Shown: positions 1 to 64,000 of the stretch, in pieces
How the letters are laid out: the number at the start of each line of letters is the position of its first letter
Position numbering within the stretch: the stretch's first letter is position 1
Assembly (NCBI GenBank): GCA_003150515.1
Contig: QALW01000010.1
Span: forward strand, 15,894 to 79,893
Origin: Selenomonadales bacterium
GTDB taxonomy: Bacteria > Bacillota > Clostridia > Christensenellales > QALW01
Reading direction: 5' to 3'
Length of the DNA stretch: 64,000 nucleotides
Made by a program: the position numbers and the translations under genes
Notes under the pieces: generated by a model
What the model was told of the DNA's origin: nothing
Databases searched by the model: none
The model's input: only the letters and a program-made list of their open reading frames with translations

Positions 1-200
1 AGCAGAGGCACCAAAAAAGCAAAGGGGGTGGCCATTGTGCCCAGCGTCATGGCAAAATCCGCGCTGGAATTATAACCGTCTCCGTTTATATTGCCCACAA
101 GGAATATAAGGCCCAGCACAAGCATGAATATGCCCACGAACACATAGCCCATGGGAGAGCTGAAATATGCGCGCAGCTCGCGCTTGAATACCGCGTTCAT
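1..200 (-). CDS. ABC-2 type transporter permease, N-terminal fragment (runs off window)
   Basis: ATG (rev) at 198-200 abuts the stop of the upstream ATPase gene. Translation MNAVFKRELRAYFSSPMGYVFVGIFMLVLGLIFLVGN is a typical permease N-terminus with a TM helix. Confidence 0.6.
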   Translation of the reverse strand, partial: MNAVFKRELRAYFSSPMGYVFVGIFMLVLGLIFLVGNINGDGYNSSADFAMTLGTMATPFAFLVPL

Positions 201-1148
201 TTAAAAATCCTCCTTTGCCGTTCCGGTGAGCTGGAGGAAGATATCCTCCAGAGTATAGTCAAGATAGCGCATAAGCAGAATGGGAGTGCCTGCCTTGCCC
301 ATTATATTGAAAATTATGCGCCGCACGTCCGCGGATTTATTGGCTGTTATAAGGTAATCATAGCTGCCCGATTCGCGCACGCCCAGGCTGTCTACATTTA
401 TAACTCCTTCAATTGCGCGCAGAGCGCGGGCCGTGGCCGCCTCGGGGCCGGCAATCCTGACCGTAAGCTTAGCCGTTTCGCCCAGGCCCTGCTGAAGATT
501 GACCAGACTGTCCTGCGCCACTATGCGGCCGTGGTCTATAATTATAACCCGCTCGCAGACGTCGGCCACCTCGGGCAGGATATGGGAGGAGAGGATTATG
601 GTATGCTCCTTGCCCAAGCCTTTTATCAGATGGCGGATTTCTATGATTTGAGTTGGATCCAGGCCTACTGTGGGCTCGTCCAGAATCAGAACGGGAGGGT
701 TGCCGACCAGAGCCTCGGCCAGGCCCACTCTCTGCCTATAGCCTTTGGAAAGATTGCCTATTATTCTGGAGCCCACGTCGGTTATGCGGACTAATTCCTT
801 TATACGATCCAGATGTTCTTTGCGGTTTTTGCGGGAGACCTTTTTTATGTCCGCCGCGAACGCAAGATATTCGTTTACCGTCATATCCATATACAGCGGA
901 GGCTGTTCAGGCAGATAACCAATCCGTTTCTTAACCTCGGCGGGCTCCTTGAGAATGTCGTAGCCGTCCACCATGGCCGTGCCGCTTGTGGAAGAAATAT
1001 AGCCTGTAATCATGTTCATGGCCGTGGTCTTGCCTGCGCCGTTCCGGCCCAGGAAGCCGACGATCTCGCCGGCATTTACGGTAAAGCTTGCGTTATCCAC
1101 AGCCAGCTTCTCTCCGTATCGCTTGGTTAGGTTTTTAACCTCAATCAT
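201..1148 (-). CDS. ABC transporter ATP-binding protein
   Basis: Walker A GRNGAGKTT, signature LSKGYRQR, Walker B ILDEPTVGLD. Start moved to MIEVKNLTKRYG (cat at 1146-1148); the longer ORF-track N-terminus is GC-rich read-through. Confidence 0.9.
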   Translation of the reverse strand: MIEVKNLTKRYGEKLAVDNASFTVNAGEIVGFLGRNGAGKTTAMNMITGYISSTSGTAMVDGYDILKEPAEVKKRIGYLPEQPPLYMDMTVNEYLAFAADIKKVSRKNRKEHLDRIKELVRITDVGSRIIGNLSKGYRQRVGLAEALVGNPPVLILDEPTVGLDPTQIIEIRHLIKGLGKEHTIILSSHILPEVADVCERVIIIDHGRIVAQDSLVNLQQGLGETAKLTVRIAGPEAATARALRAIEGVINVDSLGVRESGSYDYLITANKSADVRRIIFNIMGKAGTPILLMRYLDYTLEDIFLQLTGTAKEDF

Positions 1149-1220
1149 TGCAAACTGCCTCCTGATAATATATATAAGGTGTGTTTCGGCTTTGTCATTA
1201 GCAGCCGGGCTCCCGCCCCC

Positions 1221-1257
1221 GCCTTGCCCATCAGTTCTTTGAACTGATGGGCAAGGC
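1221..1257. repeat. NP1: perfect hairpin, 17-bp stem and 3-nt loop (gccttgcccatcagttc ttt gaactgatgggcaaggc)
   Basis: Read directly. Lies between the dnaB stop and the ABC gene start. No T-tract follows. Confidence 0.85.
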
Positions 1258-1396
1258 AATAGGAGGGCGCCTTTAAGGCTTTGGGCAAGCGCAGCAATTA
1301 GGAGCGTTAACAGCGGAAGATGCTCCTTTCCTGCCTTTGAGACGGCGCCCGATTATATAAAGCCCGCCCCCGCCCGGCGCCGGGGGGAGGGCGCTC

Positions 1397-2725
1397 CTAG
1401 CGGTAGGAGCGATCCACGAAACGGGTGAACTCGGCTTTCCAAGTGAGCTCTATGCTGCCGGTGGCGCCGTTTCTCTGTTTGGCTACTATGATTTGAGCAA
1501 GGGTTTTATCCTGTTCCTGACTGTCTGTATAATATGCGGGACGGTGGATAAACATGACCACGTCCGCGTCCTGCTCTATTGCGCCCGATTCGCGCAGATC
1601 GCTTAAAACGGGCGTATGATCCGAACGGGTGGCGGCACCGCGGGAAAGCTGGGCCAGCACCATAATGGGCACGTTTAAATCTCTGGCCAGCACTTTTAGC
1701 TGGCGGGAGAGCTCGCTTACTTCCTGCTGGCGGTTTTCGTTTTTCCGGCCGGGAGAGCTCATAAGAGTGAGATAGTCTATAATCACCAGCTTTAAATCTT
1801 TTATGCGCCTGCATTTGCTGCGCACTTCGGCTACGGATATGCCCGCCGTATCGTCTATATAAAGGGGGGCGCGCTCGAGCAGCGTCATGGTGGAATTGAG
1901 CCGTTCAAATTCCTCCTCGCTGATTTCGCCGCGCTTGATTTTTTCAGAATCCACTGCGGCCTCCGAACTGATTATGCGCATGGCCACCTCGGCCTTGGAC
2001 ATTTCCAGAGAGAAAATAGCCGTGGCCTGATTGTTTTTTATGGAGGCGTAGCCGGCGACGTTATGCGAAAAGGAGGATTTGCCCATGGAGGGGCGGCAGG
2101 CCACTATTACAAGGCTGGCCGGCTGAAGCCCGCCCAGGAGCCTGTCCAGCTCCTTAAAGCCCATGGCTATGCCCTGCACCCGGCCCTTAGTGCGGTAGTA
2201 TTCGTCTATGCGCTCGTAGATGTCGGGCAGAATATCCTTCATCTGAGCCATAGCCGAGGCCTCGTTGTTCATTGCGATATTGAAAATTTCCTTTTCGGCC
2301 GTTTCTATTATATCCTTGGAATCTTTTACGGCCGCATAGCTGTCGGTGGCGGTAACGCTGGAAACGCTGATAAGCCGGCGCAGCTTGTATTTTTCTATAA
2401 CGATATCTATGTAATAGGCTAAATTGGCCGTGCTGGGCACGGCGCCCGAAAGCTCGGTTATATACGGAGCTCCTCCGATTAATTCCAGAGTGCCTCTTTT
2501 AACTAATTCGTTCATAAGAGTAATGACGTCCACGGGCTTTCCGGCGTGAAAAAGCGCGCCGATTGCTTCGTAGAGCTCCTGATGATTAGGACGGTAGAAA
2601 TAGTCTTTATTTTTAATGCGCTCAAAAACGGGCGCTATACAATCGCCCGAAAGCAGCATGCAGCCGAGACAGGAGCGCTCGGCGTCTATATCGTTGGGCA
2701 GAATCTGGGCAGCCTGAATTTCCAT
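1397..2725 (-). CDS. dnaB: replicative DNA helicase DnaB
   Basis: 442 aa. N-terminal DnaB domain (PNDIDAERSCLGCMLL), Walker A ACRPSMGKSSF, RecA-like C-terminal domain. Confidence 0.95.
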   Translation of the reverse strand: MEIQAAQILPNDIDAERSCLGCMLLSGDCIAPVFERIKNKDYFYRPNHQELYEAIGALFHAGKPVDVITLMNELVKRGTLELIGGAPYITELSGAVPSTANLAYYIDIVIEKYKLRRLISVSSVTATDSYAAVKDSKDIIETAEKEIFNIAMNNEASAMAQMKDILPDIYERIDEYYRTKGRVQGIAMGFKELDRLLGGLQPASLVIVACRPSMGKSSFSHNVAGYASIKNNQATAIFSLEMSKAEVAMRIISSEAAVDSEKIKRGEISEEEFERLNSTMTLLERAPLYIDDTAGISVAEVRSKCRRIKDLKLVIIDYLTLMSSPGRKNENRQQEVSELSRQLKVLARDLNVPIMVLAQLSRGAATRSDHTPVLSDLRESGAIEQDADVVMFIHRPAYYTDSQEQDKTLAQIIVAKQRNGATGSIELTWKAEFTRFVDRSYR

Positions 2726-2963
2726 TTGGGCTCCTTTGTTATTATTATTTCCGCGCGTAAAATATTTTGAAGAATCGCCGTCTTGTTAAGGCGGGCCGCG
2801 GCTTTATGAGAAACCAACGACAAAGCCGACTTTTATATTATACAGCCTCAAAAGGCCCATGTAAAGAAAAAACCTTTTTTAGGCGCAGAATTTACGCTTT
2901 TTTAATAGTTTAAAGCCTGCGGGGCAGGCTGGGGCCTGGGTGAATTTATGGGGGCGCGCGGCT

Positions 2964-3101
2964 GAAAATAATGAGCGGGGCTTAGCAGGGGGGGCGGCTC
3001 TTGCGGCCGTAAACGGCCGCCCGGCCGCGCCTGCGGCGCGGCCAGGGCAAGCCGCAGGCTTGCCAAGAGCCGCCCCCCGCTAAGCCCCGCTCATTATTTT
3101 C
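2964..3101. repeat. NP2: nested palindrome, about 38-bp outer stem (2-nt bulge) enclosing three hairpins
   Basis: Outer arms gaaaataatgagcggggcttagc...ggcggctcttg / caagagccgcc...gctaagccccgctcattattttc. Inner hairpins at 3004-3019, 3023-3043 and 3046-3064. Confidence 0.9.
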
Positions 3102-3112
3102 CCGCAGCGGCT

Positions 3113-4297
3113 TTATTCCGCAGGGTATAATTTATTAAATACTAAATCGAATTTTTCCAGCGCAAAATCCAATTGCTCTTTAGTATGAGTGGCGGTATAA
3201 CTGGTGCGCAGTATGCTCTCGCCCTCAGGCACGGCCGGAGAAATTACCGGATTTACATATACCCCGTTTTCCAAAAGCGCGCGGGTTATAATGAATGTGC
3301 GTTCGTTTGTGCCTGTGCGGACGGGCACTATGGGAGTTATGCCTTCTCCGCAGGGAATGCCCAGCTTTTTGAAGCCCTCCCGCATGTAATCTCCGTTTTT
3401 GCGCAGCTTCTCGCACCGTTCGGGCTCGCTTTTAAGAATTTCCAGAGATTGGAGCGCGGCCGCCGCGTTGGAGGGAGGAATGGAGGCGCTGAATATGTAG
3501 GGGCGGGAAACGTGCATAGCGTAATCAACCACCCGCTCCTCCGAGGCCATAAAGCCGCCCAGGGAAGCGAAGGATTTGCTGAAGGTGCCCATTATTATGT
3601 CCACTTCCTTTTCCAGCCCGAAATATTCGGCCGTGCCTCGCCCGTGAGCGCCCAATACGCCTATGCCGTGCGAATCGTCCACCATCACCCGAGCGTTATA
3701 GCGCTTGGCCAGGCTGACTATTTCGGGCAGATCGGCCAGATCGCCCTCCATGGAAAACACTCCGTCCACCACTATCAGCTTACCTCTTTCAGCCGGGGCA
3801 TCCTTCAGCTTCTGGGATAAATCGGTCATGTCGTTATGCTCGTATTTAACCAGCTTTGAAAAGCTCAGCCTGGACGCGTCCATTAAAGAGGCGTGATTGG
3901 CTCTGTCAAAAAAGATTATATCGTGCCGTCCGCAAAGCGCGGAAATTATGCCCAGGTTGGTCTGGAATCCGGTGGACCACGTCATGGCGGCCTGCTTGCC
4001 TAAAAATTCAGCCAGCTCGCTTTCCAGTTTTTTATGCAGGGTAAGAGTGCCGTTGAGAAATCGGGAGCCGGAGCATCCCGCGCCTAATTCCTTAAGCGCG
4101 CGGCAGGCTGCGTCTATTACTCTTTCGTCGCTGGTCAGTCCCAGATAGTTGTTGCTGCCCAGCATTATAGTGCGCCGGCCGTCCATAATAACCTCCGAAT
4201 GCTGCTTGGAGGAAATCTCGTGAAAATAGGGATAAATCCCCGCTGCCCGCGCTTGGTCCGCCGGGCTGGGCTCATAGCATTTTTGAAATAGATCCAT
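3113..4297 (-). CDS. PLP-dependent alpha-oxoamine synthase family protein (KBL/BioF/SPT-like; specific substrate not assignable)
   Basis: 394 aa. GSNNYLGL motif, PLP-lysine context GTFSKSFASLGG, DDSHG. No bio or tdh neighbours. Confidence 0.8.
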   Translation of the reverse strand: MDLFQKCYEPSPADQARAAGIYPYFHEISSKQHSEVIMDGRRTIMLGSNNYLGLTSDERVIDAACRALKELGAGCSGSRFLNGTLTLHKKLESELAEFLGKQAAMTWSTGFQTNLGIISALCGRHDIIFFDRANHASLMDASRLSFSKLVKYEHNDMTDLSQKLKDAPAERGKLIVVDGVFSMEGDLADLPEIVSLAKRYNARVMVDDSHGIGVLGAHGRGTAEYFGLEKEVDIIMGTFSKSFASLGGFMASEERVVDYAMHVSRPYIFSASIPPSNAAAALQSLEILKSEPERCEKLRKNGDYMREGFKKLGIPCGEGITPIVPVRTGTNERTFIITRALLENGVYVNPVISPAVPEGESILRTSYTATHTKEQLDFALEKFDLVFNKLYPAE

Positions 4298-4778
4298 TGT
4301 TAATACGCTCCTAATTTAAAAAATAAATATAAAGACAAGATATTATACCATCCGAAAGGCTTAATTGCAAATGGTTATATAATATTTATATATAAGTCGT
4401 CCGGGCTTGTATGCCTCTATAAAGAGGGCTGCATACAGTTTGGGAAAAGGGAGAAGAATAAATACAGCCGCGCGTTTTTAATATGCATGCTTAAACGCTG
4501 CCGGCGTATAGACGGTTAAAACGCTGCCGGCGCCTGCGGCCGGGAATATGCTCTGTTTATAAAGCGAATGCCGGCTTTTTAATCCGCGCATGATAATGTT
4601 TTTTAAAAAGAATGAAAAACGGCGATTATTCGAGATAATAAAGATTATTTCGGATATTTAGAGGCTAAAGCATTGAAACGGCCGCATTCAGCCTTAAATC
4701 AATGTTTATTCATTGCTGTTAAAGTGTTATTCTTAAGAATAAATTTGATTTGCTCCGAACATGAAAGGAGGGCGGCTT

Positions 4779-5510
4779 ATGGAAATAGATGTTTTTCCCA
4801 AGGACGTAGATATTACGCTTTTCGGCCATACCTTCTGGATCAGGGAGACATACCTTACATCCCTTATATTAATAGCTCTTATACTCGTAATCGCCTTGAT
4901 TATCAGATTTGTTTTAATCAGGCGCTTTACAACCGACGTGCGCAAAATAGGCAAGGCGCAGCTTTTATGCGAATACCTCTTTAATATGCTGGAGCGTTTT
5001 ACCAAGGGCGCCGTGGGCAGCATGGGGCCAAAGCTGTCCCCATATATTCTTGCTCTCGCTTTTTATATCCTTCTAAGCGGGGTTATAGAGCTTTTCGGCC
5101 TGCGCACGCCTCTTTCCGACCTCTCGGTGACCGTTTCCTTCGGGCTTTCCACCTTTCTGATTATTAATTATTACGGCCTGAGAGAAAAGGGCGTTATCGG
5201 ACGCATTAAATCCTACGGCAAGCCTAAGCCCATTATAGCGCCTTTTAAGCTCATCAGCGACCTTGCGACTCCCGTAAGCCTGTCCTGCCGTATGTTCGGC
5301 AATATCCTGGGCGGATATATTATAATGGAACTGCTCTATGAGGTCTTGCTGAGCGCTGTGGAAAAATGGCTGGTGGCTATTCCCTTTGCATTTGTAATTC
5401 CGGCGGCGCTGTCTTTGTATTTTACTCTTTTCCACGTTGCTATTCAGTTTTATATTTTTTCCATGCTCAGCCTTACGTTTGTAAGCGAAGCGGTGGAAAA
5501 GGAAGCCTGA
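4779..5510 (+). CDS. atpB: F0F1 ATP synthase subunit a
   Basis: Polytopic membrane protein heading the atp operon. Conserved LSCRMFGNILGG (essential Arg). Start set at the ATG after AGGAGGG. Confidence 0.9.
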   Translation: MEIDVFPKDVDITLFGHTFWIRETYLTSLILIALILVIALIIRFVLIRRFTTDVRKIGKAQLLCEYLFNMLERFTKGAVGSMGPKLSPYILALAFYILLSGVIELFGLRTPLSDLSVTVSFGLSTFLIINYYGLREKGVIGRIKSYGKPKPIIAPFKLISDLATPVSLSCRMFGNILGGYIIMELLYEVLLSAVEKWLVAIPFAFVIPAALSLYFTLFHVAIQFYIFSMLSLTFVSEAVEKEA

Positions 5511-5572
5511 AATTCCGGCGGAGTTTAAGGCCTATATATTTTTAGCTATACTATACTCAGGAGGATTTTATT

Positions 5573-5791
5573 ATGGATTTATCAGTAATAGGCGCGGCCA
5601 TAGCCGTGTTTACCGGTGTGGGAGCGGGCATAGGAATGGGTTTTGCAACGGGCAAGGCCTGCGAAGCGGTGGCGCGTCAGCCTGAGGCCTCGGGCAAAAT
5701 TCAGGGCGTGCTTCTTTTGGGCCTGGCGCTGACTGAATCAGTCGCCATATACGGCCTGCTTATAGCGCTGCTGCTGATTTTCGTCAAATAG
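5573..5791 (+). CDS. atpE: F0F1 ATP synthase subunit c
   Basis: 72-aa two-helix proteolipid with a GxGxGxG-type helix 1 and the carboxylate in [10 protein letters not shown]. Confidence 0.9.
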
Positions 5792-5820
5792 TAAAAGCCG
5801 CGGAAAGGGTTTAAAAATAA

Positions 5821-6315
5821 ATGGATGGATTATTTGGAAGCTGGTTATATATAGTCCTGCATATAGTTAATCTTGCCGTTTTGGTATTCCTGCTCAGGCT
5901 TATTATATATAAGCCCATGAAAAAATTCATGGCCAAGCGCCAAGAGGAACTGGAGCATGAAGTGGCTTCCCTGGATGAGGCGGCCGCCAAATCGGAGGGC
6001 GCCCGCGCGCTTTTGGAGCAGAAGGAAAAGGAACTGGAGCAAAAGCAGCGCAGGGATTATTACGAGGCCATGCAAAAGGCCAGCGCCAGCGCTGATGAAT
6101 TAATAAAGGCCGCTCAGAAAGACGCCGACGCTATAATTGATCAGGCTGAGCGCCGCGCGGATGAAATTAAGCAGGGCGCCAACGAGGAGATACGCGAGGC
6201 GGCCGCGGTTATGGCCGTGGATATAGCCGCCGCAGTTTTGCCCGGCAAGCTTTCAAAAAGCGAGCATGAGGAGCTGCTGGAGGCCAGCGTTGCGGAGGCG
6301 AAGAAATATGGATAA
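5821..6315 (+). CDS. atpF: F0F1 ATP synthase subunit b
   Basis: N-terminal TM helix followed by a long charged coiled coil. Operon position between c and alpha. Confidence 0.85.
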
Positions 6316-8182
6316 CGACCTCATAGTATATACCGCAGTTCCTGTTGACGATGCTGAAAAGCGGCGTCTTCAGGAGTTTTTTAAAGTTAAGTACGGCGCG
6401 GGCAGCGTTGCTTTCAGCGTTAAGGCCGATCTTATCGGAGGCATGCGCCTTGTTTTCAGGGACAGAATAGAGGATTATTCTCTGGCGGGGAGATTGGGCA
6501 GCCTTAAACAGCGCCTTTCGTCGGGCGAAAGGCTTTCGGGAGGCTATCTGGAGGAAGAAGCCGCCGGCCGGTTAAAAGCCATAAAGCGCCGGTATGCCTT
6601 AAAGCGCCCCGGCCTTAACGGAATTAATCCTAAGACGGGCGAGCCTTCGGCAGTGAAAAGAAAGCTTTCGGGGCAGGGAGAGAGAGCGGCTGAAATTATA
6701 GGCGCGCCCCGGCGCAAGCTGAACGCTTTAAGCTTTCAGCCCGTAAAAAACGCAATAGGGCGCGTTATTTCCAGCGCGGACGGCATAGTCGAGGTTTCGG
6801 ATATGTCGGGCGTGAGAATGGGCGAGCTTATAAATTTCCATTCGGGCGCATACGGCATAGCTATGAATCTGGAAAAGGATTATATAGGCGTCGCCGTGTT
6901 TTCGGGAGACGAGAATATTGAAAGCGGCGAGGTTGCCTACGGCACGGGCAAGATTATGGAGGTGCCCGTGGGCAAGGGCCTGCTGGGCAGGGTGGTTAAT
7001 CCCATGGGCATTCCTATAGACGGGCGGGGAGAAATATTATGTTCAAACCATATGCCCATAGAGGCGCCCGCCCCGGGAATTATTGAGCGCGCTCCGGTCA
7101 ACCGGCCTATGCAGACGGGTATTTTGTCCATAGACGCCATGACGCCCATAGGCAGGGGCCAGCGCGAATTGATTATAGGGGACCGTCAAATAGGCAAGAC
7201 GGCCATAGCGGTGGACACCATTCTCAATCAGAAAGATAAGGATATGGTGTGCATATATGTTGCAATAGGGCAGAAGGCTTCTAAAGTAGCCGAATTGGAA
7301 CAGCTTCTCCGCTCGCGGGGGGCTATGGATTATACGGTAATAGTATGCGCCTCCGCTTCGGATAACGCGTCCATGCAGTATATATGCCCGTATGCCGGAT
7401 GCGCTATGGGCGAATATTTTATGCATGAGGGCAAGGACGCGCTGATTATTTACGACGATCTTTCCAAGCACGCCGTCTCTTACCGCACGCTTTCTCTGCT
7501 TTTGAGGAGGCCGCCCGGCCGGGAAGCCTATCCGGGCGACGTATTCTATCTGCATTCCCGCCTTTTGGAGAGGGCCGCTCAGCTTAACGAGGCAAACGGC
7601 GGCGGCTCGCTGACTGCTCTGCCCATAATAGAGACAATGGCCGGAGATATTTCCGCGTATATTCCCACAAACGTAATATCCATAACGGACGGGCAGATAT
7701 TTCTGGATTCGGAATTGTTCCGTTCGGGCGTCAGGCCCTCTGTAAACGTAGGGCTGTCTGTTTCCCGAGTGGGCGGCGCCGCGCAGGGCAAGGCCGTGCG
7801 CAGGGTGTCCGGCCGCATGAGGCTGGATCTGGCTCAATACAGGGAATTAAAGGTGTTCGCGCAGTTCGGCTCGGATTTGGATCCTGCCACGCGCGCCTCT
7901 TTGAATAGGGGCGAGCAGCTCACGGAGGCGCTTAAGCAGAGCCAGTATTCTCCCTATTCCTATGCGGAGGAGGCCATAATTCTCAATATTCTCTCTGAGG
8001 ATTTGTGCCCGCAGGTGCCCCCCGAACAGATTAACCGCTTTATGCGCATGGTGCTGGATAATCTCAGGCTTTCCCATCCGGAGGTAATATTTAATATAGA
8101 GCATGACGACGTTATAACTGAGGACAGCAGGCAGACAATCATTAGCGTGATTCAAGAGCTGCTGGGAAGCTCTGAGGAGTAA
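6308..8182 (+). CDS. atpA: F0F1 ATP synthase subunit alpha with an N-terminal delta(OSCP) C-terminal-domain-like extension
   Basis: Walker A GDRQIGKT and a typical alpha core. The first 75 aa or so ([19 protein letters not shown]...[29 protein letters not shown]) resemble the delta C-terminus. ATGGATAA overlap with atpF. No separate atpH. Confidence 0.85.
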
Positions 8183-8187
8183 AATCT

Positions 8188-9075
8188 ATGCAGAGCATAT
8201 ATGATATAAAGAATCATTTAAAAACGGTAAACAGCACTGTTGAACTGACAAGGGCCATGTATCTTATAAGCGCGAGCCGGATAAGAAAGGCTATGCGGCT
8301 TTATGAGAGCACGGACACTTATTTCAGGCATGCGCGCCGGGCCATTAAGCATATTCTTGTCAATATGCCCAGCATCTCGCATAAATATCTGCAGGTTGAG
8401 CATGACCAAAATAAAGCCACGGCTTATATAGTGATTGCTTCCAATAAGGGAATGGCGGGCGGATACAATCATGATATATGCACGGCCGCGCTGGAACATA
8501 TGAAAAAATGCAAGGGGGCAATAACCCTTTTTACCGTAGGCAGCATGGCGGCCTCCTTTTTCAGGCGGGAGGGCTATGAAATTGAATATGAATATACTTC
8601 CGTTATGAACGATCCGACCATATCGGCGGCGCGGCGCATGATGGAGGGTATAAACGAACGAATTGAGCATAACAGTATAGACCAGGTATACGTCGCCTAT
8701 ACCCATATGGACAGCTCAGTAGTGCAGACTCCCAGGGTGGAGAGGCTGCTTCCTCTGCTTCTGAGCGATTTTGAGGATGTGCAGTTCAGGGACGAATTTG
8801 TGGAGGCGCATGTTATGTACGAGCCCGATCCGGTCACGGTAATAAACGCTTTGGTGCCTCAATATTTAATGGGCATGCTTTACGGAATGCTGGTGCAGGC
8901 TTATGCCAGCGAGCACAGCGTAAGGATGCGCGCCATGGACGAGGCCACGCGCAACGCCGAAGAGATGATAGGAGAACTGGAATTAAAATATAACGGAGCG
9001 CGCCAGGCGGCCATCACCCAGGAAATTACCGAGATAGTTTCAGGCGCGGGCGCGGTGGACGGCGCCGTTCGCTAA
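8188..9075 (+). CDS. atpG: F0F1 ATP synthase subunit gamma
   Basis: 295 aa. Conserved C-terminus ARQAAITQEITEIVSGA. Operon position. Confidence 0.9.
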   Translation: MQSIYDIKNHLKTVNSTVELTRAMYLISASRIRKAMRLYESTDTYFRHARRAIKHILVNMPSISHKYLQVEHDQNKATAYIVIASNKGMAGGYNHDICTAALEHMKKCKGAITLFTVGSMAASFFRREGYEIEYEYTSVMNDPTISAARRMMEGINERIEHNSIDQVYVAYTHMDSSVVQTPRVERLLPLLLSDFEDVQFRDEFVEAHVMYEPDPVTVINALVPQYLMGMLYGMLVQAYASEHSVRMRAMDEATRNAEEMIGELELKYNGARQAAITQEITEIVSGAGAVDGAVR

Positions 9076-9090
9076 AGGGAGGAATTATAA

Positions 9091-10485
<1,395 letters not shown>

Positions 10486-10490
10486 GGGTT

Positions 10491-10910
10491 ATGACTCCGT
10501 ATAAGCTTGAAATAGTTACGCCCGAGCGTACATTTTATAAAGGTATGTGTGAATCCATAGTGCTGGATACCGGTTCAGGCAAAATGGGAGTGTTATACGG
10601 GCATGTGCCGGTAGTGGTTTCTCTGCCTCCTGGAGAAATGGTTATAAAAATGGACGGCGAGGATAAGGTGGCGGTCTGCTCGGGCGGATTTATGGAGATG
10701 CTGGGAAAGAGAGCGTATATTTTTGCCCAGAGCATAGAATGGCTGGAGGAGATTGACGTTCAGCGTGCCATGGAGGCGGCTCGGCGGGCGCGGCGCAAGC
10801 TGGAAGCGGCCAGTAATAAATACGACCGTCAGCGCTTTATATGGGCGCTTGAGAGAGCGGAAACCAGGCTGAAAGCTATTGAGAAAAAACAGCGTGATAT
10901 TACAAAATGA
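10491..10910 (+). CDS. atpC: F0F1 ATP synthase subunit epsilon
   Basis: 139 aa. Beta-sandwich plus helical C-terminus. Last gene of the operon. Confidence 0.9.
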   Translation: MTPYKLEIVTPERTFYKGMCESIVLDTGSGKMGVLYGHVPVVVSLPPGEMVIKMDGEDKVAVCSGGFMEMLGKRAYIFAQSIEWLEEIDVQRAMEAARRARRKLEAASNKYDRQRFIWALERAETRLKAIEKKQRDITK

Positions 10911-10913
10911 TGG

Positions 10914-11178
10914 CTGCGCCCAGCCTTTAGGCTGGGCGCAAAGTCTCAGGGTTTTACGGAAAGCAAAGCTTTCCGTAAAACCCTGAGACTTTGCGTTTTT
11001 TGGCGCCGAAGGCGCCAAAAAACGCAGCCGTTTATTTTACTGGATAAAGGCTTATATGGTTTGGGCCCTGCCTCAGCTTTGCTGAGGCAGGGCCCAAGTG
11101 TCTCCATGTTTAATGGAAAGCTTTGCTTTCCATTAAACATGGAGACACTTGGGGTTGGCTCCCAAAGGGAGCCAACCC
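10914..11178. repeat. NP3: array of six perfect hairpins (two three-hairpin modules)
   Basis: Hairpins at 10914-10939, 10940-10991, 10992-11024, 11061-11095, 11096-11148 and 11150-11178. Stems 11-25 bp; loops ttta/aaa/gaa/ttt/ttt/aaa. Confidence 0.9.
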
Positions 11179-11293
11179 CAAATATTTCATTATTCAATAG
11201 TTGAAATAATAAAAAGGCGGAAATTGTTAAATCAATCTATATTTTTATTTAAGGAGTAATCAAACGAAGATGAAAGAAAATAGTGTATCAAAT

Positions 11294-12001
11294 TTACTTT
11301 GAGCCCTTGCTTCCGTTACATTTACTACATAGAACACGCAAATTTGAAGGAATACTTTTTCCACCTTTGGAGATTGGAATAATATGATCTATATGTAATC
11401 CAACTTCATCTGGCATATATTTTTTGCAAATCTGGCATGTATAGTGATCTCGTTCCATAATTTTTTTTCGCAAGGAAGGAGTCATGAGTTTTCGTTGACT
11501 TTTACTGTTATAATTTCTTAATGTTGTTTCAAAACCGATTTTTTCAAGCTGCTTATGACGATTATCCATCCATTGCCAATTTACTGCCCATTCAGAGACG
11601 ATAACAGATACTTTGTACGCCGTTTTTATATAATTTCTTTGTTGATAACGAGTTTGTTTTCTAATAACCTTAAAATGGAATGCTAGTTTATCATCTAGAA
11701 TGTTTTGGTATTGTTGCGCGCGATATTTCTTTAATCTACAAGCTTGAATATAGTTTTCGGTTTCTTTTTTCCACTCATCAATCTTTTGTTGATGAGTTTG
11801 TATCATTTTCCAGTTCTGTTCGTCTCGAAGAAAATTATCAATATAATCTTCTATTTTAACACTTCGTTTGCCCGTTATATCAAATGAATGAGTAAAATAT
11901 GGGTAATGAAATGGATTTCGTAAAATTCGGCATGTGAGATATATCAATATACACAATACTGAAAAAATAACTACTATTAATAACCATGCGTTTTCAAACA
12001 C
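11294..12001 (-). CDS. membrane-anchored HNH endonuclease domain protein
   Basis: N-terminal TM helix (AWLLIVVIFSVLCILIYL). C-terminal HNH motif CQICKK...HIDHIIPISKGG...NLRVLCSKCNGSKG. GTG start 6 nt after AAGGAGG. Confidence 0.75.
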   Translation of the reverse strand: MFENAWLLIVVIFSVLCILIYLTCRILRNPFHYPYFTHSFDITGKRSVKIEDYIDNFLRDEQNWKMIQTHQQKIDEWKKETENYIQACRLKKYRAQQYQNILDDKLAFHFKVIRKQTRYQQRNYIKTAYKVSVIVSEWAVNWQWMDNRHKQLEKIGFETTLRNYNSKSQRKLMTPSLRKKIMERDHYTCQICKKYMPDEVGLHIDHIIPISKGGKSIPSNLRVLCSKCNGSKGSK

Positions 12002-12182
12002 AGGATACCTCCTTCGTTAAGCTAGGGTTTATTAAATAAAATTGTATAATGCGGAGTAAAACGTAATAGTGTATTTACTACTGCGATACAATATAATTAT
12101 TTGTTTTCATTCGCAAATACATATATTATCTGGTAAACATGTTATAGGGCATCTGTGTTTATCGTATTAGTTGAAGGATATT

Positions 12183-12222
12183 ATTAAAAACCACACTTTG
12201 ACCAATAGACAAAAGTGTGGTT
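12183..12222 (-). terminator. rho-independent terminator downstream of tRNA-Met
   Basis: 11-bp stem aaccacacttt/aaagtgtggtt followed by a T-run on the minus strand. Confidence 0.7.
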
Positions 12223-12227
12223 CTTAA

Positions 12228-12304
12228 TGGTAGCGGCGAGTGGATTCGAACCACCGACCTGTCGGGTATGAACCGAATGCTCTGGCCATCTGAGCTACAC
12301 CGCC
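12228..12304 (-). tRNA. tRNA with CAU anticodon (elongator Met or lysidine-Ile2; not distinguishable by eye)
   Basis: 77 nt. Hand-folded cloverleaf: acceptor GGCGGUG/CGCCGCU, UAGCUCAG D-arm, anticodon loop UUCAUAC, GGUUCGAAUCC T-arm, encoded CCA. Confidence 0.85.
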
Positions 12305-12399
12305 ACATATCAGTATTACGGATTATAGCTTAAACCTGGGCAGTTGTCAAGCATTTATTAATCATATATAATGTCCATTGGATTTAGTTTTGACGGACT

Positions 12400-12518
12400 G
12401 CTTGGTGCCGCCGGCTGCAGCCGGCGGCGCCAAATGACACCCCCTTATCCGGAAAGCAAAGCTTTCCGGATAAGGGGGTGTCATTTGGCTCTGGCGCATT
12501 AATGCGCCAGAGCCAAGC
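12400..12518. repeat. NP4: three-hairpin module with a weak 6-bp closing stem
   Basis: Hairpins at 12402-12433 (one G-T pair), 12432-12486 (26-bp stem, apex ggaaagc aaa gctttcc) and 12487-12514. gcttgg/ccaagc closes the module. Confidence 0.85.
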
Positions 12519-12526
12519 TTTAGCAT

Positions 12527-12718
12527 TTAATCCATTTCATCTTCAATAATATCGTTCAAATGGATAGGATCAATACCGCCGTAGAAATTGCATTTGTCAA
12601 TAATTCTTTGTACTTTGTCAGAATCATGGGATAATAGTTTATACACGTCACCGCACCTTATTCCATACATGGCTCCAACACCTTCTACAGGGACTTCGAA
12701 AATTTCGCATTCGTACAT
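12527..12718 (-). CDS. small conserved hypothetical protein, paralogue A (63 aa)
   Basis: MYECEIFE...YGIRCG...KCNFYGGIDPIHLNDIIEDE. AGGAGG lies 7 nt before the ATG. One of four paralogues in the window. Confidence 0.8.
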   Translation of the reverse strand: MYECEIFEVPVEGVGAMYGIRCGDVYKLLSHDSDKVQRIIDKCNFYGGIDPIHLNDIIEDEMD

Positions 12719-12760
12719 AATGAACCTCCTTATTAATTGGTTAAATATTTCTTTTTCTAC

Positions 12761-12803
12761 AATATATCATAAACCGAAAAAATTATCAAGTATTTTTTGG
12801 AAA
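12761..12803 (-). promoter_or_regulatory. sigma-A-type promoter of paralogue A plus upstream TTTCCAAAA box
   Basis: In gene sense: TTGATA, 17 nt, TGaTATATTGTA. A CCAAA box lies 7 nt upstream of the -35. Confidence 0.65.
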
Positions 12804-12959
12804 TTAAGTATAATAATTTTTAATAGCATATTTTATTTCATTAAAAATACAAAATTAGACATGTAAGAATAAATTACTTGCATAACATAATATATAGAGC
12901 GCATAATAGGCTATTATTTATTAAATGTTTGATTACAATTTTTAACTATTTGTAAAATT

Positions 12960-13005
12960 TATAAAATAAGATACAAGGCAGGAGAAAAATATTCTGCCTG
13001 CCTTG
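12960..13005 (-). terminator. terminator of paralogue B
   Basis: 9-bp stem caaggcagg/cctgccttg followed by T-rich sequence on the minus strand. Confidence 0.6.
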
Positions 13006-13057
13006 CTTCTATATTGCGCTGTTTTGTTATGTACCTTTGCTGTGAACTGATCAGAAA

Positions 13058-13255
13058 TTAACCTTGCCATAATTCATCTTCAATAATGTCACCCAGATGA
13101 ATTGGATCTATGCCGCCATATTCGTTGCATTTATCAGAAATTCTTTTGACATTGTCCAGATTATCTGATACCAGCGCTTTAACTCTGCCACATTTAATAC
13201 CATACATGGTCCCTTTTCCTGGAACAGTTGTCTCAAATATTTCGCATTTATACAC
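13058..13255 (-). CDS. small conserved hypothetical protein, paralogue B (65 aa)
   Basis: Start moved to the GTG 8 nt after AAGGAGG, giving MYKCEIFE... in register with paralogues A and D. YGIKCG, KCNEYGGIDPIHLGDIIEDE. Confidence 0.8.
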   Translation of the reverse strand: MYKCEIFETTVPGKGTMYGIKCGRVKALVSDNLDNVKRISDKCNEYGGIDPIHLGDIIEDELWQG

Positions 13256-13298
13256 CCTGTCCACCTCCTTCTTACTAATAAATCACCTACTTTTTTAC

Positions 13299-13342
13299 AA
13301 TATACCATATTTATCAGTATTAGGCAAGCGGTTTTTGGTAAT
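13299..13342 (-). promoter_or_regulatory. promoter of paralogue B plus TTACCAAAA box
   Basis: In gene sense: TTGCCT, 17 nt, TGgTATATTGTA. Box lies 8 nt upstream of the -35. Confidence 0.65.
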
Positions 13343-13414
13343 TTTTATAATTATTTATAAATATTTAATGTGTATTATTTCAAATAGTTACTTATTGATA
13401 AAAAATATGTAATA

Positions 13415-13516
13415 TGCTCTGGCTCTTGTAGGCCAGAGCATAGTCTCAATGTTAAACTGAAAGCATAGCTTTCAGTTTAACATTGAGACTTAGCGCCCAG
13501 CCAAAGGCTGGGCGCT
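13415..13516. repeat. NP5: three-hairpin module
   Basis: Hairpins at 13415-13440 (tgctctggc/gccagagca), 13442-13490 (23-bp stem, apex gaaagc ata gctttc) and 13492-13516 (agcgcccagcc aaa ggctgggcgct). Confidence 0.9.
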
Positions 13517-13531
13517 GCCTTAAAAATGTTT

Positions 13532-13723
13532 TTATTTAATTTGGGCGTCATCGATAATATCTCTCAGGTGTATCGGATCTATACCATATTTGTTGCATTT
13601 GTTTGTTAGTTTCTGAACTTTGACAAAGTTGCGGGAGATAAGCTGATGAGTTTCACCGCATTTAATTCCATAGACAATTTCTCCGTTTTGGTTTTTCTCT
13701 TCATAGACTTCGCATTTAAACAT
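13532..13723 (-). CDS. small conserved hypothetical protein, paralogue C (63 aa)
   Basis: Start moved to the ATG giving MFKCEVYEE..., by homology. YGIKCG, KCNKYGIDPIHLRDIIDD. Confidence 0.75.
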   Translation of the reverse strand: MFKCEVYEEKNQNGEIVYGIKCGETHQLISRNFVKVQKLTNKCNKYGIDPIHLRDIIDDAQIK

Positions 13724-13762
13724 TGCTCCATTGCTCCTTAACAAAAGAAGATATTTTTTTAT

Positions 13763-13803
13763 AATATATCACATTTAAGAACAGAATGCAATTATTTTGG
13801 TAA
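13763..13803 (-). promoter_or_regulatory. promoter of paralogue C plus TTACCAAAA box
   Basis: In gene sense: TTGCAT, 17 nt, TGaTATATTATA. Box lies 5 nt upstream of the -35. Confidence 0.65.
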
Positions 13804-13937
13804 TTTTTATTGTTAAAATTTTTCAAATTATAAACTGAAATATTTTCATAATTTTAAATAAGTATTATATATGTTGTATATATAAGGACAGATTGTTTAA
13901 TTAATAAATGACCTATTTTTTATTAGAGAATTATTTT

Positions 13938-14072
13938 ACTGGGGGGCGGCGCGAGCCCGGCCTGCGGCCGGGCTCAGCGGAGCACAGATATGGGAAAGCG
14001 CAGCTTTCCCATATCTGTGCTCCGCCAGCGCATGGCGCCTTAATGGCGCCATGCGCTGCGCCGCCCCCCAGT
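13938..14072. repeat. NP6: 14-15-bp outer stem enclosing three hairpins (four-way junction)
   Basis: Outer arms actggggggcggcg/cgccgccccccagt. Inner hairpins at 13953-13975, 13977-14025 (apex gggaaagc gca gctttccc) and 14026-14058. Confidence 0.9.
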
Positions 14073-14128
14073 ATTGCTTACTTTATCTTTTCTTAAATCG
14101 GCCGTTATAATTTAGTGCGTACATATTA

Positions 14129-14923
14129 TTAAGGATGGTCGTTGATTTGATTTTTTTCCAGCCAGCGTCTGGGAGAAAGCCCCGTGCGCTTTTTGAATAC
14201 TCTGGAAAAATAATAATAATCATGAAATCCCGCCTGCCGGGAAATTTCTTTTATGGTTATGCTTGTTTCCCTGCTTGTGCGCAGTAATTGCAGGGCGAAG
14301 GCTACGCGTTTTTTTGTTAAAAACTGTACTGGCGTGTCTCCAGTGGATTTTTTAAAGAGCCTGCGAAAATAATCGTTGTTCAGCGCAAAGCGTCCGGCCA
14401 TGTGTTCAGTGTTAAAGTCGGGATTGGATATATTCGCTATAATTTCTTTTACGGCCGAGGATACATACGGATTATATGCGGTTTCATTCATAAATGAAAT
14501 GATATATTGGTTTAATGCGTCAAATAAACAATTCACAATATTTTCCCAGTTTTTTCGCTTTAGGTGGTATTCCCAATACATTTGACGCAATATATTCAGA
14601 AAATCTTCACCGTCGCTGTCATGCAGCAGAAGATGCGAGCTTCCCGCTATGGGAAATTCGTGAAATGTGTAGTGATAGTTTTTAAAGCCTGTGTCTGAAT
14701 AATCAGTATGCGGAGTTTCAGGCGCTATTAAAAAAATATCTCCCTTTTTAAAGGGATATCTGCGTCCGTCTATTTCCACAATGCCCGAGCCGTCGGTATA
14801 ATATACCCCTTCCCATAATTCGTGCGTATGTACCTTAACGCGGTATGTGCTGTTAAAAAGCCGCCCTACATATTTAGGCCCGGCGCTTCGGGCATAGCGC
14901 TCCGTATGCTTGTTCTGTTCCAT
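14129..14923 (-). CDS. AraC family transcriptional regulator (cupin sensor plus HTH)
   Basis: 264 aa. C-terminal AraC-type double HTH (ISRQAGFHDYYYFSRVFKKRTGLSPRRW). Divergent from the sugar operon. Confidence 0.85.
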   Translation of the reverse strand: MEQNKHTERYARSAGPKYVGRLFNSTYRVKVHTHELWEGVYYTDGSGIVEIDGRRYPFKKGDIFLIAPETPHTDYSDTGFKNYHYTFHEFPIAGSSHLLLHDSDGEDFLNILRQMYWEYHLKRKNWENIVNCLFDALNQYIISFMNETAYNPYVSSAVKEIIANISNPDFNTEHMAGRFALNNDYFRRLFKKSTGDTPVQFLTKKRVAFALQLLRTSRETSITIKEISRQAGFHDYYYFSRVFKKRTGLSPRRWLEKNQINDHP

Positions 14924-15482
14924 TTTTAGGCCTCCGTTTTTTAATTAGTTTTTATTCAGCGAGCCGTCTGCGTTTAAAACGGGTCGCGCTTATGCAAGCA
15001 CGCAAAACGGGCAGGGCGCGCGCAAAGCCGGCCAATCAGGACAAAACGCCGGATAAGAGGTTTAGGCCGCAGCTTTTAAGAAGCATGAATAGCGTGATAA
15101 TTTTAATATATGTTTAGCTGCTGCGCGGGCCGCGGCTGAATCAGTCGAAAAATCAGCTCCACGCCCCTTTTATTTTAATATAATATGTCTGTTTTGTCCA
15201 TCTTATTATCTGTTTTGTATATATACTCTTGCCCGTTGGGGGACTATACTAAAAATAAGATTGGACAATTCAATCAGAGTACAATGCGCTTTTGCGGGAG
15301 CGCGCGTCGCGTCCGCTTTGCCGCGCAGCTTTAAGACGCCGGATTTTTGCCTGGACGGCAATTAAACAGAAAAGGAAAGCTGCTCCCTTTAATGCGCGTT
15401 GCGCTATATTTGCATTGTCCGGATAATATATATGGGCTCTGTGTTTTTAGCTCTCTTTGAGGGGCCAGGGAAGGAGACTGCC

Positions 15483-16685
15483 ATGAATAAAAAACAGGAT
15501 TTAATTAAAGAACATTTGGAGAAGAGCGGAGGTATATTGAATTTAATCCCGGTATTTGTTCCGCGCCGGTTCGGATCGGCCGGACATCGGCTTAAGTTGC
15601 ATCCGGACGATTATTACGCTTTGGGCACAAAGCGCGGCTCCATTAAGGAGCGCTGGTTTTCTTCGGTTATCTGCCCTATGAACGGGACGGACGCGGCTGA
15701 GGACGAGGGCCTGAGCTATGTTAATTTAACGGGCAGGCTGGAGGATAAAATTTCTCTCAGGGATTTTGTTAATACTCTTAAAGGCGAGCTGATTGGGAGC
15801 GCGCTGTATGACAAATACGGAAACTGGCCCATGTATTCCAAATTTTTCGACTATGAGGGCCCTTTATTCCATCATCTGCATCTGAGCTTTGAAGCGGCCG
15901 CCAGAGTGGGCAAGCTGGGCAAGCCTGAAGCCTATTATTTTCCTCCTCAGTATAATAATTATATGGGCAAATTCCCTCATACTTATTTTGGATTTGATCC
16001 GGACGTTACCAGAGAGGAAGTGAAAGAACGCCTGAAGGGATATACCGACAGAGACACCCGTATTACCGAATTATCCCGGGCGTATAGGGTTGAGCTGGGC
16101 ACGGGCTGGTATACTCCGCCGGGAGTGGTGCATGCTCCGGGTTCAGTTTTGACCTATGAGCCTCAGTGGAATTCAGACGTCAATTCGGTATATGAGAATA
16201 TCTGCGACAACGAAATATATGATTACAGCTTTTTGGCCGAAAACTGCCCTGAAGATAAATGGCATGATCTGGACTATATTTTAGATTTGCTGGATTGGGA
16301 GAAAAACGTCGATCCCCATTACCGCAAGAGCTATTTCCGCCCGCCCATAACCATTGCGGAAAACGAGCAGTATACTGAAAAATGGATAGCTTACGGCAAT
16401 GATTATATCGCGGCCAAGGAATTAACCGTGCAGCCGGGAGCAAGGGTTATGATTCAGGACAATACTCCATATGGCTGTATAATCGTACAGGGCTATGGCA
16501 AAATAGGCGCTCATAACTGCGCCTGCGCTACTATGCTGCGTTTCGGCCAGCTCAGCCAGGATGAATTTTTTGTTTCCTATGACGCGGCGAAACAGGGCGT
16601 AAGCATAGAAAACCACAGCAGCTGCGAGCCGCTGGTTATGCTTAAGCATTTTCCTAGCAATTCTTTAGTGCCCAGGGCTGAATAA
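15483..16685 (+). CDS. cupin-fold protein, putative sugar isomerase (unassigned)
   Basis: 400 aa from the ATG after GGAAGGAG. First gene of the operon with 3-epimerase, kinase and 4-epimerase. The function is inferred only from context. Confidence 0.45.
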   Translation: MNKKQDLIKEHLEKSGGILNLIPVFVPRRFGSAGHRLKLHPDDYYALGTKRGSIKERWFSSVICPMNGTDAAEDEGLSYVNLTGRLEDKISLRDFVNTLKGELIGSALYDKYGNWPMYSKFFDYEGPLFHHLHLSFEAAARVGKLGKPEAYYFPPQYNNYMGKFPHTYFGFDPDVTREEVKERLKGYTDRDTRITELSRAYRVELGTGWYTPPGVVHAPGSVLTYEPQWNSDVNSVYENICDNEIYDYSFLAENCPEDKWHDLDYILDLLDWEKNVDPHYRKSYFRPPITIAENEQYTEKWIAYGNDYIAAKELTVQPGARVMIQDNTPYGCIIVQGYGKIGAHNCACATMLRFGQLSQDEFFVSYDAAKQGVSIENHSSCEPLVMLKHFPSNSLVPRAE

Positions 16686-16850
16686 AATTTGGGCGCCTGT
16701 CCCCAAAAGGATATTATTCTGAAATCGGGCGGGGGCGGAAGAATGAAACTCCCGGCCGGGCGGAAAGGCGCATGCCTCTAGGCCTGCCGGACGGCTTTGG
16801 GCCCAATTAAAAAAGATATTCATATTTATATATGTGTTAAGGAGGCCAAT

Positions 16851-17672
16851 ATGAAGCGCAGACTTGGCTTATATGAAAAATCCATGCCGGACGGTCTTAG
16901 CTGGAGGGAAAAGCTTGCAGCCGGCCGGGAAGCGGGCTTTGACTGGCTGGAGATGAGCGTGGACGAATCAGACGCGCGTTTGTCCAGGCTGGAATGGAGC
17001 CCGCGTGAACGCCGGGAACTGGTAAATTTATGCCGTGAGACGGATTTTTATATTGACACTATCTGCCTGAGCGGACATAGAAAATATCCCATAGGCAGCG
17101 CCAGGGCTCAAATTGAGGCACGGGGCATGCGCATAATGGAACAGGCTATAGAATTAGCTTACGATTTGGGTGCGCGCATTATTCAGCTTGCCGGCTACGA
17201 CGTTTATTACGACGAGGATTCCACTCCCTGTACTAAAGAGCGCTTTATGCAGAATTTATGGGAAAGCACGCGCATGGCGGCTTCCAGGGGAGTGATTCTG
17301 GCCCTGGAAACCATGGAAAACGATTTTATGAATACAATCGGCAAGGCTATGTATTATGTCAATACGATTAATTCGCCCTATCTAAAAATATATCCCGATA
17401 TGGGGAATATAACCAATGCCACAGGACATATAGCTCAGGATATACGCGCGGGCAGAGGGCATATAGCGGCGGCGCATTTAAAGGAAACTAGGCCGGGCGT
17501 CTTCCGCAATCTGCATTTCGGAGAGGGAGATGTGGATTTTAAATTGGTTACAGACGTGCTCAAGGCTCAGGATGTAGCCATGTTTACGGCGGAATTCTGG
17601 TATGACGGAAATGAAAATTGGAAAGAGACGCTTAGAAACAGTCATGATTTTCTAAGGCCGTATCTTGAATGA
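16851..17672 (+). CDS. L-ribulose-5-phosphate 3-epimerase (UlaE/SgbU family, xylose-isomerase-like TIM barrel)
   Basis: N-terminus LGLYEKSMP..LSWREKL..AGFDWLEMSVDE is typical of the family. ATG after AAGGAGG. Confidence 0.8.
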   Translation: MKRRLGLYEKSMPDGLSWREKLAAGREAGFDWLEMSVDESDARLSRLEWSPRERRELVNLCRETDFYIDTICLSGHRKYPIGSARAQIEARGMRIMEQAIELAYDLGARIIQLAGYDVYYDEDSTPCTKERFMQNLWESTRMAASRGVILALETMENDFMNTIGKAMYYVNTINSPYLKIYPDMGNITNATGHIAQDIRAGRGHIAAAHLKETRPGVFRNLHFGEGDVDFKLVTDVLKAQDVAMFTAEFWYDGNENWKETLRNSHDFLRPYLE

Positions 17673-17695
17673 CGAGGAGCAGGAGAATATAATTT

Positions 17696-19192
17696 ATGGC
17701 TGAATATTTTTTGGGCGTGGATAACGGAGGAACGGTTACCAAGGCCGCGATTTTTGATCAGAACGGCCGGGAAATAGCCTCGACTTCTCAAAGCACTCCT
17801 GTGCTTACTCCTAAAAAGGGATATTTTGAGCGGGATATGCTCAATCTCTGGCAGATTACCGCCGGCGCTATACGCCGGGCCATAGCCCAATCGGGCGTGC
17901 AGAGCGGGGAAATAGCGGGCGTAGGATGCACTGGGCATGGCAAAGGCTTATATCTCTGGGGCAAAAATAATTCTCCCGCTTATAACGCTATTGCTTCGAC
18001 CGACCACCGCGCCGCAGAAATCACAGAGCGCTGGCATAAGGACGGAACGGCTTTGCGCGCCCGCGAAAAAACCCTTCAGAACGTTATAGAATGCCAGCCC
18101 GCCCCCTTGCTCGCCTGGCTCAAAGAAAATGAGCCCGAGGCTTATGCAAATATAAAATGGATTTTCGAGGCTAAGGATTACATTCGTTTTATGCTCACGG
18201 GGGAGGCTTACGCCGAGGAAACCGATTATTCGGGCACCAGCCTTATGAATCTGCTCACGCGCGATTTTGACGAGGAGCTTTTAAGGCTTTGGGGGCTGGA
18301 GGAAATTAAGGACTGCCTGCCTCCGTTAAGGCATTCCTTTGAAAACTGCGGCCGTATTACCGCCAAGGCCGCCCGGGCAAGCGGCCTGATTGAGGGGACG
18401 CCCGTATGCGGCGGGATGTTTGATATAGACGCATGCGCAATAGCTATGGATGTGAGCAGTCCTCAAAAGCTGTGCGCGATAACGGGCACCTGGAGCATAA
18501 ACGAATATATTTCTTCCGTTCCCGTACCTGCCGATTCCAGCACGCTGAATTCGCTGTTCTGCATTCCGGGCTATTATTTAATAGAGGAGAGCAGCCCGAC
18601 TTCAGCGGGAAATCTGGAATGGGTGATTGATAATTTTTTTAAGAGGGAAAAGGAAAGGGCTGCGGCTGAGGGGCGTTCTGTGTATGAATATATAAACGCA
18701 GCCGTGGCCGGAGCGCCCGTGACTGAAATTATATTCCTGCCTTTTTTATACGGGACCAATTATCCGGGCAGCGGCGGCGCGCAGTTTGCGGGCATAACGG
18801 GGGAGAGCACGGCGGCGGATATACTTCGGGCGGTTTACGAGGGCGTGGCTTTTTCTCATCTGAGCCATATTGAAAAGCTGCTTTTAAGGAGAGAAAAGCC
18901 TGAAGCCGTGCGCATAGCGGGCGGAGTGGTTAATTCGGATATATGGCTTCAAATATTCGCGGACGTAATCAATATTCCTCTGGAGGTAGTCCAAACCAAA
19001 GAATTGGGCGCGCTGGGATGCGCCATGGCGGCGGCGGTATGCGCGGGAAAATATAAAGATTACGCGCACGCGGCCGGGCATATGGTCAAGGTTAAAAAAG
19101 TTATTAAGCCCAATGAGGGCATGCATCATATATATATGAAAAAATACAGGCGTTATAAGGCGCTGGCAGAATTGAGCTGCCGGATTAATTAA
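17696..19192 (+). CDS. FGGY-family carbohydrate kinase (L-xylulokinase-like)
   Basis: 498 aa. N-terminus YFLGVDNGGTVTKAA, and FGGY C-terminal domain motifs. Confidence 0.8.
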   Translation: MAEYFLGVDNGGTVTKAAIFDQNGREIASTSQSTPVLTPKKGYFERDMLNLWQITAGAIRRAIAQSGVQSGEIAGVGCTGHGKGLYLWGKNNSPAYNAIASTDHRAAEITERWHKDGTALRAREKTLQNVIECQPAPLLAWLKENEPEAYANIKWIFEAKDYIRFMLTGEAYAEETDYSGTSLMNLLTRDFDEELLRLWGLEEIKDCLPPLRHSFENCGRITAKAARASGLIEGTPVCGGMFDIDACAIAMDVSSPQKLCAITGTWSINEYISSVPVPADSSTLNSLFCIPGYYLIEESSPTSAGNLEWVIDNFFKREKERAAAEGRSVYEYINAAVAGAPVTEIIFLPFLYGTNYPGSGGAQFAGITGESTAADILRAVYEGVAFSHLSHIEKLLLRREKPEAVRIAGGVVNSDIWLQIFADVINIPLEVVQTKELGALGCAMAAAVCAGKYKDYAHAAGHMVKVKKVIKPNEGMHHIYMKKYRRYKALAELSCRIN

Positions 19193-19210
19193 CGCGGAAA
19201 GGAATAAGGA

Positions 19211-19903
19211 ATGCTTGAACAGCTTAAACAGAAAGTATATGAAGCGAATATGCTGCTGCCCCGATATGGCCTGGTCACGTTTACCTGGGGCAATGTTTCG
19301 GCCATAGAGCCGGAAGAGGGACTGGTGGTTATTAAGCCGTCGGGAGTGGAATATGAGAAAATGTCTCCGGAGGATATGGTAGTAATGAGCCTGGACGGCG
19401 CTCAGATTGAAGGCAGGCTGCGTCCCTCTTCGGATACTCCCACCCATCTGGAATTATACAGAAATTTCAGAGGTATAGGAGGGGTGGTGCATACCCATTC
19501 CCAATGGGCTACGATATGGGCTCAGGCAGGCCTGGATATTCCGGCATACGGCACTACGCACGGAGATTATTTTTACGGAGCGGTGCCCTGCACGCGGGAG
19601 ATGACGCCCGAAGAAATAGCCGGGGAATATGAGATCAATACGGGCAGGGTTATAGTGGAGACGTTTAATAAGGGAAATGATTGGGCGTCTATGCCCGGAG
19701 TGCTTGTGAGCAGCCACGGCCCTTTTACATGGGGCGGGGATTGCTTTGAAGCCGTTGAGAAAGCAGTGGTGCTGGAGCAGATTGCCATGATGGCTTATTA
19801 TACGCGGAGCCTGGGCAAATCCGAGCCTATGCGTCAGGAATTGCTGGATAAGCATTTTTTGCGCAAGCACGGTAAGAACGCCTATTACGGACAGCGGAAA
19901 TAA
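19211..19903 (+). CDS. L-ribulose-5-phosphate 4-epimerase (AraD/SgbE/UlaF family class II aldolase)
   Basis: 230 aa. [26 protein letters not shown] motifs. Confidence 0.9.
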
Positions 19904-19917
19904 TTCGGCCTTTTAAT

Positions 19918-20102
19918 GGGGCCGGGAAATAAAATTCCAGCCAAGGGGGGCGGCGCGGAGCCCTTCGGGCCGAGCGGAGCCGCCGCGGCGGGCAAGGCAA
20001 GCCTTGCCCGCTCCGCGCCGGCTCCGCTTTATTTCGGCGCGCCCGAAGGGGCGCCGAAATTCCGCGCCGCCCCCCTTGGCTGGAATTTTATTTCCCGGCC
20101 CC
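19918..20102. repeat. NP7: 42-bp perfect outer stem enclosing three inner hairpins (185 bp)
   Basis: Arms 19918-19959 and 20061-20102 are exact reverse complements. Inner structures include gcgggcaaggc aa gccttgcccgc. Lies between convergent genes. Confidence 0.9.
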
Positions 20103-20135
20103 GCTTATATAATTGCGCCTTAAAAAAAGCCGGGC

Positions 20136-20696
20136 CTATTTTATATGCCGGCGGAACAGCGGATGTATTAAATCCAGATGCAGCTCGTAAAACCTGGCGA
20201 GGTGCCCCCAGGTTTCCTTATTAAGCTCCCCGCAGATTTCAGTATTGCTTTTAGCCTGCAGCGTTTTCAGGGCCGTGACCGTTTTTTCATCCATTACGCC
20301 CGTTATATCCACGTCCGAAAGGTTATGGTAAAGCTCGGAGAGATTTTTCAGCATAATCTGCGCGGCATAGACCGCGTCCCCCCGCTCGCCCGCCGAAAAA
20401 GCGCCCAGCCTGGGGAAAAAGGAGGCGGAAGGGGCCTTGGCTTTTCTGATTTGGTTGGCGTTCATTTCGGAAACTATGGCGTTCCACGTCTGAGTGTTTA
20501 CTACCCCCGTCACGGGCATTCCCATAAGCCGCTGGAATTCTTCCACCGCCTGCTGAGTGCGGACGCCGAAAATTCCGTCGCTTACCAAAAAGGGAATGGT
20601 AACATAAGTATGGCTCAGCCTGCGCAGAAAGGACTGCAAATCGCTGACGGCTCTTTGTTGTTCAGATTCTTTAAGCTGTGCCTGATTGTTCTCCAT
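20136..20696 (-). CDS. peptidoglycan-binding domain protein
   Basis: PG_binding_1-type repeats (DGIFGVRTQQAVEEFQRLMGMPVTGVV). Confidence 0.7.
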   Translation of the reverse strand: MENNQAQLKESEQQRAVSDLQSFLRRLSHTYVTIPFLVSDGIFGVRTQQAVEEFQRLMGMPVTGVVNTQTWNAIVSEMNANQIRKAKAPSASFFPRLGAFSAGERGDAVYAAQIMLKNLSELYHNLSDVDITGVMDEKTVTALKTLQAKSNTEICGELNKETWGHLARFYELHLDLIHPLFRRHIK

Positions 20697-22111
20697 TAGG
20701 CTCCCTCCCCCTGTTCGTTCAGTCTCAGGCTTATTCCCGGCGCCTGCTCCGTCTGTCTAAGGCCGCTGGCTGTTATGTCGGTATAAATTTCGGCAATCTT
20801 ATTCCAGGTTTCAGGCCCGACCACGCCGTCGGGAGTAAGGCCGAATAGATTCTGAAAGGCTATTACAGCGTCCCGGGTGTAAGTGTCAAATACGTCGTCT
20901 GGAATAAGATTAGGAATCTCGGGAAACACTGTGGAAATTTGCAGCAGATATACGTTAAGAGCCTCCACTTCCCGGCCCGTCATGCCCAGGCGGAGAGGGA
21001 ATCCGGGATAGGGCGCCGCTTCAAAGCCTCCGTATGAACGGGGAATGGATAGAATTATCCCCACAAATTCATTATACAGGCTTTCAAAAACAGGCAGAGT
21101 GAGCACGCCCGTCTGGGGCAGATTTTTAAAGCGCTGAAAGGATATAAGAGAGTTTTGAGTGGCCTGGTCGAAAATTCCGTTCAGGGGCGCGGGCTGGATG
21201 GCCTGTATAAATTCGGACAGCGTATTGAGAAAGTATTGCATTACTCTTACGTCGTTTCCCGCGTTGCCCAGAGAAAGCTCTCTTTTGAATTGCTGCGATT
21301 CGCCTGAAAAGGACAGCCCTATTGAATCCAATTCGGCAAGGCGCAGCACGTTGGCCGTGATAAAATTCAGCCTGTACCAGGTGGCCTTGCCCACTATGCC
21401 GTCTGGCGTGAGCTCGAAAATTTCCTGGAATTTTTTAACCGCGTCCTGCGTCTTTTCTCCGAATATGCCGTCTACTATCACCCTGTTTATGCCGGGATAG
21501 TTATTGCTTACGGTGTTTAACCGCCGCTGAATAAGGATGACGTTGTCTCCCTGGTCGCCCAGCCTGAAGGCCGTGCCCGGATAGGAGGGAATATCCCGGT
21601 ATATGGGCGCGTTATATACAATCTCTAAATTATCTCCGAAATAATATGTAAGTATCTGATAGGGCGTATAGCCCCTGTTGGCCAAATCTACCGTTCCCCA
21701 TTGGGAAAGGCCGGCGCAGGTTACGGATACGCCGTTGCAGTATTGCGCGAAAAAGGGCTGAAGCTGGCCCGGCCGGCGCAGATAGTTATTGAATATTTCG
21801 TCTACAATCCTGTTGATATTTTCAAAAGTATCCCGTCCCTCCACGAAAAACTGGTCGAAGGCGGTAGAGCTTGTTATATCAAAATCATAGCCCTGGCTGG
21901 GATACCATTCGGTATAAATCCTGTTCAGGGCAAAGGAAATCTGGCAGTAAATATTAGCTCTTATGGCCGATTCGGGCCATGTCGGATATATTTCGCTGGA
22001 AGCTACGTTTTTTATGTAGTCGGGAAAGCTGACGGTGACATTGCGGGCTTCCCTGTCCGGCCGTCCGAGATGGACTGTTATATCCACGGGAACATAGGGC
22101 ACTATGGGCAT
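20696..22111 (-). CDS. peptidoglycan-binding protein with three PG_binding_1-type repeats (SleC/cortex-lytic-enzyme-like)
   Basis: Repeats DGIFGEKTQDAVKKFQ, NGIFDQATQNSLISFQ and DDVFDTYTRDAVIAFQ. Conserved N-terminal YPTWPESAIRANIYCQISFALNR domain. Confidence 0.7.
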   Translation of the reverse strand: MPIVPYVPVDITVHLGRPDREARNVTVSFPDYIKNVASSEIYPTWPESAIRANIYCQISFALNRIYTEWYPSQGYDFDITSSTAFDQFFVEGRDTFENINRIVDEIFNNYLRRPGQLQPFFAQYCNGVSVTCAGLSQWGTVDLANRGYTPYQILTYYFGDNLEIVYNAPIYRDIPSYPGTAFRLGDQGDNVILIQRRLNTVSNNYPGINRVIVDGIFGEKTQDAVKKFQEIFELTPDGIVGKATWYRLNFITANVLRLAELDSIGLSFSGESQQFKRELSLGNAGNDVRVMQYFLNTLSEFIQAIQPAPLNGIFDQATQNSLISFQRFKNLPQTGVLTLPVFESLYNEFVGIILSIPRSYGGFEAAPYPGFPLRLGMTGREVEALNVYLLQISTVFPEIPNLIPDDVFDTYTRDAVIAFQNLFGLTPDGVVGPETWNKIAEIYTDITASGLRQTEQAPGISLRLNEQGEGA

Positions 22112-22116
22112 ACTTA

Positions 22117-22641
22117 TTATTCAGCTCCTTCCTCATATAGGCTGTGCGGACTGGCGTCATAGATTATGGTAAGCCTTTCGTTGCGCTGGCTTTCGGGCAG
22201 GGGGATTAAAAATACGTTTTGCAGGGACGTGATTCCCGAAAATATCTGCACGTTTTTATATATGTTCGTATAATAGCCAGGGAAATAAACAGTGGCGTCG
22301 CAGGTGGAATAGGGACGCGCGTCTTCGCTGGGATCCTGGGAGAGCTCGGCGGACGGGGCCTTTATGCTCATTGTGATGCTCTTCCCTTCCGCGTCTGTGG
22401 TCAGATTATAGAGCAGGTCGTCGCCTATGGAAATAACTATTGAGGCTCCGACAATAGGTATGGCGCCCTGGGCGGTAGATACCTGGAGCAAAAGATATCC
22501 CGTTTGTTCTTCCATCGCCCGGGGGGCCGCGGCCGTCTGAGTCAATGCCTGCGCGGCTGCTTCAGGCTGCTGTTCGAGCGTTTGCTGCGCGTCTGCCTGC
22601 CGCTTTAACGGGTAATATTGAGGTCTTCCCCTAAATCGCAA
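22117..22641 (-). CDS. hypothetical protein, carboxypeptidase-regulatory-like beta-sandwich (tentative)
   Basis: First gene of a three-gene operon with the PG-binding proteins. Alternative (TTG) start. Confidence 0.5.
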   Translation of the reverse strand: MRFRGRPQYYPLKRQADAQQTLEQQPEAAAQALTQTAAAPRAMEEQTGYLLLQVSTAQGAIPIVGASIVISIGDDLLYNLTTDAEGKSITMSIKAPSAELSQDPSEDARPYSTCDATVYFPGYYTNIYKNVQIFSGITSLQNVFLIPLPESQRNERLTIIYDASPHSLYEEGAE

Positions 22642-22763
22642 ATATCATCACCTCTTAAAAATAATAATAAACCTTTGCCGCTGGTATTTATATATGCGCG
22701 GACCGGCGTGAGGGTGCCCGTCTCAGCTTATTATTTTTAATACTGCGCGCTGCCGCTGCGGGC

Positions 22764-22792
22764 TTGACTTGTATTCAGGGGGGAAGTATAAT
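22764..22792 (+). promoter_or_regulatory. sigma-A promoter of tgt
   Basis: TTGACT, 17 nt, TATAAT. Confidence 0.7.
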
Positions 22793-22835
22793 AAAAAAGC
22801 GTTTTGCGCAAATTTTATTTTACGGAATGGATTAA

Positions 22836-23960
<1,125 letters not shown>

Positions 23961-24028
23961 TTTTAGTTGCGTAAAAGCTTAAAATCAATTATTATTATTT
24001 TAATATACTGAAAGGTGAGGTAAGGAAT

Positions 24029-24385
24029 ATGTTCGGGTTGCTTACATCGGGTACTGCCGCGAGCCCGTATCAGGGGCTTATAACAATGGTAGTTATAATG
24101 GCGATTTTTATCGCGCTTATGTGGTTCAGCGGGAGAAAGCAGAGAAAGTATAACAAGATGATGGCTGAGCGCCGCAAGAATCTGAAAACGGGCGACCGCG
24201 TCATGATGAGCTGCGGCATTTACGGCACGGTAAGCGAAGTGGGAGACGACGTAGTTACAATCGAAATTGGTTCGTCCAAGACTCCGCTGGTATTTAATAC
24301 TCAGTATGTCGCCGTAGTAGAATATGATGACGACGCTGAGGATTTAAGCAAAAAGGAAGCTGAAATGAATTCGGACAAGCAGTAA
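24029..24385 (+). CDS. yajC: preprotein translocase subunit YajC
   Basis: Single TM helix followed by the KGDRVMMSCGIYGTV motif. Conserved tgt-yajC linkage. Confidence 0.85.
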   Translation: MFGLLTSGTAASPYQGLITMVVIMAIFIALMWFSGRKQRKYNKMMAERRKNLKTGDRVMMSCGIYGTVSEVGDDVVTIEIGSSKTPLVFNTQYVAVVEYDDDAEDLSKKEAEMNSDKQ

Positions 24386-24401
24386 TACTCTTTTTTTGCA
24401 T

Positions 24402-24434
24402 AAGGACGGTTGAAAAGCTGTCCTTTTATTTTGT
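24402..24434 (+). terminator. rho-independent terminator of yajC
   Basis: 8-bp stem aaggacgg/ctgtcctt (one G-U pair) followed by TTTTATTTT. Confidence 0.7.
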
Positions 24435-24464
24435 CCATTTTAATATTTAAGGAGCTGATTGAAG

Positions 24465-25589
24465 ATGAAACAGTTTTTTTGCTATGAGGAGCCGGATAAC
24501 GCGCAGAAAAAGTGTGATTTGGAAATTTTAGCCCGTCCGTTTTGGATGGGAAATATAATGTATAATGAATCGGTATGCTTTATAAATGTAGGCGGGCATA
24601 TACGAGGCAGGCTGCTGTTTAAGCCTGAACGGATAATAAGCCTCAAAAGCAATGATTTAAAGCAGGAATTTATTATGGGAGAAGATTGGCGCTGGGACGA
24701 GCTCACTCAGACTCTGGAGCTTTTGCCCGGCTCGCGCATTCCTTATTTCGAGCCGGCCGATTTAAGGGGAGAAGGCTTAACGCCCGTACCCGGCGCGCCT
24801 AATGGATTTGACCAATTAAAGCGCGCGCAAATAGGGCAGTGTCTTTATTGCGAGGGCCCTTTTTTCTGGGAAAAGGCGTTATATATCACTTATTCCTATG
24901 AGCCGCGGGAATGGAAGGAATATAATGAGAGCTATAAGCCTTCTTTGCTGCCTAAAACGCTTAAGCGGCTCACGGAGAAAGAGAAAATAAAATTTGTGGT
25001 TTACGGGGACAGTTCGCATACCGGAGCGGATACCAGCAGCTGGTATAACCGCGAGCCGTTCATGCCGTCTTATCCTGAATTAGTCAGGCAGGAGCTGCAA
25101 AGGCTTTACGGCGCCGATATAACTTTGGTTAATAATGCGGTAGGAGGTACTGCGAGCACTTGGGGAGTAGAGAATTTTAAGCAAAAAGTGCTGGATGAAA
25201 AGCCGGATCTCCTGCTTTTAGGCTTTGGCAATAACGACTGCGGAGCGGGTTTCAGCATAAAGGATATTATTGAGCGTCTGAAATATATGATAGATACCGT
25301 GCGCGAGAAATGCCCGGGCTGCGAAGTTATATTGATGGGGCCTATATTGGCCAATCATTTTTCTGGACATGTTACCTATACTCCCGATTTGGTTGCGCCC
25401 CAGAAAAATCTTGAGAGGGAGGGAGTTGCATACTGCGATATTTTTAAATGTTTAAGTTATATAGCGGCCTGCAAGGATCATGCGGCGATATGCGGCAATG
25501 GCGTAACCCATCCCAATGATTGGACTACAAGAGTATATTCGGCCAACACTTTGGCGCTGTTGGTGGATTACGACAGAAACGGCTATTGA
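24465..25589 (+). CDS. SGNH/GDSL-type hydrolase family protein
   Basis: VVYGDSSHTG (block I Ser), GFGNNDC (block III), THPND (block V). Confidence 0.7.
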   Translation: MKQFFCYEEPDNAQKKCDLEILARPFWMGNIMYNESVCFINVGGHIRGRLLFKPERIISLKSNDLKQEFIMGEDWRWDELTQTLELLPGSRIPYFEPADLRGEGLTPVPGAPNGFDQLKRAQIGQCLYCEGPFFWEKALYITYSYEPREWKEYNESYKPSLLPKTLKRLTEKEKIKFVVYGDSSHTGADTSSWYNREPFMPSYPELVRQELQRLYGADITLVNNAVGGTASTWGVENFKQKVLDEKPDLLLLGFGNNDCGAGFSIKDIIERLKYMIDTVREKCPGCEVILMGPILANHFSGHVTYTPDLVAPQKNLEREGVAYCDIFKCLSYIAACKDHAAICGNGVTHPNDWTTRVYSANTLALLVDYDRNGY

Positions 25590-25604
25590 ATATTTAACGC
25601 CTGA

Positions 25605-25865
25605 TGAGCGCTTGGCGGCGCATGCCCCAGCGAAGCTGGGGCATGCGCCGGGGCGCGGCGTCCGGCAAGCAAATGCTTGCCAAGGCCGAGCTTGCGCTCG
25701 GCCTTCGCGGCCCTGCGGGCCGCGGGACGCCGCGCCCCCCGGCACCTCGTGCCGGTTTGGCGTTTGCGGCCCGCAGGGCCGCCGTCCGGGGCTTTTAGCC
25801 CCGGACGGGCAGGCGCTCAGCGCCTGCCAAACGCCGAATCGGGCATGAGGCGCCAAGCGCCCTCA
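25605..25865. repeat. NP8: seamless series of hairpin, four-way junction, hairpin, four-way junction, closed by a long-range stem
   Basis: 25617-25649 hairpin; 25650-25738 outer stem plus three hairpins; 25739-25755 hairpin; 25756-25838 outer stem plus three hairpins. gcgcttggcg (25608) pairs with cgccaagcgc (25851). Confidence 0.9.
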
Positions 25866-25976
25866 AGGCGCTCAATATTCAAAGCTATTGCCAATCATTA
25901 AGCTGTTTTAAATTTCCGTAGTATGTGTTATAATTAAAATATAAAACAGTAAAGGATAATTTCAAGTCGTATACAA

Positions 25977-27344
25977 ATGAAAGCAAATAATTTTCAAAGC
26001 AGGCAGAAAAAAGCGTATCTTGTGTTTTTCTCATGCGCTGCCGCGCTCATTATAATTTTTGTGATAATATGTGCCAGTGCCTTTGGCAGAGGCGCGCCGG
26101 AAGCTGGAAAGACCTCCGTTTCCGGGGGGACGGCAACTCAGAACGGTTATATAACTTTCCCGCCTTCTCCGACTGCAACTTCCCATGCCCAGACGCAAGA
26201 AGCGCCCTCTGCTTCGGCAGAGCCGTCCCTATCTCCAACCATTACTACTCCCAGCGAGCCTATATATCCGGAGCAAAGCGCGCTGCTGCAATTTACCGGA
26301 GACGTTGTGCTGCATTCGGCTGTGCTTTCTGCCGCCGGGCAGTCGGGATATATCTTTGATGAATATTTTGACGGTATAAAAAAATATCTCACGGGGGATA
26401 TGGTGTTTGCTAATCTGGAGGGGGTTATAGAAGGCGGCGGAGATTATTCGGGTTATCCGCTGTTTAACTATCCCAAAAGCATAGCGGCCGCGCTGAAAAA
26501 TGCCGGCATTACCAATGTCATTACTGCTAACGACCGTGCGTTTGATAAGCTTGCCAGCGGCCTTGTTTCTACAAAACAGGCTTTGGCTGAGGCGGGATTG
26601 GACGCTATTGGAACATATGCAACCGCTCAGGAAGCTGAGCAGCCCTATATAAAAGAAGTCAACGGTATAAAGATAGGCGTTATAGCTTATTCAGACGGAA
26701 CTAACAATATGGACGTGCATATGCCTGAAGAATATTTGGCGTTTGCCATGAAGATGATAGATTGGAACGACGTTGATAAGACCGCCCAGAATATTAAGGA
26801 AGATATTGCCCAGTATAGAGCGGCAGGAGCTGAATTAATTGTGCTTTCCCTGCATTGGGGAACGGAATATACTTACACGCAGAGCAGCGAGCAGAGGCAG
26901 CTTGCTCAATTAGCGCTTGAATCGGGCGCAGACATCATAATGGGAACCCGTCCTCATATGGTGCAGCCTGTTACGGTTAAAAACGTGCAGGTGGAAGGAC
27001 GGGATAAAAAAGTGGCGGTTATGTATTCGCTGGGTAATTTTTTTGCTGACCAATACGACCTTAATCAGGATAGAACGCAAGCGGGTGCAATCGTTAACAT
27101 TAAGGTTTCGCGCAATGTATATACCAACCAAATAGAATTGGAAAGCGTTGAATATATTCCCACCTATATATATAAATATACATCGGATGAAAACAGTATT
27201 TCTTATGATGTTATAGCGCCTGATGAATATTCTGAGCCTCCGGAGTTTTTTGCCAGTCAGGAGGATTGGCAGAAATGCGTTAATGCCGCGAAGCTTGTAG
27301 AGCAGACCATAGGAAGCGCAGCTTCTAAAGCGGAATTTGGATAA
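25977..27344 (+). CDS. CapA family protein (PGA_cap metallophosphatase-like), membrane-anchored
   Basis: N-terminal TM helix, Ser/Thr/Pro-rich linker, then a CapA-type domain (FTGDV..., NLEG, LSLHWGTEY). Confidence 0.75.
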   Translation: MKANNFQSRQKKAYLVFFSCAAALIIIFVIICASAFGRGAPEAGKTSVSGGTATQNGYITFPPSPTATSHAQTQEAPSASAEPSLSPTITTPSEPIYPEQSALLQFTGDVVLHSAVLSAAGQSGYIFDEYFDGIKKYLTGDMVFANLEGVIEGGGDYSGYPLFNYPKSIAAALKNAGITNVITANDRAFDKLASGLVSTKQALAEAGLDAIGTYATAQEAEQPYIKEVNGIKIGVIAYSDGTNNMDVHMPEEYLAFAMKMIDWNDVDKTAQNIKEDIAQYRAAGAELIVLSLHWGTEYTYTQSSEQRQLAQLALESGADIIMGTRPHMVQPVTVKNVQVEGRDKKVAVMYSLGNFFADQYDLNQDRTQAGAIVNIKVSRNVYTNQIELESVEYIPTYIYKYTSDENSISYDVIAPDEYSEPPEFFASQEDWQKCVNAAKLVEQTIGSAASKAEFG

Positions 27345-27355
27345 AATAAAAGAGC

Positions 27356-27517
27356 AAAAGCCAATAAGCATTTATGTTTATGGCGCACGGCCCCGCTAAG
27401 CGGGGCCGTGCGCCGGGGCGCGATGCGCGGCAAGCGAAAGCTTGCCGCTGTTCGAGCCTGCGGCTCGGAACCGGCGGCTTGGCCGCCGGCATCGCGCCTA
27501 GGTGCTTATTGGCTTTT
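27356..27517. repeat. NP9: 15-bp outermost stem enclosing a 15-bp hairpin and a 10-bp stem that closes three hairpins
   Basis: aaaagccaataagca (27356-27370) pairs with tgcttattggctttt (27503-27517). Hairpin at 27382-27414; junction at 27417-27498. Fills the whole convergent intergenic gap. Confidence 0.9.
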
Positions 27518-27710
27518 AATCCTCCAGGAGCTCATCCTCTATGATTTCGCTCAGATGTACGGGATCTATTCCGTATTGATTGCATTTCTGAATGATTTTC
27601 TTTACTTTTTCCAGGCTGAATGAAACCAGCCTGCATTCCTCGCCGCATTTTATGCCGTACATAGTTCCGGCATTAGCAATGGATACTTCATACAGCTCGC
27701 ATTTGTACAT
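27516..27710 (-). CDS. small conserved hypothetical protein, paralogue D (64 aa)
   Basis: MYKCELYEV...YGIKCG...KCNQYGIDPVHLSEIIEDE. GGGAGGA RBS. Confidence 0.8.
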   Translation of the reverse strand: MYKCELYEVSIANAGTMYGIKCGEECRLVSFSLEKVKKIIQKCNQYGIDPVHLSEIIEDELLED

Positions 27711-27818
27711 TATTTATATTCCTCCCAAGCTTTACCCAAATAAAATGAGATCTTAACTTTTTGAAGCGCCCTGAAAGCGCATGTTTAGCGCAAAACTCAT
27801 TTAATTTAATGCAACTAT

Positions 27819-27861
27819 AATATATCATATATTGAAGTATTTTACAAGTATAATTTGGTAA
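27819..27861 (-). promoter_or_regulatory. promoter of paralogue D plus TTTACCAAA box
   Basis: In gene sense: TTGTAA, 17 nt, TGaTATATTATA. Box lies 7 nt upstream of the -35. Confidence 0.65.
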
Positions 27862-27984
27862 ATATTATGAGTTCATTACTCGAAATTCCACTTATTTTGC
27901 AAATCATAACCACGCCTATTCTCTTTTCCTGGTTTTATTTAATGGAGTATAAAAATACGTCCGGGCCGTATGGCTTTAAATATC

Positions 27985-28043
27985 AAACGGGGGCATGCCC
28001 GGTTAATATTATTTAATAATATTAACCGGGCATGCCCCCGTTT
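27985..28043. repeat. NP10: 59-bp perfect palindrome (29-bp arms, 1-nt centre)
   Basis: aaacgggggcatgcccggttaatattatt t aataatattaaccgggcatgcccccgttt. Lies 3' of the GDPD gene. Confidence 0.9.
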
Positions 28044-28099
28044 TGAGGCGTTAGTATTTTAATCTTTTATTGCCTTAGGCGCAGTCGTAATTAATGCTT

Positions 28100-28828
28100 T
28101 TATTCCAGTATGTTTGTGGTTATGAAATCAACGCCCATTTCTATAAGCTCGTCCGCGTCCGCCTTGTCGTCGCAGGTCCAGCAATTCACCTTTATACCGC
28201 GGGAATGAATCTGATTGACATTTTCTTTGCTCAGTCTTTTATAGTATATATCCAAATTCAATTTGTTCTGCACAAGCGTGTCAATCATCTCGGAGGTAAC
28301 TTCGTCTCCTGTCAGCAACTGTATATCGTTATTGGGCAAATACTTTCTGAGATTTACGCAATTTCCAAAATGGAAAGAAATAAATATTATATTTTCAATA
28401 TATCCGAGCGATTGAATTTCCTGAATTATTTTTTTTATGCATTCCTCCGGAAAAGCGTTTTTTAATTCCAAAACGCAAACCTTATCGTATTTCTTGCAGA
28501 TATTTATATAATCTGCTAAGAGAGGGATTCTTATATCCTGTCTGTTTGTCGTTTGGTCTAAATCGGGAAGCACCAGTCCGGAAACGGCCGCATAATCATT
28601 TTCCTCTACGTTAATGCTGGATTGCCCCAGGCTTACTCTGTCTGTTGTTTCGTCGTGTATAATAACAAATTTGCCGTCTTTGGTAATATGTACGTCCGTT
28701 TCAATTCCGAAATAGCTTCTGTTTCCGGCCGCTACAAAAGCAGGGCAGGTGTTTTCCCTTTCCAAGCCGCTCAGGCCGCGGTGCGCGATCATCTTCGCCT
28801 GTTTTGAATCAATTTTAATAGTATTCAA
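28100..28828 (-). CDS. glycerophosphodiester phosphodiesterase family protein
   Basis: IAHRGLSGLERENT, GIETDVHITKDG, IIHDETTDR motifs. Start tentatively at the TTG 8 nt after GGGGAGG (the ORF track extends to 28867). Confidence 0.8.
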   Translation of the reverse strand: MNTIKIDSKQAKMIAHRGLSGLERENTCPAFVAAGNRSYFGIETDVHITKDGKFVIIHDETTDRVSLGQSSINVEENDYAAVSGLVLPDLDQTTNRQDIRIPLLADYINICKKYDKVCVLELKNAFPEECIKKIIQEIQSLGYIENIIFISFHFGNCVNLRKYLPNNDIQLLTGDEVTSEMIDTLVQNKLNLDIYYKRLSKENVNQIHSRGIKVNCWTCDDKADADELIEMGVDFITTNILE

Positions 28829-29007
28829 TATAATTACCTCCCCGTAGTTAATATAATCAGAGTACAATAGCGCCCCAGAAATGCGGAATCTCCATTCTGA
28901 CGCTGTCCAAGCATATTGCAGTTGATATATAATATCTTAATTAGTATCCCCGAATTTGTCAATAGCTAAAGCGGCCGTGAGACTGCCGCATATATTAATT
29001 TTCAGAG

Positions 29008-29040
29008 ATAAAAAAGTAAAGCGGGCTCGAAGCCCGCTTT
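29008..29040 (-). terminator. rho-independent terminator (minus strand)
   Basis: 10-bp stem aaagcgggct cga agcccgcttt followed by a T-run on the minus strand. Confidence 0.6.
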
Positions 29041-29638
29041 AAAGCTATTGCGTTATTTTGTATTGCGCGCATTATATTTTCTCTTTTTTTCGGCGTGGAG
29101 AACCGCGGCCGGAACAAGCCGTAAAAGCCTGGAAAATGCTGTTTTTACCAGCAGAAATACGCATAGTGCCGTCAGCATAGGCGCTGGTTCTTCCGTCTCC
29201 TTTTCATGCGCGGCAGCAATTTCTGTTGAGGTTTCTCAGGAGTAGGAACAGTCATTTTTTCTGTTGCGAAAAGCTGATTGCCGCAACCAGCAAGCGCCGG
29301 CAGCAGAATAATCATCAGTCAAAAGTTTCTTTATAATGGCTCATACTCTTACAGATAAATGATATCGTGATTTATGATTTCCATTGCCTAGGAGCGTATG
29401 TTATTGCTCTGCATAGTCAAGCGAAGCAGATAAAATGGAAATTGAAGCAGCCCTAACAGAGAGCAAAAGAGAGTCGTCATTTACCGCTCATGATTAAATA
29501 TATTTTTATAGCATTTATTGCCAAAAGGCAATTTCAACAAACCAAAGTTGTTCTTGAAGGAACTTAACCTAAGATAAAACAGTTGTTTTTGAGTTTTTGA
29601 TTTTCAGCTTGCATTTTTGCAGTCTGCTATAAGATATT

Positions 29639-31825
29639 TTATGCTAAAACATCGCTTAAAATTTTCCAACTGTCGCTATTAATATCATCAGAATAAGCAT
29701 CCATACAGATACATAATTCTTCACTCTTGTCATCATAGCAGACGATGCCGCCCTTTAAGCCGTATCGTTCAAGATAATCTTTCAGCACCTTGAATTTCTT
29801 TGGTGTGAAAGTATCAATATCCTGGCTGCTGCCTGAACGGTCAAAGCCGCCCTTTGTCTCGATTATCCAAATTTCATCCTTTACGCCTATGATATAGTCG
29901 GGATAGAAATTCTTTTGCTTCTCGGAATTATCAGCGTACACGATGGACAGGTATTCGTTGCCCTTATCTCCGTTTTTGTAAACCCAATCCACACTATCAG
30001 CCGTTTCACAGTATTTCTCAAACTTGCGCTCTGAAGAAGAACGGATTTCAGCAGAAGAAAGGTAACCGTGATACACGTTCTTTTTCATTTCAAGCTGTGT
30101 CTTCGCCGTGCGGTCATATGTAAACAGGCAGCTTTGCGGGATTCGGAAAGGCACCTTGGATACCGTTTTAATATCCAACTGAAGCTGTGCCAGCTCTGCC
30201 GCCATAGCTTCACGGACGATGTGCTTCAGGCGGTTGGCGTTGTTAATGACAAATGTGTATACCTCTCTTGGCGGGAGAACGAGAATTTTACGGGCATAGA
30301 TGAAATTTTTGTCAAACAACTTGCGGATAATGGTATTCATATAGTTATATTCCATGCCGATTTCCAATCCGATTTTTCCGATGGTATGATGGTACAGATG
30401 TCCGTGCGTGTGCGTATTCAGTTTTTCCACAACATTGACCGTATTCATATCTTCGGGGGAAAAATCAAGCGTAGCTGTTTCTCCCGAATAGGTATGGCGT
30501 ATAATCCCGTCGCTGAAGATAAATCCCGCTGTCTGTAATCGCGTCATATTCTTAGATTTATTGCCGTCCGTTTTGAATTCTTTTTCAAAGTATTCGGCAA
30601 CAGCAAGCAGCGCCTTCTGCGGATTTCGGGTGTTTGTAATCATTGTGCGCTGTTCGCTTGTCAGCGTGATATCCCCGTATTCGTTTTTGAGGAAAAGCGT
30701 CTGTGCTTCTAACGCTCCTTTTCCCAAGCTCATTTTTACGCCTGCCGTGAATTTCTCATCGAAGGTGTAAAGATAGCAGCTGTCAAGCAAATCGCTGCCG
30801 TAATGCTTTGCCTCCGGCATACGGCGGATACGCCCGATAGTCTGAATTTCAAAGGTTTCGTCCATATTGTCACGGAGCTTTACAAGAATATGCGCTCTCG
30901 GACAGTCCCAGCCCGTAGCGACGGCCTGCTTGATGATAACCGCAATGGGTTTAGCATTCGGCTCGTCAATATCCTCCAGATTCTCGTGCATATCGGACAG
31001 CCATATCGCAAGCTGTTTGTTTTCATAAGTAATGCCCTGTTTTTCAAAATAATGTTCGATATCATCCTGCATTTTCTCCGATTTGTTCGGTATCTGCACT
31101 ACAATCAACGGATTAATATCCCTGTCCGCCGCTAGAAAAGCTGAACGCAGAGAGCGCTGTTTGCAGAGAGCTTTTTCAAGCAGATAGGCGTTTTGGTTGT
31201 CAGTTTCAACATTCTGCGGAAAATCCTCGTTAATAACCAGCATTTTTTTGATTAGCCCCTCGGCAATTACATCTTCTTCAGGTATTTCGATGATTTCCGC
31301 ATTTTTAATGCCTTTTGGCGTGGCGGAACAACGGATGATTTTATCCGTGTGGAAATATTGAATAATCTCGTCCGCCTTTACCGTGTTATTTTGGTGGCTC
31401 TCGTCAACGATAACCACAAAGCGCAGGCCGTCGTTCAGGGCGCGGGCAATATGCTCGACAAAATTGGTGCGTTCGCTGTCTTTGAGGGCATTGTTCCCTT
31501 TCTTTGTCAGCTTTTCCCAGTTGATAAAGCAACTATCGTTTTCCTTAAAGCCGCCCGTCATTACATCGGCAAGCAGCTTTGTCTGCGAGGCGTGAATATA
31601 CTTATCCATTTTTGTCTTGCTTTGTTCCTCAAGATTGCCCTTGCCGGGCGTGAGCCAAACGAAAACGGTTTTCCGAAAGCTTTGTATGTACTGGTGCATA
31701 AAATAGGTGAGGATAATGGTCTTTCCGCTGCCCGTGGGACTTTTCAGGATAATGTCCTGTGCTGGAGAGTCCATTGCCTCAAATAAATCCTTTACGGCTT
31801 TAAGCTGAAATTCTTTTAACTGCAT
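29639..31825 (-). CDS. res: Type III restriction enzyme Res subunit (SF2 helicase plus C-terminal PD-(D/E)xK nuclease)
   Basis: Motif I SPTGSGKT, motif II VIVDESH, C-terminal PDYIIGV...IWIIETKG. Lies 2 nt downstream of mod. Confidence 0.85.
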   Translation of the reverse strand: MQLKEFQLKAVKDLFEAMDSPAQDIILKSPTGSGKTIILTYFMHQYIQSFRKTVFVWLTPGKGNLEEQSKTKMDKYIHASQTKLLADVMTGGFKENDSCFINWEKLTKKGNNALKDSERTNFVEHIARALNDGLRFVVIVDESHQNNTVKADEIIQYFHTDKIIRCSATPKGIKNAEIIEIPEEDVIAEGLIKKMLVINEDFPQNVETDNQNAYLLEKALCKQRSLRSAFLAADRDINPLIVVQIPNKSEKMQDDIEHYFEKQGITYENKQLAIWLSDMHENLEDIDEPNAKPIAVIIKQAVATGWDCPRAHILVKLRDNMDETFEIQTIGRIRRMPEAKHYGSDLLDSCYLYTFDEKFTAGVKMSLGKGALEAQTLFLKNEYGDITLTSEQRTMITNTRNPQKALLAVAEYFEKEFKTDGNKSKNMTRLQTAGFIFSDGIIRHTYSGETATLDFSPEDMNTVNVVEKLNTHTHGHLYHHTIGKIGLEIGMEYNYMNTIIRKLFDKNFIYARKILVLPPREVYTFVINNANRLKHIVREAMAAELAQLQLDIKTVSKVPFRIPQSCLFTYDRTAKTQLEMKKNVYHGYLSSAEIRSSSERKFEKYCETADSVDWVYKNGDKGNEYLSIVYADNSEKQKNFYPDYIIGVKDEIWIIETKGGFDRSGSSQDIDTFTPKKFKVLKDYLERYGLKGGIVCYDDKSEELCICMDAYSDDINSDSWKILSDVLA

Positions 31826-31827
31826 AA

Positions 31828-33549
31828 TTATCTCTCCTGTAAATCGCGGTAGTAATAATCGGGAATAGTGCTGATTTCAATGCGGTGTTCCTTTATCGCC
31901 TTTTCCTGTTCCTCATCGGGCAGCAAATCGTATCCCATATACAGCTTTTTACATTTGCTGAAGCCGTCTATATCCCGCATAAAAGCAGATAACTCCTCCT
32001 CCGTGAGCACAATAGCGATTTCTGCATTGCCGGTAAAGTTGATACCGTTTTCAAGCTCAATTAATTCACGGATATGGAGCAAAAGTTCATCGGCGTATTC
32101 GTAGTACATACGCTCGGATATGGGAATATAATCGACTTTGTAATATTTCAGGCTTGCGGCGTAGTCTTCTTTATGGATAACACGTTTAATACGCTCGTAT
32201 GTAACCTCGCGGCAGATATTGTTTTCGTTGTTGGCGCAGAGGATAAACCGGCGGTTTCCTCCGTCCTCGGCGTTCAGCTTCATTACGGCGTGTCCCGTTG
32301 TGCCGGAGCCTGCGAAGAAGTCCAATACCGTGGCATCTGCATTCTCGGAAGCAACTTGAATCGAGTCAACAACTGCATGAATTGACTTTGGATAATCAAA
32401 TTTCTTTTTGCCTATAATATCAGAAAGAACATTGGCTCCAAATGTTGAAGCAGAATATTCTGGCTTATCCCAAAAGGTGTACGGTTGCATTTTTTCTGAT
32501 TTCATACGGCCTTTGTAGTATACAGAGGGGTTGCCCGAACGATCTTTTCTTACTCCCAGATTTTTTTCTTTTTCTCTAAGAACAGTTTCTATTGACCATT
32601 TCCACGTTCTTTGTCTGCCCGATTCATCAATAGGCAAAGAAATAATCTCGTCATTTTCCGGTTGCTCCAACAATGTATATTTTTTTGTTTCGTCATCCCA
32701 TTCCATTTGAGGAATTCTAAAATCACTAAAATCTTTTTTCACAAAAATCGGATATACCATTTTAGGCGATTCGGAACTATACTGTGCCCTGAAATTTCTC
32801 CATTCAAATGGGCCGTATTCATCACATTCCTTATACCTGGAAAGTTGATTTTCATTTCTTGCCAATCCGCCGATTTTAGCTTTCGCGCCTCCATAAAACA
32901 ACCCATATTCATGTGAAATCTGAAAACCTGTTACATTTGAGCGCCCCTGCGGATTATTTTTAATTACTACGGTTCCCAAATGATTTTCTTCGCCAAAGAT
33001 TTCATTCATCAAGAGTGTTATATTTTCTATTTCATAATCATCTATTGTTAATACGATAATCCCGGTTTCTTTTAATAGCTCTTTCGCAACATTCAATCGT
33101 GCCTTTATAAATGACAACCATTTTGAATGTCTGAAAGTATCGGTATTATCGACATAATCGTTATTATATCTCCAATTTTTTGCACCTGTATTATATGGTG
33201 GATCTATATAAATAACATCAATTTTGCCTTTATATGTTTTCACCAGCAGCTTCAGCGAAGCCAGATTATCCCCCTCAATGAGAAAATTCATCTGTCCGCC
33301 GTTATCAATAAACAGTTTTTTATCCTCACTCAAAACCGGAGTGTGCGTATCCAGCACCTCGTCGATTTCCTCGCGGTGTTCTTCAAAAATAAGTCCGTAT
33401 TTCTTGCCGTTTATGTCATTTTCAAGCTCGGAAAGATAGGTCAGCAGATTGCCCGTATTTTCGTCCTGCGGCGCAGACGATATATATTTGCGGATTTCCC
33501 CGATTTTCTTTATCAGGTCGTCACGCCTTTGTTTTGAAATGTTCGCCAT
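31828..33549 (-). CDS. mod: Type III R-M Mod subunit (beta-class N6-adenine/N4-cytosine DNA methyltransferase)
   Basis: DPPYN (IYIDPPYNTG) precedes the SAM motif FFAGSGTTGHAV. mod-res gene order. Confidence 0.85.
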   Translation of the reverse strand: MANISKQRRDDLIKKIGEIRKYISSAPQDENTGNLLTYLSELENDINGKKYGLIFEEHREEIDEVLDTHTPVLSEDKKLFIDNGGQMNFLIEGDNLASLKLLVKTYKGKIDVIYIDPPYNTGAKNWRYNNDYVDNTDTFRHSKWLSFIKARLNVAKELLKETGIIVLTIDDYEIENITLLMNEIFGEENHLGTVVIKNNPQGRSNVTGFQISHEYGLFYGGAKAKIGGLARNENQLSRYKECDEYGPFEWRNFRAQYSSESPKMVYPIFVKKDFSDFRIPQMEWDDETKKYTLLEQPENDEIISLPIDESGRQRTWKWSIETVLREKEKNLGVRKDRSGNPSVYYKGRMKSEKMQPYTFWDKPEYSASTFGANVLSDIIGKKKFDYPKSIHAVVDSIQVASENADATVLDFFAGSGTTGHAVMKLNAEDGGNRRFILCANNENNICREVTYERIKRVIHKEDYAASLKYYKVDYIPISERMYYEYADELLLHIRELIELENGINFTGNAEIAIVLTEEELSAFMRDIDGFSKCKKLYMGYDLLPDEEQEKAIKEHRIEISTIPDYYYRDLQER

Positions 33550-33610
33550 AATACCCTCCGTTTGATAGGGTGTTCCCGACGATGAATCCCATCGAGTAAG
33601 GAAAGCCCGA

Positions 33611-34531
33611 TTATCCTATAATTTCCCCATATCGGTCAAGCCGTTCGCCTATATATTCCGATATGAGCTTTATCATATTTTCGGCTTTGCCGTCACGGTA
33701 GAAGCTGTCGAAAGCGTCGTAATACCTTTTGCGGTCGGCAAATTTCACATTGATTGCCGGGTAGCCGCTGCGGATAAGCTCTAAATTGAGAATAAGCCTC
33801 CCCGTTCTGCCGTTACCGTCCATAAAGGGGTGGATACCCTCAAATTCCAAATGAAACCGGGCAATGCGCTCTATGGGGTGCATTGTCTTTTTTCTGCGCT
33901 CATTTTCGGCAAGCAGTCCCGTCATCTTGGGCTCAATCAGATATGGCTGCGCCGGCTCGATATATGTCCCCGTAATGTTTACGGGAATACGGCGGTAAAC
34001 GCCCTTATCTTCCGGTCTGTCCATCAGCACAAGCGAGTGAATCGCTTTAATTTCCGTTTCCCGCAGCTTTGTCTTATTCTGCGCAATATCTTCAATATAT
34101 AGAAATGCGTCACGATGTCCCACTGCCTTCAAATGGTCTTTCAGAGGCTTTTTATCGATACTGATGCCCTCCAGCACCATCGCCGTTTCCTTAAGCGTCA
34201 GCGTGTTGCCCTCTATGGCGTTGGAGTTATAGGTGAAGTCCACCATAAATTCGTCGCGCAGCCGCTTTGTTTCCCCTGCGGTAAGCGGGCGCATATTATC
34301 AAGCTTCAGCCTCTTCAAATCAGTATCCCTAAACAGCTTGTAATAATCGCCCCTGCGCTGCTTGTAGGGTAATCTGCGGCGGTCAAGCGGTTTTTCCGTA
34401 TCCGCGGGTATCATATAAAGGTATCCCTTGCGGATAACGCCTTCTATTTCTCCATTTGCGCAAAGCAGGCGGACACGGCGGGAAGAAACGCCCCATTTTT
34501 CCGCTGCCTGCGTTACCGTTAAATAGTCCAT
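33611..34531 (-). CDS. Fic family protein with an N-terminal excisionase/MerR-type HTH
   Basis: Fic motif HPFMDGNGRTGR. N-terminus LTVTQAAEKWGVSSRRVRLLC. Start set at MDYLTV, after AGGAGGG. Confidence 0.85.
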   Translation of the reverse strand: MDYLTVTQAAEKWGVSSRRVRLLCANGEIEGVIRKGYLYMIPADTEKPLDRRRLPYKQRRGDYYKLFRDTDLKRLKLDNMRPLTAGETKRLRDEFMVDFTYNSNAIEGNTLTLKETAMVLEGISIDKKPLKDHLKAVGHRDAFLYIEDIAQNKTKLRETEIKAIHSLVLMDRPEDKGVYRRIPVNITGTYIEPAQPYLIEPKMTGLLAENERRKKTMHPIERIARFHLEFEGIHPFMDGNGRTGRLILNLELIRSGYPAINVKFADRKRYYDAFDSFYRDGKAENMIKLISEYIGERLDRYGEIIG

Positions 34532-34837
34532 TTCAGCCCTCCTGTTCGATGGACATAAAAACACAAAGTAAAGTATAGCACAAATAAGGAATGATTGCAA
34601 GAGATTCAAAAGAGAGTTATAATATGTTTTTTCCGACAATTGAGTTATAAAATCAGACGCTGTGTCCGTGCGGATGCCGCAGCGCAGATCGTATTTATTA
34701 GCTTAGTCGCATAGCGGAGTTCAAGGACGCTAACGAGGAGAAATTTACCCAATTGCTTGCCGCAAAGGCAAAAGCCGATGCCTGAAAGGGAGCTGCTGCG
34801 GAATACTGTCCAAACGGTGTTCCGGCATAAGCGGCAT

Positions 34838-34867
34838 AACAAAAAGGAGCAGGATTTAATCCTGCTC
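34838..34867 (-). terminator. terminator downstream of tRNA-Leu
   Basis: 9-bp stem gagcaggat tta atcctgctc followed by a T-run on the minus strand. Confidence 0.65.
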
Positions 34868-34934
34868 TGTACATAAAAATCAGATAAGAAAAATCGAGCG
34901 TCCATAACTTCAAATCCGTTATGAACACTCGATA

Positions 34935-35017
34935 TGGTGCGGAGGACGGGACTTGAACCCGTACGGTTGCCCACACGCCCCTCAAACGTGCGCGTCTGCC
35001 AGTTCCGCCACCCCCGC
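34935..35017 (-). tRNA. tRNA-Leu(GAG), class II with long variable arm
   Basis: 83 nt. Acceptor GCGGGGG/CCUCCGC, anticodon stem CACGU/GCGUG with loop UUGAGGG, variable arm, GGUUCAAGUCC T-arm, encoded CCA. Confidence 0.9.
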
Positions 35018-35086
35018 ATGTTCTTAAGCGGCTGACAAAAGCTATTTTATATAATATAGATTAAAAAGTCAAGCAATTTTTAAGGG

Positions 35087-37789
35087 TTAAACCCTCCTTT
35101 TTGTGCGCGCCTCATTAAAACTGACGAGGTAATCGCCGGATGCCAGCTCTATTCCGCCGCCGGGCAGAGGAAAGAGGCCTTTTTGTTCGCGTTCGGGAAT
35201 GCTTTGATGTTCCGAGAAAGAGCTTGATGAATCTGGCGCGGGGCCGCTCGGGCCGGAAAAAACAGGCTTTATATGAGGCTGGCAGCCCTGAGGAAGGATG
35301 AGCAAAGCGGAAGTGTTCCAGGGAATAGAAAGGCTTAATTGAATTTCACCTTTTATTCTCTGCCACTTTGTTGATATTACTCCCTTAAAAGAGAGGTAAG
35401 AGGCTTGCGCACAGTCTAATTCCTCTGGAAAAGCGGGAGATATAACGACGGTGTTCAAACCGTCCGGATGCCCTTCCAGCCGGATGCCCCCTAAAGCCTT
35501 ATACAGCCAGGAAGTGCAGGCGCAGAGCATAGGCTGATTGTGCGAATTCATACTGGAGCCTATTTCATTTTCCCATCTCTCCCATATGGTGGTGGCTCCG
35601 CTTTTGATCATATAGCCCAGGCTGGGATAAGTGTCTGAAGCCATTATTTTATATGCGTCGTCGTTCATTCCAAGACGGTCTAAGGCTTCAAAAAGATATT
35701 TGGTAGTTTGATTGCCTGTGGTTATATGCCAGCCGCGTCCGCGCACATCCCTGAGCAGGCTTTGCACGGCAGCCTGCTTTTTATTTTCAGGCACTATATC
35801 CAGAAAGAGAGGAAAGGAGTTGGCCCCCTGGGAGCCGGGCAAATAGCCGTTTTCGGCAAGCAGGGAGGCGTTTATTGCTGTCTTGGCTTCGCGCGCAGTT
35901 TTTTCATATAAAGGTATATCTTCGTCATGTCCTGTGAGAGCGGCCATTTTAATCATAAGCAGACAGTCGTAATAAAGATATCCTGTAGTTATGAGAGGCT
36001 TGGGAATATTTTTGGGCACGGCGTTATATGCGACGCGCTGATAGCATTCCTCCAGGGGAGCAACCCAATCGCCGTAATAGGGCTCGCCTATCAGGCCGTC
36101 GGCGTTTCTCTGGGAAGCCAGAAACAGCACATATCTTTTTACAGGCTGGTAATATTGCTCCATGATGCGCGTATCCCCGTAATGCACATATATAAGCCAA
36201 GGCAGAAGCACATATATGCTGGAAATATGAAAGGACGGATTGCCTCCGTAAATAAAAGGAGCCGTGTCGGGGATGCTTCCCGATTCCTTCTGCTCGTTGT
36301 AAATATCCTCCATCCATTTTTCGTATATGGGCAGCATATTATTGTTATACATGGATTCTTCGCATCTCACTGCTACGTCGTTAAGCCAGGCCATGCGTTC
36401 ATCCCTTTGGGCGCAGGCGTCGGGCATGCCGTGCAGATTGGAGCGCTCCGTCCAAACAACGGCCTGCTGTATCTTGTTGAGCAGCTCGTTTCCGCATGAA
36501 AAACAGCCCGTCTGCTCCACATCGCTGTTTACTGCGCAGCCTGTAATTTCAAATTCTTCCAACGGCTCTTCGGCCAGTATTTCAACGTATCTGAAACCGT
36601 GATAGGTGAAACGGGGCTGGTAAATTTCGTATTCTCCGCCCTTTAGAACATAATTATCCACGGCGCGCGCGTCCCGCAGATTGTCCGTGCTCACCCAGCC
36701 CGCCTGGTTAAGCACTTCGCCGTGCTTGAGCGTTATTCTTTTATCGGGCAGGCCTTTCATTTTCAGACGCGTCCAGCCGGCAAAATTCTGACCGAAATCC
36801 ACTATGCAGCGGTATTTGGATATATGCTTTATGCTCACGGGCTCAAGCGTTTTGGTAATCCGTATAGGCTGAATCCGGGAAGCGCGCAGCACTCCGCCCG
36901 GCGCCGGACTTTCGGCCGCTTTGGGCCAGCCTTCGGCCTGCGGACAGAAATCCGGCTGGGCATATCTGGTTATATCCACTCTTCCGTCGCATACTTCGCC
37001 GTCGTATAAATCGTTTTCATATATATCGCCGAAGGCGGCGTACCAATCGCGCGTATCTGTGCCTTCAATCTGAGTTTTTCCGCCGGGCAGGCAAATGTTG
37101 AATTGAGCCAGCAGCCTGGGAGACTGCACATATGGGCCGGGCGTGCCTGCCAGCACCTTAAAGCTGGTATGATGCTGTCCGTAAGTGCCTTTTCCCAATT
37201 CTATCATTACGGCGTTTTTTCCCTCCCGCAGATAGGGAGTTATGTCCAGTACGGAGTAGAGTACGGTTTTGTTGTAGTTTGTCCAGGCCGGCTCCAAGCA
37301 GCGATCGCTGGCCAGCTCTCCGTTTATATGCAGACGGTAAAGGCCGAGGCCGCAGATATAAGCGCGCGCTTTTGAAGGGGTAGCGTCCAGGAATATTTCT
37401 TTCCTAAGCAGTATGGAATAGCCGTCCAAAGGCTGGGGATGGGAAATCCATTGTCCTTCCCAATGAGCTTCGGGGGATATGGCGGTTTCAAAAAAGGAGG
37501 AGCCTGTTATATTGAAGCCATCCCGGCAGGAGATTTTAACCTGCCAGTAATATCGGGTGCAGTCTCTGAGGGGAGCGCCGTTATAGACGATGCCTAAAGA
37601 GGCGCGGCTCAGGACGGTTCCGCTGTCCCAAACGGGCTGGGTTAAGGCCTTATCTTCGGATACGATAATCCGGTATGAAAGCTGTTCCCGGACGGTGTTG
37701 TCGTCCAGGGCCCAGCAAAAGCGCGGGCGCTGTGTCTGGACGTTTATCGGGCGGTCCTCATATTCGCATAAAAGTTTTAAAATAGGCAT
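35087..37789 (-). CDS. alpha-L-rhamnosidase (GH78 family)
   Basis: 900 aa. N-terminus LCEYEDRPINV...PRFCW and overall layout are typical of bacterial GH78 enzymes. Confidence 0.8.
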   Translation of the reverse strand: MPILKLLCEYEDRPINVQTQRPRFCWALDDNTVREQLSYRIIVSEDKALTQPVWDSGTVLSRASLGIVYNGAPLRDCTRYYWQVKISCRDGFNITGSSFFETAISPEAHWEGQWISHPQPLDGYSILLRKEIFLDATPSKARAYICGLGLYRLHINGELASDRCLEPAWTNYNKTVLYSVLDITPYLREGKNAVMIELGKGTYGQHHTSFKVLAGTPGPYVQSPRLLAQFNICLPGGKTQIEGTDTRDWYAAFGDIYENDLYDGEVCDGRVDITRYAQPDFCPQAEGWPKAAESPAPGGVLRASRIQPIRITKTLEPVSIKHISKYRCIVDFGQNFAGWTRLKMKGLPDKRITLKHGEVLNQAGWVSTDNLRDARAVDNYVLKGGEYEIYQPRFTYHGFRYVEILAEEPLEEFEITGCAVNSDVEQTGCFSCGNELLNKIQQAVVWTERSNLHGMPDACAQRDERMAWLNDVAVRCEESMYNNNMLPIYEKWMEDIYNEQKESGSIPDTAPFIYGGNPSFHISSIYVLLPWLIYVHYGDTRIMEQYYQPVKRYVLFLASQRNADGLIGEPYYGDWVAPLEECYQRVAYNAVPKNIPKPLITTGYLYYDCLLMIKMAALTGHDEDIPLYEKTAREAKTAINASLLAENGYLPGSQGANSFPLFLDIVPENKKQAAVQSLLRDVRGRGWHITTGNQTTKYLFEALDRLGMNDDAYKIMASDTYPSLGYMIKSGATTIWERWENEIGSSMNSHNQPMLCACTSWLYKALGGIRLEGHPDGLNTVVISPAFPEELDCAQASYLSFKGVISTKWQRIKGEIQLSLSIPWNTSALLILPQGCQPHIKPVFSGPSGPAPDSSSSFSEHQSIPEREQKGLFPLPGGGIELASGDYLVSFNEARTKRRV

Positions 37790-38063
37790 GATAATTTAAT
37801 CCTTTCTGCGCGTGCGTTGTTTAAGGTTTTTATGCATGTGTCTGCAAGACGCTTTATTATAATATATTGAGTTTTGAAATTCAACAGAAATTTTACGGGC
37901 AAAAGGGGCTTTGCTTCTTTAAAGCTTATTTCAGATTGGGCTTTTGTTTAAATGGGCTGAGAGAAAAAGCAAATGTTTGCGGGCGGGGCTTTAATTCAGG
38001 GCTTCCCTTAGCATGCTCCCTGCGCGCGGAAGAGGAGAAAAAGCCCGTTTTAGGTGCTCCTTA

Positions 38064-38092
38064 TTGACAATCTGTCCCGTATGGTTTATAAT
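38064..38092 (+). promoter_or_regulatory. sigma-A promoter upstream of rny
   Basis: TTGACA, 17 nt, TATAAT. Leader of about 175 nt. Confidence 0.7.
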
Positions 38093-38269
38093 TAAATAGA
38101 TATGGTGCTTTTCTCTTGGCTAAATTAAGGCATATTCGTTGAAAGGGAGTTTTTTATCAGAATGCGGCGCTCCTTTTTATGGGGGAATGCCCGGGATTTT
38201 TGGCCGAGGATTATTACTAATAAATGCTAAAAATAGTAAAAGAACCAGAAAATTAAATAAGGAGGTGCA

Positions 38270-39817
38270 TTGGTTTTGGAGTACTTGTGGCCTATTCTGG
38301 CCGCTGTTCTCGGCATCGCCCTCGGAGCCTTTCTGGGCTATACGCTTTATAAAAAAAGTTCGGAAAAGCGTGTGGGCCGTGCGGAAGAGGTTGCCGCGCG
38401 TCTTGTTGACGAAGCCAAGAACAGAGCCGAGCTGCTTTCAAAGGAGCGCATAAACGAGGCTAAGGAAGAGGTCCACAGGCTGAGAAATGAATGCGATAGA
38501 GAATGCAAGGAAAGACGTGCTGAGATTCAAAAGAGCGAGAAGAGATTTAACCAGCGCGAGGAGCAACTGGAAAAAAAGTTTTTTGCGCTGGATACGCGCG
38601 AGGACGCGTGCGTGCAGAAGGAAAAAGAGCTGCAAAAGCAGCTTGCGGCGGCTGAAGAGCTGCAAAAGCGCCGGCTGGACGAATTGGAACGGGTTGCCGG
38701 CCTGACGGCCAATGAAGCCAAAGAGGAATTGGTTTCGGCCATTGAGAACGAGGCGCGCCGGGATGCGGCGGTGCTCGTTCGGGATATGGAAGCAAAGGCC
38801 AAGCAGGAGGGGGAAGCAAAGGCCCGCAATATAATTACGCTGGCTATACAGCGCTGTGCGGCCGATCATGTGGCCGAAAGCACTGTTTCGGTCGTGCCTC
38901 TGCCCAATGATGAGATGAAGGGGCGCATAATCGGCCGGGAAGGCAGGAATATAAAGGCTTTGGAGACTGCTACCGGGGTGGAATTAATTATAGATGATAC
39001 TCCCGAGGCGGTTATACTTTCCAGCTTTGATCCGATAAGAAGAGATGTTGCGCGCATAGCGCTGGAAAGGCTGATTGTGGATGGGCGCATACATCCTGCC
39101 CGAATTGAAGATATCGTAGAAAAGGTGCGCAAAGAGGTGGAAGCCCAAATTAAGGAAGCGGGCGAATCCGCCGTGTTTGAAGTGGGAATTCATAATATCC
39201 ATCCCGAATTGGTGCGTCTGCTGGGCCGGCTTAAATACCGCACGAGCTATGGGCAGAACGTGCTGAAGCATTCGCTGGAAGTCTCTTTTATAGCCGGCTT
39301 GCTGGCAGGAGAGGTGGGAGCGGATGTAACCCTGGCCAAGCGTGCGGGGCTCCTGCACGATATAGGCAAATCGGTGGACCATGAAGTGGAGGGCACGCAT
39401 ATTCAGATAGGCGTGGATCTCGCTAAAAAATACCGTGAAAGCAGCGGCGTTATTCATTGCATAGCCGCCCATCATAACGATATAGATCCCAATACCATAG
39501 AAGCGGTGTTGGTGCAGGCTGCGGACGCAATTTCGGGAGCTCGCCCCGGAGCCCGCAGAGAAACTCTCAGCAATTATCTCAAGCGTCTTGAAAAGCTCGA
39601 AGAAATCGCAAATTCATTCCCAGGCGTGGAAAAATGCTTCGCTATACAGGCAGGAAGAGAAATCCGCATAATAGTCAAGCCCGACCAGGTGTCGGAGGAC
39701 GCCTCCATCCTGCTTGCAAAGGATATAGCTAAACGTATAGAAGACGATATGGTTTATCCCGGACAGATTAAAGTCAATGTGGTGCGGGAGACGCGTACTG
39801 TTGAATACGCTAAATAA
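38270..39817 (+). CDS. rny: ribonuclease Y
   Basis: N-terminal TM helix, coiled coil, KH domain ([15 protein letters not shown]), HD domain (LLHDIGK...AAHH). TTG start; the TTG at 38276 is also possible. Confidence 0.95.
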
Positions 39818-39830
39818 TATGCCGAAAAAC

Positions 39831-39868
39831 GGCCCTGCTGCGGTGTTAGCCGCCGCGGGGCTTTTTTT
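39831..39868 (+). terminator. rho-independent terminator of rny
   Basis: Imperfect GC stem (one wobble, one mismatch) followed by T7. Confidence 0.75.
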
Positions 39869-39893
39869 ATGCAGCCCGGCCCTGAAAAAGAAC

Positions 39894-40063
39894 CGCATTT
39901 GGGCGGCGAAAGAGAGGTCTCATTAGGTAAAACGGCGCATTTGGGCGGCAAAAGAGGGGCTTTCGTTAGGCAAAACGGCGCATTTGGGCGGCGAAAGAGA
40001 GGCCTCGTTAGGCAAAACGGCGCTTTTGCGCGGCAAAGGAGGGGCTTAGGGCGGGCAGGGCGG
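39894..40063. repeat. tandem direct repeat, four copies of 42-43 bp (the fourth degenerate)
   Basis: Unit cgcatttgggcggcgaaagagaggtctcattaggtaaaacgg at 39894, 39936, 39979 and 40021. Confidence 0.9.
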
Positions 40064-40155
40064 GAGAAGGGACGCATGAACGCAGGCGCCCCGAAAAAGG
40101 ACGGCGCATATTATATAGTATGGCGGCTCCAGCCGCCGCGAAAGGTTGAAAAAAT

Positions 40156-41037
40156 ATGATATTTGCTGACGCTCATTGCGATTATCTGTCCAAAGCGGCG
40201 CTGGGAGGGGAGTTAAACGCGCCTCTTCCGCGTCAGGCCATCAGCTGGAGCAATATGGAGAACAGCGGGCTGACCGCGCTTAATATGGCCGCCTTCTGCG
40301 GGGAGGGAACGCCTAAAGAAATGCGGGATAATGTTTTTAAGCAGATTGAATGCTTTGAAAAACTAGCGCCCGGACGGGGCAGGGCGCGCAGTCTTAAAAA
40401 CGGAGTCGCGGTATTTTTGTCTCTGGAGGGATTGGATTACATAACCTGCCCCGAGGATTTGGAGGATTTATTGGAAAAGCCCGTTTTGTCGGCGGGCATA
40501 ATGTGGAACCGTTCTAACGCCTTAGGAGGCGGAGCGCTGGAGGAAGGCCCGCTTACTCGGGCGGGAGAAGGAGTAATAAAGCGGCTGGAGGAACGCGGAA
40601 TTTTAATCGATTTGGCGCATGCCTGTCCGCGCACCTTTTTTGACGCCTGCGAAATCGCTGCGAGGCCGTTTGTCAGCCATGCAAACGCCTGGGAGATTAT
40701 GCCTCACCCGCGCAATCTGCGGGCGGGGCAGATAAAGCTTTTAATTGAACGGGGCGGCTTTTTGGGGCTGACTTTTTATCCTCCGTTCGCCGGGCCCGGC
40801 CTGCCCGAATTTATGCGGCATATGGATTTTATATTGGAATTGGGCGGGGAAAACATTTTAGGCATAGGCTCGGATTTTGACGGCTGCAATGAATATATTG
40901 CTCCCTTTAATTCGCCCGCCGATTATTTCCGGCTTTACGAGGCTATGCTGGCCCGGGGCTATAAGAAGGAGATAATAGAAAAAATATGCTATAAAAATTT
41001 CCTGGATTATATTGCTCCGGCCTTAAGGGAGGAATAA
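40156..41037 (+). CDS. membrane dipeptidase (peptidase family M19)
   Basis: N-terminus FADAHCDYL, with DLAH and GSDFDG motifs. Confidence 0.8.
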   Translation: MIFADAHCDYLSKAALGGELNAPLPRQAISWSNMENSGLTALNMAAFCGEGTPKEMRDNVFKQIECFEKLAPGRGRARSLKNGVAVFLSLEGLDYITCPEDLEDLLEKPVLSAGIMWNRSNALGGGALEEGPLTRAGEGVIKRLEERGILIDLAHACPRTFFDACEIAARPFVSHANAWEIMPHPRNLRAGQIKLLIERGGFLGLTFYPPFAGPGLPEFMRHMDFILELGGENILGIGSDFDGCNEYIAPFNSPADYFRLYEAMLARGYKKEIIEKICYKNFLDYIAPALREE

Positions 41038-41188
41038 AGCGAACAGGGGACGCTGGCGTTAAGCTCCAAAATGCCCGAACAAAGGCGTTCCGGGGAAATT
41101 GTTTATAACTAACACATTTTAGACATTGACAAAACTGCCGCTTCCATTATAATAATATATAAATAGTTAGAAAGATGGTGGTCGGCTC

Positions 41189-41827
41189 ATGAGCAATCAG
41201 GATTCACGCATAAGGAACAGGCAGTTAAGGGCATACGGTGTATTTGCAATAGCGGCAATACTCCTTGTCATCATTATTATAGCGATTATCGGATTGTTTT
41301 CAGGAGACGCTCCCGCTGACATACAAAACTCCGCTACTCCTACCCCTCCGGCGATTACGGCCACTCCTACTCCTGAGAATACTCCCACGTCCGAGCCTAC
41401 GCCCAGCGAGGAAGCCACTCCCACTCCCAGCATTATAGAAAAAGTGGTTAAAACCTCTCAAAACGGCAGCGTTAATCTGCGCGCTCAGGCTTCAAGCGAC
41501 AGCCAAAGGGTGACGACTCTCAAAACAGGTCAGATTCTTACAGTGCTTTCAGAGGAAAACGGATGGGCAAAGGTCAGGACGCAGGATAATCAGGAAGGCT
41601 ATGTAAGCGCCGAATATCTTATAGATAAAGTAACGGGCACGGTGGTTAATATAAACAGCGCGCTTAACGTCCGGGAGACGGCCAGCAGCACGGCGGATAA
41701 GGTGGGCACGCTGGAAAACGGAGACACGGTCACGGTTTTAGACACTTCCAATTCAGATTGGACGCTGGTAGCGCTTTCGGATGGCAAAATCGGCTATTGT
41801 TCCGCTCAGTATATCCAGATTTCATAA
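41189..41827 (+). CDS. membrane-anchored protein with two bacterial SH3 domains
   Basis: TM helix, Thr/Pro-rich linker, then two repeats of SH3b-like (V)NLR/VNVRE...GWAKV...GYVSAEYL. Confidence 0.7.
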   Translation: MSNQDSRIRNRQLRAYGVFAIAAILLVIIIIAIIGLFSGDAPADIQNSATPTPPAITATPTPENTPTSEPTPSEEATPTPSIIEKVVKTSQNGSVNLRAQASSDSQRVTTLKTGQILTVLSEENGWAKVRTQDNQEGYVSAEYLIDKVTGTVVNINSALNVRETASSTADKVGTLENGDTVTVLDTSNSDWTLVALSDGKIGYCSAQYIQIS

Positions 41828-42086
41828 TAAACGGCCGTGAGCGGGCGCGGAGAGAAAGTTTTCGGGCAATTGTTCTGCCCGAGGCGGCTTATAGGCCGGC
41901 GGGCTGCCGGCTCTGCGCCGGGCGCCGGATGCATTTGCCGGCGCGGAGCGCAGCCTGTGCCGGCGTTTATCAAGCATACGCTCCGCGGCACCCGAATATA
42001 TATTTATAGGATTCTATTTAATAGGAGACTGTTTTTTAACGCAGCCTCCTATAAATATGCTGAAAATTTTAAAAGGAGCCCTCTTT

Positions 42087-42929
42087 ATGAATATAAGAAT
42101 TATTACCGATTCGGCCTCTGATATAACTCAAGGGCGGCATTCCCTCCTGAGCGTGCTGCCCATGACCATAACCTTTGGGGAAGAGCAGTTTCTGGACGGA
42201 GTGAATCTATCCCGCGAAGAGTTTTATTTAAAGCTGGTTGAGACGGACGCCATGCCTTCCACCAGCCAGATTTCTCCCTATTCCTTTGAACAGCTTTATA
42301 AGAGAGTGCGGGAGGCGGGCGAACAGGCCCTGGTTATAACCATGTCGGGCAGGCTTTCGGGCACCTATCAAAGCGCCGTGGCCGCGGCCGAGGAATATAA
42401 GGATATAGTGCGGGTGGTGGACAGCCTGAATGTGACCGTTGGGGAACATGTCCTGGTGGATTATGCCCTGAAACTGCGCAGTCAGGGGCTGGGCCTGGAG
42501 CAGCTTGCTCAGGAGCTGGAGCGCAGGAAAACGGATATATGCATGCTGGCGCTGGTGGATACGCTTACTTATCTTCAAAAGGGCGGACGCTTATCCAAAG
42601 CGGCGGCCTTTGCCGGCAGCCTGCTTTCCATTAAGCCGGTGGTCTCCCTGGAAGAGGGGGAAGTGGCCATCCTGGGCAAGGCGCGCGGCTCCAAGCACGG
42701 CCATAATCTGCTGGACGAGCTTATTGAAAAAAAGGGGGGCATAGATTTTGATATGCCCATTATGCTCGGTTATACGGGCATGAGCGACGCTCTGCTGGAG
42801 AAATATATCGAGGATAACGCGCGGCTTTGGAAAGGGCATTTGGAAAAGCTTCCTAAGGTTGTGGTGGGAGGCACCATAGGCACTCACGCAGGGCCGGGCG
42901 CCATTGCCATCGCGTTTTATCATAAATAG
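42087..42929 (+). CDS. DegV family fatty-acid-binding protein
   Basis: MNIRIITDSASD start, TSQISP motif, GTHAGPGA C-terminus. Confidence 0.85.
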   Translation: MNIRIITDSASDITQGRHSLLSVLPMTITFGEEQFLDGVNLSREEFYLKLVETDAMPSTSQISPYSFEQLYKRVREAGEQALVITMSGRLSGTYQSAVAAAEEYKDIVRVVDSLNVTVGEHVLVDYALKLRSQGLGLEQLAQELERRKTDICMLALVDTLTYLQKGGRLSKAAAFAGSLLSIKPVVSLEEGEVAILGKARGSKHGHNLLDELIEKKGGIDFDMPIMLGYTGMSDALLEKYIEDNARLWKGHLEKLPKVVVGGTIGTHAGPGAIAIAFYHK

Positions 42930-43077
42930 CTTTCCTGAGTCCGGGCAGCCGCTGATTTTTGGGCGGTCCGCCGTGCTGGAAATGCAAAATTAATTTTGAA
43001 ACAGGCCTCTGATTTAAAGGCGCTCCGCTTATAATAAGCAGAGCGCCTGTTTTGCATTGCGCTTTGATATTTTCCAA

Positions 43078-43980
43078 TCAATCGTCGGGCAGGCAGACTG
43101 CGCAGGGCTGATAGCCGTTTTTCAGCGCCTCGTCTATATTTATGGCCATCTTTTCGTGACCTTTTATGCTCACGCAGCCGTCTCTGTGATATTTGTCTCC
43201 GTTTTTTGTTACATATACAATGCGGGAATCATAAGGGGCGCTTTGAGTGTTTTGCGGATTCTCGTTTTTTTCGCTCAGGCTGAAAGAGCCCAGGAAAAGC
43301 AGAAATATGATAACTGCGGCTAAAAATGCGGCCAGAAGGGAATAAAAAACAGGCCTGTTTTTGGACGCGCTCTTTTTATGCTTGAATTTTTCCGCCCGGT
43401 AGAGCTCTATTGTTTCCTGAAACTGCCCGCAGAGCCGGCGCTCCTGATAGGAATAAAAGGGATCCCTCCTGGCGCGGCGGCGCTGCATTTCCACCATTAC
43501 TCTTTCGGCGCATTCCTCTGAAACGCCCGCCACCGCCTGAATTTCCTCAATGGAATCCACTCCCATTTGATAGAGCACGGCCGAGGGAGCCAGCAGAGCG
43601 CATTTAAATTCCTCCGCCTCTTTATGCTGCTGCATCTGCTGAATCTTTCCCGCCGGGGCGGCGTCGGTATTGGCGGCGTATAATCCGTGGCCGCATAAAT
43701 AGTGGGCCAGCTCGTGGGTAATGGTCTCCCGTCTTTCAATGGAGCCGGCGTTTCCGCTGAAAAGTATCATGGGCCCTTTTTTAGTTTCTATGGTTAAGCC
43801 TGCGCAGAAATCAATATCCTTCTGCTTGCTCTTTAGGGATTCCATTAATCCGGGCAGGGATTCATAGCTGGAAAAAAGCACGCTTTTTCCCGGCAGCTTT
43901 AGGGACTGGGGCTCAATAGGAAATTTGCTTACGCCGTTTTCTATTAACAGCTCAATCGCTTTGGCTTGTACGCCCTGCAT
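43078..43980 (-). CDS. ImmA/IrrE-family zinc metallopeptidase with C-terminal TM helix and Cys-rich tail
   Basis: HELAHYLCGH motif, TM helix AAFLAAVIIFLLFLG, tail KYHRDGC...CAVC. Start at MQGVQ, after GGAGGGGG. Confidence 0.75.
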   Translation of the reverse strand: MQGVQAKAIELLIENGVSKFPIEPQSLKLPGKSVLFSSYESLPGLMESLKSKQKDIDFCAGLTIETKKGPMILFSGNAGSIERRETITHELAHYLCGHGLYAANTDAAPAGKIQQMQQHKEAEEFKCALLAPSAVLYQMGVDSIEEIQAVAGVSEECAERVMVEMQRRRARRDPFYSYQERRLCGQFQETIELYRAEKFKHKKSASKNRPVFYSLLAAFLAAVIIFLLFLGSFSLSEKNENPQNTQSAPYDSRIVYVTKNGDKYHRDGCVSIKGHEKMAINIDEALKNGYQPCAVCLPDD

Positions 43981-44042
43981 AAAAAAGTTCCCCCTCCGTA
44001 ATAATTCCCTCTCGTTAACGCCCAAAGGCGCTTTAAAAGCGC

Positions 44043-44468
44043 TCAGTCCTGGTTTTCCTGCTTTTTCTTAAGCGCTTCGGCTACAGATTCAAAAAAATCT
44101 ATGGACGCTTTATCGGTAAATTCCATGCGCCGGCCGTCATATCCCATTATTACGACTCTTGGCTCAGGATTAATAAGCTTTTCCACGGCTTCGGTTATTT
44201 CAGGGCTGTCCGGCCGGCTGCGCGCCTCGTTCAGCGCGTTTAAAAGAGTTTCAAAATCCATGGGCTCTTCTTCCCAGCCCATGATATAGGCCGGAGTGGT
44301 GTTAAGCGCTTTGGCCAGCGGCTCAAGCACGGTTATGGGCATATCCTCTATGTCGCCGTTTTCATATCTGTATATGGTGGCCCGATTTTTATTAAGCCGG
44401 CTGGCCAGCTCGCCTACGCTTAAGCCCAGGGCTTCTCTTCTTGCTTTAATTCTTTCGCCTTTAGTCAT
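44043..44468 (-). CDS. XRE-family HTH transcriptional regulator
   Basis: MTKGERIKARREALGLSVGELASRLNKNRATIYRYENG. Lies upstream of, and is co-directional with, the ImmA-like gene. Confidence 0.85.
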   Translation of the reverse strand: MTKGERIKARREALGLSVGELASRLNKNRATIYRYENGDIEDMPITVLEPLAKALNTTPAYIMGWEEEPMDFETLLNALNEARSRPDSPEITEAVEKLINPEPRVVIMGYDGRRMEFTDKASIDFFESVAEALKKKQENQD

Positions 44469-44568
44469 AAGCTTTAATCTCCTTTGGTGTATAATAACAT
44501 TGATTTCGCAAATATGCAATCGAAAATTGCAGAAATAATAAAAAAATCGCATAAAACGCAAAAAATTA

Positions 44569-44597
44569 TTGACACATGCGTATTATTGTAGTATTAT
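44569..44597 (+). promoter_or_regulatory. sigma-A promoter divergent from xre
   Basis: TTGACA, 17 nt, TATTAT. Flanked by two GCATAAAAYGCRAA direct repeats (about 44551 and 44606), which are possible operators. Confidence 0.6.
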
Positions 44598-44681
44598 CTG
44601 TGTTGCATAAAATGCGAACAAGCCAAAATTATTGCGTTAAACGCGAATATAAGGGGAGTTCAAGCATAAGAGGAGGACGGT

Positions 44682-44900
44682 ATGAAAAAACAGTTAAACG
44701 CCGACGCTTATATTCTGGGCCTGGAGCTGACTGTAAAAACCTTATCCAATCGGATTAAAGAGCTGGAAGAGACGCTTAATAACGAGCGCGCTCAAAGCGA
44801 AAAAAGCGCGGAAGCCATGAAAAAGCGCATTGCCGTTCTGGAAGCGGATATAAAAAGAGGGGAAATAGAGAAAAACGCGGTTAGGGGCAATTCAATTTAA
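44682..44900 (+). CDS. small coiled-coil hypothetical protein (72 aa)
   Basis: GGAGGA RBS. Heptad-like charged sequence. Divergent from the XRE/ImmA pair. Confidence 0.55.
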   Translation: MKKQLNADAYILGLELTVKTLSNRIKELEETLNNERAQSEKSAEAMKKRIAVLEADIKRGEIEKNAVRGNSI

Positions 44901-45061
44901 CCTCCCAAATTAAAAAAATCCGCCCCTGACTTCCTGAAATAAAAAATCCGCCCTGCTTTTTGTTAAAGCGAAAGAGCGGAAAATTTGCAGTTGGGTAAAA
45001 AGAAGATTGCGCAGCGTAATGTAAAAGAATTCTTAAAAGGGGCGGAGCAAAAGAGCGGGCT

Positions 45062-45373
45062 TTATTTCTCCAGCATATCCAAAATGGCCTGCTTGGGCCT
45101 TGCTCCCGTCGCTTTGCTCACAACCTTGCCGTTTTTTATTACCATAAGAGTGGGTATGCTCATCACTGAAAAGGCTTCGGCCAGTTCGGGCTGCTCTTCA
45201 ATATTTATTTTTCCTACCTTCTGCGCCGTAAGCTCGTCGGCCAATTCCTCTACAATGGGGGAGACCATCCTGCATGGACCGCACCAGCTCGCCCAAAAAT
45301 CAATCAGTACGGGTTTATCCGAATTCATAACCTCTTTTTCAAAGTTCTCCTTGGTTATAGTTATTGCCGCCAT
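45062..45373 (-). CDS. trxA: thioredoxin
   Basis: 103 aa. Active site WCGPC. Confidence 0.95.
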   Translation of the reverse strand: MAAITITKENFEKEVMNSDKPVLIDFWASWCGPCRMVSPIVEELADELTAQKVGKINIEEQPELAEAFSVMSIPTLMVIKNGKVVSKATGARPKQAILDMLEK

Positions 45374-45708
45374 TAGGGTTCTCTCCTTTCATTGCCCTGA
45401 AAATTTTAATGCGCTTATCCATCGTTATTTATAAAATAGCGCTTTGAGCCGGTAAGCGTAATATTCAGCAGGGCGTATATTTATTATATTATATCACTAA
45501 ATCAGAAAAAATGTACATTTATTTTAATACTGTCATTTATAGGGTTTCAAATTCTGCCGGCTGAGACGCGTTACGCATTTATATATTTTAAAAAGCGCTC
45601 CAAAATAAATATTGTTTAGTTATATATTGACTTTATATCTCTGCGTATGTTAAAATTTTAGTGTTCCTAATAATGGCGGGAGCTTTGCCCCGCGGCGGGA
45701 GAATGGCT

Positions 45709-46122
45709 ATGAGCGAAGGAAAGAATGTGACTCTCAACATAACCACCAAGCGTTCGGATGAGGTGATTAACCTCATTACCGACGCGGTTTGCTATGCTGA
45801 AAACGGGGAAATACGCTTTGAATATAACGAAAGCCTGGCTGCCAAGGAGGATACCAGGACTGTAATGACCATTTCCCCCGAAAGCGTTATGATAAACCGC
45901 GTGAATAACGCGGGCGAAAGCACGGTTATGCTGTTTGAGGAGAGAAAGACTTATAAGGGCGCTTACTGCACAGAATTCGGCACGTTTGATATGTCCATAT
46001 TTACAACCAGAATGCGAACCAATATATTTGAAGACCGGGTAAGCGCGAGCTTTTGCTATGATTTGCGGTTTGCCGGCAGGGGGATGGGGCGCTTTAATAT
46101 TGACGTCAGCGCAAATATCTGA
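45709..46122 (+). CDS. hypothetical beta-barrel protein (YwiB/DUF1934-like, tentative)
   Basis: About 137 aa. The family assignment is from memory of the sequence pattern only. Confidence 0.5.
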   Translation: MSEGKNVTLNITTKRSDEVINLITDAVCYAENGEIRFEYNESLAAKEDTRTVMTISPESVMINRVNNAGESTVMLFEERKTYKGAYCTEFGTFDMSIFTTRMRTNIFEDRVSASFCYDLRFAGRGMGRFNIDVSANI

Positions 46123-46281
46123 GGTTTTTGTTTCTTTTTTCTTTAAAAGAGTGTATAATGCTTAGAGCCGGGAGCTTTTTTAAACGGAGCTTTATTTTCT
46201 GCAGCGTTTTTAGCTGAACGAGGCCGGTTTTTAATAATAGCCTGCGGCTGCTGAAGCGCCGCGTTAAAAGGAAGGGTTTTT

Positions 46282-47460
46282 ATGATTAGATTATTTTCAA
46301 GCGAATCTGTGACCGAGGGGCATCCGGATAAAGTATGCGATCAGATTTCGGACGGAGTGCTGGACGCTATACTGGCGCAGGATCCCAATGCGCGGGTGGC
46401 CTGCGAAAGCATAGCCACGACGGGCATGGTGCTGGTAACGGGGGAAATTTCCTGCGATTGCTATGTGGATATTCCTCAGATTGTGCGCTCTACATTGCTG
46501 GAGATTGGCTATAACGGCGAAACGGCCGGCTTTGATGGAAACGCCTGCTCTGTGCTCACTTGTATAGACGAGCAGTCTCCCGATATAGCCATGGGGGTGG
46601 ATAACGCCATGGAGGCGCGCGCGGGCAGCCAGGACGATTTATTCTCTACCGGCGCGGGGGATCAGGGCATGATGTTCGGATATGCCTGCAATGAAACGGA
46701 CACTTTTATGCCTATGCCTATAGAATTGGCTCACAGGCTGACGCGCAGGCTGGCATGGGCGCGCAAAAGCGGGCGGCTTAAATGGCTGAGGCCGGACGGC
46801 AAAAGCCTGGTCAGCGTCCGGTATGAGAACGAGAGGCCCGCGGCTGTGGATTCAGTGGTAATATCCGCTCAGCATGATAGCCAGGTGAGCATGGAGATTC
46901 TGCGCGAGGGCATAATAGAAGAGGTAATAAAGCCCATTATCCCCGCCGGGCTGATGGATAAAAACGTTAAAATACTGGTCAATCCTACCGGCCGCTTTGT
47001 GGTGGGCGGGCCGCACGGGGATTCCGGTTTGACCGGCCGCAAAATTATAGTGGACAGCTACGGCGGATGCGCCCGTCATGGCGGCGGCGCCTTTTCGGGC
47101 AAGGATCCCACTAAAGTGGACCGTTCGGCCGCATATATGGCCCGTTATATTGCTAAGAACATAGTAGCCGCCGGGCTGGCGGATAAATGCGAAATACAGC
47201 TTGCTTATGCTATAGGGGTGGCTCAGCCCGTTTCAGTTTACTGCGAATGCTTCGGCACTAACAAAATTCCTTTGGACAAGCTGGCCGAGGGCGTGCGCCG
47301 GGTTTTTGACCTTCGCCCCGCCGCTATTATCAGCCGCCTGGATTTGCGCCGTCCTATATATAAGCAGACGGCCGCCTATGGCCATTTCGGCCGCAATGAT
47401 TTGGATTTGCCCTGGGAGCGCCTGGACGCGGCTGAGCAGCTCAAAGCCCATTTAAGCTGA
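46282..47460 (+). CDS. metK: S-adenosylmethionine synthetase
   Basis: [39 protein letters not shown] motifs. Confidence 0.97.
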
Positions 47461-47467
47461 AATTAAA

Positions 47468-47506
47468 AGCGCCGCCTTTAAGCCCTAAGGCGGCGCTCTT
47501 ATTTAT
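47468..47506 (+). terminator. rho-independent terminator of metK
   Basis: 11-bp stem agcgccgcctt/aaggcggcgct followed by a T-rich tail. Confidence 0.7.
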
Positions 47507-47575
47507 AAAAGAATATCTTAGTTCCTGATTGCATTGCCTTTAAAAGCAGGCTGTCATGATAAAGGGGGAAGTCAA

Positions 47576-48439
47576 ATGTGGGTGGCTCTGGCTTTCGGCT
47601 CGGCGTTTTTCGCGGGTATAACCGCCGTATTGGCCAAATGCGGGATTCGCAGTACAAATTCTACGGTGGCGACGGCCGTGCGCACGGTGGTTGTCGCGGC
47701 TTTTTCCTGGCTTATGGCGCTGCTGGCGGGCTCCGCGTCTTCTCTGAGCGCGCTTAGTCAAAGGAATTGGCTGTTTTTAATTCTTTCGGGGCTGGCCACG
47801 GGCGCGTCTTGGCTATGCTATTTCAAGGCGCTGCAGCTTGGGGAAATTAATAAAGTGGTGCCTGTGGATAAATCCAGCGTGGTTCTGAGTATGCTGCTGG
47901 CAGTCATTTTCCTCCATGAAAGCATAAGCTTTTGGGGAGGCGCGGGCATTGTGCTGATTGCCGCCGGCACTTATCTTATGCTTGAAAGAAAGGAGAGCGC
48001 CGGAGAAAAACGCGGAAAAAAGAGCTGGCTGCTCTATGCCGCCGGCTCTGCGCTTTTTGCCAGCCTCACTTCCATTCTGGGCAAAGTGGGCATTTCGGGA
48101 GTGGAATCCAATCTGGGCACGGCCGTCCGCACTACGGTAGTTTTAGTCATGGCCTGGATTATGGTGCCTGTGTCCGGCCAGATGAAGGCGGTCGGCCAGA
48201 TTCCTAAAAAAGAGCTGGGCTTTATTCTGCTTTCGGGAATAAGCACGGGCGCGTCCTGGCTCTTATATTATAAAGCGCTTCAGGACGGGCCTGCCAGCGT
48301 AGTTGTGCCCATTGATAAGCTGAGCATTCTTGTGAGCGTGCTTTTCTCCTATTTTGTCTTTCATGAGAAGCTGTCTTTAAAATCGGGCGCAGGACTGCTT
48401 TTGATTGTTATAGGCACCCTGCTTATGCTTATCCTTTGA
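47576..48439 (+). CDS. EamA/DMT-family transporter
   Basis: Ten predicted TM helices in two EamA-like halves. Start at MWVALAF, after GGGGGA. Confidence 0.8.
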   Translation: MWVALAFGSAFFAGITAVLAKCGIRSTNSTVATAVRTVVVAAFSWLMALLAGSASSLSALSQRNWLFLILSGLATGASWLCYFKALQLGEINKVVPVDKSSVVLSMLLAVIFLHESISFWGGAGIVLIAAGTYLMLERKESAGEKRGKKSWLLYAAGSALFASLTSILGKVGISGVESNLGTAVRTTVVLVMAWIMVPVSGQMKAVGQIPKKELGFILLSGISTGASWLLYYKALQDGPASVVVPIDKLSILVSVLFSYFVFHEKLSLKSGAGLLLIVIGTLLMLIL

Positions 48440-48535
48440 AACCGGCCTGCTTTTAAAATTATTTCCGCGCGCGGAAATAGTAGGGGCTTTATTTGGAATA
48501 AGGCCCGTTTTCAATAACGGAAATCAGTTCTGCAA

Positions 48536-49933
48536 TCAGTTCTGCGCGCGCCGCAGCGCTTGCTTCAAGGCGCGCATATGCCTGAGCTGCGTGCGCTCCC
48601 ATTCTTCCTCGTCCGTTATCTCTTCTGCATTCCAGGTGCGCTCGGCCAGGGCGCCTATGCGTCCGCAGACTAATTCATATTCCTCCATGCAGCCCTTAAG
48701 GCTGTCCTCGTAATCGGCCAGGATATCTCCCCAGGCGCACATCTGTCCGCCCAGCACCTTATATCGGCCGTCTATTTTCAGCCCGTTATAGGCGGCGGAG
48801 CATTCCCATTTATGTCCCCATTGATGGGTGTCCCATTTGAGTATTTCCTTTGCGCTCCAGCTTATGGAGGGGGAGACGATATATAAAGGCTTCCAGGAGC
48901 AGTTAATCAGGGTGAAGCCGGCCTGAGCCAGCCTGTCGGCCGTCTGATAATAATTCTCCCAGCTTATAACCAGCGTTTCCCTGGGTATGAGATAATTATA
49001 TTCTTCTTTAAATCCTTCCCATACTATGGGAACCCGCCCCAGGCCTAAAATCATTTTGGCGCAGCGCTGTACATAATGCGCATAAAGATGCTGAAGGGAA
49101 TGGATATTATGAAGCCGGCAATAGCGCTGAGTTTTTTCGCAGCTTTCCCAGCCGTCAATTTTGGCCTCGTCCCCGCCTATATGTATATAGGGGGAATAAC
49201 TGAAAAGCTCGGCTATTTCCTTAAAGCAGGCTTCAAGCGCGTCAAAAACCCTTTCATCCGCCGGCAGCACGCTGCCCGTTCCGAAGATTTCAGGATAATT
49301 GCGCATAAAGGAAAGGCTGTGCCCGGGCACGTCCATTTCGGGAATCAGGGTTATTCCGCGCTCAAACGCATATTGGCTGAGCGCTTTAAGCTGCTGCTTA
49401 GTATAGAAATATTTGTCGTTGAGTTTGGAAAAGGGGCCTATGGGCAGAGTAAAGGCCTTGTCCTCGGTAAAATGGATTTGCAGGCTGGCGAGCTTAAAAT
49501 AATAGCAGATGTCTATATAGTCGTATAAAAAATCTATGCTGTGCTCGCACCGCGCCACGTCTATCATAAGTCCGCGGTAGGGGCAATGGGGCGCGTCCTT
49601 TATTTCCGCTCCTGAAATATAAATCCGGCCGTCGTTTTCCTCGGATAATTGCAGCAGAGTGGCAAAGGCGTGATGAGCGCCTCTTGAATCGGAAGCGGAT
49701 ATAATTATCTCGTTATTTCCGCAGCTTATCTCATAGCTTTCGGCTTGAAGCGCCTCGCTGGCTTTTACGGTTATAATTGCTCCGGTGCCGTTGGGCCGGG
49801 CATTATAAAATGCGCTGAGATATTGGCAGAAAGTCTCCTGGCATTGCATAAAATCGCCCCTGACGGCGCCGATGGGGAGCTTTTGGCCGCTTAAGCATAT
49901 TTCGCGGGGCTGGGGGGTTAAGATGTATTTCAT
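48536..49933 (-). CDS. beta-N-acetylhexosaminidase (GH20 family)
   Basis: RGLMIDVARC, HIGGDEA catalytic D-E pair, PEMDVPGH. Confidence 0.8.
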   Translation of the reverse strand: MKYILTPQPREICLSGQKLPIGAVRGDFMQCQETFCQYLSAFYNARPNGTGAIITVKASEALQAESYEISCGNNEIIISASDSRGAHHAFATLLQLSEENDGRIYISGAEIKDAPHCPYRGLMIDVARCEHSIDFLYDYIDICYYFKLASLQIHFTEDKAFTLPIGPFSKLNDKYFYTKQQLKALSQYAFERGITLIPEMDVPGHSLSFMRNYPEIFGTGSVLPADERVFDALEACFKEIAELFSYSPYIHIGGDEAKIDGWESCEKTQRYCRLHNIHSLQHLYAHYVQRCAKMILGLGRVPIVWEGFKEEYNYLIPRETLVISWENYYQTADRLAQAGFTLINCSWKPLYIVSPSISWSAKEILKWDTHQWGHKWECSAAYNGLKIDGRYKVLGGQMCAWGDILADYEDSLKGCMEEYELVCGRIGALAERTWNAEEITDEEEWERTQLRHMRALKQALRRAQN

Positions 49934-50037
49934 GCATTTGCCTCCTTTTATTTTTGGGCATTATAGCATATGCGGCGCCGCAGTTCAATACTCTGTATAA
50001 AATAATTTTACCAATATGGCTTTTCATATAAAAAAGC

Positions 50038-50079
50038 GCGCTCTCCGTTAAAATTTAGGGAGAGCGCGCCTGGGATTAA
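50038..50079 (-). terminator. rho-independent terminator of groEL
   Basis: 11-bp stem gcgcgctctcc/ggagagcgcgc followed by a T-run on the minus strand. Confidence 0.75.
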
Positions 50080-50095
50080 TTATATGTTCTTCGGA

Positions 50096-51730
<1,635 letters not shown>

Positions 51731-51744
51731 TCACTCCTTAATTA

Positions 51745-52029
51745 TTATTCTACAACGGCCAGAATGTCGCTCTGGCGGATAACGATATATTCGGTTCCGT
51801 CCAGCTTAACCTCGTTGCCGGCATATTTGCTGTAAATTACCTTATCTCCAACCTTGACCTGCATGGCTATTTCCTTGCCGTCAACGTTTCCGCCGGGGCC
51901 GATGGCAATTACTTCGGCCATCTGGGGCTTTTCCTTAGCCGCGCCGGGCAGCACGATACCGCTTTTGGTGGTCTCTTCGCTGTCTATGCTTTTGATTACT
52001 ACTCTGTCAAACAACGGTCTTATCTTCAT
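51745..52029 (-). CDS. groES: co-chaperonin GroES
   Basis: 94 aa. MKIRPLFDRVVIK...; lies upstream of groEL. Confidence 0.97.
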   Translation of the reverse strand: MKIRPLFDRVVIKSIDSEETTKSGIVLPGAAKEKPQMAEVIAIGPGGNVDGKEIAMQVKVGDKVIYSKYAGNEVKLDGTEYIVIRQSDILAVVE

Positions 52030-52051
52030 ATGGATATTCCCTCCTTTATAT

Positions 52052-52078
52052 TTAGCACTCTTAAGCTTGGAGTGCTAA
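52052..52078. promoter_or_regulatory. CIRCE operator (HrcA binding site)
   Basis: TTAGCACTC-N9-GAGTGCTAA, an exact consensus, between the promoter and groES. Confidence 0.95.
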
Positions 52079-52085
52079 CAAGCCT

Positions 52086-52114
52086 ATAATATGCATATTG
52101 TCTTTTATTAGCAA
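52086..52114 (-). promoter_or_regulatory. sigma-A promoter of groESL
   Basis: In gene sense: TTGCTA, 17 nt, TATTAT, immediately upstream of CIRCE. Confidence 0.7.
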
Positions 52115-52298
52115 ACATGCCCTGACATTCTCAAAACCGTTTTAAGGCGATTACAGGCAAATATCTCTTTAAAGCTTTGAAATGCTGGATTTTACGCCCT
52201 AAAACTATTATTCCCGTTCGTACTGGTTGTCAAACTGCAATCTTTGGAGTAAAATAGCCAAAAGACAGGAATCTTTATGGAAAAGAGGCTTTATGATT

Positions 52299-52751
52299 AT
52301 GAATAAATGGGACGCGCGGTTTATGGAATTGGCGGAGACCGTGGGCGGATGGTCCAGCTGTTACCGGAGCGGAAGAAAAATAGGAGCGGTAATTGTCCGG
52401 GATAAGCGCATTTTAACTACCGGCTATAACGGCGCGCCCGCCGGACTGCTTTCATGCGCTGAGAGAGGGGAATGCCTCAGAGACCAAATGGGCATACCTT
52501 CAGGCACCCGCCATGAGCTCTGCTATGCCATACATGCCGAGCAGAACGCGCTTATTCAGGCCGCCAAGCTGGGCGTGAGCGTTCAGGGGGCCACCCTTTA
52601 CTGCACTCATCAGCCCTGCACCATATGCACGAAGCTTATTATAAACGCGGGCATAGCGCGTATAGTATATAAATATCCCTATCCGGACGAATTTGCCCAG
52701 GCCCTGCTTAAGCAGGCTGAAGTGCAGGTGGACGTATTTTCAGAGCTATAA
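52299..52751 (+). CDS. dCMP deaminase / ComEB-type cytidine-deoxycytidylate deaminase
   Basis: HAEQNA and PCTICTKLI zinc motifs. Start ambiguous between 52293 and 52299. Confidence 0.85.
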   Translation: MNKWDARFMELAETVGGWSSCYRSGRKIGAVIVRDKRILTTGYNGAPAGLLSCAERGECLRDQMGIPSGTRHELCYAIHAEQNALIQAAKLGVSVQGATLYCTHQPCTICTKLIINAGIARIVYKYPYPDEFAQALLKQAEVQVDVFSEL

Positions 52752-52768
52752 GCGGCTTTATATTGCCG

Positions 52769-52812
52769 GCGCGCCCTCCGGGCTTTAAAAATTCGGAGGG
52801 CGCGCTTTTATA
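52769..52812 (+). terminator. rho-independent terminator of the deaminase gene
   Basis: 12-bp stem gcgcgccctccg/cggagggcgcgc followed by TTTTATATT. Confidence 0.8.
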
Positions 52813-52858
52813 TTGTTTTTATGAAAAATTAATCTGCGCTTTAAAGGGGGCAAAGGGC

Positions 52859-52945
52859 GGGGCGGCGCTGCGCAGGCGCTTTAGCGCCTGCTGGGGGCGC
52901 GCTTTCAGCGCGCCCCCGCGGCCTTCGGCCGCGCAGCGCCGCCCC
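52859..52945. repeat. NP11: 13-15-bp outer stem enclosing three hairpins (87 bp)
   Basis: ggggcggcgctgcgc / gcgcagcgccgcccc. Inner hairpins aggcgc ttta gcgcct, gggggcgcgc tttca gcgcgccccc and gcggcc ttc ggccgc. Confidence 0.9.
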
Positions 52946-53387
52946 GTGATTTTGTTCAGAAGCGAGCCTGAATCTTTCCGCCGTTTTAATTCTGGCAATC
53001 CAAGAGCTTCTACGCTCTAATGCGGCGGGCCGTAACCCCCCTTGGCGCCGGGGCTCTGAATAATTTTAACTGTTTATTTTTTCCGGGTTGATATTGACAT
53101 AGCGTTATATATATGCGATAATTAATACGAGGGATAAAGCGAGCAGAAATGAGCTGAGTTTTTTCATCAGGATCTATCTCCTTAATTTAGTTTTCAATTC
53201 CGGACATTTTACGAGGGGCGCTTATTCAGCGCTTACAGCACCATTGGATTCACCTCCTCGCCTCTGACCATACGCTTTTTTTAAACGGCGATATTTTTTC
53301 CTTTATTGATAGGCAGGGCGCTACTAATTGGATAGTGGCAATAAAAATCAGAAATTCGTAAAAGATGTAGGAAAGGAGAGAAGGATA

Positions 53388-54245
53388 ATGAAGAAAAAGC
53401 AGGTAATAGCCATAGCGGCGGCATTGGCCGCGGTATTGCTTATGAGCACGGCGGTATACGCCATAGGGAATATGGGCGCGGAAAATAATCAGGCAGGCAA
53501 TCCGGCTGAACAGGCGCCTTTGAATACGGCGGGAACTGAAGAAATGGAAGTGCTCCAAACGCTTACGGCCGAGCAGGTGGATATATCTGAATTTTCAGTT
53601 CCCTTAGGCACAAAGGCCGAGCAGATTCTTAGGGAAGCTCTGGTTAAAAAGCCCGGTCAGCAGATGACCGAGCGGGAAATTGAACGCTATAATAATACGC
53701 CTGAATCAATAAAACAGCTTACTTATGAGGAGGCGCGGGAAAAAGAAGCAGAATATAAGGCTATATGGGATAGCTATCAGGAAAATTTTGCTGATAAGGG
53801 CTGGGATGAACGAAATGAGTTAGATCCTGATGGAGAGCGTTTTGAAGCTTTAGATTTGTATTATGACTATAAAGAGTATGCAGACGCTATATCTACAGGC
53901 GTGGAACTGGCAAAAACAATGTATGACGAGCTAAAGTGGGAGGCGGAAGATAGTTTGTTTTTTGCCGTTAAGGATGCCGCTAATGCTAAGTTGGATATAG
54001 AAATAAAATTTAATGCCAATAAAAAGGCTTTGGCTGAATTCTATCTAGCAGTGCTGGCGGATATTGAAGAGGAGCTGGCCTTGCCTGACGCAGACGGAGA
54101 TAAGTTAGTGGATGAACTGCGTGTAATGCGGCAGTATTGGAGTTTGCAGTTTGATGTAAATTTAGGGCAGATCAGCCCTGAATTAATGGCCCAATATACT
54201 CAGCGCTATCAGGCGGGGGAAAGTATAACGGAAATATTAGGCTGA
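53388..54245 (+). CDS. secreted hypothetical protein (signal peptide)
   Basis: MKKKQVIAIAAALAAVLLMSTAVYA signal peptide after AAGGAGAGAAGG. Acidic, helical remainder. Confidence 0.65.
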   Translation: MKKKQVIAIAAALAAVLLMSTAVYAIGNMGAENNQAGNPAEQAPLNTAGTEEMEVLQTLTAEQVDISEFSVPLGTKAEQILREALVKKPGQQMTEREIERYNNTPESIKQLTYEEAREKEAEYKAIWDSYQENFADKGWDERNELDPDGERFEALDLYYDYKEYADAISTGVELAKTMYDELKWEAEDSLFFAVKDAANAKLDIEIKFNANKKALAEFYLAVLADIEEELALPDADGDKLVDELRVMRQYWSLQFDVNLGQISPELMAQYTQRYQAGESITEILG

Positions 54246-54272
54246 TAAGACGTTGACTCGAATAGGATTATT

Positions 54273-54303
54273 AAAGGGAAAGCTGTTTTTCAGCTTTCCC
54301 TTT
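54273..54303. terminator. NP12: bidirectional terminator-like perfect hairpin with GGGAAAGC/GCTTTCCC arms
   Basis: aaagggaaagctg ttttt cagctttcccttt, between convergent genes. A-tract and T-tract flanks. Confidence 0.8.
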
Positions 54304-54335
54304 TGTTTGCTGCGCGGTGCGTTTAAATGTTTCGC

Positions 54336-55052
54336 CTATATTATTTTTCCCTTAAGCTTATTAATGCTGCGGGGAATGCTGTCCTGAGCCGTGCCCCAGG
54401 GCTTATCCTTATTTTGATAGTCGAATTTTTTTGTAAACCATTCAACTTCTCCGGCCAGCCGCTCCAGGCTTTTAATTTGAATGCCGGCCAGCTCCTGGAT
54501 AAATCGGCTCCTTTCCTTTGCGCTGAGACATGCTTGGGCGCGCTGTATTATCTGGGAGAAATGAGGCTCGCAGAAGCCCTTGCCCTTTTGGAGCAGCTCC
54601 TTAAATTCAATGCTCTTTTCCCAAAGGGACAGCGCCGTATCCATATATCTCTGCATTAATTCCTCTTGCTTTTTGCATATTACGCAGGAATGTTCCTGTT
54701 CTTGCTGAAAATTTATATATTGGTTGATTTGAGCCGCGAGCTTTTGAGGCTTTTGCGCGCTTTTAGCCAGCGCCTCCAGCCGCGCAGTGTTTTTTTTATT
54801 ATGCTCCAGCAGATGGGTATGTATTTGCAAAGCCAGGGGCAGCCGCTTGCCTCCGTCGTAGAGCAGTTTAAAATGCCGGGCGCAGAAGCCCAGCTTATTT
54901 ACTTCTAATCTGTAATCGGGAGACATGGCGGCGCCTCCTAAATAGGTGTCCGTAAAATCTGAATCCAGCTTTTGGCGGATGAGGCAGAGAGGACATTCGC
55001 AGTCCTCCTTAAAGGCATCCAGCACCTGGACGGTCTCAATATGATAATCCAT
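54336..55052 (-). CDS. Cys-rich hypothetical protein with an internal duplication
   Basis: Two modules, CxCPLC...FCARHF and CVICKK...FCEPHF. No assignable family. Confidence 0.6.
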   Translation of the reverse strand: MDYHIETVQVLDAFKEDCECPLCLIRQKLDSDFTDTYLGGAAMSPDYRLEVNKLGFCARHFKLLYDGGKRLPLALQIHTHLLEHNKKNTARLEALAKSAQKPQKLAAQINQYINFQQEQEHSCVICKKQEELMQRYMDTALSLWEKSIEFKELLQKGKGFCEPHFSQIIQRAQACLSAKERSRFIQELAGIQIKSLERLAGEVEWFTKKFDYQNKDKPWGTAQDSIPRSINKLKGKII

Positions 55053-55069
55053 GCGTTTCTCCTATGATT

Positions 55070-56143
55070 TTATTTTTCCCGGCCGTTTTCAGGGCTCTGG
55101 TTTACTTTGGCAAATATCATCCGGCCGGCGCTGGTCTGCAAAACGCTGGTTACGACGCATTCCACGCTCTGGCCGACGTATGCCCGGCCTCCCTCTACGA
55201 CTATCATGGTGCCGTCCTCAAAATAGGCGACTCCCTGGCCCGGCTCCTTGCCTTCCCGCACAATTTGAAGATTTAATTCTTCGCCCGGCAGCAGCACGGG
55301 CTTTACTGCGTTGCTTAAATCGTTGAGATTTAAAATTTTAACTCCGCCCGCGTGCGCTAATTTATTGAGATTATAATCGTTGGTTATAATTGCGGCGTTC
55401 TTATCTTTGGCCAATTTCAGCAGGCGGTTATCAATATCTCCCTCAAATTCGGAGGAGTCGAATTGAATTATAACCCCTGATTCCTGCAAACGGGCGAGCA
55501 TATCCATGCCCCTGCGGCCGCGCGCCCGTTTAAGCACGTCCTCGCTTTCGGTAAGCCGTTTCAATTCGTTTACCACCGCCTGGCTGATAATAAACGTTCC
55601 CGTTAAAAAGCCCGTTTGTATGACGTCGGCTATGCGTCCGTCTATTAATACGCTGGAATCGGGAATATATGCTTTTTCTCCGTCTCCGCCGCCCGTTAAA
55701 TCAATTTTAACCTCGTCCCGGCGCGCAAGAGCGACTCTTATTCCCAATATGCCGAAAGTCAGATAAAGAAGCAGATTTATAATTGTCGCTATGAGGGGGC
55801 TGGTAATTTGAATGGCCTGCGCTATAAGAAAGGCGATGACTAAGCCCAGAACCAGCCCGAAAAGACATAGGATTAATTCCTTGGTGGGCATTTTTGAAAT
55901 GCGCTTTTCAGTTTTGGCTATGCCTTTAGAGATAAACGCGGCGAATTTATCGCTGAAAATAAAAAATATTACCCCCGGAATAATTGCGGCCGCTCCGAAA
56001 ATTACTCCTACTCCCGTATCGGTAATAATATCGGCCAGGGTTATTTCAAAATATTTGTTTATAAAATCTATAAGAAAGAATACAAAGCCTATGCCGCAGG
56101 CGGCGCCCAGCGGAAAGGATATTATTTTAAACAGTCGTCTCAT
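55070..56143 (-). CDS. yacL: PIN/TRAM-domain protein (YacL-like)
   Basis: N-terminal TM helices, PIN domain (YIPDSSVLIDGRI), C-terminal TRAM. Conserved position after radA. Start at MRRLFKII. Confidence 0.8.
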   Translation of the reverse strand: MRRLFKIISFPLGAACGIGFVFFLIDFINKYFEITLADIITDTGVGVIFGAAAIIPGVIFFIFSDKFAAFISKGIAKTEKRISKMPTKELILCLFGLVLGLVIAFLIAQAIQITSPLIATIINLLLYLTFGILGIRVALARRDEVKIDLTGGGDGEKAYIPDSSVLIDGRIADVIQTGFLTGTFIISQAVVNELKRLTESEDVLKRARGRRGMDMLARLQESGVIIQFDSSEFEGDIDNRLLKLAKDKNAAIITNDYNLNKLAHAGGVKILNLNDLSNAVKPVLLPGEELNLQIVREGKEPGQGVAYFEDGTMIVVEGGRAYVGQSVECVVTSVLQTSAGRMIFAKVNQSPENGREK

Positions 56144-56196
56144 GGCAGCTTTCCCCTTTATTTTTTCGGCTTTAATTTTGTTCAGGAACAATTCGG

Positions 56197-57561
56197 CTAT
56201 TCAAAGCATAGCTTCAGGGCTTCGCGTACAGATTGAGCAAAGCATAAATTAAGCCCGCTCTGCGGAAGTCCCTTTTTATTTCCGTTGGGCAGAATAATCC
56301 GCTTGAATCCCAGCTTCTCGCATTCGCTTATGCGCTTGGCAATGCCAGTTACGGCGCGCAGCTCTCCTGTCAGCCCGATTTCTCCTATAAGCACGGTGTC
56401 CTTATCCACGGCCTGCGCTCTCAGGCTGGAAACCAGCGCGCATACCATAGCTAAATCCGAGCCCGGCTCGTCCAGGCGGAAACCGCCCGCTACATTTATA
56501 AATACGTCCTGAGTATACAGCTTAAAGCCCAGCTTTTTTTCCAGAACGGCCAGCAGCATGTTCATGCGGCTGTAATCCACTCCTGTTCCAGTCCGGCGGG
56601 GCATAGGGGTAACGGCCGTGCTGCAAAGGGCCTGAAGCTCGCAGAGCACAGGCCTGGAGCCTTCCATGGCGCAGTATACGGCCGAGCCGGGCTCTGTCCG
56701 CGGGCTCTGGCTTAAAAACATTTCGCTGGGATTCTTAACCTCCTCCATGCCGTTTGCGCTCATTTCAAAAACCCCTATTTCATTAGTGGAGCCGAAACGG
56801 TTTTTGGCCGCCCGCAGTATGCGGAAAGTATTGGAACGCTCTCCCTCGAAATATAATACGGTGTCCACAATATGTTCCAGCACTTTAGGACCGGCAATAG
56901 AGCCTTCTTTTGTGACGTGCCCGACTATGAATATGGCGCATCCCATTTCTTTAGCCAGGCGCATAAGGCGTCCGGCGCATTCGCGCACCTGGGAGACGCT
57001 GCCCGGCGCGCTGCTTATATCGGGAGTATAGATAGTCTGAATGGAATCGCAGATTACTATTTCGGGCTTTAGAAACTGAATCTGAGAGATTATATCGTTT
57101 AATTCGGTTTCTGCAAGTATGTAAAGCTCGCCTTCAATCGCGCCCAGCCTGTCCGCCCTGAGGCGCACTTGCTTGGACGATTCTTCAGCCGAGATATAGA
57201 GGAGCTTTCTGCCTGACTGAGAGCATAAAAGCGCCGTCTGGAGCAAAAGCGTGGATTTGCCTATGCCGGGATCTCCCGCGCAGAGCACTACCGAGGCGGG
57301 CACTATTCCTCCGCCTAATACTCTTTCCAATTCGGGTATGCCGCAGGGTATGCGCGAAATTTCAGCAGTTTCAACGTCCTTAAGCTGCACGGCCTTTGCC
57401 GCGGTTCCGTAATGGGCGGAGGAGGCGCTCTGAGAATGCTGGGGCTGGATTTCTTCTTCAATTAAGCAGTTCCAGTTTTGGCAGTTGGGGCACCGCCCCA
57501 TCCATTTGCCCGATTCATAGCCGCATTCAGAGCATACGAATCGTGTTTTTACTTTCGCCAA
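56197..57561 (-). CDS. radA: DNA repair protein RadA/Sms
   Basis: Zn ribbon CSECGYESGKWMGRCPNC, Walker A GDPGIGKST, KNRFG motif, Lon-like C-terminus. Confidence 0.97.
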   Translation of the reverse strand: MAKVKTRFVCSECGYESGKWMGRCPNCQNWNCLIEEEIQPQHSQSASSAHYGTAAKAVQLKDVETAEISRIPCGIPELERVLGGGIVPASVVLCAGDPGIGKSTLLLQTALLCSQSGRKLLYISAEESSKQVRLRADRLGAIEGELYILAETELNDIISQIQFLKPEIVICDSIQTIYTPDISSAPGSVSQVRECAGRLMRLAKEMGCAIFIVGHVTKEGSIAGPKVLEHIVDTVLYFEGERSNTFRILRAAKNRFGSTNEIGVFEMSANGMEEVKNPSEMFLSQSPRTEPGSAVYCAMEGSRPVLCELQALCSTAVTPMPRRTGTGVDYSRMNMLLAVLEKKLGFKLYTQDVFINVAGGFRLDEPGSDLAMVCALVSSLRAQAVDKDTVLIGEIGLTGELRAVTGIAKRISECEKLGFKRIILPNGNKKGLPQSGLNLCFAQSVREALKLCFE

Positions 57562-57636
57562 AAAATAATTCCCCCTTAATCGGCCGCTTTGAGCGGCTTA
57601 TATTTCTATTACATTTGCGCGGCTGACGTTCCGCTC

Positions 57637-57780
57637 TTTGCCGCAATAAAAAGAATCAACGCCGCGGCGCCGGCCGCTTTGCGGGCCTCCGGCCCGCCGG
57701 GGCCCCTCCGGGGCCCTGCCCCCGCGCGCGGGGGCAAGCGGCCGGCCCCGCGGCGTTGATTCTTTATTATTGCGGCAAAA
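57637..57780. repeat. NP13: about 31-bp outer stem (1-nt bulge), 11-bp second stem and three inner hairpins (144 bp)
   Basis: tttgccgcaataaaaagaatcaacgccgcgg pairs with ccgcggcgttgattctttattattgcggcaaa. Inner structures gccggccgctt/aagcggccggc, gcgggcc tcc ggcccgc, gggcccc tcc ggggccc and tgcccccgcgcgcgggggca. Confidence 0.9.
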
Positions 57781-57811
57781 TTGCAAAAGCCGGCCGGCCC
57801 GGAATGAAAAA

Positions 57812-59815
57812 TTATCCCAGAATATTATACATAAATACGTCTCCTGAGCCGCTGGAGGATTTATCCTCCCATACAATAACCCGGCCCTGGGTTTCGGGCA
57901 GAATGGAAGCCCGCTCCGCGCTGGAAACCCGCATCAGAGTGTTGGCCTTATAGTAATATGCCCAAATCTCCTGGTTGCTGTTGATAACAACGAAATCCGT
58001 TCCCAGAGCGTAGGAGGTAACGCCCGTCTGCAGCAGGGAAACCTCGTTAGTGCTTAAATCCAGCATATACAAGCTGGAGTCAGGCGCCTTATTTTTATCT
58101 ATCCAAATTATAACCTCTCCGTTGTACATGGGCTCGTGCACATACATTCCGGCCGGATAATAATACACCTTTAAAGTCTCGTTTTCCGAACTGGAAGGCA
58201 GGGCGAGCCAGGGGCCCTCGGGCAGGGCGGGAGTATTGCCGGGAGTGGGCGAAGAAGCGGAGGTGTTTTCCAATGAAGCGGAAGGCGCTGAAGTGCTGCC
58301 GGCCGAGGGTGAATCTTCTGCGCCCTGCTCCTGATCTTCCGGATTGTAATTGTCGTCCATTTTAAAATCCGCCCTGAAAATAGCGCTGTTGCCGCTGCCT
58401 GACGGATCCGCGCCCACCCATAATACGGTGTTCTGGTAAATATAAGGCGCTGAAAGGGCGTAGGCGGTTTCGTGGAATTCTTCTATTACGATATCCTCTT
58501 CGCTGTTCAATTCCAGCAAATAGAGCCTGTCGCTCTCCTCGTCAATTTGTTCCATCCAGGCCAGCAAATCGCCGTACAGGCTTAATTTAGGCCTTAAATT
58601 TCCCACTTCGCGCACCTTGGTTATATCCCCGCTCTGACGGTTCATCTTATATATGATGTTGGTGCCCTTGTGGTCGGTATCCAGCCAGATTATCCATTTA
58701 TCGCTTAAAAAATACTCAAAGATTTCTCCGTCTTCTATCTGAGTGGTGGCAATTTTGGTGTATTTCTGAGTGGTAACGTCAAAGAGATAAAGAGTGGTAA
58801 GCACGGGCTTTTCAATAGAACCGTTGCCCGCCGAAAAAAGCAGTTCGCTGCCGTATACGGCCGGACGGTTAATCCGCTTTTCTTCAACCATAATCTGCTT
58901 GGCGTTTACGCTGTTGTCCATTATTATCATGCCCGACGGCTCGGAGATAAGCGGAGGGCCGGTAGGCGTGGGATTAGCCCAGGCGCCGGGAGGCGTCATG
59001 CTTGAAAGCCCGCCCGGCTGGGTGATTCCGGGGCTTGCCGCGCCGGTGCGGCTGGAATCTTTTATGGAGATTACTAAAATAGCCGCGATAACCGCTATGC
59101 AGGCGGTAAGGAAAATCAGGTTTTCCTTGGCCGAAATGGGCTTGGATTTTTTTCTCTGGGGGCGCTGCGCTTTTTGAGCGCGCATATCCACCAGGTCGGA
59201 TTCGTCGCTCTGCTCCTCTTCAGGCAACGGGTTTTTATCAGGCGCGGCCTGCCGGTCTGCGTCCGCTTCATTTGTTTTTGAGCCTTTGAAATTGTCAGCC
59301 TGTAAAGCGCGCTTTTTTGCTTCAGTTTCAGCCGGAGAACTGCCGGCCAGGAAAGCGCGCTTTTTTGCTTCAGTTTCATCCGCAGAACTGCCAGCCAGGA
59401 AAGCGCGCTTTTTTGCTTCGGTTTCATCCGCAGAACTGCTGGCCAGGAAAGCGCGCTCTGTTGCTTCGGTTTCAGTTGCAGAATTGCCGGCCGGGGGAAC
59501 CTGCTCTTTTGTTTCGGCTTTAATTGAATTTACCGCTTCGGAATTATCAGCGGCGCGGACGCGTTCCTCTAAGGCCGATCCCTCCGGCATTGAAGCGCCC
59601 TGCGCCTGGCCGGGGGCGTCCTTGGAGGGATTGGCCGAATGAGCCGTAACGGCTTCTTGAGAATCAGAAGACGTTGGCTCCTCGGGCTGAAACGCGCTTT
59701 TAAACGAGCCCGGCTCCTTTTGCGCGGAAGGCTGCTTTTCAGCGGCCGCCCGCGGATATCTGCCTGTGGTTTTGCCGTTTGTTTTATTTTTTTTGGAAAA
59801 ACTGCTGTATTTCAT
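57812..59815 (-). CDS. membrane-anchored hypothetical protein with N-terminal 16-aa tandem repeats and a C-terminal beta-rich domain
   Basis: 667 aa. Repeats ETEAKKRAFLAGSSAD, TM helix LIFLTACIAVIAAILVISI, then a W/Y-rich extracytoplasmic domain. Confidence 0.7.
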   Translation of the reverse strand: MKYSSFSKKNKTNGKTTGRYPRAAAEKQPSAQKEPGSFKSAFQPEEPTSSDSQEAVTAHSANPSKDAPGQAQGASMPEGSALEERVRAADNSEAVNSIKAETKEQVPPAGNSATETEATERAFLASSSADETEAKKRAFLAGSSADETEAKKRAFLAGSSPAETEAKKRALQADNFKGSKTNEADADRQAAPDKNPLPEEEQSDESDLVDMRAQKAQRPQRKKSKPISAKENLIFLTACIAVIAAILVISIKDSSRTGAASPGITQPGGLSSMTPPGAWANPTPTGPPLISEPSGMIIMDNSVNAKQIMVEEKRINRPAVYGSELLFSAGNGSIEKPVLTTLYLFDVTTQKYTKIATTQIEDGEIFEYFLSDKWIIWLDTDHKGTNIIYKMNRQSGDITKVREVGNLRPKLSLYGDLLAWMEQIDEESDRLYLLELNSEEDIVIEEFHETAYALSAPYIYQNTVLWVGADPSGSGNSAIFRADFKMDDNYNPEDQEQGAEDSPSAGSTSAPSASLENTSASSPTPGNTPALPEGPWLALPSSSENETLKVYYYPAGMYVHEPMYNGEVIIWIDKNKAPDSSLYMLDLSTNEVSLLQTGVTSYALGTDFVVINSNQEIWAYYYKANTLMRVSSAERASILPETQGRVIVWEDKSSSGSGDVFMYNILG
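59304..59495. repeat. 48-bp in-frame tandem repeat, four copies (inside the 667-aa CDS)
   Basis: Units start at 59304, 59352, 59400 and 59448; the last is diverged. Confidence 0.9.
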
Positions 59816-59818
59816 GTA

Positions 59819-60313
59819 TTATTTATCCTTTTTAATAATAAGAGCGCAGGCTGTGGCCGCAATGCCTTCCTGCCGCCCGGTAAAGCCTAAGCGTTCAGTG
59901 GTGGTGGCCTTAACGCCCACCCGCTCGGGCTCAATTTCCAGCGCCTGGGCAATATTCAGTCTCATCTCCTCTTTATATGGGGAAAGCTTGGGCGCCTGCG
60001 CGGCTATAACGCTGTCTATATTTATTATCAGAAATCCCTTTTCCGCTAAAAGCCCGCCCACTTGTTTAAGCAGCGCCAGGCTGTCCGCGCCCTTAAAGGC
60101 TATGTCGCTGTCGGGAAAGAGCTGGCCTATATCGGGCAGCCCTGCTCCGCCCAGAAGCGCGTCCATAACGGCGTGCGTCAGCACGTCCGCGTCCGAATGT
60201 CCCATAAGGCCGAGCTCGTATTCTATTTTAACCCCTCCTATTATAAGAGGACGCCCTTTAATCAGGGCGTGCACGTCCATGCCCGTGCCTACGCGCGCGT
60301 TCATTATATTCAT
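59819..60313 (-). CDS. ispF: 2-C-methyl-D-erythritol 2,4-cyclodiphosphate synthase
   Basis: GTGMDVHAL..., GHSDADVLTHAVMDALLGA motif. Confidence 0.95.
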   Translation of the reverse strand: MNIMNARVGTGMDVHALIKGRPLIIGGVKIEYELGLMGHSDADVLTHAVMDALLGGAGLPDIGQLFPDSDIAFKGADSLALLKQVGGLLAEKGFLIINIDSVIAAQAPKLSPYKEEMRLNIAQALEIEPERVGVKATTTERLGFTGRQEGIAATACALIIKKDK

Positions 60314-60564
60314 TGCTTTTCCTCCGTGACGGGCTTATACATGCTTGAAGCCTGGTCTTTAAGCGCGTGCTCGTTAAGGGAAAGCACCATAAAGCTGGAG
60401 GAACGCTCTCCAAAATTCAAAGTTATGACGTCGCCGGTTTTTAATACGCAGCCCGCTTTAGCCGGGCGGCCGTTTACGCTCACCCTGCCCGAATCGCAGG
60501 CCTCGTTGGCCACGCTTCTGCGTTTAATCAGCCGGGACACCTTTAAAAATTTATCCAGTCTCAT
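60310..60564 (-). CDS. S4-domain RNA-binding protein (YabO/Hsp15-like)
   Basis: MRLDKFLKVSRLIKRRSVA...GRVSVNGRPAK. Start at the ATG after AGGTGA. Confidence 0.8.
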   Translation of the reverse strand: MRLDKFLKVSRLIKRRSVANEACDSGRVSVNGRPAKAGCVLKTGDVITLNFGERSSSFMVLSLNEHALKDQASSMYKPVTEEKQ

Positions 60565-60886
60565 ATTTTTCACCTGTTATTATTAGCGTTTGAGCGCCAA
60601 AAAATTATATTATTTGCATGCCGCGCATTATTGAACAATATTTCATTTTATATTATAGCACCTTTCATAAGATTTATAAAGAGGTATAAGCAGGGCGAAA
60701 GATAAAGTATACACTCTTTTTACATATGCATATATGCGCATAATAAAATATGGCGGATTGCAGCCGGCGCGGCCCGCGCTTTGCGGGGCGCGCCCAAGGA
60801 GGATGCTTATAAACAATTTTCCGCTTGCGAATATAAAAATTGTATTATAAAATAATATTAAGTATTAAAAATGTTTTTCAATATAA

Positions 60887-62005
<1,119 letters not shown>

Positions 62006-62403
62006 AAGCAATTAATAGTGCCCGCGTTTTTTAAAGGATGAGTTCTGCGCTTTTAAAAGGCTGGGCCCGGCCATGGCCCGGCCGGGCGTTTAAAGCAATT
62101 TTTATGCGGGGCGGGCCTGGAGAAATACGAGCGGAGCATAACGCTTTTTCAGGGGGTTTCCTTTTTAGGAAAAAGCGCCGTGTTCCGCTCGTATTGCATG
62201 TTTATATCAGAATAGGTTCATTCCGGGCCGGTTCCGCCTGAACTGGGGCGCTGGAAATTAAAAAATCTCCCTTTTGCGGCGCATTGTATTCTGATTGTAT
62301 AATCTAATCCGTTTGAAATGAGCAAAATAAAGTTTACAAACTTTTGGTTGGACAAGCGGGCGGGTTTATTGTACAATTTAAGCTAAAAGGAGCGGATGCG
62401 TTT

Positions 62404-64000
62404 TTGAATAAGGTTAAAAGAATAATATCCGTTATGCTGATTGCCGTCCTGCTGGGCGGTACGGCCGCGCTGTTTTCCTCGTGCGCCTCAGACGGCTTTT
62501 TACAGACCGCTCAGGATTATTTCAGCGCCCTCTGCCAGAGGGACTATGAAAAAATGTACGATATGCTTACCCCGCAGTCTGCCGCCCGCCTTAAACTGGA
62601 TAGCTTTAAGGAATATCATGATAAGGTGTATAATCTGCTGGGTGTAAATAAAATCAGCGTAGAGCAGGCCGAGACGGTCTCTTCCTCCGATAGGATTGTC
62701 TATAATTACGTTTTGGTGCTGGATACGGATCAATACGGCCAGTTCAGATATGATTCTACGCTTGAAGTAGTTAAAAAGCTGGACAAGTTTTATTTGATTG
62801 AATGGTCTCCGGCCAATGTTATAACTCCCATGACCTGGGACGACAGAATTTATAAAACCACTCTGCGTGCCAAGCGGGGAGAGATTTTTGACTGCAACGG
62901 CAAGGTGCTTATAAAAAATGAATACGCCGTTACCGTTTACGCCGACATAACTAAAATAGACGATATTAATCAGGCTGCTTCGGACGTAGCCCAGGCGCTT
63001 GCTCTGGACGCTGAAAGCGTCCGGAAGAAAATGCAGAGCGCCGCCGACGCCGAACAGGATACCGCCGTTCTGGCTGCGTTTATTCCCGGAGAATTAACTT
63101 TGGAGGCTGAAGAGGCCTTAAAATTAATAGAGGGAATCAATATAGACAGGGACAGCATAACTCCTATACGGTACGCCGTATACGGTTCGGCCGCGGCTCA
63201 TACCATCGGTTATTCCACGCCCGTCACGGCTGAGGACAGGCAAAAGGAAGAATACGCTCAGCTTCTCAGCGGCACCCGCGTGGGACGCACGGGCGTGGAA
63301 AAGGAATACGATTCTCTGCTTCAGGGCGTAAACGGCACTGAAATATATCTGCTTTCAGCCGATTCGCGCACCAGGACTTCCCTTTATAAATCAGAGGCGG
63401 TCAACGGCCTGGATATATCCCTTACGCTGGATATAGACGTTCAGCTTGCCGCCGAAAAGGCTATGGCGGAAAATTACGGGGAGCGCGCCACGGGCACGAC
63501 GGTGGTGAACGATCCCAAGACGGGCGAAATTAAGGCTATGGTCAGCTATCCCTCCTTTGATCTTAACATATACGCTGCGGACAGCCCCCGCTCGGACGCG
63601 GCCGATTTGGTTACGGATGAATCCCTGCCCCTCTTCAACCGGCTGACGCAGGGACGGTATGCGCCCGGCTCGGTTTTTAAAACCATGACGGCCATAATGG
63701 GGCTGGAAACGGGCACGGTAACGCTCAATACGGCGTTTCCCTATGAAAATGAGATTATTTCCATGGGCAACGGCACGGACGGCTGGAAGCCCAAGGGCAG
63801 CAAGTGGGTGACTTATATCATCCGCCAGCATTTTGCCAACAGCGCCTCTTTGGGCAAGCTGAGCATGAAGCGCGCTATCGCCTATTCGGACAATATTTAT
63901 TTCGGCTGGCTGGGCATGCAGCTCGGAGCGGAGGTATTTTTGGAATGGGCGGAGAAACTGGGCTTTAAGGAGGCCGCGCCTTTTGATCTGCCCCTGCAGT
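62404..64000 (+). CDS. penicillin-binding protein (class B transpeptidase with lipoprotein signal and NTF2-like N-domain), 3' end outside the window
   Basis: TTG start. Signal peptide MNKVKRIISVMLIAVLLGGTAALFSSC (lipobox). SVFK (SxxK) and SDN (SxN) motifs. Not in the ORF track because there is no stop in the window. Confidence 0.85.
   Translation, partial: MNKVKRIISVMLIAVLLGGTAALFSSCASDGFLQTAQDYFSALCQRDYEKMYDMLTPQSAARLKLDSFKEYHDKVYNLLGVNKISVEQAETVSSSDRIVYNYVLVLDTDQYGQFRYDSTLEVVKKLDKFYLIEWSPANVITPMTWDDRIYKTTLRAKRGEIFDCNGKVLIKNEYAVTVYADITKIDDINQAASDVAQALALDAESVRKKMQSAADAEQDTAVLAAFIPGELTLEAEEALKLIEGINIDRDSITPIRYAVYGSAAAHTIGYSTPVTAEDRQKEEYAQLLSGTRVGRTGVEKEYDSLLQGVNGTEIYLLSADSRTRTSLYKSEAVNGLDISLTLDIDVQLAAEKAMAENYGERATGTTVVNDPKTGEIKAMVSYPSFDLNIYAADSPRSDAADLVTDESLPLFNRLTQGRYAPGSVFKTMTAIMGLETGTVTLNTAFPYENEIISMGNGTDGWKPKGSKWVTYIIRQHFANSASLGKLSMKRAIAYSDNIYFGWLGMQLGAEVFLEWAEKLGFKEAAPFDLPLQ

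Follow-up and report, generated by a model that had tools for sequence, protein, structure and literature searches.

A dispersed family of nested palindromes at gene ends in uncultured gut Christensenellaceae, with a proposed role for template switching in its maintenance

The closest described counterparts of the elements considered here are the REP and BIME sequences of enterobacteria and pseudomonads, which are extragenic and mostly 3' of genes, GC-rich, multicopy and lineage-specific, and which combine several palindromic units into mosaics. They have been proposed to act in termination, to stabilise mRNA and to bind proteins, in the case of BIMEs gyrase and IHF. REPIN doublets, moved by RAYT transposases, are palindromes made of palindromes. 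Firmicutes intrinsic bidirectional terminators stand directly after stop codons and have GC-rich stems, and in Neisseria dispersed short repeats, the Correia elements and paired DNA-uptake sequences (DUS), serve as terminator-hairpin stems 3' of genes. Parvovirus (AAV) ITRs are GC-rich nested palindromes in which an outer stem surrounds small hairpins; these ends of linear genomes occur in flip and flop orientations, flipping by hairpin transfer in rolling-hairpin replication. The GC clusters and palindromic repeats of fungal, algal and sponge organelles are self-propagating hairpins that fill intergenic DNA. Finally, arm homogenisation, spacer inversion and the formation of perfect hairpins are documented outcomes of replication template switching (PMC8794818, PMC8604942, PMC7202029). 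At the quasipalindrome hotspots studied by Ripley and the Lovett laboratory (PMC8794818, PMC8604942), perfect arms are created or extended in single events, but these hotspots have been described for isolated sites and for rRNA and miRNA genes, not as the means of maintaining a dispersed family with a conserved core. Terminators across bacteria show raised spacer polymorphism and conserved arms (PMC13155455).

Here we describe a previously undescribed palindrome family from a small clade of uncultured human-gut Christensenellaceae, of which about 150 kb of DNA was examined. It came to light in a 64,000-nucleotide stretch of one contig (the window), in which an earlier note had reported 13 GC-rich, almost mismatch-free nested palindromes (NP1–NP13) of recurring architecture. 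That observation is real: all 13 were found where reported and fold as claimed, most with loops of 3–4 nt. RNAfold gives about 754 pairs over the 13 elements, including 13 G-U; the earlier count was about 50 helices and about 700 paired bp, with few G-T pairs. An inverted-repeat finder recovered the same arms, which reach 42 nt with 100% complementarity. We counted 28 perfect stems of 9 bp or more with a loop of 3–6 nt in the window, compared with a mean of 1.07 (maximum 5) in 30 dinucleotide shuffles of it, an excess of about 26-fold; the longest such stem measures 29 bp in the window and 11 bp in the shuffles. Long perfect stems are thus far rarer in shuffled controls, the comparison that had been set in advance. 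Folded with DNA parameters, the elements have z-scores of −9.0 to −17.3, equalled by 0 of 200 shuffles. The density of perfect hairpins with 12 bp or more is 2.5 per 10 kb in the window versus 0.33 per 10 kb in a comparison set of 1.45 Mb from 84 loci (80 from other Firmicutes and 4 strain contigs of the window species).

The elements constitute a conserved sequence family dispersed over loci and species, not a structural class alone. The unit, of about 100–140 bp, is a GC-rich outer stem closing a four-way junction of three hairpins. Its outer stem has the conserved core GGGGCGGCGCG/CGCGCCGCCCC. Hairpin 1 carries the tip GCCCGGCC (palindromic form GCCCGGCC-NNN-GGCCGGGC); hairpin 2, of 21–29 bp, has a stem that varies freely below the tip GGAAAGC (GGAAAGC-NNN-GCTTTCC); and hairpin 3 is A/T-rich at its base and bears the tip TGGCGCC (TGGCGCC-NNN-GGCGCCA). 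The unit occurs bare, inside long outer arms of unique sequence, doubled, or as single long hairpins. Across the family the tips and outer core persist while the stems drift. The primary sequence had been thought to differ between loci; because these motifs recur from locus to locus around a common four-helix core, the element sequences are not unrelated. Nor are the elements unique to the window, a possibility that the earlier note had raised against its own reading: a pattern scan of metagenomes found about 12 full modules with the same four conserved blocks on other contigs, including those of other species.

A covariance model (R1), built from only 7 non-window modules on unrelated metagenome contigs, matches 12 modules in the window, which belong to 10 of its 13 elements (Table 1). 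Scores are highest, at 58–111 bits, for NP3a through NP7, and lie at 24–30 bits for NP2, NP8a/b, NP9 and NP11. R1 also detected additional members on contigs of the clade and in a second region, of 22 kb and probably from the window species, and gave 0 matches at E up to 1 in other Firmicutes (82 loci, 1.456 Mb). In a family alignment that was fitted to R1 and holds both strands of many elements, 98.1% of 1454 cells are paired versus 63.6% after shuffling (0 of 500 shuffles pair as well), double-sided changes are seen in 46 of 50 family pairs, and G-U accounts for about 17 cells, or about 1%.

Table 1. Elements of the window, with their structure, setting and match to covariance model R1.
Element	Position	Strand	Structure and setting	R1 match
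NP1	1221..1257		Lone perfect 17-bp hairpin, dnaB 3' end to ABC-ATPase start	None (E 0.75)
NP2	2964..3101	-	29-bp outer stem (core GGGGGGCGGCTCTTG) around three GC hairpins; 3' of aminotransferase gene	29.7 bits, E 5e-4
NP3a	10914..11026	+	Three-hairpin module, tips GCGCCCAGCC, GGAAAGC, TTTTTTGGCGCC; starts 4 nt past atpC stop codon	79.8 bits
NP3b	11061..11181	+	Second three-hairpin module; middle hairpin 29 bp, perfect	79.9 bits
NP4	12400..12518	+	Three-hairpin module, 6-bp outer stem; DUF6514 gene to predicted tRNA-Met promoter	69.8 bits
NP5	13415..13516	-	Three-hairpin module 3' of a DUF6514 gene	63 bits, minus strand
NP6	13938..14072	+	Canonical four-helix module 3' of AraC-type gene; outer stem GGGGGGCGGCGC; hairpin 1 GAGCCCGGCC; hairpin 2 of 23 bp, tip GGGAAAGC; hairpin 3 tip TGGCGCC; DNA z-score −17.3	111.3 bits, E 7e-21
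NP7	19918..20102	+	42-bp perfect outer stem (A/T tracts and core GGGGGGCGGCGCGGA) around three hairpins; between convergent genes	58.3 bits
NP8	25605..25865		Compound: hairpin and two four-helix modules (25650-25739, 25751-25842) within imperfect outer stem 25586-25882; GDSL gene to PGA_cap	24.8 and 23.7 bits
NP9	27356..27517		A/T-rich outer stem around one hairpin plus a second-level stem with three hairpins; between convergent genes	24.5 bits
NP10	27985..28043		Single perfect palindrome, 28-29 bp, with GGGCATGCCC nested in each arm	21 bits, marginal
NP11	52859..52945		Three GC hairpins within outer stem GGGGCGGCGCTGCGC; exact GGGGCGGCG core in both arms	25.3 bits
NP12	54273..54303		13-bp hairpin AAAGGGAAAGCTG-TTTTT-CAGCTTTCCCTTT; an ordinary bidirectional terminator, probably not a family member	None
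NP13	57637..57780		Long outer stem, A/T then GC, around three short GC hairpins; family architecture	None at E up to 1
Extra cluster	41842..41990		Nested GC-rich, imperfect hairpins; possibly a decayed relative	E 0.85

Set beside the known systems, the family shares with REP/BIME sequences the general features listed above and differs in its unit, which is a four-way junction, not a single hairpin or doublet; in its essentially perfect arms, where REPs are imperfect; in copies that share tips and core only, with unique stems; in the lack of a GTAG-type tag and of any RAYT seen; and in its host, a Clostridia-class gut anaerobe. Correia elements, in contrast, have terminal inverted repeats, a TA duplication and one conserved sequence, DUS pairs are simple hairpins, and neither forms four-helix nested palindromes. 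The likeness to AAV ITRs is one of architecture and flip/flop only, with no known sequence relationship, and the present elements are chromosome-internal, not genome ends.

The location of the elements is that of terminators. As previously reported, none interrupts a CDS and each lies 3' of a gene: all 13 are intergenic, 4–140 nt 3' of a stop codon, with 9 in tandem, 4 in convergent and 0 in divergent spacers. At the NP2 and NP3 sites, relatives at 78–79% amino acid identity have simple A-stem-T hairpins, plain terminators whose place the elements take. Several copies are flanked by A- and T-tracts. NP2, NP7, NP9 and NP13 have an A-rich 5' arm and a T-rich 3' arm, the middle hairpin of NP3a is followed by TTTGCGTTTTTT, and a T-tract is found within 25 nt on 16 of 54 element sides, a 2.5-fold enrichment over a background of 12%. 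All of this would suit intrinsic (bidirectional) terminators of an elaborate kind, or stabilisers of mRNA 3' ends, whose perfection stems from selection on the transcript alone, an explanation that we nonetheless consider unlikely. More than half of the elements are without a T-tract, and in some, such as NP7, an outer GC clamp lies beyond it, so that a terminated RNA would be without the clamp. Three of 14 classifiable copies in related contigs occupy divergent (5'-5') spacers. Both strands fold equally well, with no asymmetry even in tandem spacers, where only one strand should matter, and G-U makes up only about 1% of pairs. Furthermore, hairpin stability does not explain the conserved tips and outer core, and loop flips and interior inversions, presented below, are DNA events. 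Of the earlier suggestion of bidirectional terminators, what holds is the position and the A-/T-rich outer arms of some elements; the T-tract counts, the divergent copies and the distal clamps speak against it. Firmicutes terminators also differ in form, since the present elements have three hairpins in place of a loop, reach 90–265 nt in total and share conserved sequence blocks. The four sites that had been set apart as ordinary terminators (24402, 39831, 47468 and 50038) are indeed short, imperfect and T-tailed.

Comparison of strains reveals how the symmetry changes. Loops are flipped between strains in NP2 (three loops), NP3b, NP5, NP8 and NP10. NP2 has five alleles among six strains, with three independent loop flips, and its whole interior is inverted in two strains; the centre of NP10 is flipped in strain L101. 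In strain L085, NP3b combines a TTT to AAA loop flip with a compensated A-T to G-C change, and NP5 a loop flip with a compensated A-T to T-A change, while NP4 shows a compensated C-G to T-A change in two independent assemblies. By our own estimate from the observed divergence, chance alone would yield at most about 0.13 compensated double substitutions of this kind (NP3b, NP4, NP5). Elements also differ by deletions of 147, 88 and 74 nt: NP3a is absent by deletion from L085, NP7 has short alleles from which 88 nt between GCCGCC direct repeats are missing and in which the tip is inverted, and NP8 in strain L095 has lost one module of 74 nt, with a GAA to TTC loop flip. Variation in NP1 is confined to the loop and closing pair and in NP13 to one loop substitution, and NP12 is identical in 6 strains. 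Two strains that are about 99% identical differ at 2.5–3.4% of sites in elements, 1.0–1.2% in other spacers and 0.7% in CDS, and a third, closer strain gives a similar ratio.

The same pattern extends to the sister species, in which elements at orthologous sites have diverged yet perfect arms. Every one of the pairs that changed between species, at least 26 in all, is compensated; entire hairpins have been exchanged, and distal arms have been replaced. Specifically, 10 of 23 hairpin-2 pairs of NP6 differ in its orthologue (L244) and all are compensated, as are 5 of 5 changed pairs in an orthologue of NP3a (L258) and 6 consecutive pairs in NP5, where one hairpin has also been replaced. The NP2 orthologue keeps the core, its distal arms being unrelated and still perfect, and NP7 retains the outer core with different interior hairpins. 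NP8 shares homologous hairpins, and NP9 has the same architecture with covarying stems; an N-gap of the scaffold falls inside it. The loop and interior flips, together with joint changes of both arms, place the symmetry at the level of DNA and not of RNA alone, as had been suggested from the window and as the lack of strand bias and near absence of G-U pairs also indicate.

On balance, we favour the view that the family consists of clade-specific, REP/BIME-like mosaic palindromes, mostly in terminator positions, whose perfection is maintained by template switching at replication. The family shows exactly the footprints that such switching predicts: homogenised arms with double compensatory changes, inverted spacers, and perfect arms made or lengthened in a single event. 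While it is being synthesised, the nascent strand would fold back or switch strands inside a palindrome, as in the template switch that Ripley and Lovett described for quasipalindromes and that Monttinen and Loytynoja extended. Such a switch would copy one arm onto the other, whereupon a mutation would be either erased or doubled; it would also flip loops and interiors, and it could lengthen the arms outward by copying flanking sequence. Arm-to-arm copying would leave the elements perfect despite fast sequence drift. Where transcription units end, the elements may serve in either orientation as stops or insulators, and also as structures protecting 3' ends, and the conserved hairpin tips probably bind a putative host factor. 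Template switching accounts for maintenance, not for the conserved tips and outer core or for copies at new loci.

Those copies raise the question of mobility. The four-block core is present at many unrelated loci in several species; the sister species has a paralogous copy, with 30 identical nt, at the opposite flank of the aminotransferase gene; and downstream of SpoIIE it has a full module where the window species has a single hairpin. Strains differ in the presence or absence of modules, and relatives with plain hairpins attest to lineage specificity, both as anticipated. A non-autonomous REP/REPIN- or MITE-like element, mobilised by a dedicated enzyme encoded elsewhere and preferring terminator hairpins for insertion, could produce such a distribution, but on the about 150 kb of clade DNA examined we regard this origin as improbable. 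There is neither a conserved GTAG/CGTC tag nor terminal inverted repeats with a direct target duplication, the window holds no transposase, the observed indels resemble deletions between microhomologies, and divergence between copies is far above that of an active REPIN population. Many copies, moreover, have been at orthologous sites since the species split. The earlier proposal of a REP/MITE-like mobile unit thus survives in the dispersed, conserved family and its paralogous copies, and fails on the tag, target duplication and nearby transposase.

The persistence of palindromic tips and outer core amid drifting stems, and the symmetry at the DNA level, would also be consistent with putative cruciform or dimer-binding sites that would help to organise the nucleoid, insulate supercoils or control replication-transcription traffic. 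With respect to the gene upstream, modules are found in either orientation, so that function appears to be orientation-independent, which fits such sites as well. This reading is compatible with maintenance by template switching and not exclusive of it; as the explanation in its own right we think it very unlikely.

Because the window, like every sequence compared with it, was assembled from short metagenome reads, we also considered whether de Bruijn-graph assemblers had collapsed or invented palindromes and oriented loops arbitrarily. Contig or scaffold ends and N-gaps are frequent inside elements (contigs often break at NP8, and one begins at NP13), so some allele structures could be assembler-affected. 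However, identical elements come from many independent samples and three assembler types, with agreement of SPAdes, MEGAHIT (k=141) and Logan (k=31) contigs; most flipped hairpins (17–61 nt) are shorter than the final k; the elements lie within long contigs with genes on either side; and orthologues in other species covary consistently. That the elements are artefacts is, in our judgement, extremely improbable.

In a sliding MFE scan, the 13 elements cover essentially all regions of the window below −60 kcal per 120 nt, the only extras being the intergenic, imperfect cluster listed last in Table 1 and one intra-CDS region. Separately, direct folding of 62050-62260 gave one more imperfect hairpin cluster.

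An inverted-repeat finder recovered the arms of NP1 to NP13, the 13 GC-rich nested palindromes numbered in window order, as the earlier note had given them, with 42-nt arms in NP7 and 28–29-nt hairpin arms in NP3, NP4 and NP10 all being 100% complementary. Folding of the 13 intervals gave 754 bp with 13 G-U pairs and loops mostly of 3–4 nt, which upholds the description of these structures as nearly free of mismatches. Perfect stems of at least 9 bp with a 3–6-nt loop number 28 in the window, compared with a mean of 1.07 (maximum 5) in 30 dinucleotide-preserving shuffles of the window, and its longest perfect stem is 29 bp, compared with 11 bp in any shuffle. Folding with DNA parameters yielded z-scores of −9.0 to −17.3 for six elements. 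Fold strength is equal on both strands, and the strand-biased G-U pairing that would signal selection at the RNA level was not found. A sliding MFE scan of the window returned practically the same set of regions, adding one imperfect intergenic cluster and one region within a CDS, and direct folding revealed a second imperfect cluster. These two clusters of GC-rich nested hairpins could represent family relatives that have decayed.

The density of perfect hairpins of 12 bp or more is 2.5 per 10 kb in the window and 0.33 per 10 kb in a comparison set of 1.45 Mb (84 loci), composed of four strain contigs of the window species and 80 loci from other Firmicutes. The latter were drawn by the ATP synthase beta subunit at 65–71% identity and exclude the source genome; other Firmicutes were returned because this protein is too conserved. 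All 13 elements sit 4–140 nt past a stop codon, nine of them occupying tandem spacers and the other four convergent ones; no divergent spacer of the window contains any. Ordinary housekeeping genes flank the elements, among them dnaB, the atp operon, radA and groEL, and the four terminators singled out as ordinary do prove to be short, imperfect and T-tailed. The window encodes proteins identical to those of human-gut MAGs labelled 'Christensenellaceae bacterium', and its DNA recurs in hundreds of gut metagenome assemblies.

The elements belong to a sequence family that is restricted to one clade. The 9-mers common to the window elements resembled GC-rich noise, and the family became clear only via related contigs. 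A relative with a 65%-identical PGA_cap carries a GAAAGC-tipped hairpin upstream, followed by GATTTTGGCGCC-AAA-GGCGCCAAAATT and then CCGCGCCGCCCC. A metagenome scan for GAAAGC-NNN-GCTTTC followed within 10–40 nt by GGCGCC-N3-5-GGCGCC returned 31 loci, about 12 of which are full modules of one plan on contigs of 38–47% GC. In this module an outer stem encloses three hairpins, and the family alignment contains the conserved blocks GGGGCGGCGCG, GCCCGGCC, GGAAAGC and TGGCGCC. Six of the seven exact GGGGCGGCG sites in the window are outer arms of NP6, NP7 and NP11; with one mismatch allowed, the core motif was not above chance in frequency. R1, a covariance model of the module, was trained on seven modules, none of them from the window. 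Its scores in the window, where NP1, NP12 and NP13 gave no match, are listed in the table, and its E-values are rough. R1 found further copies in clade contigs and had zero matches at E up to 1 in 1.456 Mb of other Firmicutes (82 loci). R1-positive modules, all intergenic, number 12 in the 64-kb window and two in another 22-kb region, probably also of the window species; between strains, one of these two differs by a compensated change and a loop flip. Extrapolation from these 86 kb would give roughly one module per 11 kb and 4–5 perfect hairpins per 10 kb. Clade contigs also hold many single long hairpins, at times two in a row adjoining a module, and their long, unique, perfect arms (27–32 bp) must arise by single inverted-duplication events.

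Table. Modules, elements and neighbouring features (positions are in the window unless a contig, L-number, is named; flips are exchanges for the reverse complement between strains)
Feature	Position	R1 score	Flip	Description
Module outer stem				GGGG(C)GGCGCG.../...CGCGCCGCCCC
Module hairpin 1				tip GCCCG(R)CC
Module hairpin 2				stem 21–29 bp, perfect, variable; tip GGAAAGC
Module hairpin 3				base A/T-rich; tip TGGCGCC
NP6		111 bits, E 7e-21
NP3b (module of NP3)		80 bits	TTT/AAA
NP3a (module of NP3)		80 bits
NP4		70 bits
NP5		63 bits	AAA/TTT
NP7		58 bits	tip
NP2		30 bits	TGC/GCA, TAAA/TTTA, GCA/TGC
NP11, NP9		24–25 bits
NP8 (modules NP8a, NP8b)		24–25 bits	GAA/TTC
NP10		marginal	palindrome centre
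Imperfect cluster (MFE scan)	41842-41990	E ~0.8
Imperfect cluster (direct folding)	62050-62260	E ~0.8
Module in clade contigs	L267 vs L268 4973-5029		loop
Single perfect hairpins	L266 5587-5719; L249 3066-3126; L267 4041-4098			unique-sequence arms of 27–32 bp
Promoter pair	12322-12372			two near-consensus sigma-70-type promoters back to back, 12/12 and 11/12 positions matched; one points to tRNA-Met, the other to NP4
Island	11200-13900			34% GC; HNH endonuclease gene, tRNA-Met, three DUF6514 paralogues
HNH endonuclease gene	11294-12001 (-)			Pfam HNH_5/HNH, weak Endonuclease VII match
Fourth DUF6514 gene	~27516-27710 (-)
Helicase-methyltransferase block	29639-34639			DEAD/ResIII helicase, N6_N4 DNA methyltransferase, Fic protein
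667-aa ORF	57812-59815 (-)			no Pfam match; 635 aa in L102, L105 and L107
Tandem repeat	L103 404-560			55-nt unit, 2.9 copies; fewer in L102; N-gap in L106
Sister-species insert	L112 1571-1880 / L113 1536-1850			~300 nt, ~30-bp inverted repeats at its ends

Covariation within the family is of the Watson-Crick kind only. In a model-guided alignment of 31 matches, which is fitted to R1 and in which many elements are represented by both strands, 98.1% of the 1454 cells are paired, compared with 63.6% in shuffles (0 of 500 reached the observed value); two-sided changes occur at 46 of 50 pairs, with double changes in 441 cells and G-U in only about 17. An RNAalifold run on a MAFFT alignment gave a concordant picture. 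The same pattern is seen between orthologues. A sister species with matching gene order and proteins 73–94% identical holds homologous, diverged elements at the sites of NP2, NP3a, NP5, NP6, NP7, NP8 and NP9, and orthologous hairpins, those of NP3a, NP5 and NP6 among them, show at least 26 compensated changes and no uncompensated one. In hairpin 2 of NP6, 10 of 23 pairs differ; in that of NP5, six consecutive pairs differ; and in NP3a, five pairs differ. A whole hairpin has been exchanged in the NP5 slot (GCTCTGGC in NP5, GGCCCCGGCGCC in the sister species), the NP7 interior differs, and the distal outer arms of NP2 are unrelated between the two species yet perfectly palindromic in each. A further copy in the sister species lies in the divergent aminotransferase-atpB spacer and shares 30 identical nucleotides with the NP2 orthologue of that species.

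Polymorphism among strains of the window species operates at the DNA level. In contigs 99.1–100% identical to the window (SPAdes, MEGAHIT at k=141 and Logan at k=31), loops of NP2, NP3b, NP5 and NP8, the NP10 centre and the NP7 tip turn up as their reverse complement on unaltered stems. In two strains, the three hairpins inside the outer stem of NP2 are inverted as one block with respect to that stem, and six NP2 sequences represent five alleles in which loop and interior flips are freely combined. Changes at mirror positions in both arms were found in NP4 (C-G to T-A, in two independent assemblies), NP5 (A-T to T-A) and NP3b (A-T to G-C); these are three paired changes between 99%-identical strains, for which we estimate a chance expectation of at most about 0.13 at the observed divergence. 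Whole pieces are also missing in some strains, namely NP3a (147 nt), 88 nt of the NP7 interior between GCCGCC direct repeats, and one module of NP8 (74 nt), each indel being bounded by microhomology inside the element (GCCC, GCCGCC). Between two strains about 99% identical, per-site differences are 2.5–3.4% in elements, 1.0–1.2% in other spacers and 0.7% in coding DNA; a third, closer strain shows the same ordering with lower absolute values. Contigs and scaffolds frequently break off or hold N-gaps within elements, an assembly nuisance in both the window species and its sister that makes MAGs less contiguous and can leave local orientation scrambled.

Replication template switching at quasipalindromes is known to homogenise arms, invert spacers, and create or extend perfect arms in one event (PMC8794818, PMC8604942, PMC7202029), and a survey of 118,019 genomes found bacterial terminators with elevated spacer polymorphism and conserved arms (PMC13155455). 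The elements resemble such hairpins in that spacers or loops invert with arms unchanged and in that both arms change jointly, without mismatch or G-T intermediates. Because the footprints match those documented at quasipalindromes, we infer that template switching, or else arm-arm recombination, would keep the elements perfect and rapidly reshuffle them, while selection would hold the four-helix plan, the tips and the outer core. The elements are, in our reading, a REP/BIME-like mosaic family of palindromes specific to one clade. Like REP/REPIN-RAYT systems, the family consists of a short palindromic unit in many extragenic copies; unlike them, its alignment is without a GTAG or CGTC tetranucleotide tag at the stem base. 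REPs usually flank the gene of their cognate RAYT, an IS200/IS605-like Y1 transposase; in the window and the fetched contigs, no transposase domain (PF01797 or other) was reported for those genes that were scanned or listed. A MITE would show TIRs with a direct target-site duplication and empty sites in other strains, but the strain indels here end in element-internal microhomology. Two main risks remain, namely effects of short-read assembly and a dedicated enzyme that escaped detection.

All 13 elements share with intrinsic terminators a GC-rich hairpin at the 3' end of a transcription unit, and they would occupy terminator slots. Two contigs of more distant relatives (aminotransferase 78–79% identical) have only simple A-stem-T hairpins after atpC and the aminotransferase gene and are nearly devoid of other perfect hairpins. 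Both the location of the elements and the plain terminators that they stand in for favour a function where transcription units end. Intrinsic terminators carry a U-tract of 7–9 nt directly after the hairpin. A T-tract (at least six T in eight, within 25 nt) flanks 16 of 54 element sides, compared with a 12% background, and 15 of 27 elements have one on neither side; a simple terminator scan of positions 1-20000 flagged NP3 alone. In many elements the outer palindromes reach at least 25 nt past the core, NP7 has a GC clamp beyond its T-tract, modules are found in either orientation with regard to the gene upstream, and divergent spacers contain three of the 14 classifiable copies from related contigs. 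The long outer palindromes, the NP7 clamp, both orientations and the divergent copies, and less clearly the share of sides with a T-tract, fit a simple intrinsic terminator poorly. Since one of the two sigma-70-type promoters points to NP4, a small antisense RNA might be made from this module.

The conserved tips and outer core point to a putative binding partner or copying mechanism. We consider it quite unlikely that the four-helix module is the working part of a dedicated clade system rather than a passive repeat. Such a system would use a fixed scaffold (the outer core and three tips) to carry a variable, perfectly paired 10–17-bp hairpin 2 insert. A structure-specific enzyme might recognise the junction and copy or flip it by a hairpin-primed ('rolling-hairpin'-like) mechanism, in which case the module would be a new kind of self-propagating DNA element; alternatively, the scaffold might present the variable duplexes as processed RNAs. 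Bearing on this proposal, a search of 2.3 Gb of phage genomes with 26 variable arms gave nothing at E up to 10, and a guide or spacer role was rejected on this result. The GAAAGC-NNN-GCTTTC tip alone is common in ordinary terminators of viral contigs, with arms of at most 13 bp; these contigs contain no modules and no TTTTGGCGCC-NNN-GGCGCCAAAA.

Integron cassettes were considered for the small DUF6514 ORFs that alternate with modules. The arms of the elements are perfect, whereas attC is an imperfect palindrome with R''/L''-L'/R' boxes and extrahelical bases, arrayed beside intI; we rejected this candidate on the perfect arms, the lack of attC boxes and the lack of an integrase in the window. 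No integrase was found in the fetched flanks either, and the GTTRRRY core is absent from the elements.

Christensenellaceae are a heritable, health-associated gut group, known here from metagenome-assembled genomes alone, and the repeat family was previously undescribed in them. Rfam 15 at gathering score matched two tRNAs only in the window, with spurious miRNA-precursor hairpins as the sole additions at E up to 0.5, and literature searches that covered nested palindromes, repeats of Christensenellaceae and REP/RAYT in Clostridia yielded no specific match. The family offers a natural, population-level case of hairpins that probably evolve via arm-to-arm copying. Because near-identical strains differ by loop flips, interior flip/flop and paired substitutions, and because pairing stays perfect across species, the template-switch model of 'compensatory' evolution becomes directly testable in a bacterium.

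Several other loci in and near the window vary as well. The HNH endonuclease gene is present or absent among 99%-identical strains (missing in L085). The helicase-methyltransferase block, which appears restriction- or defence-like, is missing from the syntenic region of the sister species, where one contig (L109) has an NTP_transf_2 gene instead. The 667-aa ORF is a length polymorphism in an uncharacterised protein, and the variable-number 55-nt repeat lies between YceD and SmpB, about 3 kb past the right end of the window. In the sister species, the stretch from the PGA_cap stop codon to the NP9 orthologue contains the insert listed in the table, which resembles an independent MITE-like insertion.

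Follow-up and report, generated by a model that had tools for sequence, protein, structure and literature searches.

A lineage-specific family of perfect palindromic cloverleafs behind genes of a gut Christensenellales bacterium

Behind atpC and several neighbouring genes, hairpins with shared arms and tips recur at different loci, raising the question of whether they descend from a common source or are terminators that arose independently. We analysed about 64 kb of the genome of a gut Christensenellales bacterium (the window, that is, the whole stretch under study) together with the flanks of relatives. All comparison sequences are metagenome assemblies, in which palindromes assemble poorly.

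Cloverleaf architecture of the hairpin clusters

The unit that recurs is a cloverleaf: a closing stem round exactly three abutting perfect hairpins, which forms a fully paired four-way junction. Such units can sit on the apex of another hairpin, giving nested, tree-like structures.

Clusters from atpC to the AraC-family gene:
10912..11029, cluster 1, directly 3' of the atpC stop codon: outer stem GGCTGC/GCAGCC round three abutting perfect hairpins, 10915-10940 (GCGCCCAGCC, loop TTTA), 10937-10995 (28-bp stem, tip GGAAAGC-AAA-GCTTTCC) and 10992-11026 (GCGTTTTTTGGCGCC, loop GAA)
11061..11181, cluster 2, tandem paralogue of cluster 1: hairpins 11061-11097 (tip CAGC-TTT-GCTG), 11093-11153 (29-bp stem, tip GGAAAGC-TTT-GCTTTCC) and 11149-11181
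12400..12518, cluster 3, 8 nt 3' of the DUF6514 gene 12527-12718 (minus strand): outer stem GCTTGG/CCAAGC; hairpins 12407-12428, 12429-12489 (29 bp, GGAAAGC tip) and 12485-12516 (GCTCTGGCGCA, loop TTAA)
13413..13516, cluster 4, 15 nt 3' of the DUF6514 gene 13532-13744 (minus strand): hairpins 13413-13442 (GCTCTGGC), 13442-13490 (23 bp, tip GAAAGC-ATA-GCTTTC) and 13492-13516 (GCGCCCAGCC, loop AAA)
13937..14073, cluster 5, 3' of the AraC-family gene 14129-14923 (minus strand): 16-bp outer stem TACTGGGGGGCGGCGC; hairpins 13953-13975, 13977-14025 (23 bp, tip GGGAAAGC-GCA) and 14026-14058 (tip GGCGCC-TTAAT-GGCGCC)

Further members, beyond the set of the original prediction:
2964..3101, 11 nt 3' of an aminotransferase gene: GC-rich cloverleaf 2989-3078 (outer stem GGGGGGCGGCTCTT; hairpins GCGGCCG, GGCCGCGCC and GGCAAGCC) topping a 23-bp host stem
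19918..20102, between convergent aldolase and PG-binding genes: large cloverleaf with three branches and a 42-bp perfect outer stem carrying the GGGGGGCGGCGC motif; middle-branch tip GCGGGCAAGG-CAAG-CCTTGCCCGC
25608..25860, 18 nt 3' of a GDSL lipase gene: two-level nested element, outer stem GCGCTTGGC; branches are hairpin 25616-25650, cloverleaf 25650-25738 and an imperfect long stem with apical cloverleaf 25759-25835
27356..27517, between a PGA_cap gene and a convergent DUF6514 gene: nested element on an AT-rich 15-bp host stem, with hairpin 27382-27414 and cloverleaf 27417-27498
52858..52946, 3' of the deaminase gene 52227-52751: GC-rich cloverleaf, outer stem CGGGGCGGCGCTGC, three hairpins
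57651..57764, 3' of a 667-aa gene and upstream of radA: cloverleaf 57669-57746 (outer stem GCCGGCCGCT and three hairpins) on the apex of a 17-bp host stem

Single hairpin:
27985..28043: 28-bp perfect stem, flanked by A and T tracts

All hairpins of the original prediction are present, at most about 2 nt from where it had placed them, and all are perfect palindromes. As it had proposed, the GCGCCCAGCC core is found at two loci (10915-10940 and 13492-13516), as are the GCTCTGGC arms (12485-12516 and 13413-13442), and the long central hairpins (10937-10995, 11093-11153, 12429-12489, 13442-13490 and 13977-14025, with stems of 23-29 bp) share AGTCTCA/AGTGTCTC bases and GAAAGC tips. The closing stem round exactly three hairpins, and the nesting of some units, had escaped it.

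Exactly three branches leave the multiloop in 15 of 16 cases. The 1202 predicted pairs comprise 829 G-C, 362 A-T and 11 G-T (99% Watson-Crick), and DNA or RNA folds of the clusters reach z-scores from -13.6 (cluster 1, DNA fold of -65.5 kcal/mol) to -16.9 (cluster 5, DNA fold of -86.5 kcal/mol), with -16.6 for the RNA fold of 25608..25860. Against first-order Markov simulations of the window, we counted 45 perfect hairpins with a stem of at least 8 bp (8.3 expected), 25 of at least 10 bp (0.65 expected) and 14 of at least 14 bp (0 expected).

The tips recur as well. Exact GAAAGC tips stand at 10959, 11116, 12452, 13459 and 13994, and these five matches to GAAAGC-N3-GCTTTC compare with 0.00 in 100 shuffles; the further tip proposed at 54277, on the other hand, is a looser variant (GGGAAAGC-TGTTTTTCA-GCTTTCCC) within an ordinary T-tract terminator. 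GGCAAGC tips were likewise found at 3046, 25664 and 27429, but 19991 carries the variant GGCAAGG and 1221 has a motif resemblance only, at the base of a 17-bp hairpin. We counted two instances of GGCGCC-N3-5-GGCGCC (0.07 expected) and four of GCGGCC-N3-6-GGCCGC (0.10 expected). The apex rule put forward initially, AGC-N3/4-GCT or GCC-N3-GGC, describes only 35 of 70 apexes; a broader one combines a 3-nt loop (49/70) with a 5'-C...G-3' closing pair (53/70).

It had also been suggested that a restriction-modification enzyme, a nickase or a methyltransferase, such as the Type III system at 29639-33549, recognises the palindromes at the apexes. The window does encode a Type III Res/Mod pair (Mod at 31828-33549), and palindromic hexamers (GGCGCC, TGCGCA) lie within some apexes. 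However, the half-sites show no depletion outside the clusters: GGCGCC is observed 38 times against 42.6 expected and GAAAGC is present in 74 copies, while TGCGCA stands at 32 against 29.4. The hexamers that are depleted, CAGCTG (5 against 24.5) and CTGCAG (6 against 18.7), are not apex motifs. Moreover, Type III enzymes recognise short, asymmetric targets. We therefore regard a recognition-site role as very improbable.

Position behind genes and common descent

Each of the 11 clusters follows closely on the 3' end of a gene, and divergent promoter regions contain none. Among intergenic regions, clusters are found in 7 of 28 between tandem genes, in 3 of 6 between convergent genes and in none of the 6 between divergent genes, and in all seven tandem cases they are closer to the 3' end of the upstream gene. 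T-rich tails follow several outer stems; several clusters are without a T tract. Simple perfect terminators are also present in the window, at 1221, 29017, 47468 and 54273.

The elements constitute one homologous, lineage-specific family of palindromic DNA. Twelve GC-rich cloverleafs, including 52858..52946, could be aligned (alignment A1) with a mean column identity of 57%, sharing the arms GCGGCC and GGCA(A/G)GC and a G-rich outer stem. The three species compared have about 84% nucleotide identity across atpD-atpC, and orthologous clusters occupy matching loci in the window, in L002 and in L001/L005/L006. Since the same loci carry elements in three species, the elements are vertically inherited. 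The element at 2964..3101 has homologues in L002 (two) and in L001; 27356..27517 is missing from a lineage at 78% protein identity (L022-L024) and found in another (L019). Some members are local paralogues: cluster 1 and its neighbour cluster 2, and likewise those that flank the tandem DUF6514 genes. Cluster 4 corresponds to cluster 1 in inverted form.

In atpC, L005 departs from the window at 34 of 59 four-fold sites, synonymous sites being near saturation between species. Despite this, all 26 positions of the cluster 2 central arm are identical in that other species, which argues for constraint. GCGCCCAGCC is identical across five lineages.

On at least one occasion, an existing hairpin received a copy of a cloverleaf at its apex. 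An 81-nt cloverleaf sits on the atpC hairpin apex only in the L001/L005/L006 species, the intact apex being common to the other two, and a homologous copy lies in the window at 25759-25835 on an unrelated host stem.

Common descent of the hairpins, as first predicted, is thus backed by the alignment, by the same-locus clusters in three species and by the local paralogues, and on these grounds the elements are not independently evolved terminators, though they occupy terminator positions. Ordinary intrinsic or tandem terminators, alike only through the coincidence of GC-rich stems, would account for the 3' position and for the T-rich tails after some clusters, and would sit naturally beside the simple perfect terminators of the window. 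The motif statistics and the family alignment nevertheless already contradict such an origin: motifs recur well beyond chance, a homologous multi-hairpin architecture appears at unrelated loci, three-branch nesting is the rule (15/16), many clusters lack a T tract, and the outgroup relatives L003, L009 and L011 carry plain terminators and few perfect hairpins. We give independent origin almost no credence.

Mirrored changes, inversions and their source

Outside the clusters, strain L028 and the window disagree at 0.9% of sites. Within the clusters, all ten differing bases belong to two loop flips and two mirrored pairs, with no unpaired change; the pairs lie at 13456/13476 (cluster 4) and 13986/14016 (cluster 5), and one flip at 13503-13505 (cluster 4). 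Two or more mirrored pairs would be expected by chance with a Poisson P of about 2e-5. Similarly, the central hairpin of cluster 2 in L163 shows a mirrored A>G/T>C change together with a loop flip. Between species all arm substitutions are mirrored, as in the orthologues of cluster 1 (L002, L001, L005 and L006), in the central stem of the cluster 3 orthologue of L005 (five mirrored changes) and in cluster 4, where an entire mirrored 5-nt block differs from L005 (TTAAA against GCTGT).

Loops and whole interiors invert as well. The third loop of cluster 2 is AAA or TTT, depending on the strain, and the loop of the single hairpin 27985..28043, which belongs to the same perfect-palindrome regime, is TTA or TAA. 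The element at 2964..3101 exists in three haplotypes, which differ by loop flips or by a reversed succession of the three hairpins. Whole interiors are inverted in L006 relative to L001/L005 and in L034/L037 relative to the window. Reverse-complement loop types are equally frequent (TGC 6 and GCA 5; AAA 6 and TTT 6; TTC 6 and GAA 5). Each cloverleaf haplotype, including the three at 2964..3101, was found in at least two independent samples, with the caveat that these are metagenome assemblies. Hairpins are indeed shared between loci, as originally claimed, but much of the supposed reassortment into new combinations is better explained by such inversions, polymorphic between strains, and further cases by deletion or fusion between similar hairpins.

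Losses accompany these changes: cluster 1 is deleted in L026, L027 and L163; cluster 3 of L030 has lost 83 nt, exactly two of its three hairpins, and is reduced to a perfect 16-bp hairpin; and L014 combines a 74-nt deletion in 25608..25860 with a loop flip (GAA>TTC). Other elements are invariant, such as 27356..27517 (seven identical strains), 57651..57764 (three identical strains) and 19918..20102 (five strain loci spanning it, L157-L161; the L162 contig ends inside). Uncompensated stem SNPs occur at the strain level in L030 and, within 25608..25860, in L012 and L013; conversion is therefore not instantaneous.

Our preferred explanation, held with moderate confidence, is that of a palindromic family in terminator positions which replication template switching keeps perfect and flips, and which is selected for its fold and a few motifs. 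Template switching is known to homogenise the arms of inverted repeats and to invert their spacers, with compensatory changes and loop inversions arising in single events (PMC8794818, PMC8604942, PMC13100816). Switching between the two arms of a palindrome would leave them error-free, place substitutions on both together and present loops and whole interiors as reverse complements among strains, while slippage across the junction would remove hairpins. Purifying selection would in turn maintain fold, position and motifs (the GGAAAGC tip, the AAGTCTC base, GCGCCCAGCC, GCGGCC and GGCA(A/G)GC). The elements, in either orientation, would most likely form the 3'-end structures of transcripts, either terminating or stabilising them. 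Very short recombination tracts from diverged alleles could in principle also yield mirrored changes. Template switching alone accounts neither for the three-hairpin rule, for which the stability conferred by a perfect four-way junction would be the best explanation, nor for the 81-nt cloverleaf copied to a new apex.

That copy invites a different reading, which we consider unlikely, in which the cloverleafs would be transposable, though not autonomous, much like MITEs, REPs and palindrome-associated elements. An enzyme encoded elsewhere and acting in trans would read their structure and insert them into single-stranded hairpin apexes, and their perfection would reflect youth or the chemistry of insertion. 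Besides the lineage-specific insertion on the atpC apex, this would fit the dispersed homologous copies at unrelated loci with TIR-like outer stems (GGGGGCGGCTCTT, ATTGGCGTT), the constant location of copies on apexes of unrelated host stems, and the differences in presence between lineages. Yet no copy has a target-site duplication, the flanking tetranucleotide is not conserved (GTAG/CGTC tags mark 3 of 36 stem ends; random positions have them in about 10% of cases), and the 64-kb window encodes no transposase. The copies are diverged rather than near-identical (57% mean column identity), orthologous copies persist between species at saturated synonymous divergence, and the symmetric stems lack the bulges by which HUH transposases and integron integrases choose a strand.

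The inversions bear on a DNA-level function too, since frequent flips show that the arms interact as DNA in vivo. Extruded cruciforms or single-strand cloverleafs might be bound by HU, RuvA or a dedicated factor and help to organise the nucleoid, take up supercoils behind transcription units or serve as marks of replication events. Three-nucleotide loops with C-G closing pairs favour DNA hairpins, as in GNA mini-hairpins, and such loops, GAA and GCA among them, are found here in fully paired, nearly all Watson-Crick four-way junctions whose orientation is irrelevant. REP325 of E. coli and its RNA, for which a role of this kind is proposed, offer a precedent involving HU and cruciforms (PMC4550694). 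Nevertheless, the protein partner is purely hypothetical, the strict 3'-end placement nearer the upstream gene is what a transcript-level role predicts, and the DNA-level signatures may be mutational by-products. A DNA-level function thus appears quite improbable to us.

If template switching is indeed the source of these changes, the family would be an unusually clear natural case of DNA copying errors keeping palindromes perfect, unlike a set of ordinary terminators.

Relation to known systems

The elements correspond neither to REPs, nor to MITEs, nor to any Rfam family. The REP/BIME sequences known from Enterobacteria and Pseudomonas, among them REPINs and the REPs tagged GTAG/CGTC, are likewise short GC-rich extragenic palindromes that occur many times per genome and cluster behind genes. 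Their palindromes, 20-40 nt long, are imperfect and end in a conserved tetranucleotide; they are arranged in alternating arrays and linked to a RAYT transposase, with proposed roles in termination, mRNA stability and protein binding (PMC3733652, PMC2817692, PMC3116915). Here, by contrast, the stems are perfect, the GTAG/CGTC tag is absent, a closing stem surrounds three hairpins and units can nest; no RAYT gene was seen within the 64-kb window. TRIT elements of Mycobacterium (PMC3152330) are similarly lineage-restricted, conserved in sequence, palindromic and hence bidirectional, tied to gene termini and without a canonical U tract, but each is a single hairpin of one consensus overlapping stop codons, whereas we describe nested multi-hairpin four-way junctions of several sub-families with variable stems.

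In mitochondria, palindromic GC clusters and double-hairpin or repetitive hairpin-forming elements are also GC-rich hairpins dispersed in AT-richer intergenic DNA, with conserved stems, variable loops, tandem or multiple hairpins, module merger and shuffling, and presence/absence polymorphism (PMC4478555, PMC2800124). Those are organellar, GC42 carries an AG target duplication, and a fixed three-hairpin unit or apex nesting is not described there; ours lie on a bacterial chromosome in terminator positions. Correia, RUP, BOX and ERIC MITEs resemble our elements as small (about 80-140 bp) non-coding sequences with terminal inverted repeats and stable folds, and are often co-transcribed with neighbouring genes (PMC3184786, PMC2229807). 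MITEs, however, duplicate their target sites, are fairly alike from copy to copy and pair imperfectly inside, and none of this applies here.

Template-switch hairpin mutations, as single events, produce perfectly complementary arms, 'instant' compensation and loop inversion, precisely the differences found between strains in our clusters; the cases described are sporadic ones in rRNA, miRNA and yeast genes (PMC8794818, PMC8604942, PMC13100816). If the same process operates here, it would be the dominant mode of change for a whole repeat family.

The AAV ITR is T-shaped, with an outer palindrome round two inner ones and an interior in flip and flop orientations; it forms the ends of a linear ssDNA genome and flips via Rep-mediated terminal resolution. 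Its likeness to the cloverleaf lies in the outer palindrome round small inner palindromes and in an interior found in two reverse-complement orientations. ITR instability has been discussed in PMC11754738. Our elements differ in having three inner hairpins, in lying at internal sites of a chromosome and in lacking a Rep or a nick site.

Architecture and setting of the hairpin clusters

Clusters were folded with G-U pairs forbidden, and their helices were written out as trees. We found that each cluster consists of exactly three abutting hairpins within a closing stem, an architecture that the original prediction of re-assorted hairpins with shared apex motifs had not seen. Hereafter, a closing stem around three abutting perfect hairpins is called a cloverleaf, a hairpin carrying a cloverleaf at its apex a host stem, and clusters 1 to 5 are those of the focal region.

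Hairpin clusters of the window (n = 11)
2964-3101, hairpin cluster
10912-11029, cluster 1, directly after the atpC stop codon
11061-11181, cluster 2
12400-12518, cluster 3, adjoining a DUF6514 gene
13413-13516, cluster 4, adjoining a DUF6514 gene
13937-14073, cluster 5, 3' of an AraC-family gene
19918-20102, hairpin cluster
25608-25860, recursive hairpin cluster
27356-27517, hairpin cluster
52858-52946, hairpin cluster
57651-57764, hairpin cluster

The closing stem encloses hairpins separated by 0-2 unpaired nt. Outer stems measure 6-16 bp (42 bp counting the host stem), for example GGGGGGCGGCTCTT/AAGAGCCGCCCCCC and ATTGGCGTT/AACGCCAAT, and the 42-bp outer stem of 19918-20102 is perfect. Some clusters are recursive: the stem of 25608-25860 holds one hairpin, one cloverleaf and a long stem with a further cloverleaf at its apex. 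Taking the window together with three related contigs (22 clusters), 15 of the 16 multiloops have three branches. A four-way junction allows full pairing together with coaxial stacking, which a perfect three-way junction does not, and the three-hairpin rule probably reflects a fully paired, coaxially stacked four-way junction. The 1202 predicted pairs comprise 829 G-C, 362 A-T and 11 G-T; most loops are 3 nt long (49/70), and most closing pairs are 5'-C..G-3' (53/70). Fold energies lie 13-17 standard deviations beyond those of shuffled sequences, whether computed as DNA or as RNA.

All the hairpins originally listed were recovered within ~2 nt of their proposed coordinates, and every one is a perfect palindrome. 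For minimum stem lengths of 8, 10 and 14 bp, the window contains 45, 25 and 14 perfect hairpins, against 8.3, 0.65 and 0 expected from first-order Markov simulations. The proposed recurrence of tip motifs held for GAAAGC-N3-GCTTTC, of which the window has five copies and 100 shuffles none; among the individual tip sites, however, 54277 proved to be a loose variant only, within an ordinary T-tract terminator, and what resembles the motif at 1221 is the base of a stem. GGCA(A/G)GC, GGCGCC and GCGGCC tips are likewise far more frequent in the window than chance. As for the idea that the apexes are restriction or nickase recognition sites, observed/expected counts revealed no depletion of their half-sites outside clusters; such a role is therefore unlikely, and we rejected it. 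DNA-uptake sequences were also set aside, the motifs not being over-represented outside hairpins.

Separately, the palindromic hexamers CAGCTG (5 observed, 24.5 expected) and CTGCAG (6 against 18.7) are strongly depleted outside clusters over the whole window, which suggests restriction avoidance unconnected to the apex motifs. The stretch 29639-34639 looks like a small defence island: the Res (29639-31825) and Mod (31828-33549) genes of a Type III restriction-modification system lie beside tRNA-Leu and a gene for a Fic/HTH protein (33611-34639).

The family has two forms, both with the G-rich outer stem GGGGCGGC. The five units of the focal region are of the long-centre form, in which a central hairpin of 23-29 bp with a GGAAAGC tip has a GC hairpin on each side, the usual flanking tips being CAGC(C)-N3-(G)GCTG and GGCGCC-N3-5-GGCGCC; a unit of this form was also found in L025, a more distant lineage, at a different locus. 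Outside the focal region, GC-rich cloverleafs of 80-100 nt carry an outer stem, a GCGGCC hairpin, a variable hairpin and a GGCA(A/G)GC hairpin, in that order. Twelve of them, from unrelated loci in three species, can be aligned; their GCGGCC and GGCA(A/G)GC arms are almost invariant, and mean column identity is 57%, with only ~64 kb of this genome covered. Covariation counts on the MAFFT alignment of these paralogs suffered from noise in the middle hairpin, which is variable, and orthologous arms and strain alignments were used instead. Three outgroup loci (L003, L009 and L011, AtpC identity 57-65%) have plain terminators and few perfect hairpins. We also considered that transcription direction sets hairpin order, the GGCAAGC hairpin coming first in 4/4 cases. 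This rule was dropped because interiors are inverted among strains and species, and family-1 clusters in both orientations contradict it too.

AtpC shares 91% identity with its homologs in Candidatus Neochristensenella gallicola and in the uncultured Clostridiales MAG UMGS1037. The DNA of the window belongs to the core chromosome (dnaB, atp operon, tgt, yajC, rny, metK, groEL, radA), and no transposase is encoded among its Pfam-scanned ORFs. The distance to a stop codon is 0-106 nt for all 11 clusters. The clusters occupy 7/28 tandem, 3/6 convergent and 0/6 divergent intergenic regions, and in all seven tandem cases the cluster is closer to the 3' end of the upstream gene. At least five Ts follow within 10 nt of the outer stem in 6/11 clusters, while clusters such as those at 19945, 25608 and 27356 have 0-2; outer or host stems are followed by a T-rich tail in some cases and not in others. 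A terminator consensus scan matched only parts of clusters 1 and 2.

Four small paralogous genes (63-70 aa), whose DUF6514 matches range from weak to significant, are present in the window:
12527-12718, minus strand, DUF6514 paralog
13058-13264, minus strand, DUF6514 paralog
13532-13744, minus strand, DUF6514 paralog
27516-27710, minus strand, DUF6514 paralog

An AT-rich stretch (34% GC) contains three of the four as a tandem group, and three of the four have a hairpin cluster at the stop codon. The middle gene (13058-13264) is followed by just a simple imperfect hairpin at 12960-13005 (CAAGGCAGG...CCTGCCTTG), with no three-hairpin cluster; the loop region of this hairpin varies among strains. 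Elsewhere, a 638-aa ORF (6266-8182) matches the whole ATP synthase alpha subunit as well as a C-terminal portion of the delta subunit (OSCP, residues 14-84), and is either a delta-alpha fusion or has a start over-extended across atpH.

Variation between strains and species

Contigs of the same species were obtained from independent metagenomes via protein look-ups, 52858-52946 being left out because its deaminase ORF gave no match. In these look-ups the loci appear in 170-625 blocks of the collection. Outside clusters, 69 of 7541 sites distinguish strain locus L028 from the window. Within clusters, its 10 differing bases amount to two AAA/TTT loop flips and two mirrored pairs (13456/13476 and 13986/14016), with no uncompensated change; two mirrored pairs would arise by chance with P ~ 2e-5. 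A mirrored pair and a loop flip occur within one hairpin in L163, and other flips are GAA/TTC in L014, TTA/TAA in L018 and AAA/TTT in L026, L027 and L028. The cloverleaf at 2989-3078 exists as three haplotypes, each in at least two samples; one has two loops flipped and one has the order of its three hairpins reversed. Overall, loop types come as reverse-complement pairs at equal frequency. Uncompensated SNPs are present too (L012, L013 and L030).

The window, the related species represented by L002 and the L001/L005/L006 group are roughly equidistant, at ~84% nucleotide identity in atpD-atpC, and the window and L005 disagree at 34/59 four-fold sites of atpC. L005 has all five focal clusters at matching places. 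Arm substitutions between species are all mirrored on the opposite arm, including a 5-nt block (TTAAA vs GCTGT), and the arms checked are exact reverse complements within their own genome, bar one G-T. Nevertheless, the cluster-2 central arm is unchanged at 26/26 positions between the window and L005, as is the GCGCCCAGCC hairpin in five lineages. Since some hairpins have remained unchanged despite this divergence, the comparison argues for a constraint that would act on sequence as well as fold. Flips were also observed here: L001 and L005, 99.5% identical, differ in one loop (ATACG/CGTAT), and the entire cloverleaf interior of L006 is inverted relative to both.

Furthermore, in L001, L005 and L006 the atpC central hairpin ends not in the apex C-AAA-G but in an 81-nt cloverleaf, ATTGGCGTT...AACGCCAAT. 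Because the intact apex is common to the other two species, insertion is the parsimonious explanation. A homologue of this cloverleaf lies at 25759-25835 of the window, on an unrelated host stem. No target-site duplication was found at 2989, 25759 or 57669, at atpC of L001/L005/L006 or at 2391 of L002, the flanks being inverted host-stem arms, not direct repeats. Hairpins or whole clusters may also be missing: L030 lacks exactly two cluster-3 hairpins and keeps a perfect 16-bp hairpin; cluster 1 is missing in L026, L027 and L163 through fusion of its first hairpin with the similar first hairpin of cluster 2; L014 has a cloverleaf without 74 nt; and no cluster occupies the place of 27356-27517 in a lineage whose PGA_cap is 78% identical.

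A 1050-nt block (11178-12227) contains a gene (11294-12001, minus strand) for a 235-aa HNH endonuclease whose N-terminus includes a hydrophobic segment. The window and L029 carry the block, and L026, L027, L028 and L030 have 71 nt in its place; the hairpin at this site is also intact in L163. In the empty allele, this site forms a terminator hairpin 3' of tRNA-Met, AAAAGGCGGA-TTGT-ttta-ACAA-TCCGCCTTTT. Its 5' arm and loop are what the cassette replaces, so that the cassette, too, has landed at a hairpin apex.

All comparison sequences are short-read metagenome assemblies, whose contigs frequently end within clusters (starting or stopping there in L004, L006, L008, L016-L025 and L036-L038). The clusters thus fragment metagenome assemblies of the clade. 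Moreover, mechanical ORF calls run through them (e.g., 10593-11018, 13908-14096 and 25677-25901), so that spurious ORFs are created, and mis-calling of clusters as ORFs is a practical concern.

Proposed mechanism and role

Several features point to a process that would act on the clusters at the DNA level, namely pairing that is almost exclusively Watson-Crick, loops of 3 nt, equal frequencies of the two loop orientations, mirrored changes at ~1% divergence, and flips of loops and interiors. Among rRNA hairpin loops, 3.5% have 3 nt and 56% have 4 nt,PMC8794818 and perfect inverted repeats after stop codons in bacteria generally have mostly 4-5-nt spacers.PMC13155455 During replication, template switching between inverted-repeat arms homogenises the arms and inverts spacers, and a single event produces compensatory changes whether or not the loop is also inverted;PMC8794818 the same effects are described in two further reports.PMC8604942,PMC13100816 From the sequence comparisons, we infer that template switching is the mechanism here, such that switching between arms during replication would keep the clusters perfect and flip their loops and interiors. 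The entire repeat family of a common human-gut bacterium may thus have been shaped mainly by arm-to-arm copying. With coupled substitutions and flips seen even between strains ~1% apart, it could serve as a natural system for the rates and genetics of template switching.

With regard to function, we favour a role at transcript 3' ends, in either orientation, on account of the position, partial T tracts and deep conservation of the clusters. A precedent for such a role is TRIT of mycobacteria, a lineage-specific, sequence-conserved palindromic terminator motif.PMC3152330 What ends transcripts in this clade is thereby raised as a testable question. A DNA-level role as a junction-binding site is also conceivable, by analogy with the proposal for REP325 and HU.PMC4550694

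A bolder reading, which we consider rather unlikely, is that the cloverleaf represents a new kind of mobile or self-propagating DNA defined by its structure: as a perfect four-way junction, it would be copied specifically into the apexes of other hairpins, grow recursively and flip at all levels; the host might then read the junction, not the sequence, as a gene-end signal. Copying into apexes could involve a structure-specific enzyme, or break or stall repair at hairpin tips. The 1-kb HNH cassette of the focal region, too, sits in a hairpin apex.

Comparison with known elements

A closing stem around three hairpins with recursive nesting found no counterpart among described bacterial repeats, Rfam families, plasmids and phages. 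Rfam at the gathering threshold returned two tRNAs only for the window; permissive E-values added just generic long-hairpin (miRNA precursor) models, far under threshold and meaningless. By BLAST, the clusters matched no plasmid or phage. Viral contigs contained no match to the GCGCCCAGCC hairpin and 115 matches to the 16-mer GGCGGCTCTTGCGGCC, which we attribute to chance because the partner arm was absent from all 80 loci examined.

The elements lack defining features of REP, BIME, MITE, IS200/IS605-derived elements, attC and the parvoviral ITR, and they match no Rfam family. REPs have a GTAG/CGTC tag at the palindrome end, whereas here the tag lies at most 4 nt from the stem end in 3/36 cluster hairpins, against ~10% at random positions. 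They are also imperfect palindromes of 20-40 nt in which a mismatch or bulge gives strand asymmetry, whereas the stems here are perfect, all but the 11 G-T pairs being Watson-Crick. No RAYT (IS200/IS605-like Y1 transposase) was found among the Pfam-scanned ORFs of the 64-kb window. BIMEs consist of regularly spaced palindromic units in alternating orientation with linker motifs, while the present hairpins abut inside a closing stem. Terminal inverted repeats, as in MITEs, are present as outer stems; however, MITEs have a target-site duplication per copy, absent here, and many near-identical copies from a parent transposon; the 12 copies aligned here have 57% mean column identity, with ~64 kb of the genome covered. 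IS200/IS605-derived elements insert 3' of a fixed tetra- or pentanucleotide and have asymmetric subterminal hairpins; here the hairpins are symmetric and the 5' flanks unlike (GAAAG, GCCGGT, TTAGCAG, AGGGGC, CGGAAC and CGCGGC). Integron attC sites are imperfect palindromes with extrahelical bases, conserved R/L boxes and neighbouring gene cassettes, whereas these stems have no bulges and the window has no integrase. Parvovirus-type ITRs end a linear ssDNA genome and contain a Rep binding/nicking site, whereas the clusters are internal and flanked by housekeeping genes. Like intrinsic terminators, they lie just 3' of genes. In their behaviour, the closest analogues are the mitochondrial GC clusters and double-hairpin elements.

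Follow-up and report, generated by a model that had tools for sequence, protein, structure and literature searches.

Four paralogous open reading frames (ORFs) of 63-65 aa are found on the minus strand of a 64,000-nt stretch of DNA, which is referred to here as the window. Genes A (12527-12718, 63 aa, pI 4.3), B (13058-13255, 65 aa, pI 4.9) and C (13532-13723, 63 aa, pI 7.7) form a tandem array, and gene D (27516-27710, 64 aa, pI 4.7) stands apart from it. A and B are of the DUF6514 type, and C and D encode DUF6514 proteins, as described below. All four ORFs had been claimed in an initial annotation and are present; a profile scan of the six reading frames gives a copy number of exactly four in the window, with no fifth copy. 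Gene B has a GTG start codon with the sequence AGGAGG 8 nt upstream. This start is backed by the L003 orthologue, which has an ATG there, and gene callers also give 65 aa for gene B on eight strain contigs.

Pairwise identity among the four proteins is 48-67%. Relative to A, the identity is 67% for B (put at about 60 percent by eye in the initial annotation), 56% for D and 48% for C, and A and B are each 56-59% identical to D. Conservation spans the full length of the proteins, with 25 invariant columns that include M1, C4, E5, E8, Y18-G19-I20, C22-G23, K42-C43-N44 and H52, as well as IDP, HL, II and D. Scores against a family profile are 68-81 bits (75 for A, 69 for B) and dN/dS values relative to orthologues are 0.04-0.22, with synonymous sites near saturation. 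Thus these are more than chance ORFs, and A-D are genuine, strongly conserved genes. The AT-rich setting described initially is also apparent: the array region has a G+C content of ~34% as opposed to ~50% for the window, with 35-42% in the coding sequences of A-D and 20-31% in the promoter spacers.

A common promoter layout precedes the four genes, consisting of TTGnnn, a 17-nt spacer that ends in TGn, and then TATATT; TT(A/T)CCAAA is found 4-6 nt upstream of the -35 element in all four. On the minus strand, the A promoter (12761-12789) displays TTGATA, the 17-nt spacer (TGn) and TATATT after TTTCCAAAA, a geometry that is repeated in the orthologue. The same spacer and TATATT follow TTGCCT in the B promoter (13299-13327) and TTGCAT in the C promoter (13763-13791), both after TTACCAAAA, and follow TTGTAA in the D promoter (27819-27847) after TTACCAAA, all on the minus strand. 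A leader of ~105 nt lies 3′ of the D promoter and displays a stem (27738-27749 with 27796-27807). A Shine-Dalgarno sequence is present before each of A-D. Thus the claim of a separate Shine-Dalgarno sequence and promoter for each gene stands for all four, as a match to consensus patterns, and it is as a predicted consensus match that the promoters of A-D may be termed strong. Judging from these signals, each of A-D is a separate transcription unit, which combines a Shine-Dalgarno sequence and a structured 3′ element with a conserved, sigma-A-like promoter of the extended -10 type. Sporulation-specific promoters were considered and rejected, as the promoters are sigma-A-like with an extended -10.

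The neighbouring genes are tRNA-Met, an HNH-domain gene, an AraC-type regulator gene, a PGA_cap gene and a GDPD gene. Neither a modification enzyme nor a transporter or toxin partner is found among them, in agreement with what was first noted. The tRNA-Met gene (12228-12304, minus strand) lies directly downstream of the array, with a 12/12 consensus promoter at 12322-12350, and is likewise present in L004. In both UMGS1037 and Ca. Neochristensenella gallicola, every one of the four genes is matched by a separate, syntenic orthologue. The A orthologue is at 6530-6721 of L003 (dN/dS 0.04); B has a pN/pS of 0.045/0.785 relative to L003 and a dN/dS of 0.07 relative to L004; C has a dN/dS of 0.04 relative to L003, and D one of 0.11-0.22 relative to the L001 and L002 orthologues. 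Eight strains of this species have the three-gene array, and neither copy number nor spacing differs among them. The exact A protein sequence is present in 649 blocks of public assemblies, and that of D in 814 blocks, from human-gut metagenomes. A-D occupy fixed sites on the core chromosome of a prevalent human-gut Clostridia species that is related to Ca. Neochristensenella.

Relationship to the DUF6514 family

The four proteins were not initially assigned to any family, but a Pfam search places them in DUF6514 (PF20124). The initial view of them as paralogues within a family lacking a function is borne out, as DUF6514 is catalogued with no published function, and a literature search found no paper that names DUF6514 or PF20124. 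The curated gathering score of the Pfam model is 23.9 bits; C (31.7 bits) and D (30.4 bits) are above this cut-off, and A (19.9 bits) and B (16.3 bits) fall under it. The family profile that gives 75 bits for A and 69 bits for B was made from 43 DUF6514 members, and by this comparison A and B are homologous to DUF6514, though sub-threshold for the curated model. In public gene calls the exact D protein has the PF20124 label, flagged as weak.

Across 43 diverse DUF6514 members, A-D included, G19, N44 and D59 do not vary, and conservation reaches 90% or more at Y2, Y18, I20 and H52. The core residues are situated in strand 2 (Y-G-I), at the end of helix 1 (N), at the start of helix 2 (H) and within helix 2 (D), and all four window proteins carry them. 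An exhaustive profile search gave 97 matches at E <= 0.001. Eight of these, giant repeat proteins, were discarded as spurious, with per-domain scores of less than 6 bits summed over the repeats. The remaining matches are ~50-140 aa in length, with the addition of one 235-aa triple-repeat protein, and the motif YGI...CN...(D/S)P(I/V)HL.DV.ED is common to the true matches. In a second search nearly all matches bear a precomputed PF20124 assignment.

A-D resemble PF20124 members in their YGI, CN, (D/S)P(I/V)HL and D(V/I)(V/I)ED motifs and in their size. However they differ from the family in general in that they cover only profile positions ~29-92 of 94, and in their number, with four orphan copies in a genome, of which three are tandem. 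The N-terminus M(Y/F)xCE together with G(G)IDP marks them as a narrow sub-family and is otherwise found in a few close relatives only. On these sequence comparisons A-D are best described as four anciently diverged paralogues of a Clostridia-wide small-protein family. The median pI of the family is 4.6, and A-D are also mostly acidic, with the exception of C at pI 7.7.

The AF2 model of D has a pLDDT of 87.6 and the order beta1-beta2-beta3-alpha1-alpha2; A-D are thus predicted to form a compact three-strand, two-helix domain. Searches with Foldseek of two models against the PDB gave nothing below E 0.1 (best E 0.12-0.3). The top PDB entry, an RRE-containing ThcOx, has a TM score of 0.33 and is not a credible structural relative. 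Because no solved structure resembles the DUF6514 fold, no mechanism can be borrowed for it. Against BFVD, only another DUF6514 member was found, A0A8S5LW99 from a gut phage, with 34% identity and a TM score of 0.69. A profile search of PDB sequences had as its best match an SMC coiled coil at E 0.29, which is noise. An NCBIfam search of A-D assigned no family, a PHROG search had a best E of 0.018 and matched only families of unknown function, and PADLOC gave no consistent family in the 43 DUF6514 members.

Short, Cys-containing ORFs in several copies and with strong promoters might be precursor peptides of a ribosomally made natural product or of a bacteriocin. The confidently predicted folded domain and the full-length conservation speak against this, as do the lack of a leader or cleavage motif, the lack of a nearby modification enzyme or exporter, and the presence of the same domain in fusions to helix-turn-helix (HTH) domains. 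It is very unlikely that A-D are such precursors, and the RiPP reading was rejected.

Three Cys had been described as conserved. This is correct among A-D, where C4, C22 and C43 are invariant, but it does not extend to close orthologues or to the wider family. C4 is replaced by F in P0012 and C22 by S in P0004, both close orthologues. Outside the A-D subfamily C4 is not conserved, and C22 and C43 are hydrophobic residues in many DUF6514 members. By their substitution pattern C22 and C43 look like core residues and not ligands. A metal site formed by the three Cys is not supported by conservation, and the idea was rejected.

Hairpin elements flanking the genes

Palindromic elements, termed NP, flank the genes, and no strand is assigned to them. 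NP4 (12400-12518), upstream of the tRNA-Met promoter, is a triple hairpin that starts 9 nt past the stop codon of A. Gene B is followed on its 3′ side by a terminator-like simple hairpin (12969-13010, minus strand) and then by a T-rich tract on the minus strand; its counterpart is at 6225-6286 of L003. NP5 (13413-13516), also a triple hairpin, starts 16 nt past the stop codon of C. Both NP4 and NP5 are orthologous in L003 and L004, with both sides changed in 10 of 41 pairs in NP4 and in 10 of 45 pairs in NP5. NP6 (13945-14070) has an outer stem and three hairpins, and is situated 3′ of the AraC-type gene (14129-14923) and 5′ of the C promoter. In UMGS1037 NP6 is retained beside the array although the AraC gene does not adjoin it; the break in synteny is at window positions 14069/14070. 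NP9 (27382-27498) consists of three GC-rich hairpins and starts 18 nt past the stop codon of D, with multi-hairpin counterparts after the D orthologues in L001 and L002. NP10 (27985-28043) is a single perfect 29-bp hairpin 3′ of the GDPD gene (28100-28867) and upstream of the D promoter. The order given in the initial annotation, i.e., NP4, A, hairpin, B, NP5, C, NP6, and NP9, D, NP10, is correct.

The bracketing of the genes by palindromes was only partly upheld. The flanking does exist and is conserved in three species, and 4 of 7 multi-hairpin elements are within 250 nt of DUF6514 genes, compared with 11.6% of the intergenic space (P ~0.005). But the bracketing is largely positional, since NP6 and NP10 are the 3′ elements of the AraC and GDPD genes and the triple-hairpin elements start 8-20 nt past stop codons, and B ends in an ordinary terminator. 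Triple-hairpin elements are also found after atpC, the AraC-type gene and the HNH gene. Triple hairpins are absent from the DUF6514 loci of other lineages.

The NP elements differ among themselves in sequence. Their stem sequences are hypervariable, with an invariant centre tip, GGAAAGC-NNN-GCTTTCC; changes in the arms are concerted on both sides and the loops flip. The number of NP elements next to tRNA-Met differs between strains. As GC-rich, imperfectly repeated intergenic palindromes of strain-variable number, situated just past stop codons, they resemble REP/BIME sequences. They differ from REP/BIME in that each consists of an outer stem and three perfect hairpins, and in the hypervariable stems, invariant tip, concerted arm changes and flipping loops. 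An Rfam search of the window matched only two tRNAs and no NP element, and a literature search found nothing on palindromes in Christensenella-like genomes.

The initial annotation had suggested a duplicating or mobile cassette; in such a cassette the NP elements would be unit ends or recombination sites. The tandem copies in an AT-rich region, the enrichment of NP elements near the genes, the synteny breakpoint exactly at the outer edge of NP6 and the strain variation in NP number beside tRNA-Met are in its favor. However each paralogue has an orthologue in the same order in the two other species, dS is saturated, and the eight strains have arrays of identical copy number and spacing, which contradicts the suggestion. 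The NP sequences are also mutually different, B bears a plain terminator only, the same elements follow atpC, AraC-type and HNH genes, and such elements are absent from the wider DUF6514 family. There is no transposase or integrase, and no recombinase is found among the neighbouring genes; the variable copy number or position, shared terminal repeats and recombinase that mark a mobile cassette were not found. A cassette is therefore extremely improbable, and the tandem array represents a gene family that is old and fixed. Recent duplication as such was rejected on the basis of the saturated synonymous sites and the invariant array in eight strains.

Instead the triple-hairpin elements may act as terminators or 3′-end stabilisers of the short mRNAs. 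A closer coupling can also be envisaged, whereby the DUF6514 genes and the NP elements would be one functional unit in this lineage and the proteins would act on, or be controlled via, their own 3′ palindromes in cruciform or RNA form. Such a coupling would explain why palindromes are kept perfect by concerted changes beside these genes in three species. The enrichment of NP elements near the genes and an arrangement conserved in three species fit such a unit; the elements that follow unrelated genes, the lack of one at B, the acidic nature of the proteins and the absence of the elements from the DUF6514 loci of other lineages do not, and the coupling is considered very unlikely. The palindromes are a separate genome-wide feature and are worth a study of their own.

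Association of DUF6514 with XRE-family regulators

DUF6514 loci elsewhere were collected from metagenomes with a single motif, LDP[IV]H[LI]xD[VI], as seed, and the sample is biased toward one part of the family. The broad alignment of 43 sequences proved too diverse as the seed of a locus search, and the alignment of close relatives gave only four loci in two genomes. Clustering at 70% identity resulted in 35 clusters, of which ~28 are informative. An XRE HTH gene is found directly upstream, on the same strand and often overlapping, in 12 of the ~28. A divergent HTH_3+Peptidase_S24 repressor is present in one further cluster and a convergent HTH gene in another, so that an XRE regulator is beside the small gene in 12-14 of ~28 clusters outside the window. 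XRE ORFs have a background density of 0.033 per kb in these loci, or ~2% expected per slot, and the upstream count has a P of ~2e-13 against this expectation. Among 148 larger neighbours no family recurs more than five times; HTH_3 ranks first, and no enzyme family is found more than three times. In addition, three fusion architectures (212, 208 and 138 aa) have an N-terminal HTH_3 and a C-terminal DUF6514 domain, both above the Pfam cut-offs. The fusion and pairing of DUF6514 with XRE regulators is a new finding of this analysis, and this association is the first testable functional lead for a widespread Clostridia family.

We favor, tentatively and at somewhat less than even odds, the explanation that A-D are small, mostly acidic protein-binding modules that would modulate XRE regulators. 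The DUF6514 domain would be a protein-binding partner module of XRE-family HTH regulators, present in other lineages either as the C-terminal half of the regulator or as a presumably co-translated gene that overlaps an XRE gene of ~80 aa. The role of stand-alone copies as regulator binders is drawn from these fused and overlapping arrangements in other lineages. The stand-alone A-D proteins would bind a cognate or a DUF6514-bearing regulator and alter its activity, as anti-repressors or co-regulators. For A-D themselves a partner role is an extrapolation, because the genes of the window are orphans: none of A, B, C and D has an XRE gene beside it, and the window contains a single XRE-type ORF (44043-44561), at a distance of 16 kb and devoid of a DUF6514 domain. 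Also counting against the partner role, 12 of the ~28 informative clusters, including all four of the window type, have no HTH neighbour. The pI of 7.7 sets C apart from the acidic proteins that the partner role envisages.

In Bacillus subtilis, SinI and SinR are an anti-repressor and an XRE-family repressor, respectively. DUF6514 shows a comparable fused, split and stand-alone pattern, whereby a small stand-alone protein matches a non-DNA-binding domain that is fused to HTH_3 in the regulator. By analogy this pattern suggests the formation of heteromers that may alter repressor activity. However the DUF6514 domain has a predicted beta3-alpha2 fold and not the helical hook of SinI, and the window genes, unlike SinI/SinR, have no adjacent XRE gene. 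Homology to SinI or SinR was rejected, as hhalign gives probabilities of 0.5% and 0.2%, respectively, and the Pfam SinI model has no match to A-D at E <= 1.

The gene order and overlap, with a short upstream XRE gene that overlaps a gene of 65-80 aa, are also like those of toxin-antitoxin pairs. DUF6514 could be the toxin and the XRE protein the antitoxin, or the reverse, with the window copies as orphaned or domesticated remnants. The arrangement seen in the 12 clusters is comparable to that of type II operons with XRE-type antitoxins (HipB-HipA or HigA type). A weak resemblance to Xre-like antitoxin HTH domains (PF20432, E 9e-4, below the cut-off) is seen in one XRE partner, and some loci have mobile markers, namely serine recombinases, Peptidase_M78 and IMG/VR contigs. 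But a toxin would not be expected to occur as four partner-less copies with consensus promoters that are subject to strong purifying selection and stay fixed between species as well as between strains. The DUF6514 proteins are acidic and very small (60-75 aa), with no similarity to toxins, and HTH fusions are atypical of type II toxins. The Pfam, NCBIfam and PADLOC searches matched no toxin or antitoxin family, and no partner gene is found in the window. A toxin-antitoxin origin is thus improbable.

Small acidic proteins coupled to HTH regulators, with occasional carriage by phages, are features also shared with Acr/Aca operons, and A-D could be phage-derived anti-defence (anti-CRISPR-like) proteins that were retained, under Aca-like HTH control. 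AcrIIA1 is an HTH fused to an inhibitor domain, and the fusion of an N-terminal HTH with a small domain is reminiscent of it. The DUF6514 domain is present on ten IMG/VR contigs as well as in the BFVD phage protein, and D adjoins a type III restriction-modification island that is specific to the strain or species. However D orthologues are present even where the island is absent, and the window genes belong to the core chromosome, with synteny between species, invariance between strains and no PHROG family. The HTH gene usually precedes the small gene, whereas aca genes usually follow downstream. An anti-defence function is accordingly given a low probability.

A-D could, finally, be abundant small cytoplasmic proteins whose role is unrelated to transcription factors, for example in stress, redox or metal functions via Cys/His, and the XRE association in other lineages would then be due to regulation of the gene and not to a partnership with its product. 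The orphan state of the window copies, their constitutive-looking promoters, the invariance of C4, C22, C43 and H52 among A-D and the clusters devoid of an HTH neighbour agree with this possibility. Regulation alone hardly accounts for the three HTH_3 fusion architectures, and the Cys evidence is at odds with it: C4 is restricted to the subfamily, C22 and C43 are hydrophobic in many members, and Cys are lost even in P0012 and P0004. An unrelated role is possible but rather doubtful.

If DUF6514 does bind regulators, as the partner-module explanation proposes, it would be a new class of partner domain for the largest family of bacterial and phage repressors, and would help in annotating the DUF6514 small genes of gut bacteria. 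The species of the window, which is found in hundreds of human-gut assemblies and has four diverged orphans, is a convenient natural case for the stand-alone copies. One protein carries three tandem DUF6514 domains, which fits a self-associating or scaffolding module.

Four small-protein genes of family DUF6514

The four paralogous small-protein genes reported in the initial annotation are confirmed, and their placement is exact. All lie on the minus strand, with gene A at 12527-12718 (63 aa), B at 13058-13255 (65 aa) and C at 13532-13723 (63 aa) in a tandem array, and D separate at 27516-27710 (64 aa). The GTG start of gene B at 13255 is the second of two, the automatic ORF list placing the start at a GTG at 13264. 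An AGGAGG sits 8 nt before the GTG at 13255, the orthologue of a related genome starts with ATG at the aligned position, and gene callers chose the 13255 start on the contigs of eight same-species strains. B, C and D are 67%, 48% and 56% identical to A, respectively; 25 columns are invariant among the four proteins, and all motifs originally listed fall within them. A six-frame profile scan of the 64-kb window recovers A-D and no fifth copy. The genes are monocistronic and share a single conserved promoter geometry, TT(A/T)CCAAA, 4-6 nt, TTGnnn, a 17-nt spacer with a TGn end, and TATATT, which is retained across all paralogues and orthologues. The leader of gene D (27711-27818) is about 105 nt, versus about 35 nt in A-C, and its stem (27738-27749 / 27796-27807) encloses two small GC hairpins. 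In the D orthologues this place is also occupied by a stem, with another sequence, and no Rfam match was found for the D leader.

Genes C (31.7 bits) and D (30.4 bits) score above the gathering score of 23.9 bits of Pfam family DUF6514 (PF20124), with A (19.9) and B (16.3) sub-threshold. An exhaustive HMMER search with a six-sequence profile against 1.84 billion representatives gave 97 matches. Eight of these, giant repeat proteins, were rejected since their scores add up per-repeat matches below 6 bits; the remainder are proteins of about 50-140 aa and one 235-aa triple-repeat protein. Common to these remaining proteins are Y-G-I ending strand 2, (C)N ending helix 1, (D/S)-P-(I/V)-H-L opening helix 2, and an acidic tail, D-(V/I)-(V/I)-E-D-F. 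A search with a 43-member alignment found 235 proteins, nearly all with a precomputed PF20124 label. Few proteins belong to the window sub-family, marked by its N-terminal M(Y/F)xCE and by G(G)IDP: in the exhaustive search, no more than about ten clusters at 50% identity score below 1e-10. Searches of NCBIfam, PHROGs and PADLOC gave nothing for the family, and no mention of DUF6514 or PF20124 was found in the searched literature. A-D add new, divergent proteins to a family that is catalogued but has no assigned function.

The AlphaFold2 model from a 43-sequence alignment (pLDDT 87.6, pTM 0.66) has the predicted topology beta(4-11)-beta(15-22)-beta(25-30)-alpha(33-46)-alpha(50-63), and the same topology is predicted from a shallower alignment. 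In Foldseek no PDB structure falls below E 0.1, the best entries having a TM of about 0.33, and a profile search of PDB sequences was empty; the single good BFVD match is a family member of a gut myovirus (34% identity, TM 0.69). A, B and D have pI values of 4.3, 4.9 and 4.7, against a family median of 4.6; C, at 7.7, is the exception. Free DUF6514 proteins are compact and mostly acidic. Of the explanations considered, that A-D are RiPP precursors is the least credible. The three conserved Cys are invariant only among A-D and vary in orthologues and the wider family. C4 is confined to the sub-family, and P0012, a close orthologue, has F instead; hydrophobic residues often stand in for C22 and C43 across the family, and P0004 has S at position 22. 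A role of the three Cys as metal ligands is not supported by this poor conservation, and they look like core residues.

Synteny and age of the genes

In a search of one genome per species, relatives of the loci are found in two genomes only, the uncultured Clostridiales MAG UMGS1037 and Candidatus Neochristensenella gallicola. The first carries a D-like gene (locus L001) and a tandem C'-B'-A' (L003) that matches the window in order and intervening hairpins; the second carries D', C' and B' (L002, L004), with tRNA-Met following as in the window. The flanks are syntenic by blastn, and each of A-D is closest to its own positional counterpart. Nei-Gojobori comparisons of orthologues give dN/dS of 0.04-0.22, with pS of 0.44-0.79, at or near saturation. 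A-D had thus already diverged when the three species split, and purifying selection has kept them. The three-gene array is present at identical spacing in eight same-species contigs from different human-gut metagenomes, with only 1-2 polymorphic sites per array gene.

The proposal of a duplicating or mobile cassette is therefore contradicted by the syntenic orthologues, the near-saturated pS and the invariant array in eight strains, and is now very improbable; of the initial reading, the genes stand and the cassette does not. That A-D are fixed, old paralogues belonging to DUF6514 is practically certain. Exact protein matches in a public assembly collection (A in 649 blocks, D in 814) show that the source is a common gut organism.

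Several segments near these genes are variable. A ~980-bp insertion (11250-12227, 32% G+C), immediately 3' of tRNA-Met, carries an HNH gene (11294-12001; 235 aa, hydrophobic segment N-terminal, HNH nuclease domain C-terminal); it is present in the window and strain contigs L113 and L115, and absent from L111, L112, L114 and N. gallicola. A segment of lower G+C (28000-34900), between gene D and tRNA-Leu (34935-35017), is missing from the syntenic L001 and L002. It holds a GDPD phosphodiesterase, a ResIII/DEAD helicase (29639-31825), an N6/N4 DNA methylase (31828-33549) and a Fic/DOC protein (33611-34639), and resembles a type III restriction-modification island sited at a tRNA gene. A 6-kb block (14070-20120), with an AraC-type regulator, a sugar-phosphate isomerase-like protein, an FGGY kinase and a class II aldolase, is shared by the window and N. 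gallicola and missing in UMGS1037; its borders fall at hairpin elements, NP6 (13945-14070) and the hairpin at 19988-20011.

Palindromic elements at 3' ends

The numbered palindromic (NP) elements consist of three perfect hairpins inside an outer stem, the centre hairpin having the tip GGAAAGC-NNN-GCTTTCC, a 15-mer that occurs 5 times in the window versus 0.5 expected. They begin 8-20 nt past stop codons: NP4 (12400-12518) is 3' of gene A, NP5 (13413-13516) of gene C, NP6 of the AraC-type gene, NP9 of gene D and NP10 of the GDPD gene, and two further elements sit 3' of atpC and of the HNH gene. Gene B is followed by a simple hairpin that ends in a T-rich tail. Of the seven multi-hairpin elements, four are no more than 250 nt from a DUF6514 gene, a zone that makes up 11.6% of intergenic space (P ~0.005, or ~0.04 with NP6 credited to the AraC gene). 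The arrangement is kept in 3/3 species (window, UMGS1037, N. gallicola), and in UMGS1037 NP6 remains at the array although the AraC gene is not adjacent. Thus the flanking described initially is real, as is an enrichment near these genes, but the elements look positional rather than like cassette ends; the "bracketing" arises because short monocistronic genes each bear their own 3' element. Outside this lineage DUF6514 genes carry ordinary hairpins, single or double, so the association fails for the family at large, a result that the initial annotation named as counting against its reading. By their position, the NP elements may be terminators or 3'-end stabilisers of the A-D transcripts.

The palindromes at 12400-12518 and 13413-13516, compared with L003, L004 and strain contigs L111-L118, display concerted evolution. 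Between species, both arms have changed at 10/41 and 10/45 base pairs, respectively, and one-sided (G-U) or broken pairs are almost lacking. Within the species, T:A becomes A:T at pair 13456/13476 and G:C becomes A:T at pair 12449/12469, with complete linkage. Hairpin loops flip, as from TTT to AAA at 13503-13505. The two-arm changes and loop flips point to arm-to-arm copying at the DNA level (template switching) rather than to selection at the RNA level. The number of elements also differs among strains. Between atpC and tRNA-Met the window (10915-11181) and L114 have two adjacent triple-hairpin elements and L111 (3540-3690) has one hybrid element, consistent with deletion by recombination between two NP elements. 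Contigs of 3/8 strains end inside NP4, so assemblies break at this palindrome. A cluster of four perfect GC-rich hairpins (25616-25828), with no adjoining DUF6514 gene, is flanked by a GDSL-lipase gene (24459-25589) and a PGA_cap gene (25977-27344).

Linkage of DUF6514 to XRE regulators

In ten look-ups of diverse family members, a co-oriented XRE-type helix-turn-helix (HTH) gene is directly upstream in two independent contexts, three orthologous contexts have a divergent HTH_3+Peptidase_S24 repressor, and one context has a convergent HTH gene. One of the two upstream genes, at locus L007, runs 4 nt into the DUF6514 gene. A motif-seeded scan found 80 metagenome and 10 IMG/VR loci, whose DUF6514 domains, following ORF calling and profile searches, form 35 clusters at 70% identity. 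Two clusters (36 loci in total) are fusion proteins of ~208-216 aa in which ~60-70 linker residues join an XRE HTH at the N-terminus to DUF6514 at the C-terminus. In 12/35 a short XRE gene (76-135 aa), many with the signature S-x-R-W-Y-Q-Q-I-E-K-G, is immediately upstream on the same strand; the XRE gene is divergent in one cluster, convergent in one and within 3 kb in one. Twelve clusters, including all four of the window type, have no XRE neighbour, and the flanks of the remainder are too short for judging. Both HTH_3 and DUF6514 are above Pfam cut-offs in fusions of 212 and 208 aa, and in a third architecture from the exhaustive search, the 138-aa P0054.

The background of XRE ORFs elsewhere in these loci is 0.033 per kb, so that ~2% of upstream slots would be filled by chance, versus 12/28 observed (P ~2e-13). 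Among 148 larger neighbouring ORFs no family recurs more than five times, HTH_3 being the most frequent; families of 2-3 members include ABC transporter ATPases, serine recombinases, Peptidase_M78, Peptidase_S24, spoIII genes, sigma factors and LytTR regulators. DUF6514 recurs in three forms relative to an XRE DNA-binding domain: joined to it in one protein, encoded separately beside it, or without it. This linkage is a new and testable lead. A-D as remnants of a toxin-antitoxin pair are improbable, and anti-defence proteins under Aca-like control somewhat more so.

Domains found both fused and as adjacent overlapping genes usually belong to one complex, which suggests that DUF6514 may be a protein-binding partner domain of XRE regulators, and that stand-alone copies would titrate or complement a regulator. 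This mechanism is proposed tentatively, at rather less than even confidence. The action could be that of an anti-repressor, co-repressor or sensor, and where it is divergent from a CI/LexA-like HTH_3+S24 repressor, DUF6514 is placed as a switch partner would be. The closest logic is that of SinI/SinR, with which Pfam and profile alignment show no homology. For A-D themselves the partner mechanism is an extrapolation, since no XRE gene adjoins them; the sole XRE gene of the window (44043-44561) is generic. An abundant small protein with a non-regulatory role is for these free-standing genes an unlikely but serious alternative to the partner mechanism.

Multi-copy DUF6514 is also seen outside the window. 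The gut contig L097 has two nearly identical XRE-DUF6514 fusion genes (3202-3828 and 5366-5992) 1.5 kb apart, and the single protein P0027 (235 aa) has three DUF6514 domains in tandem by Pfam.
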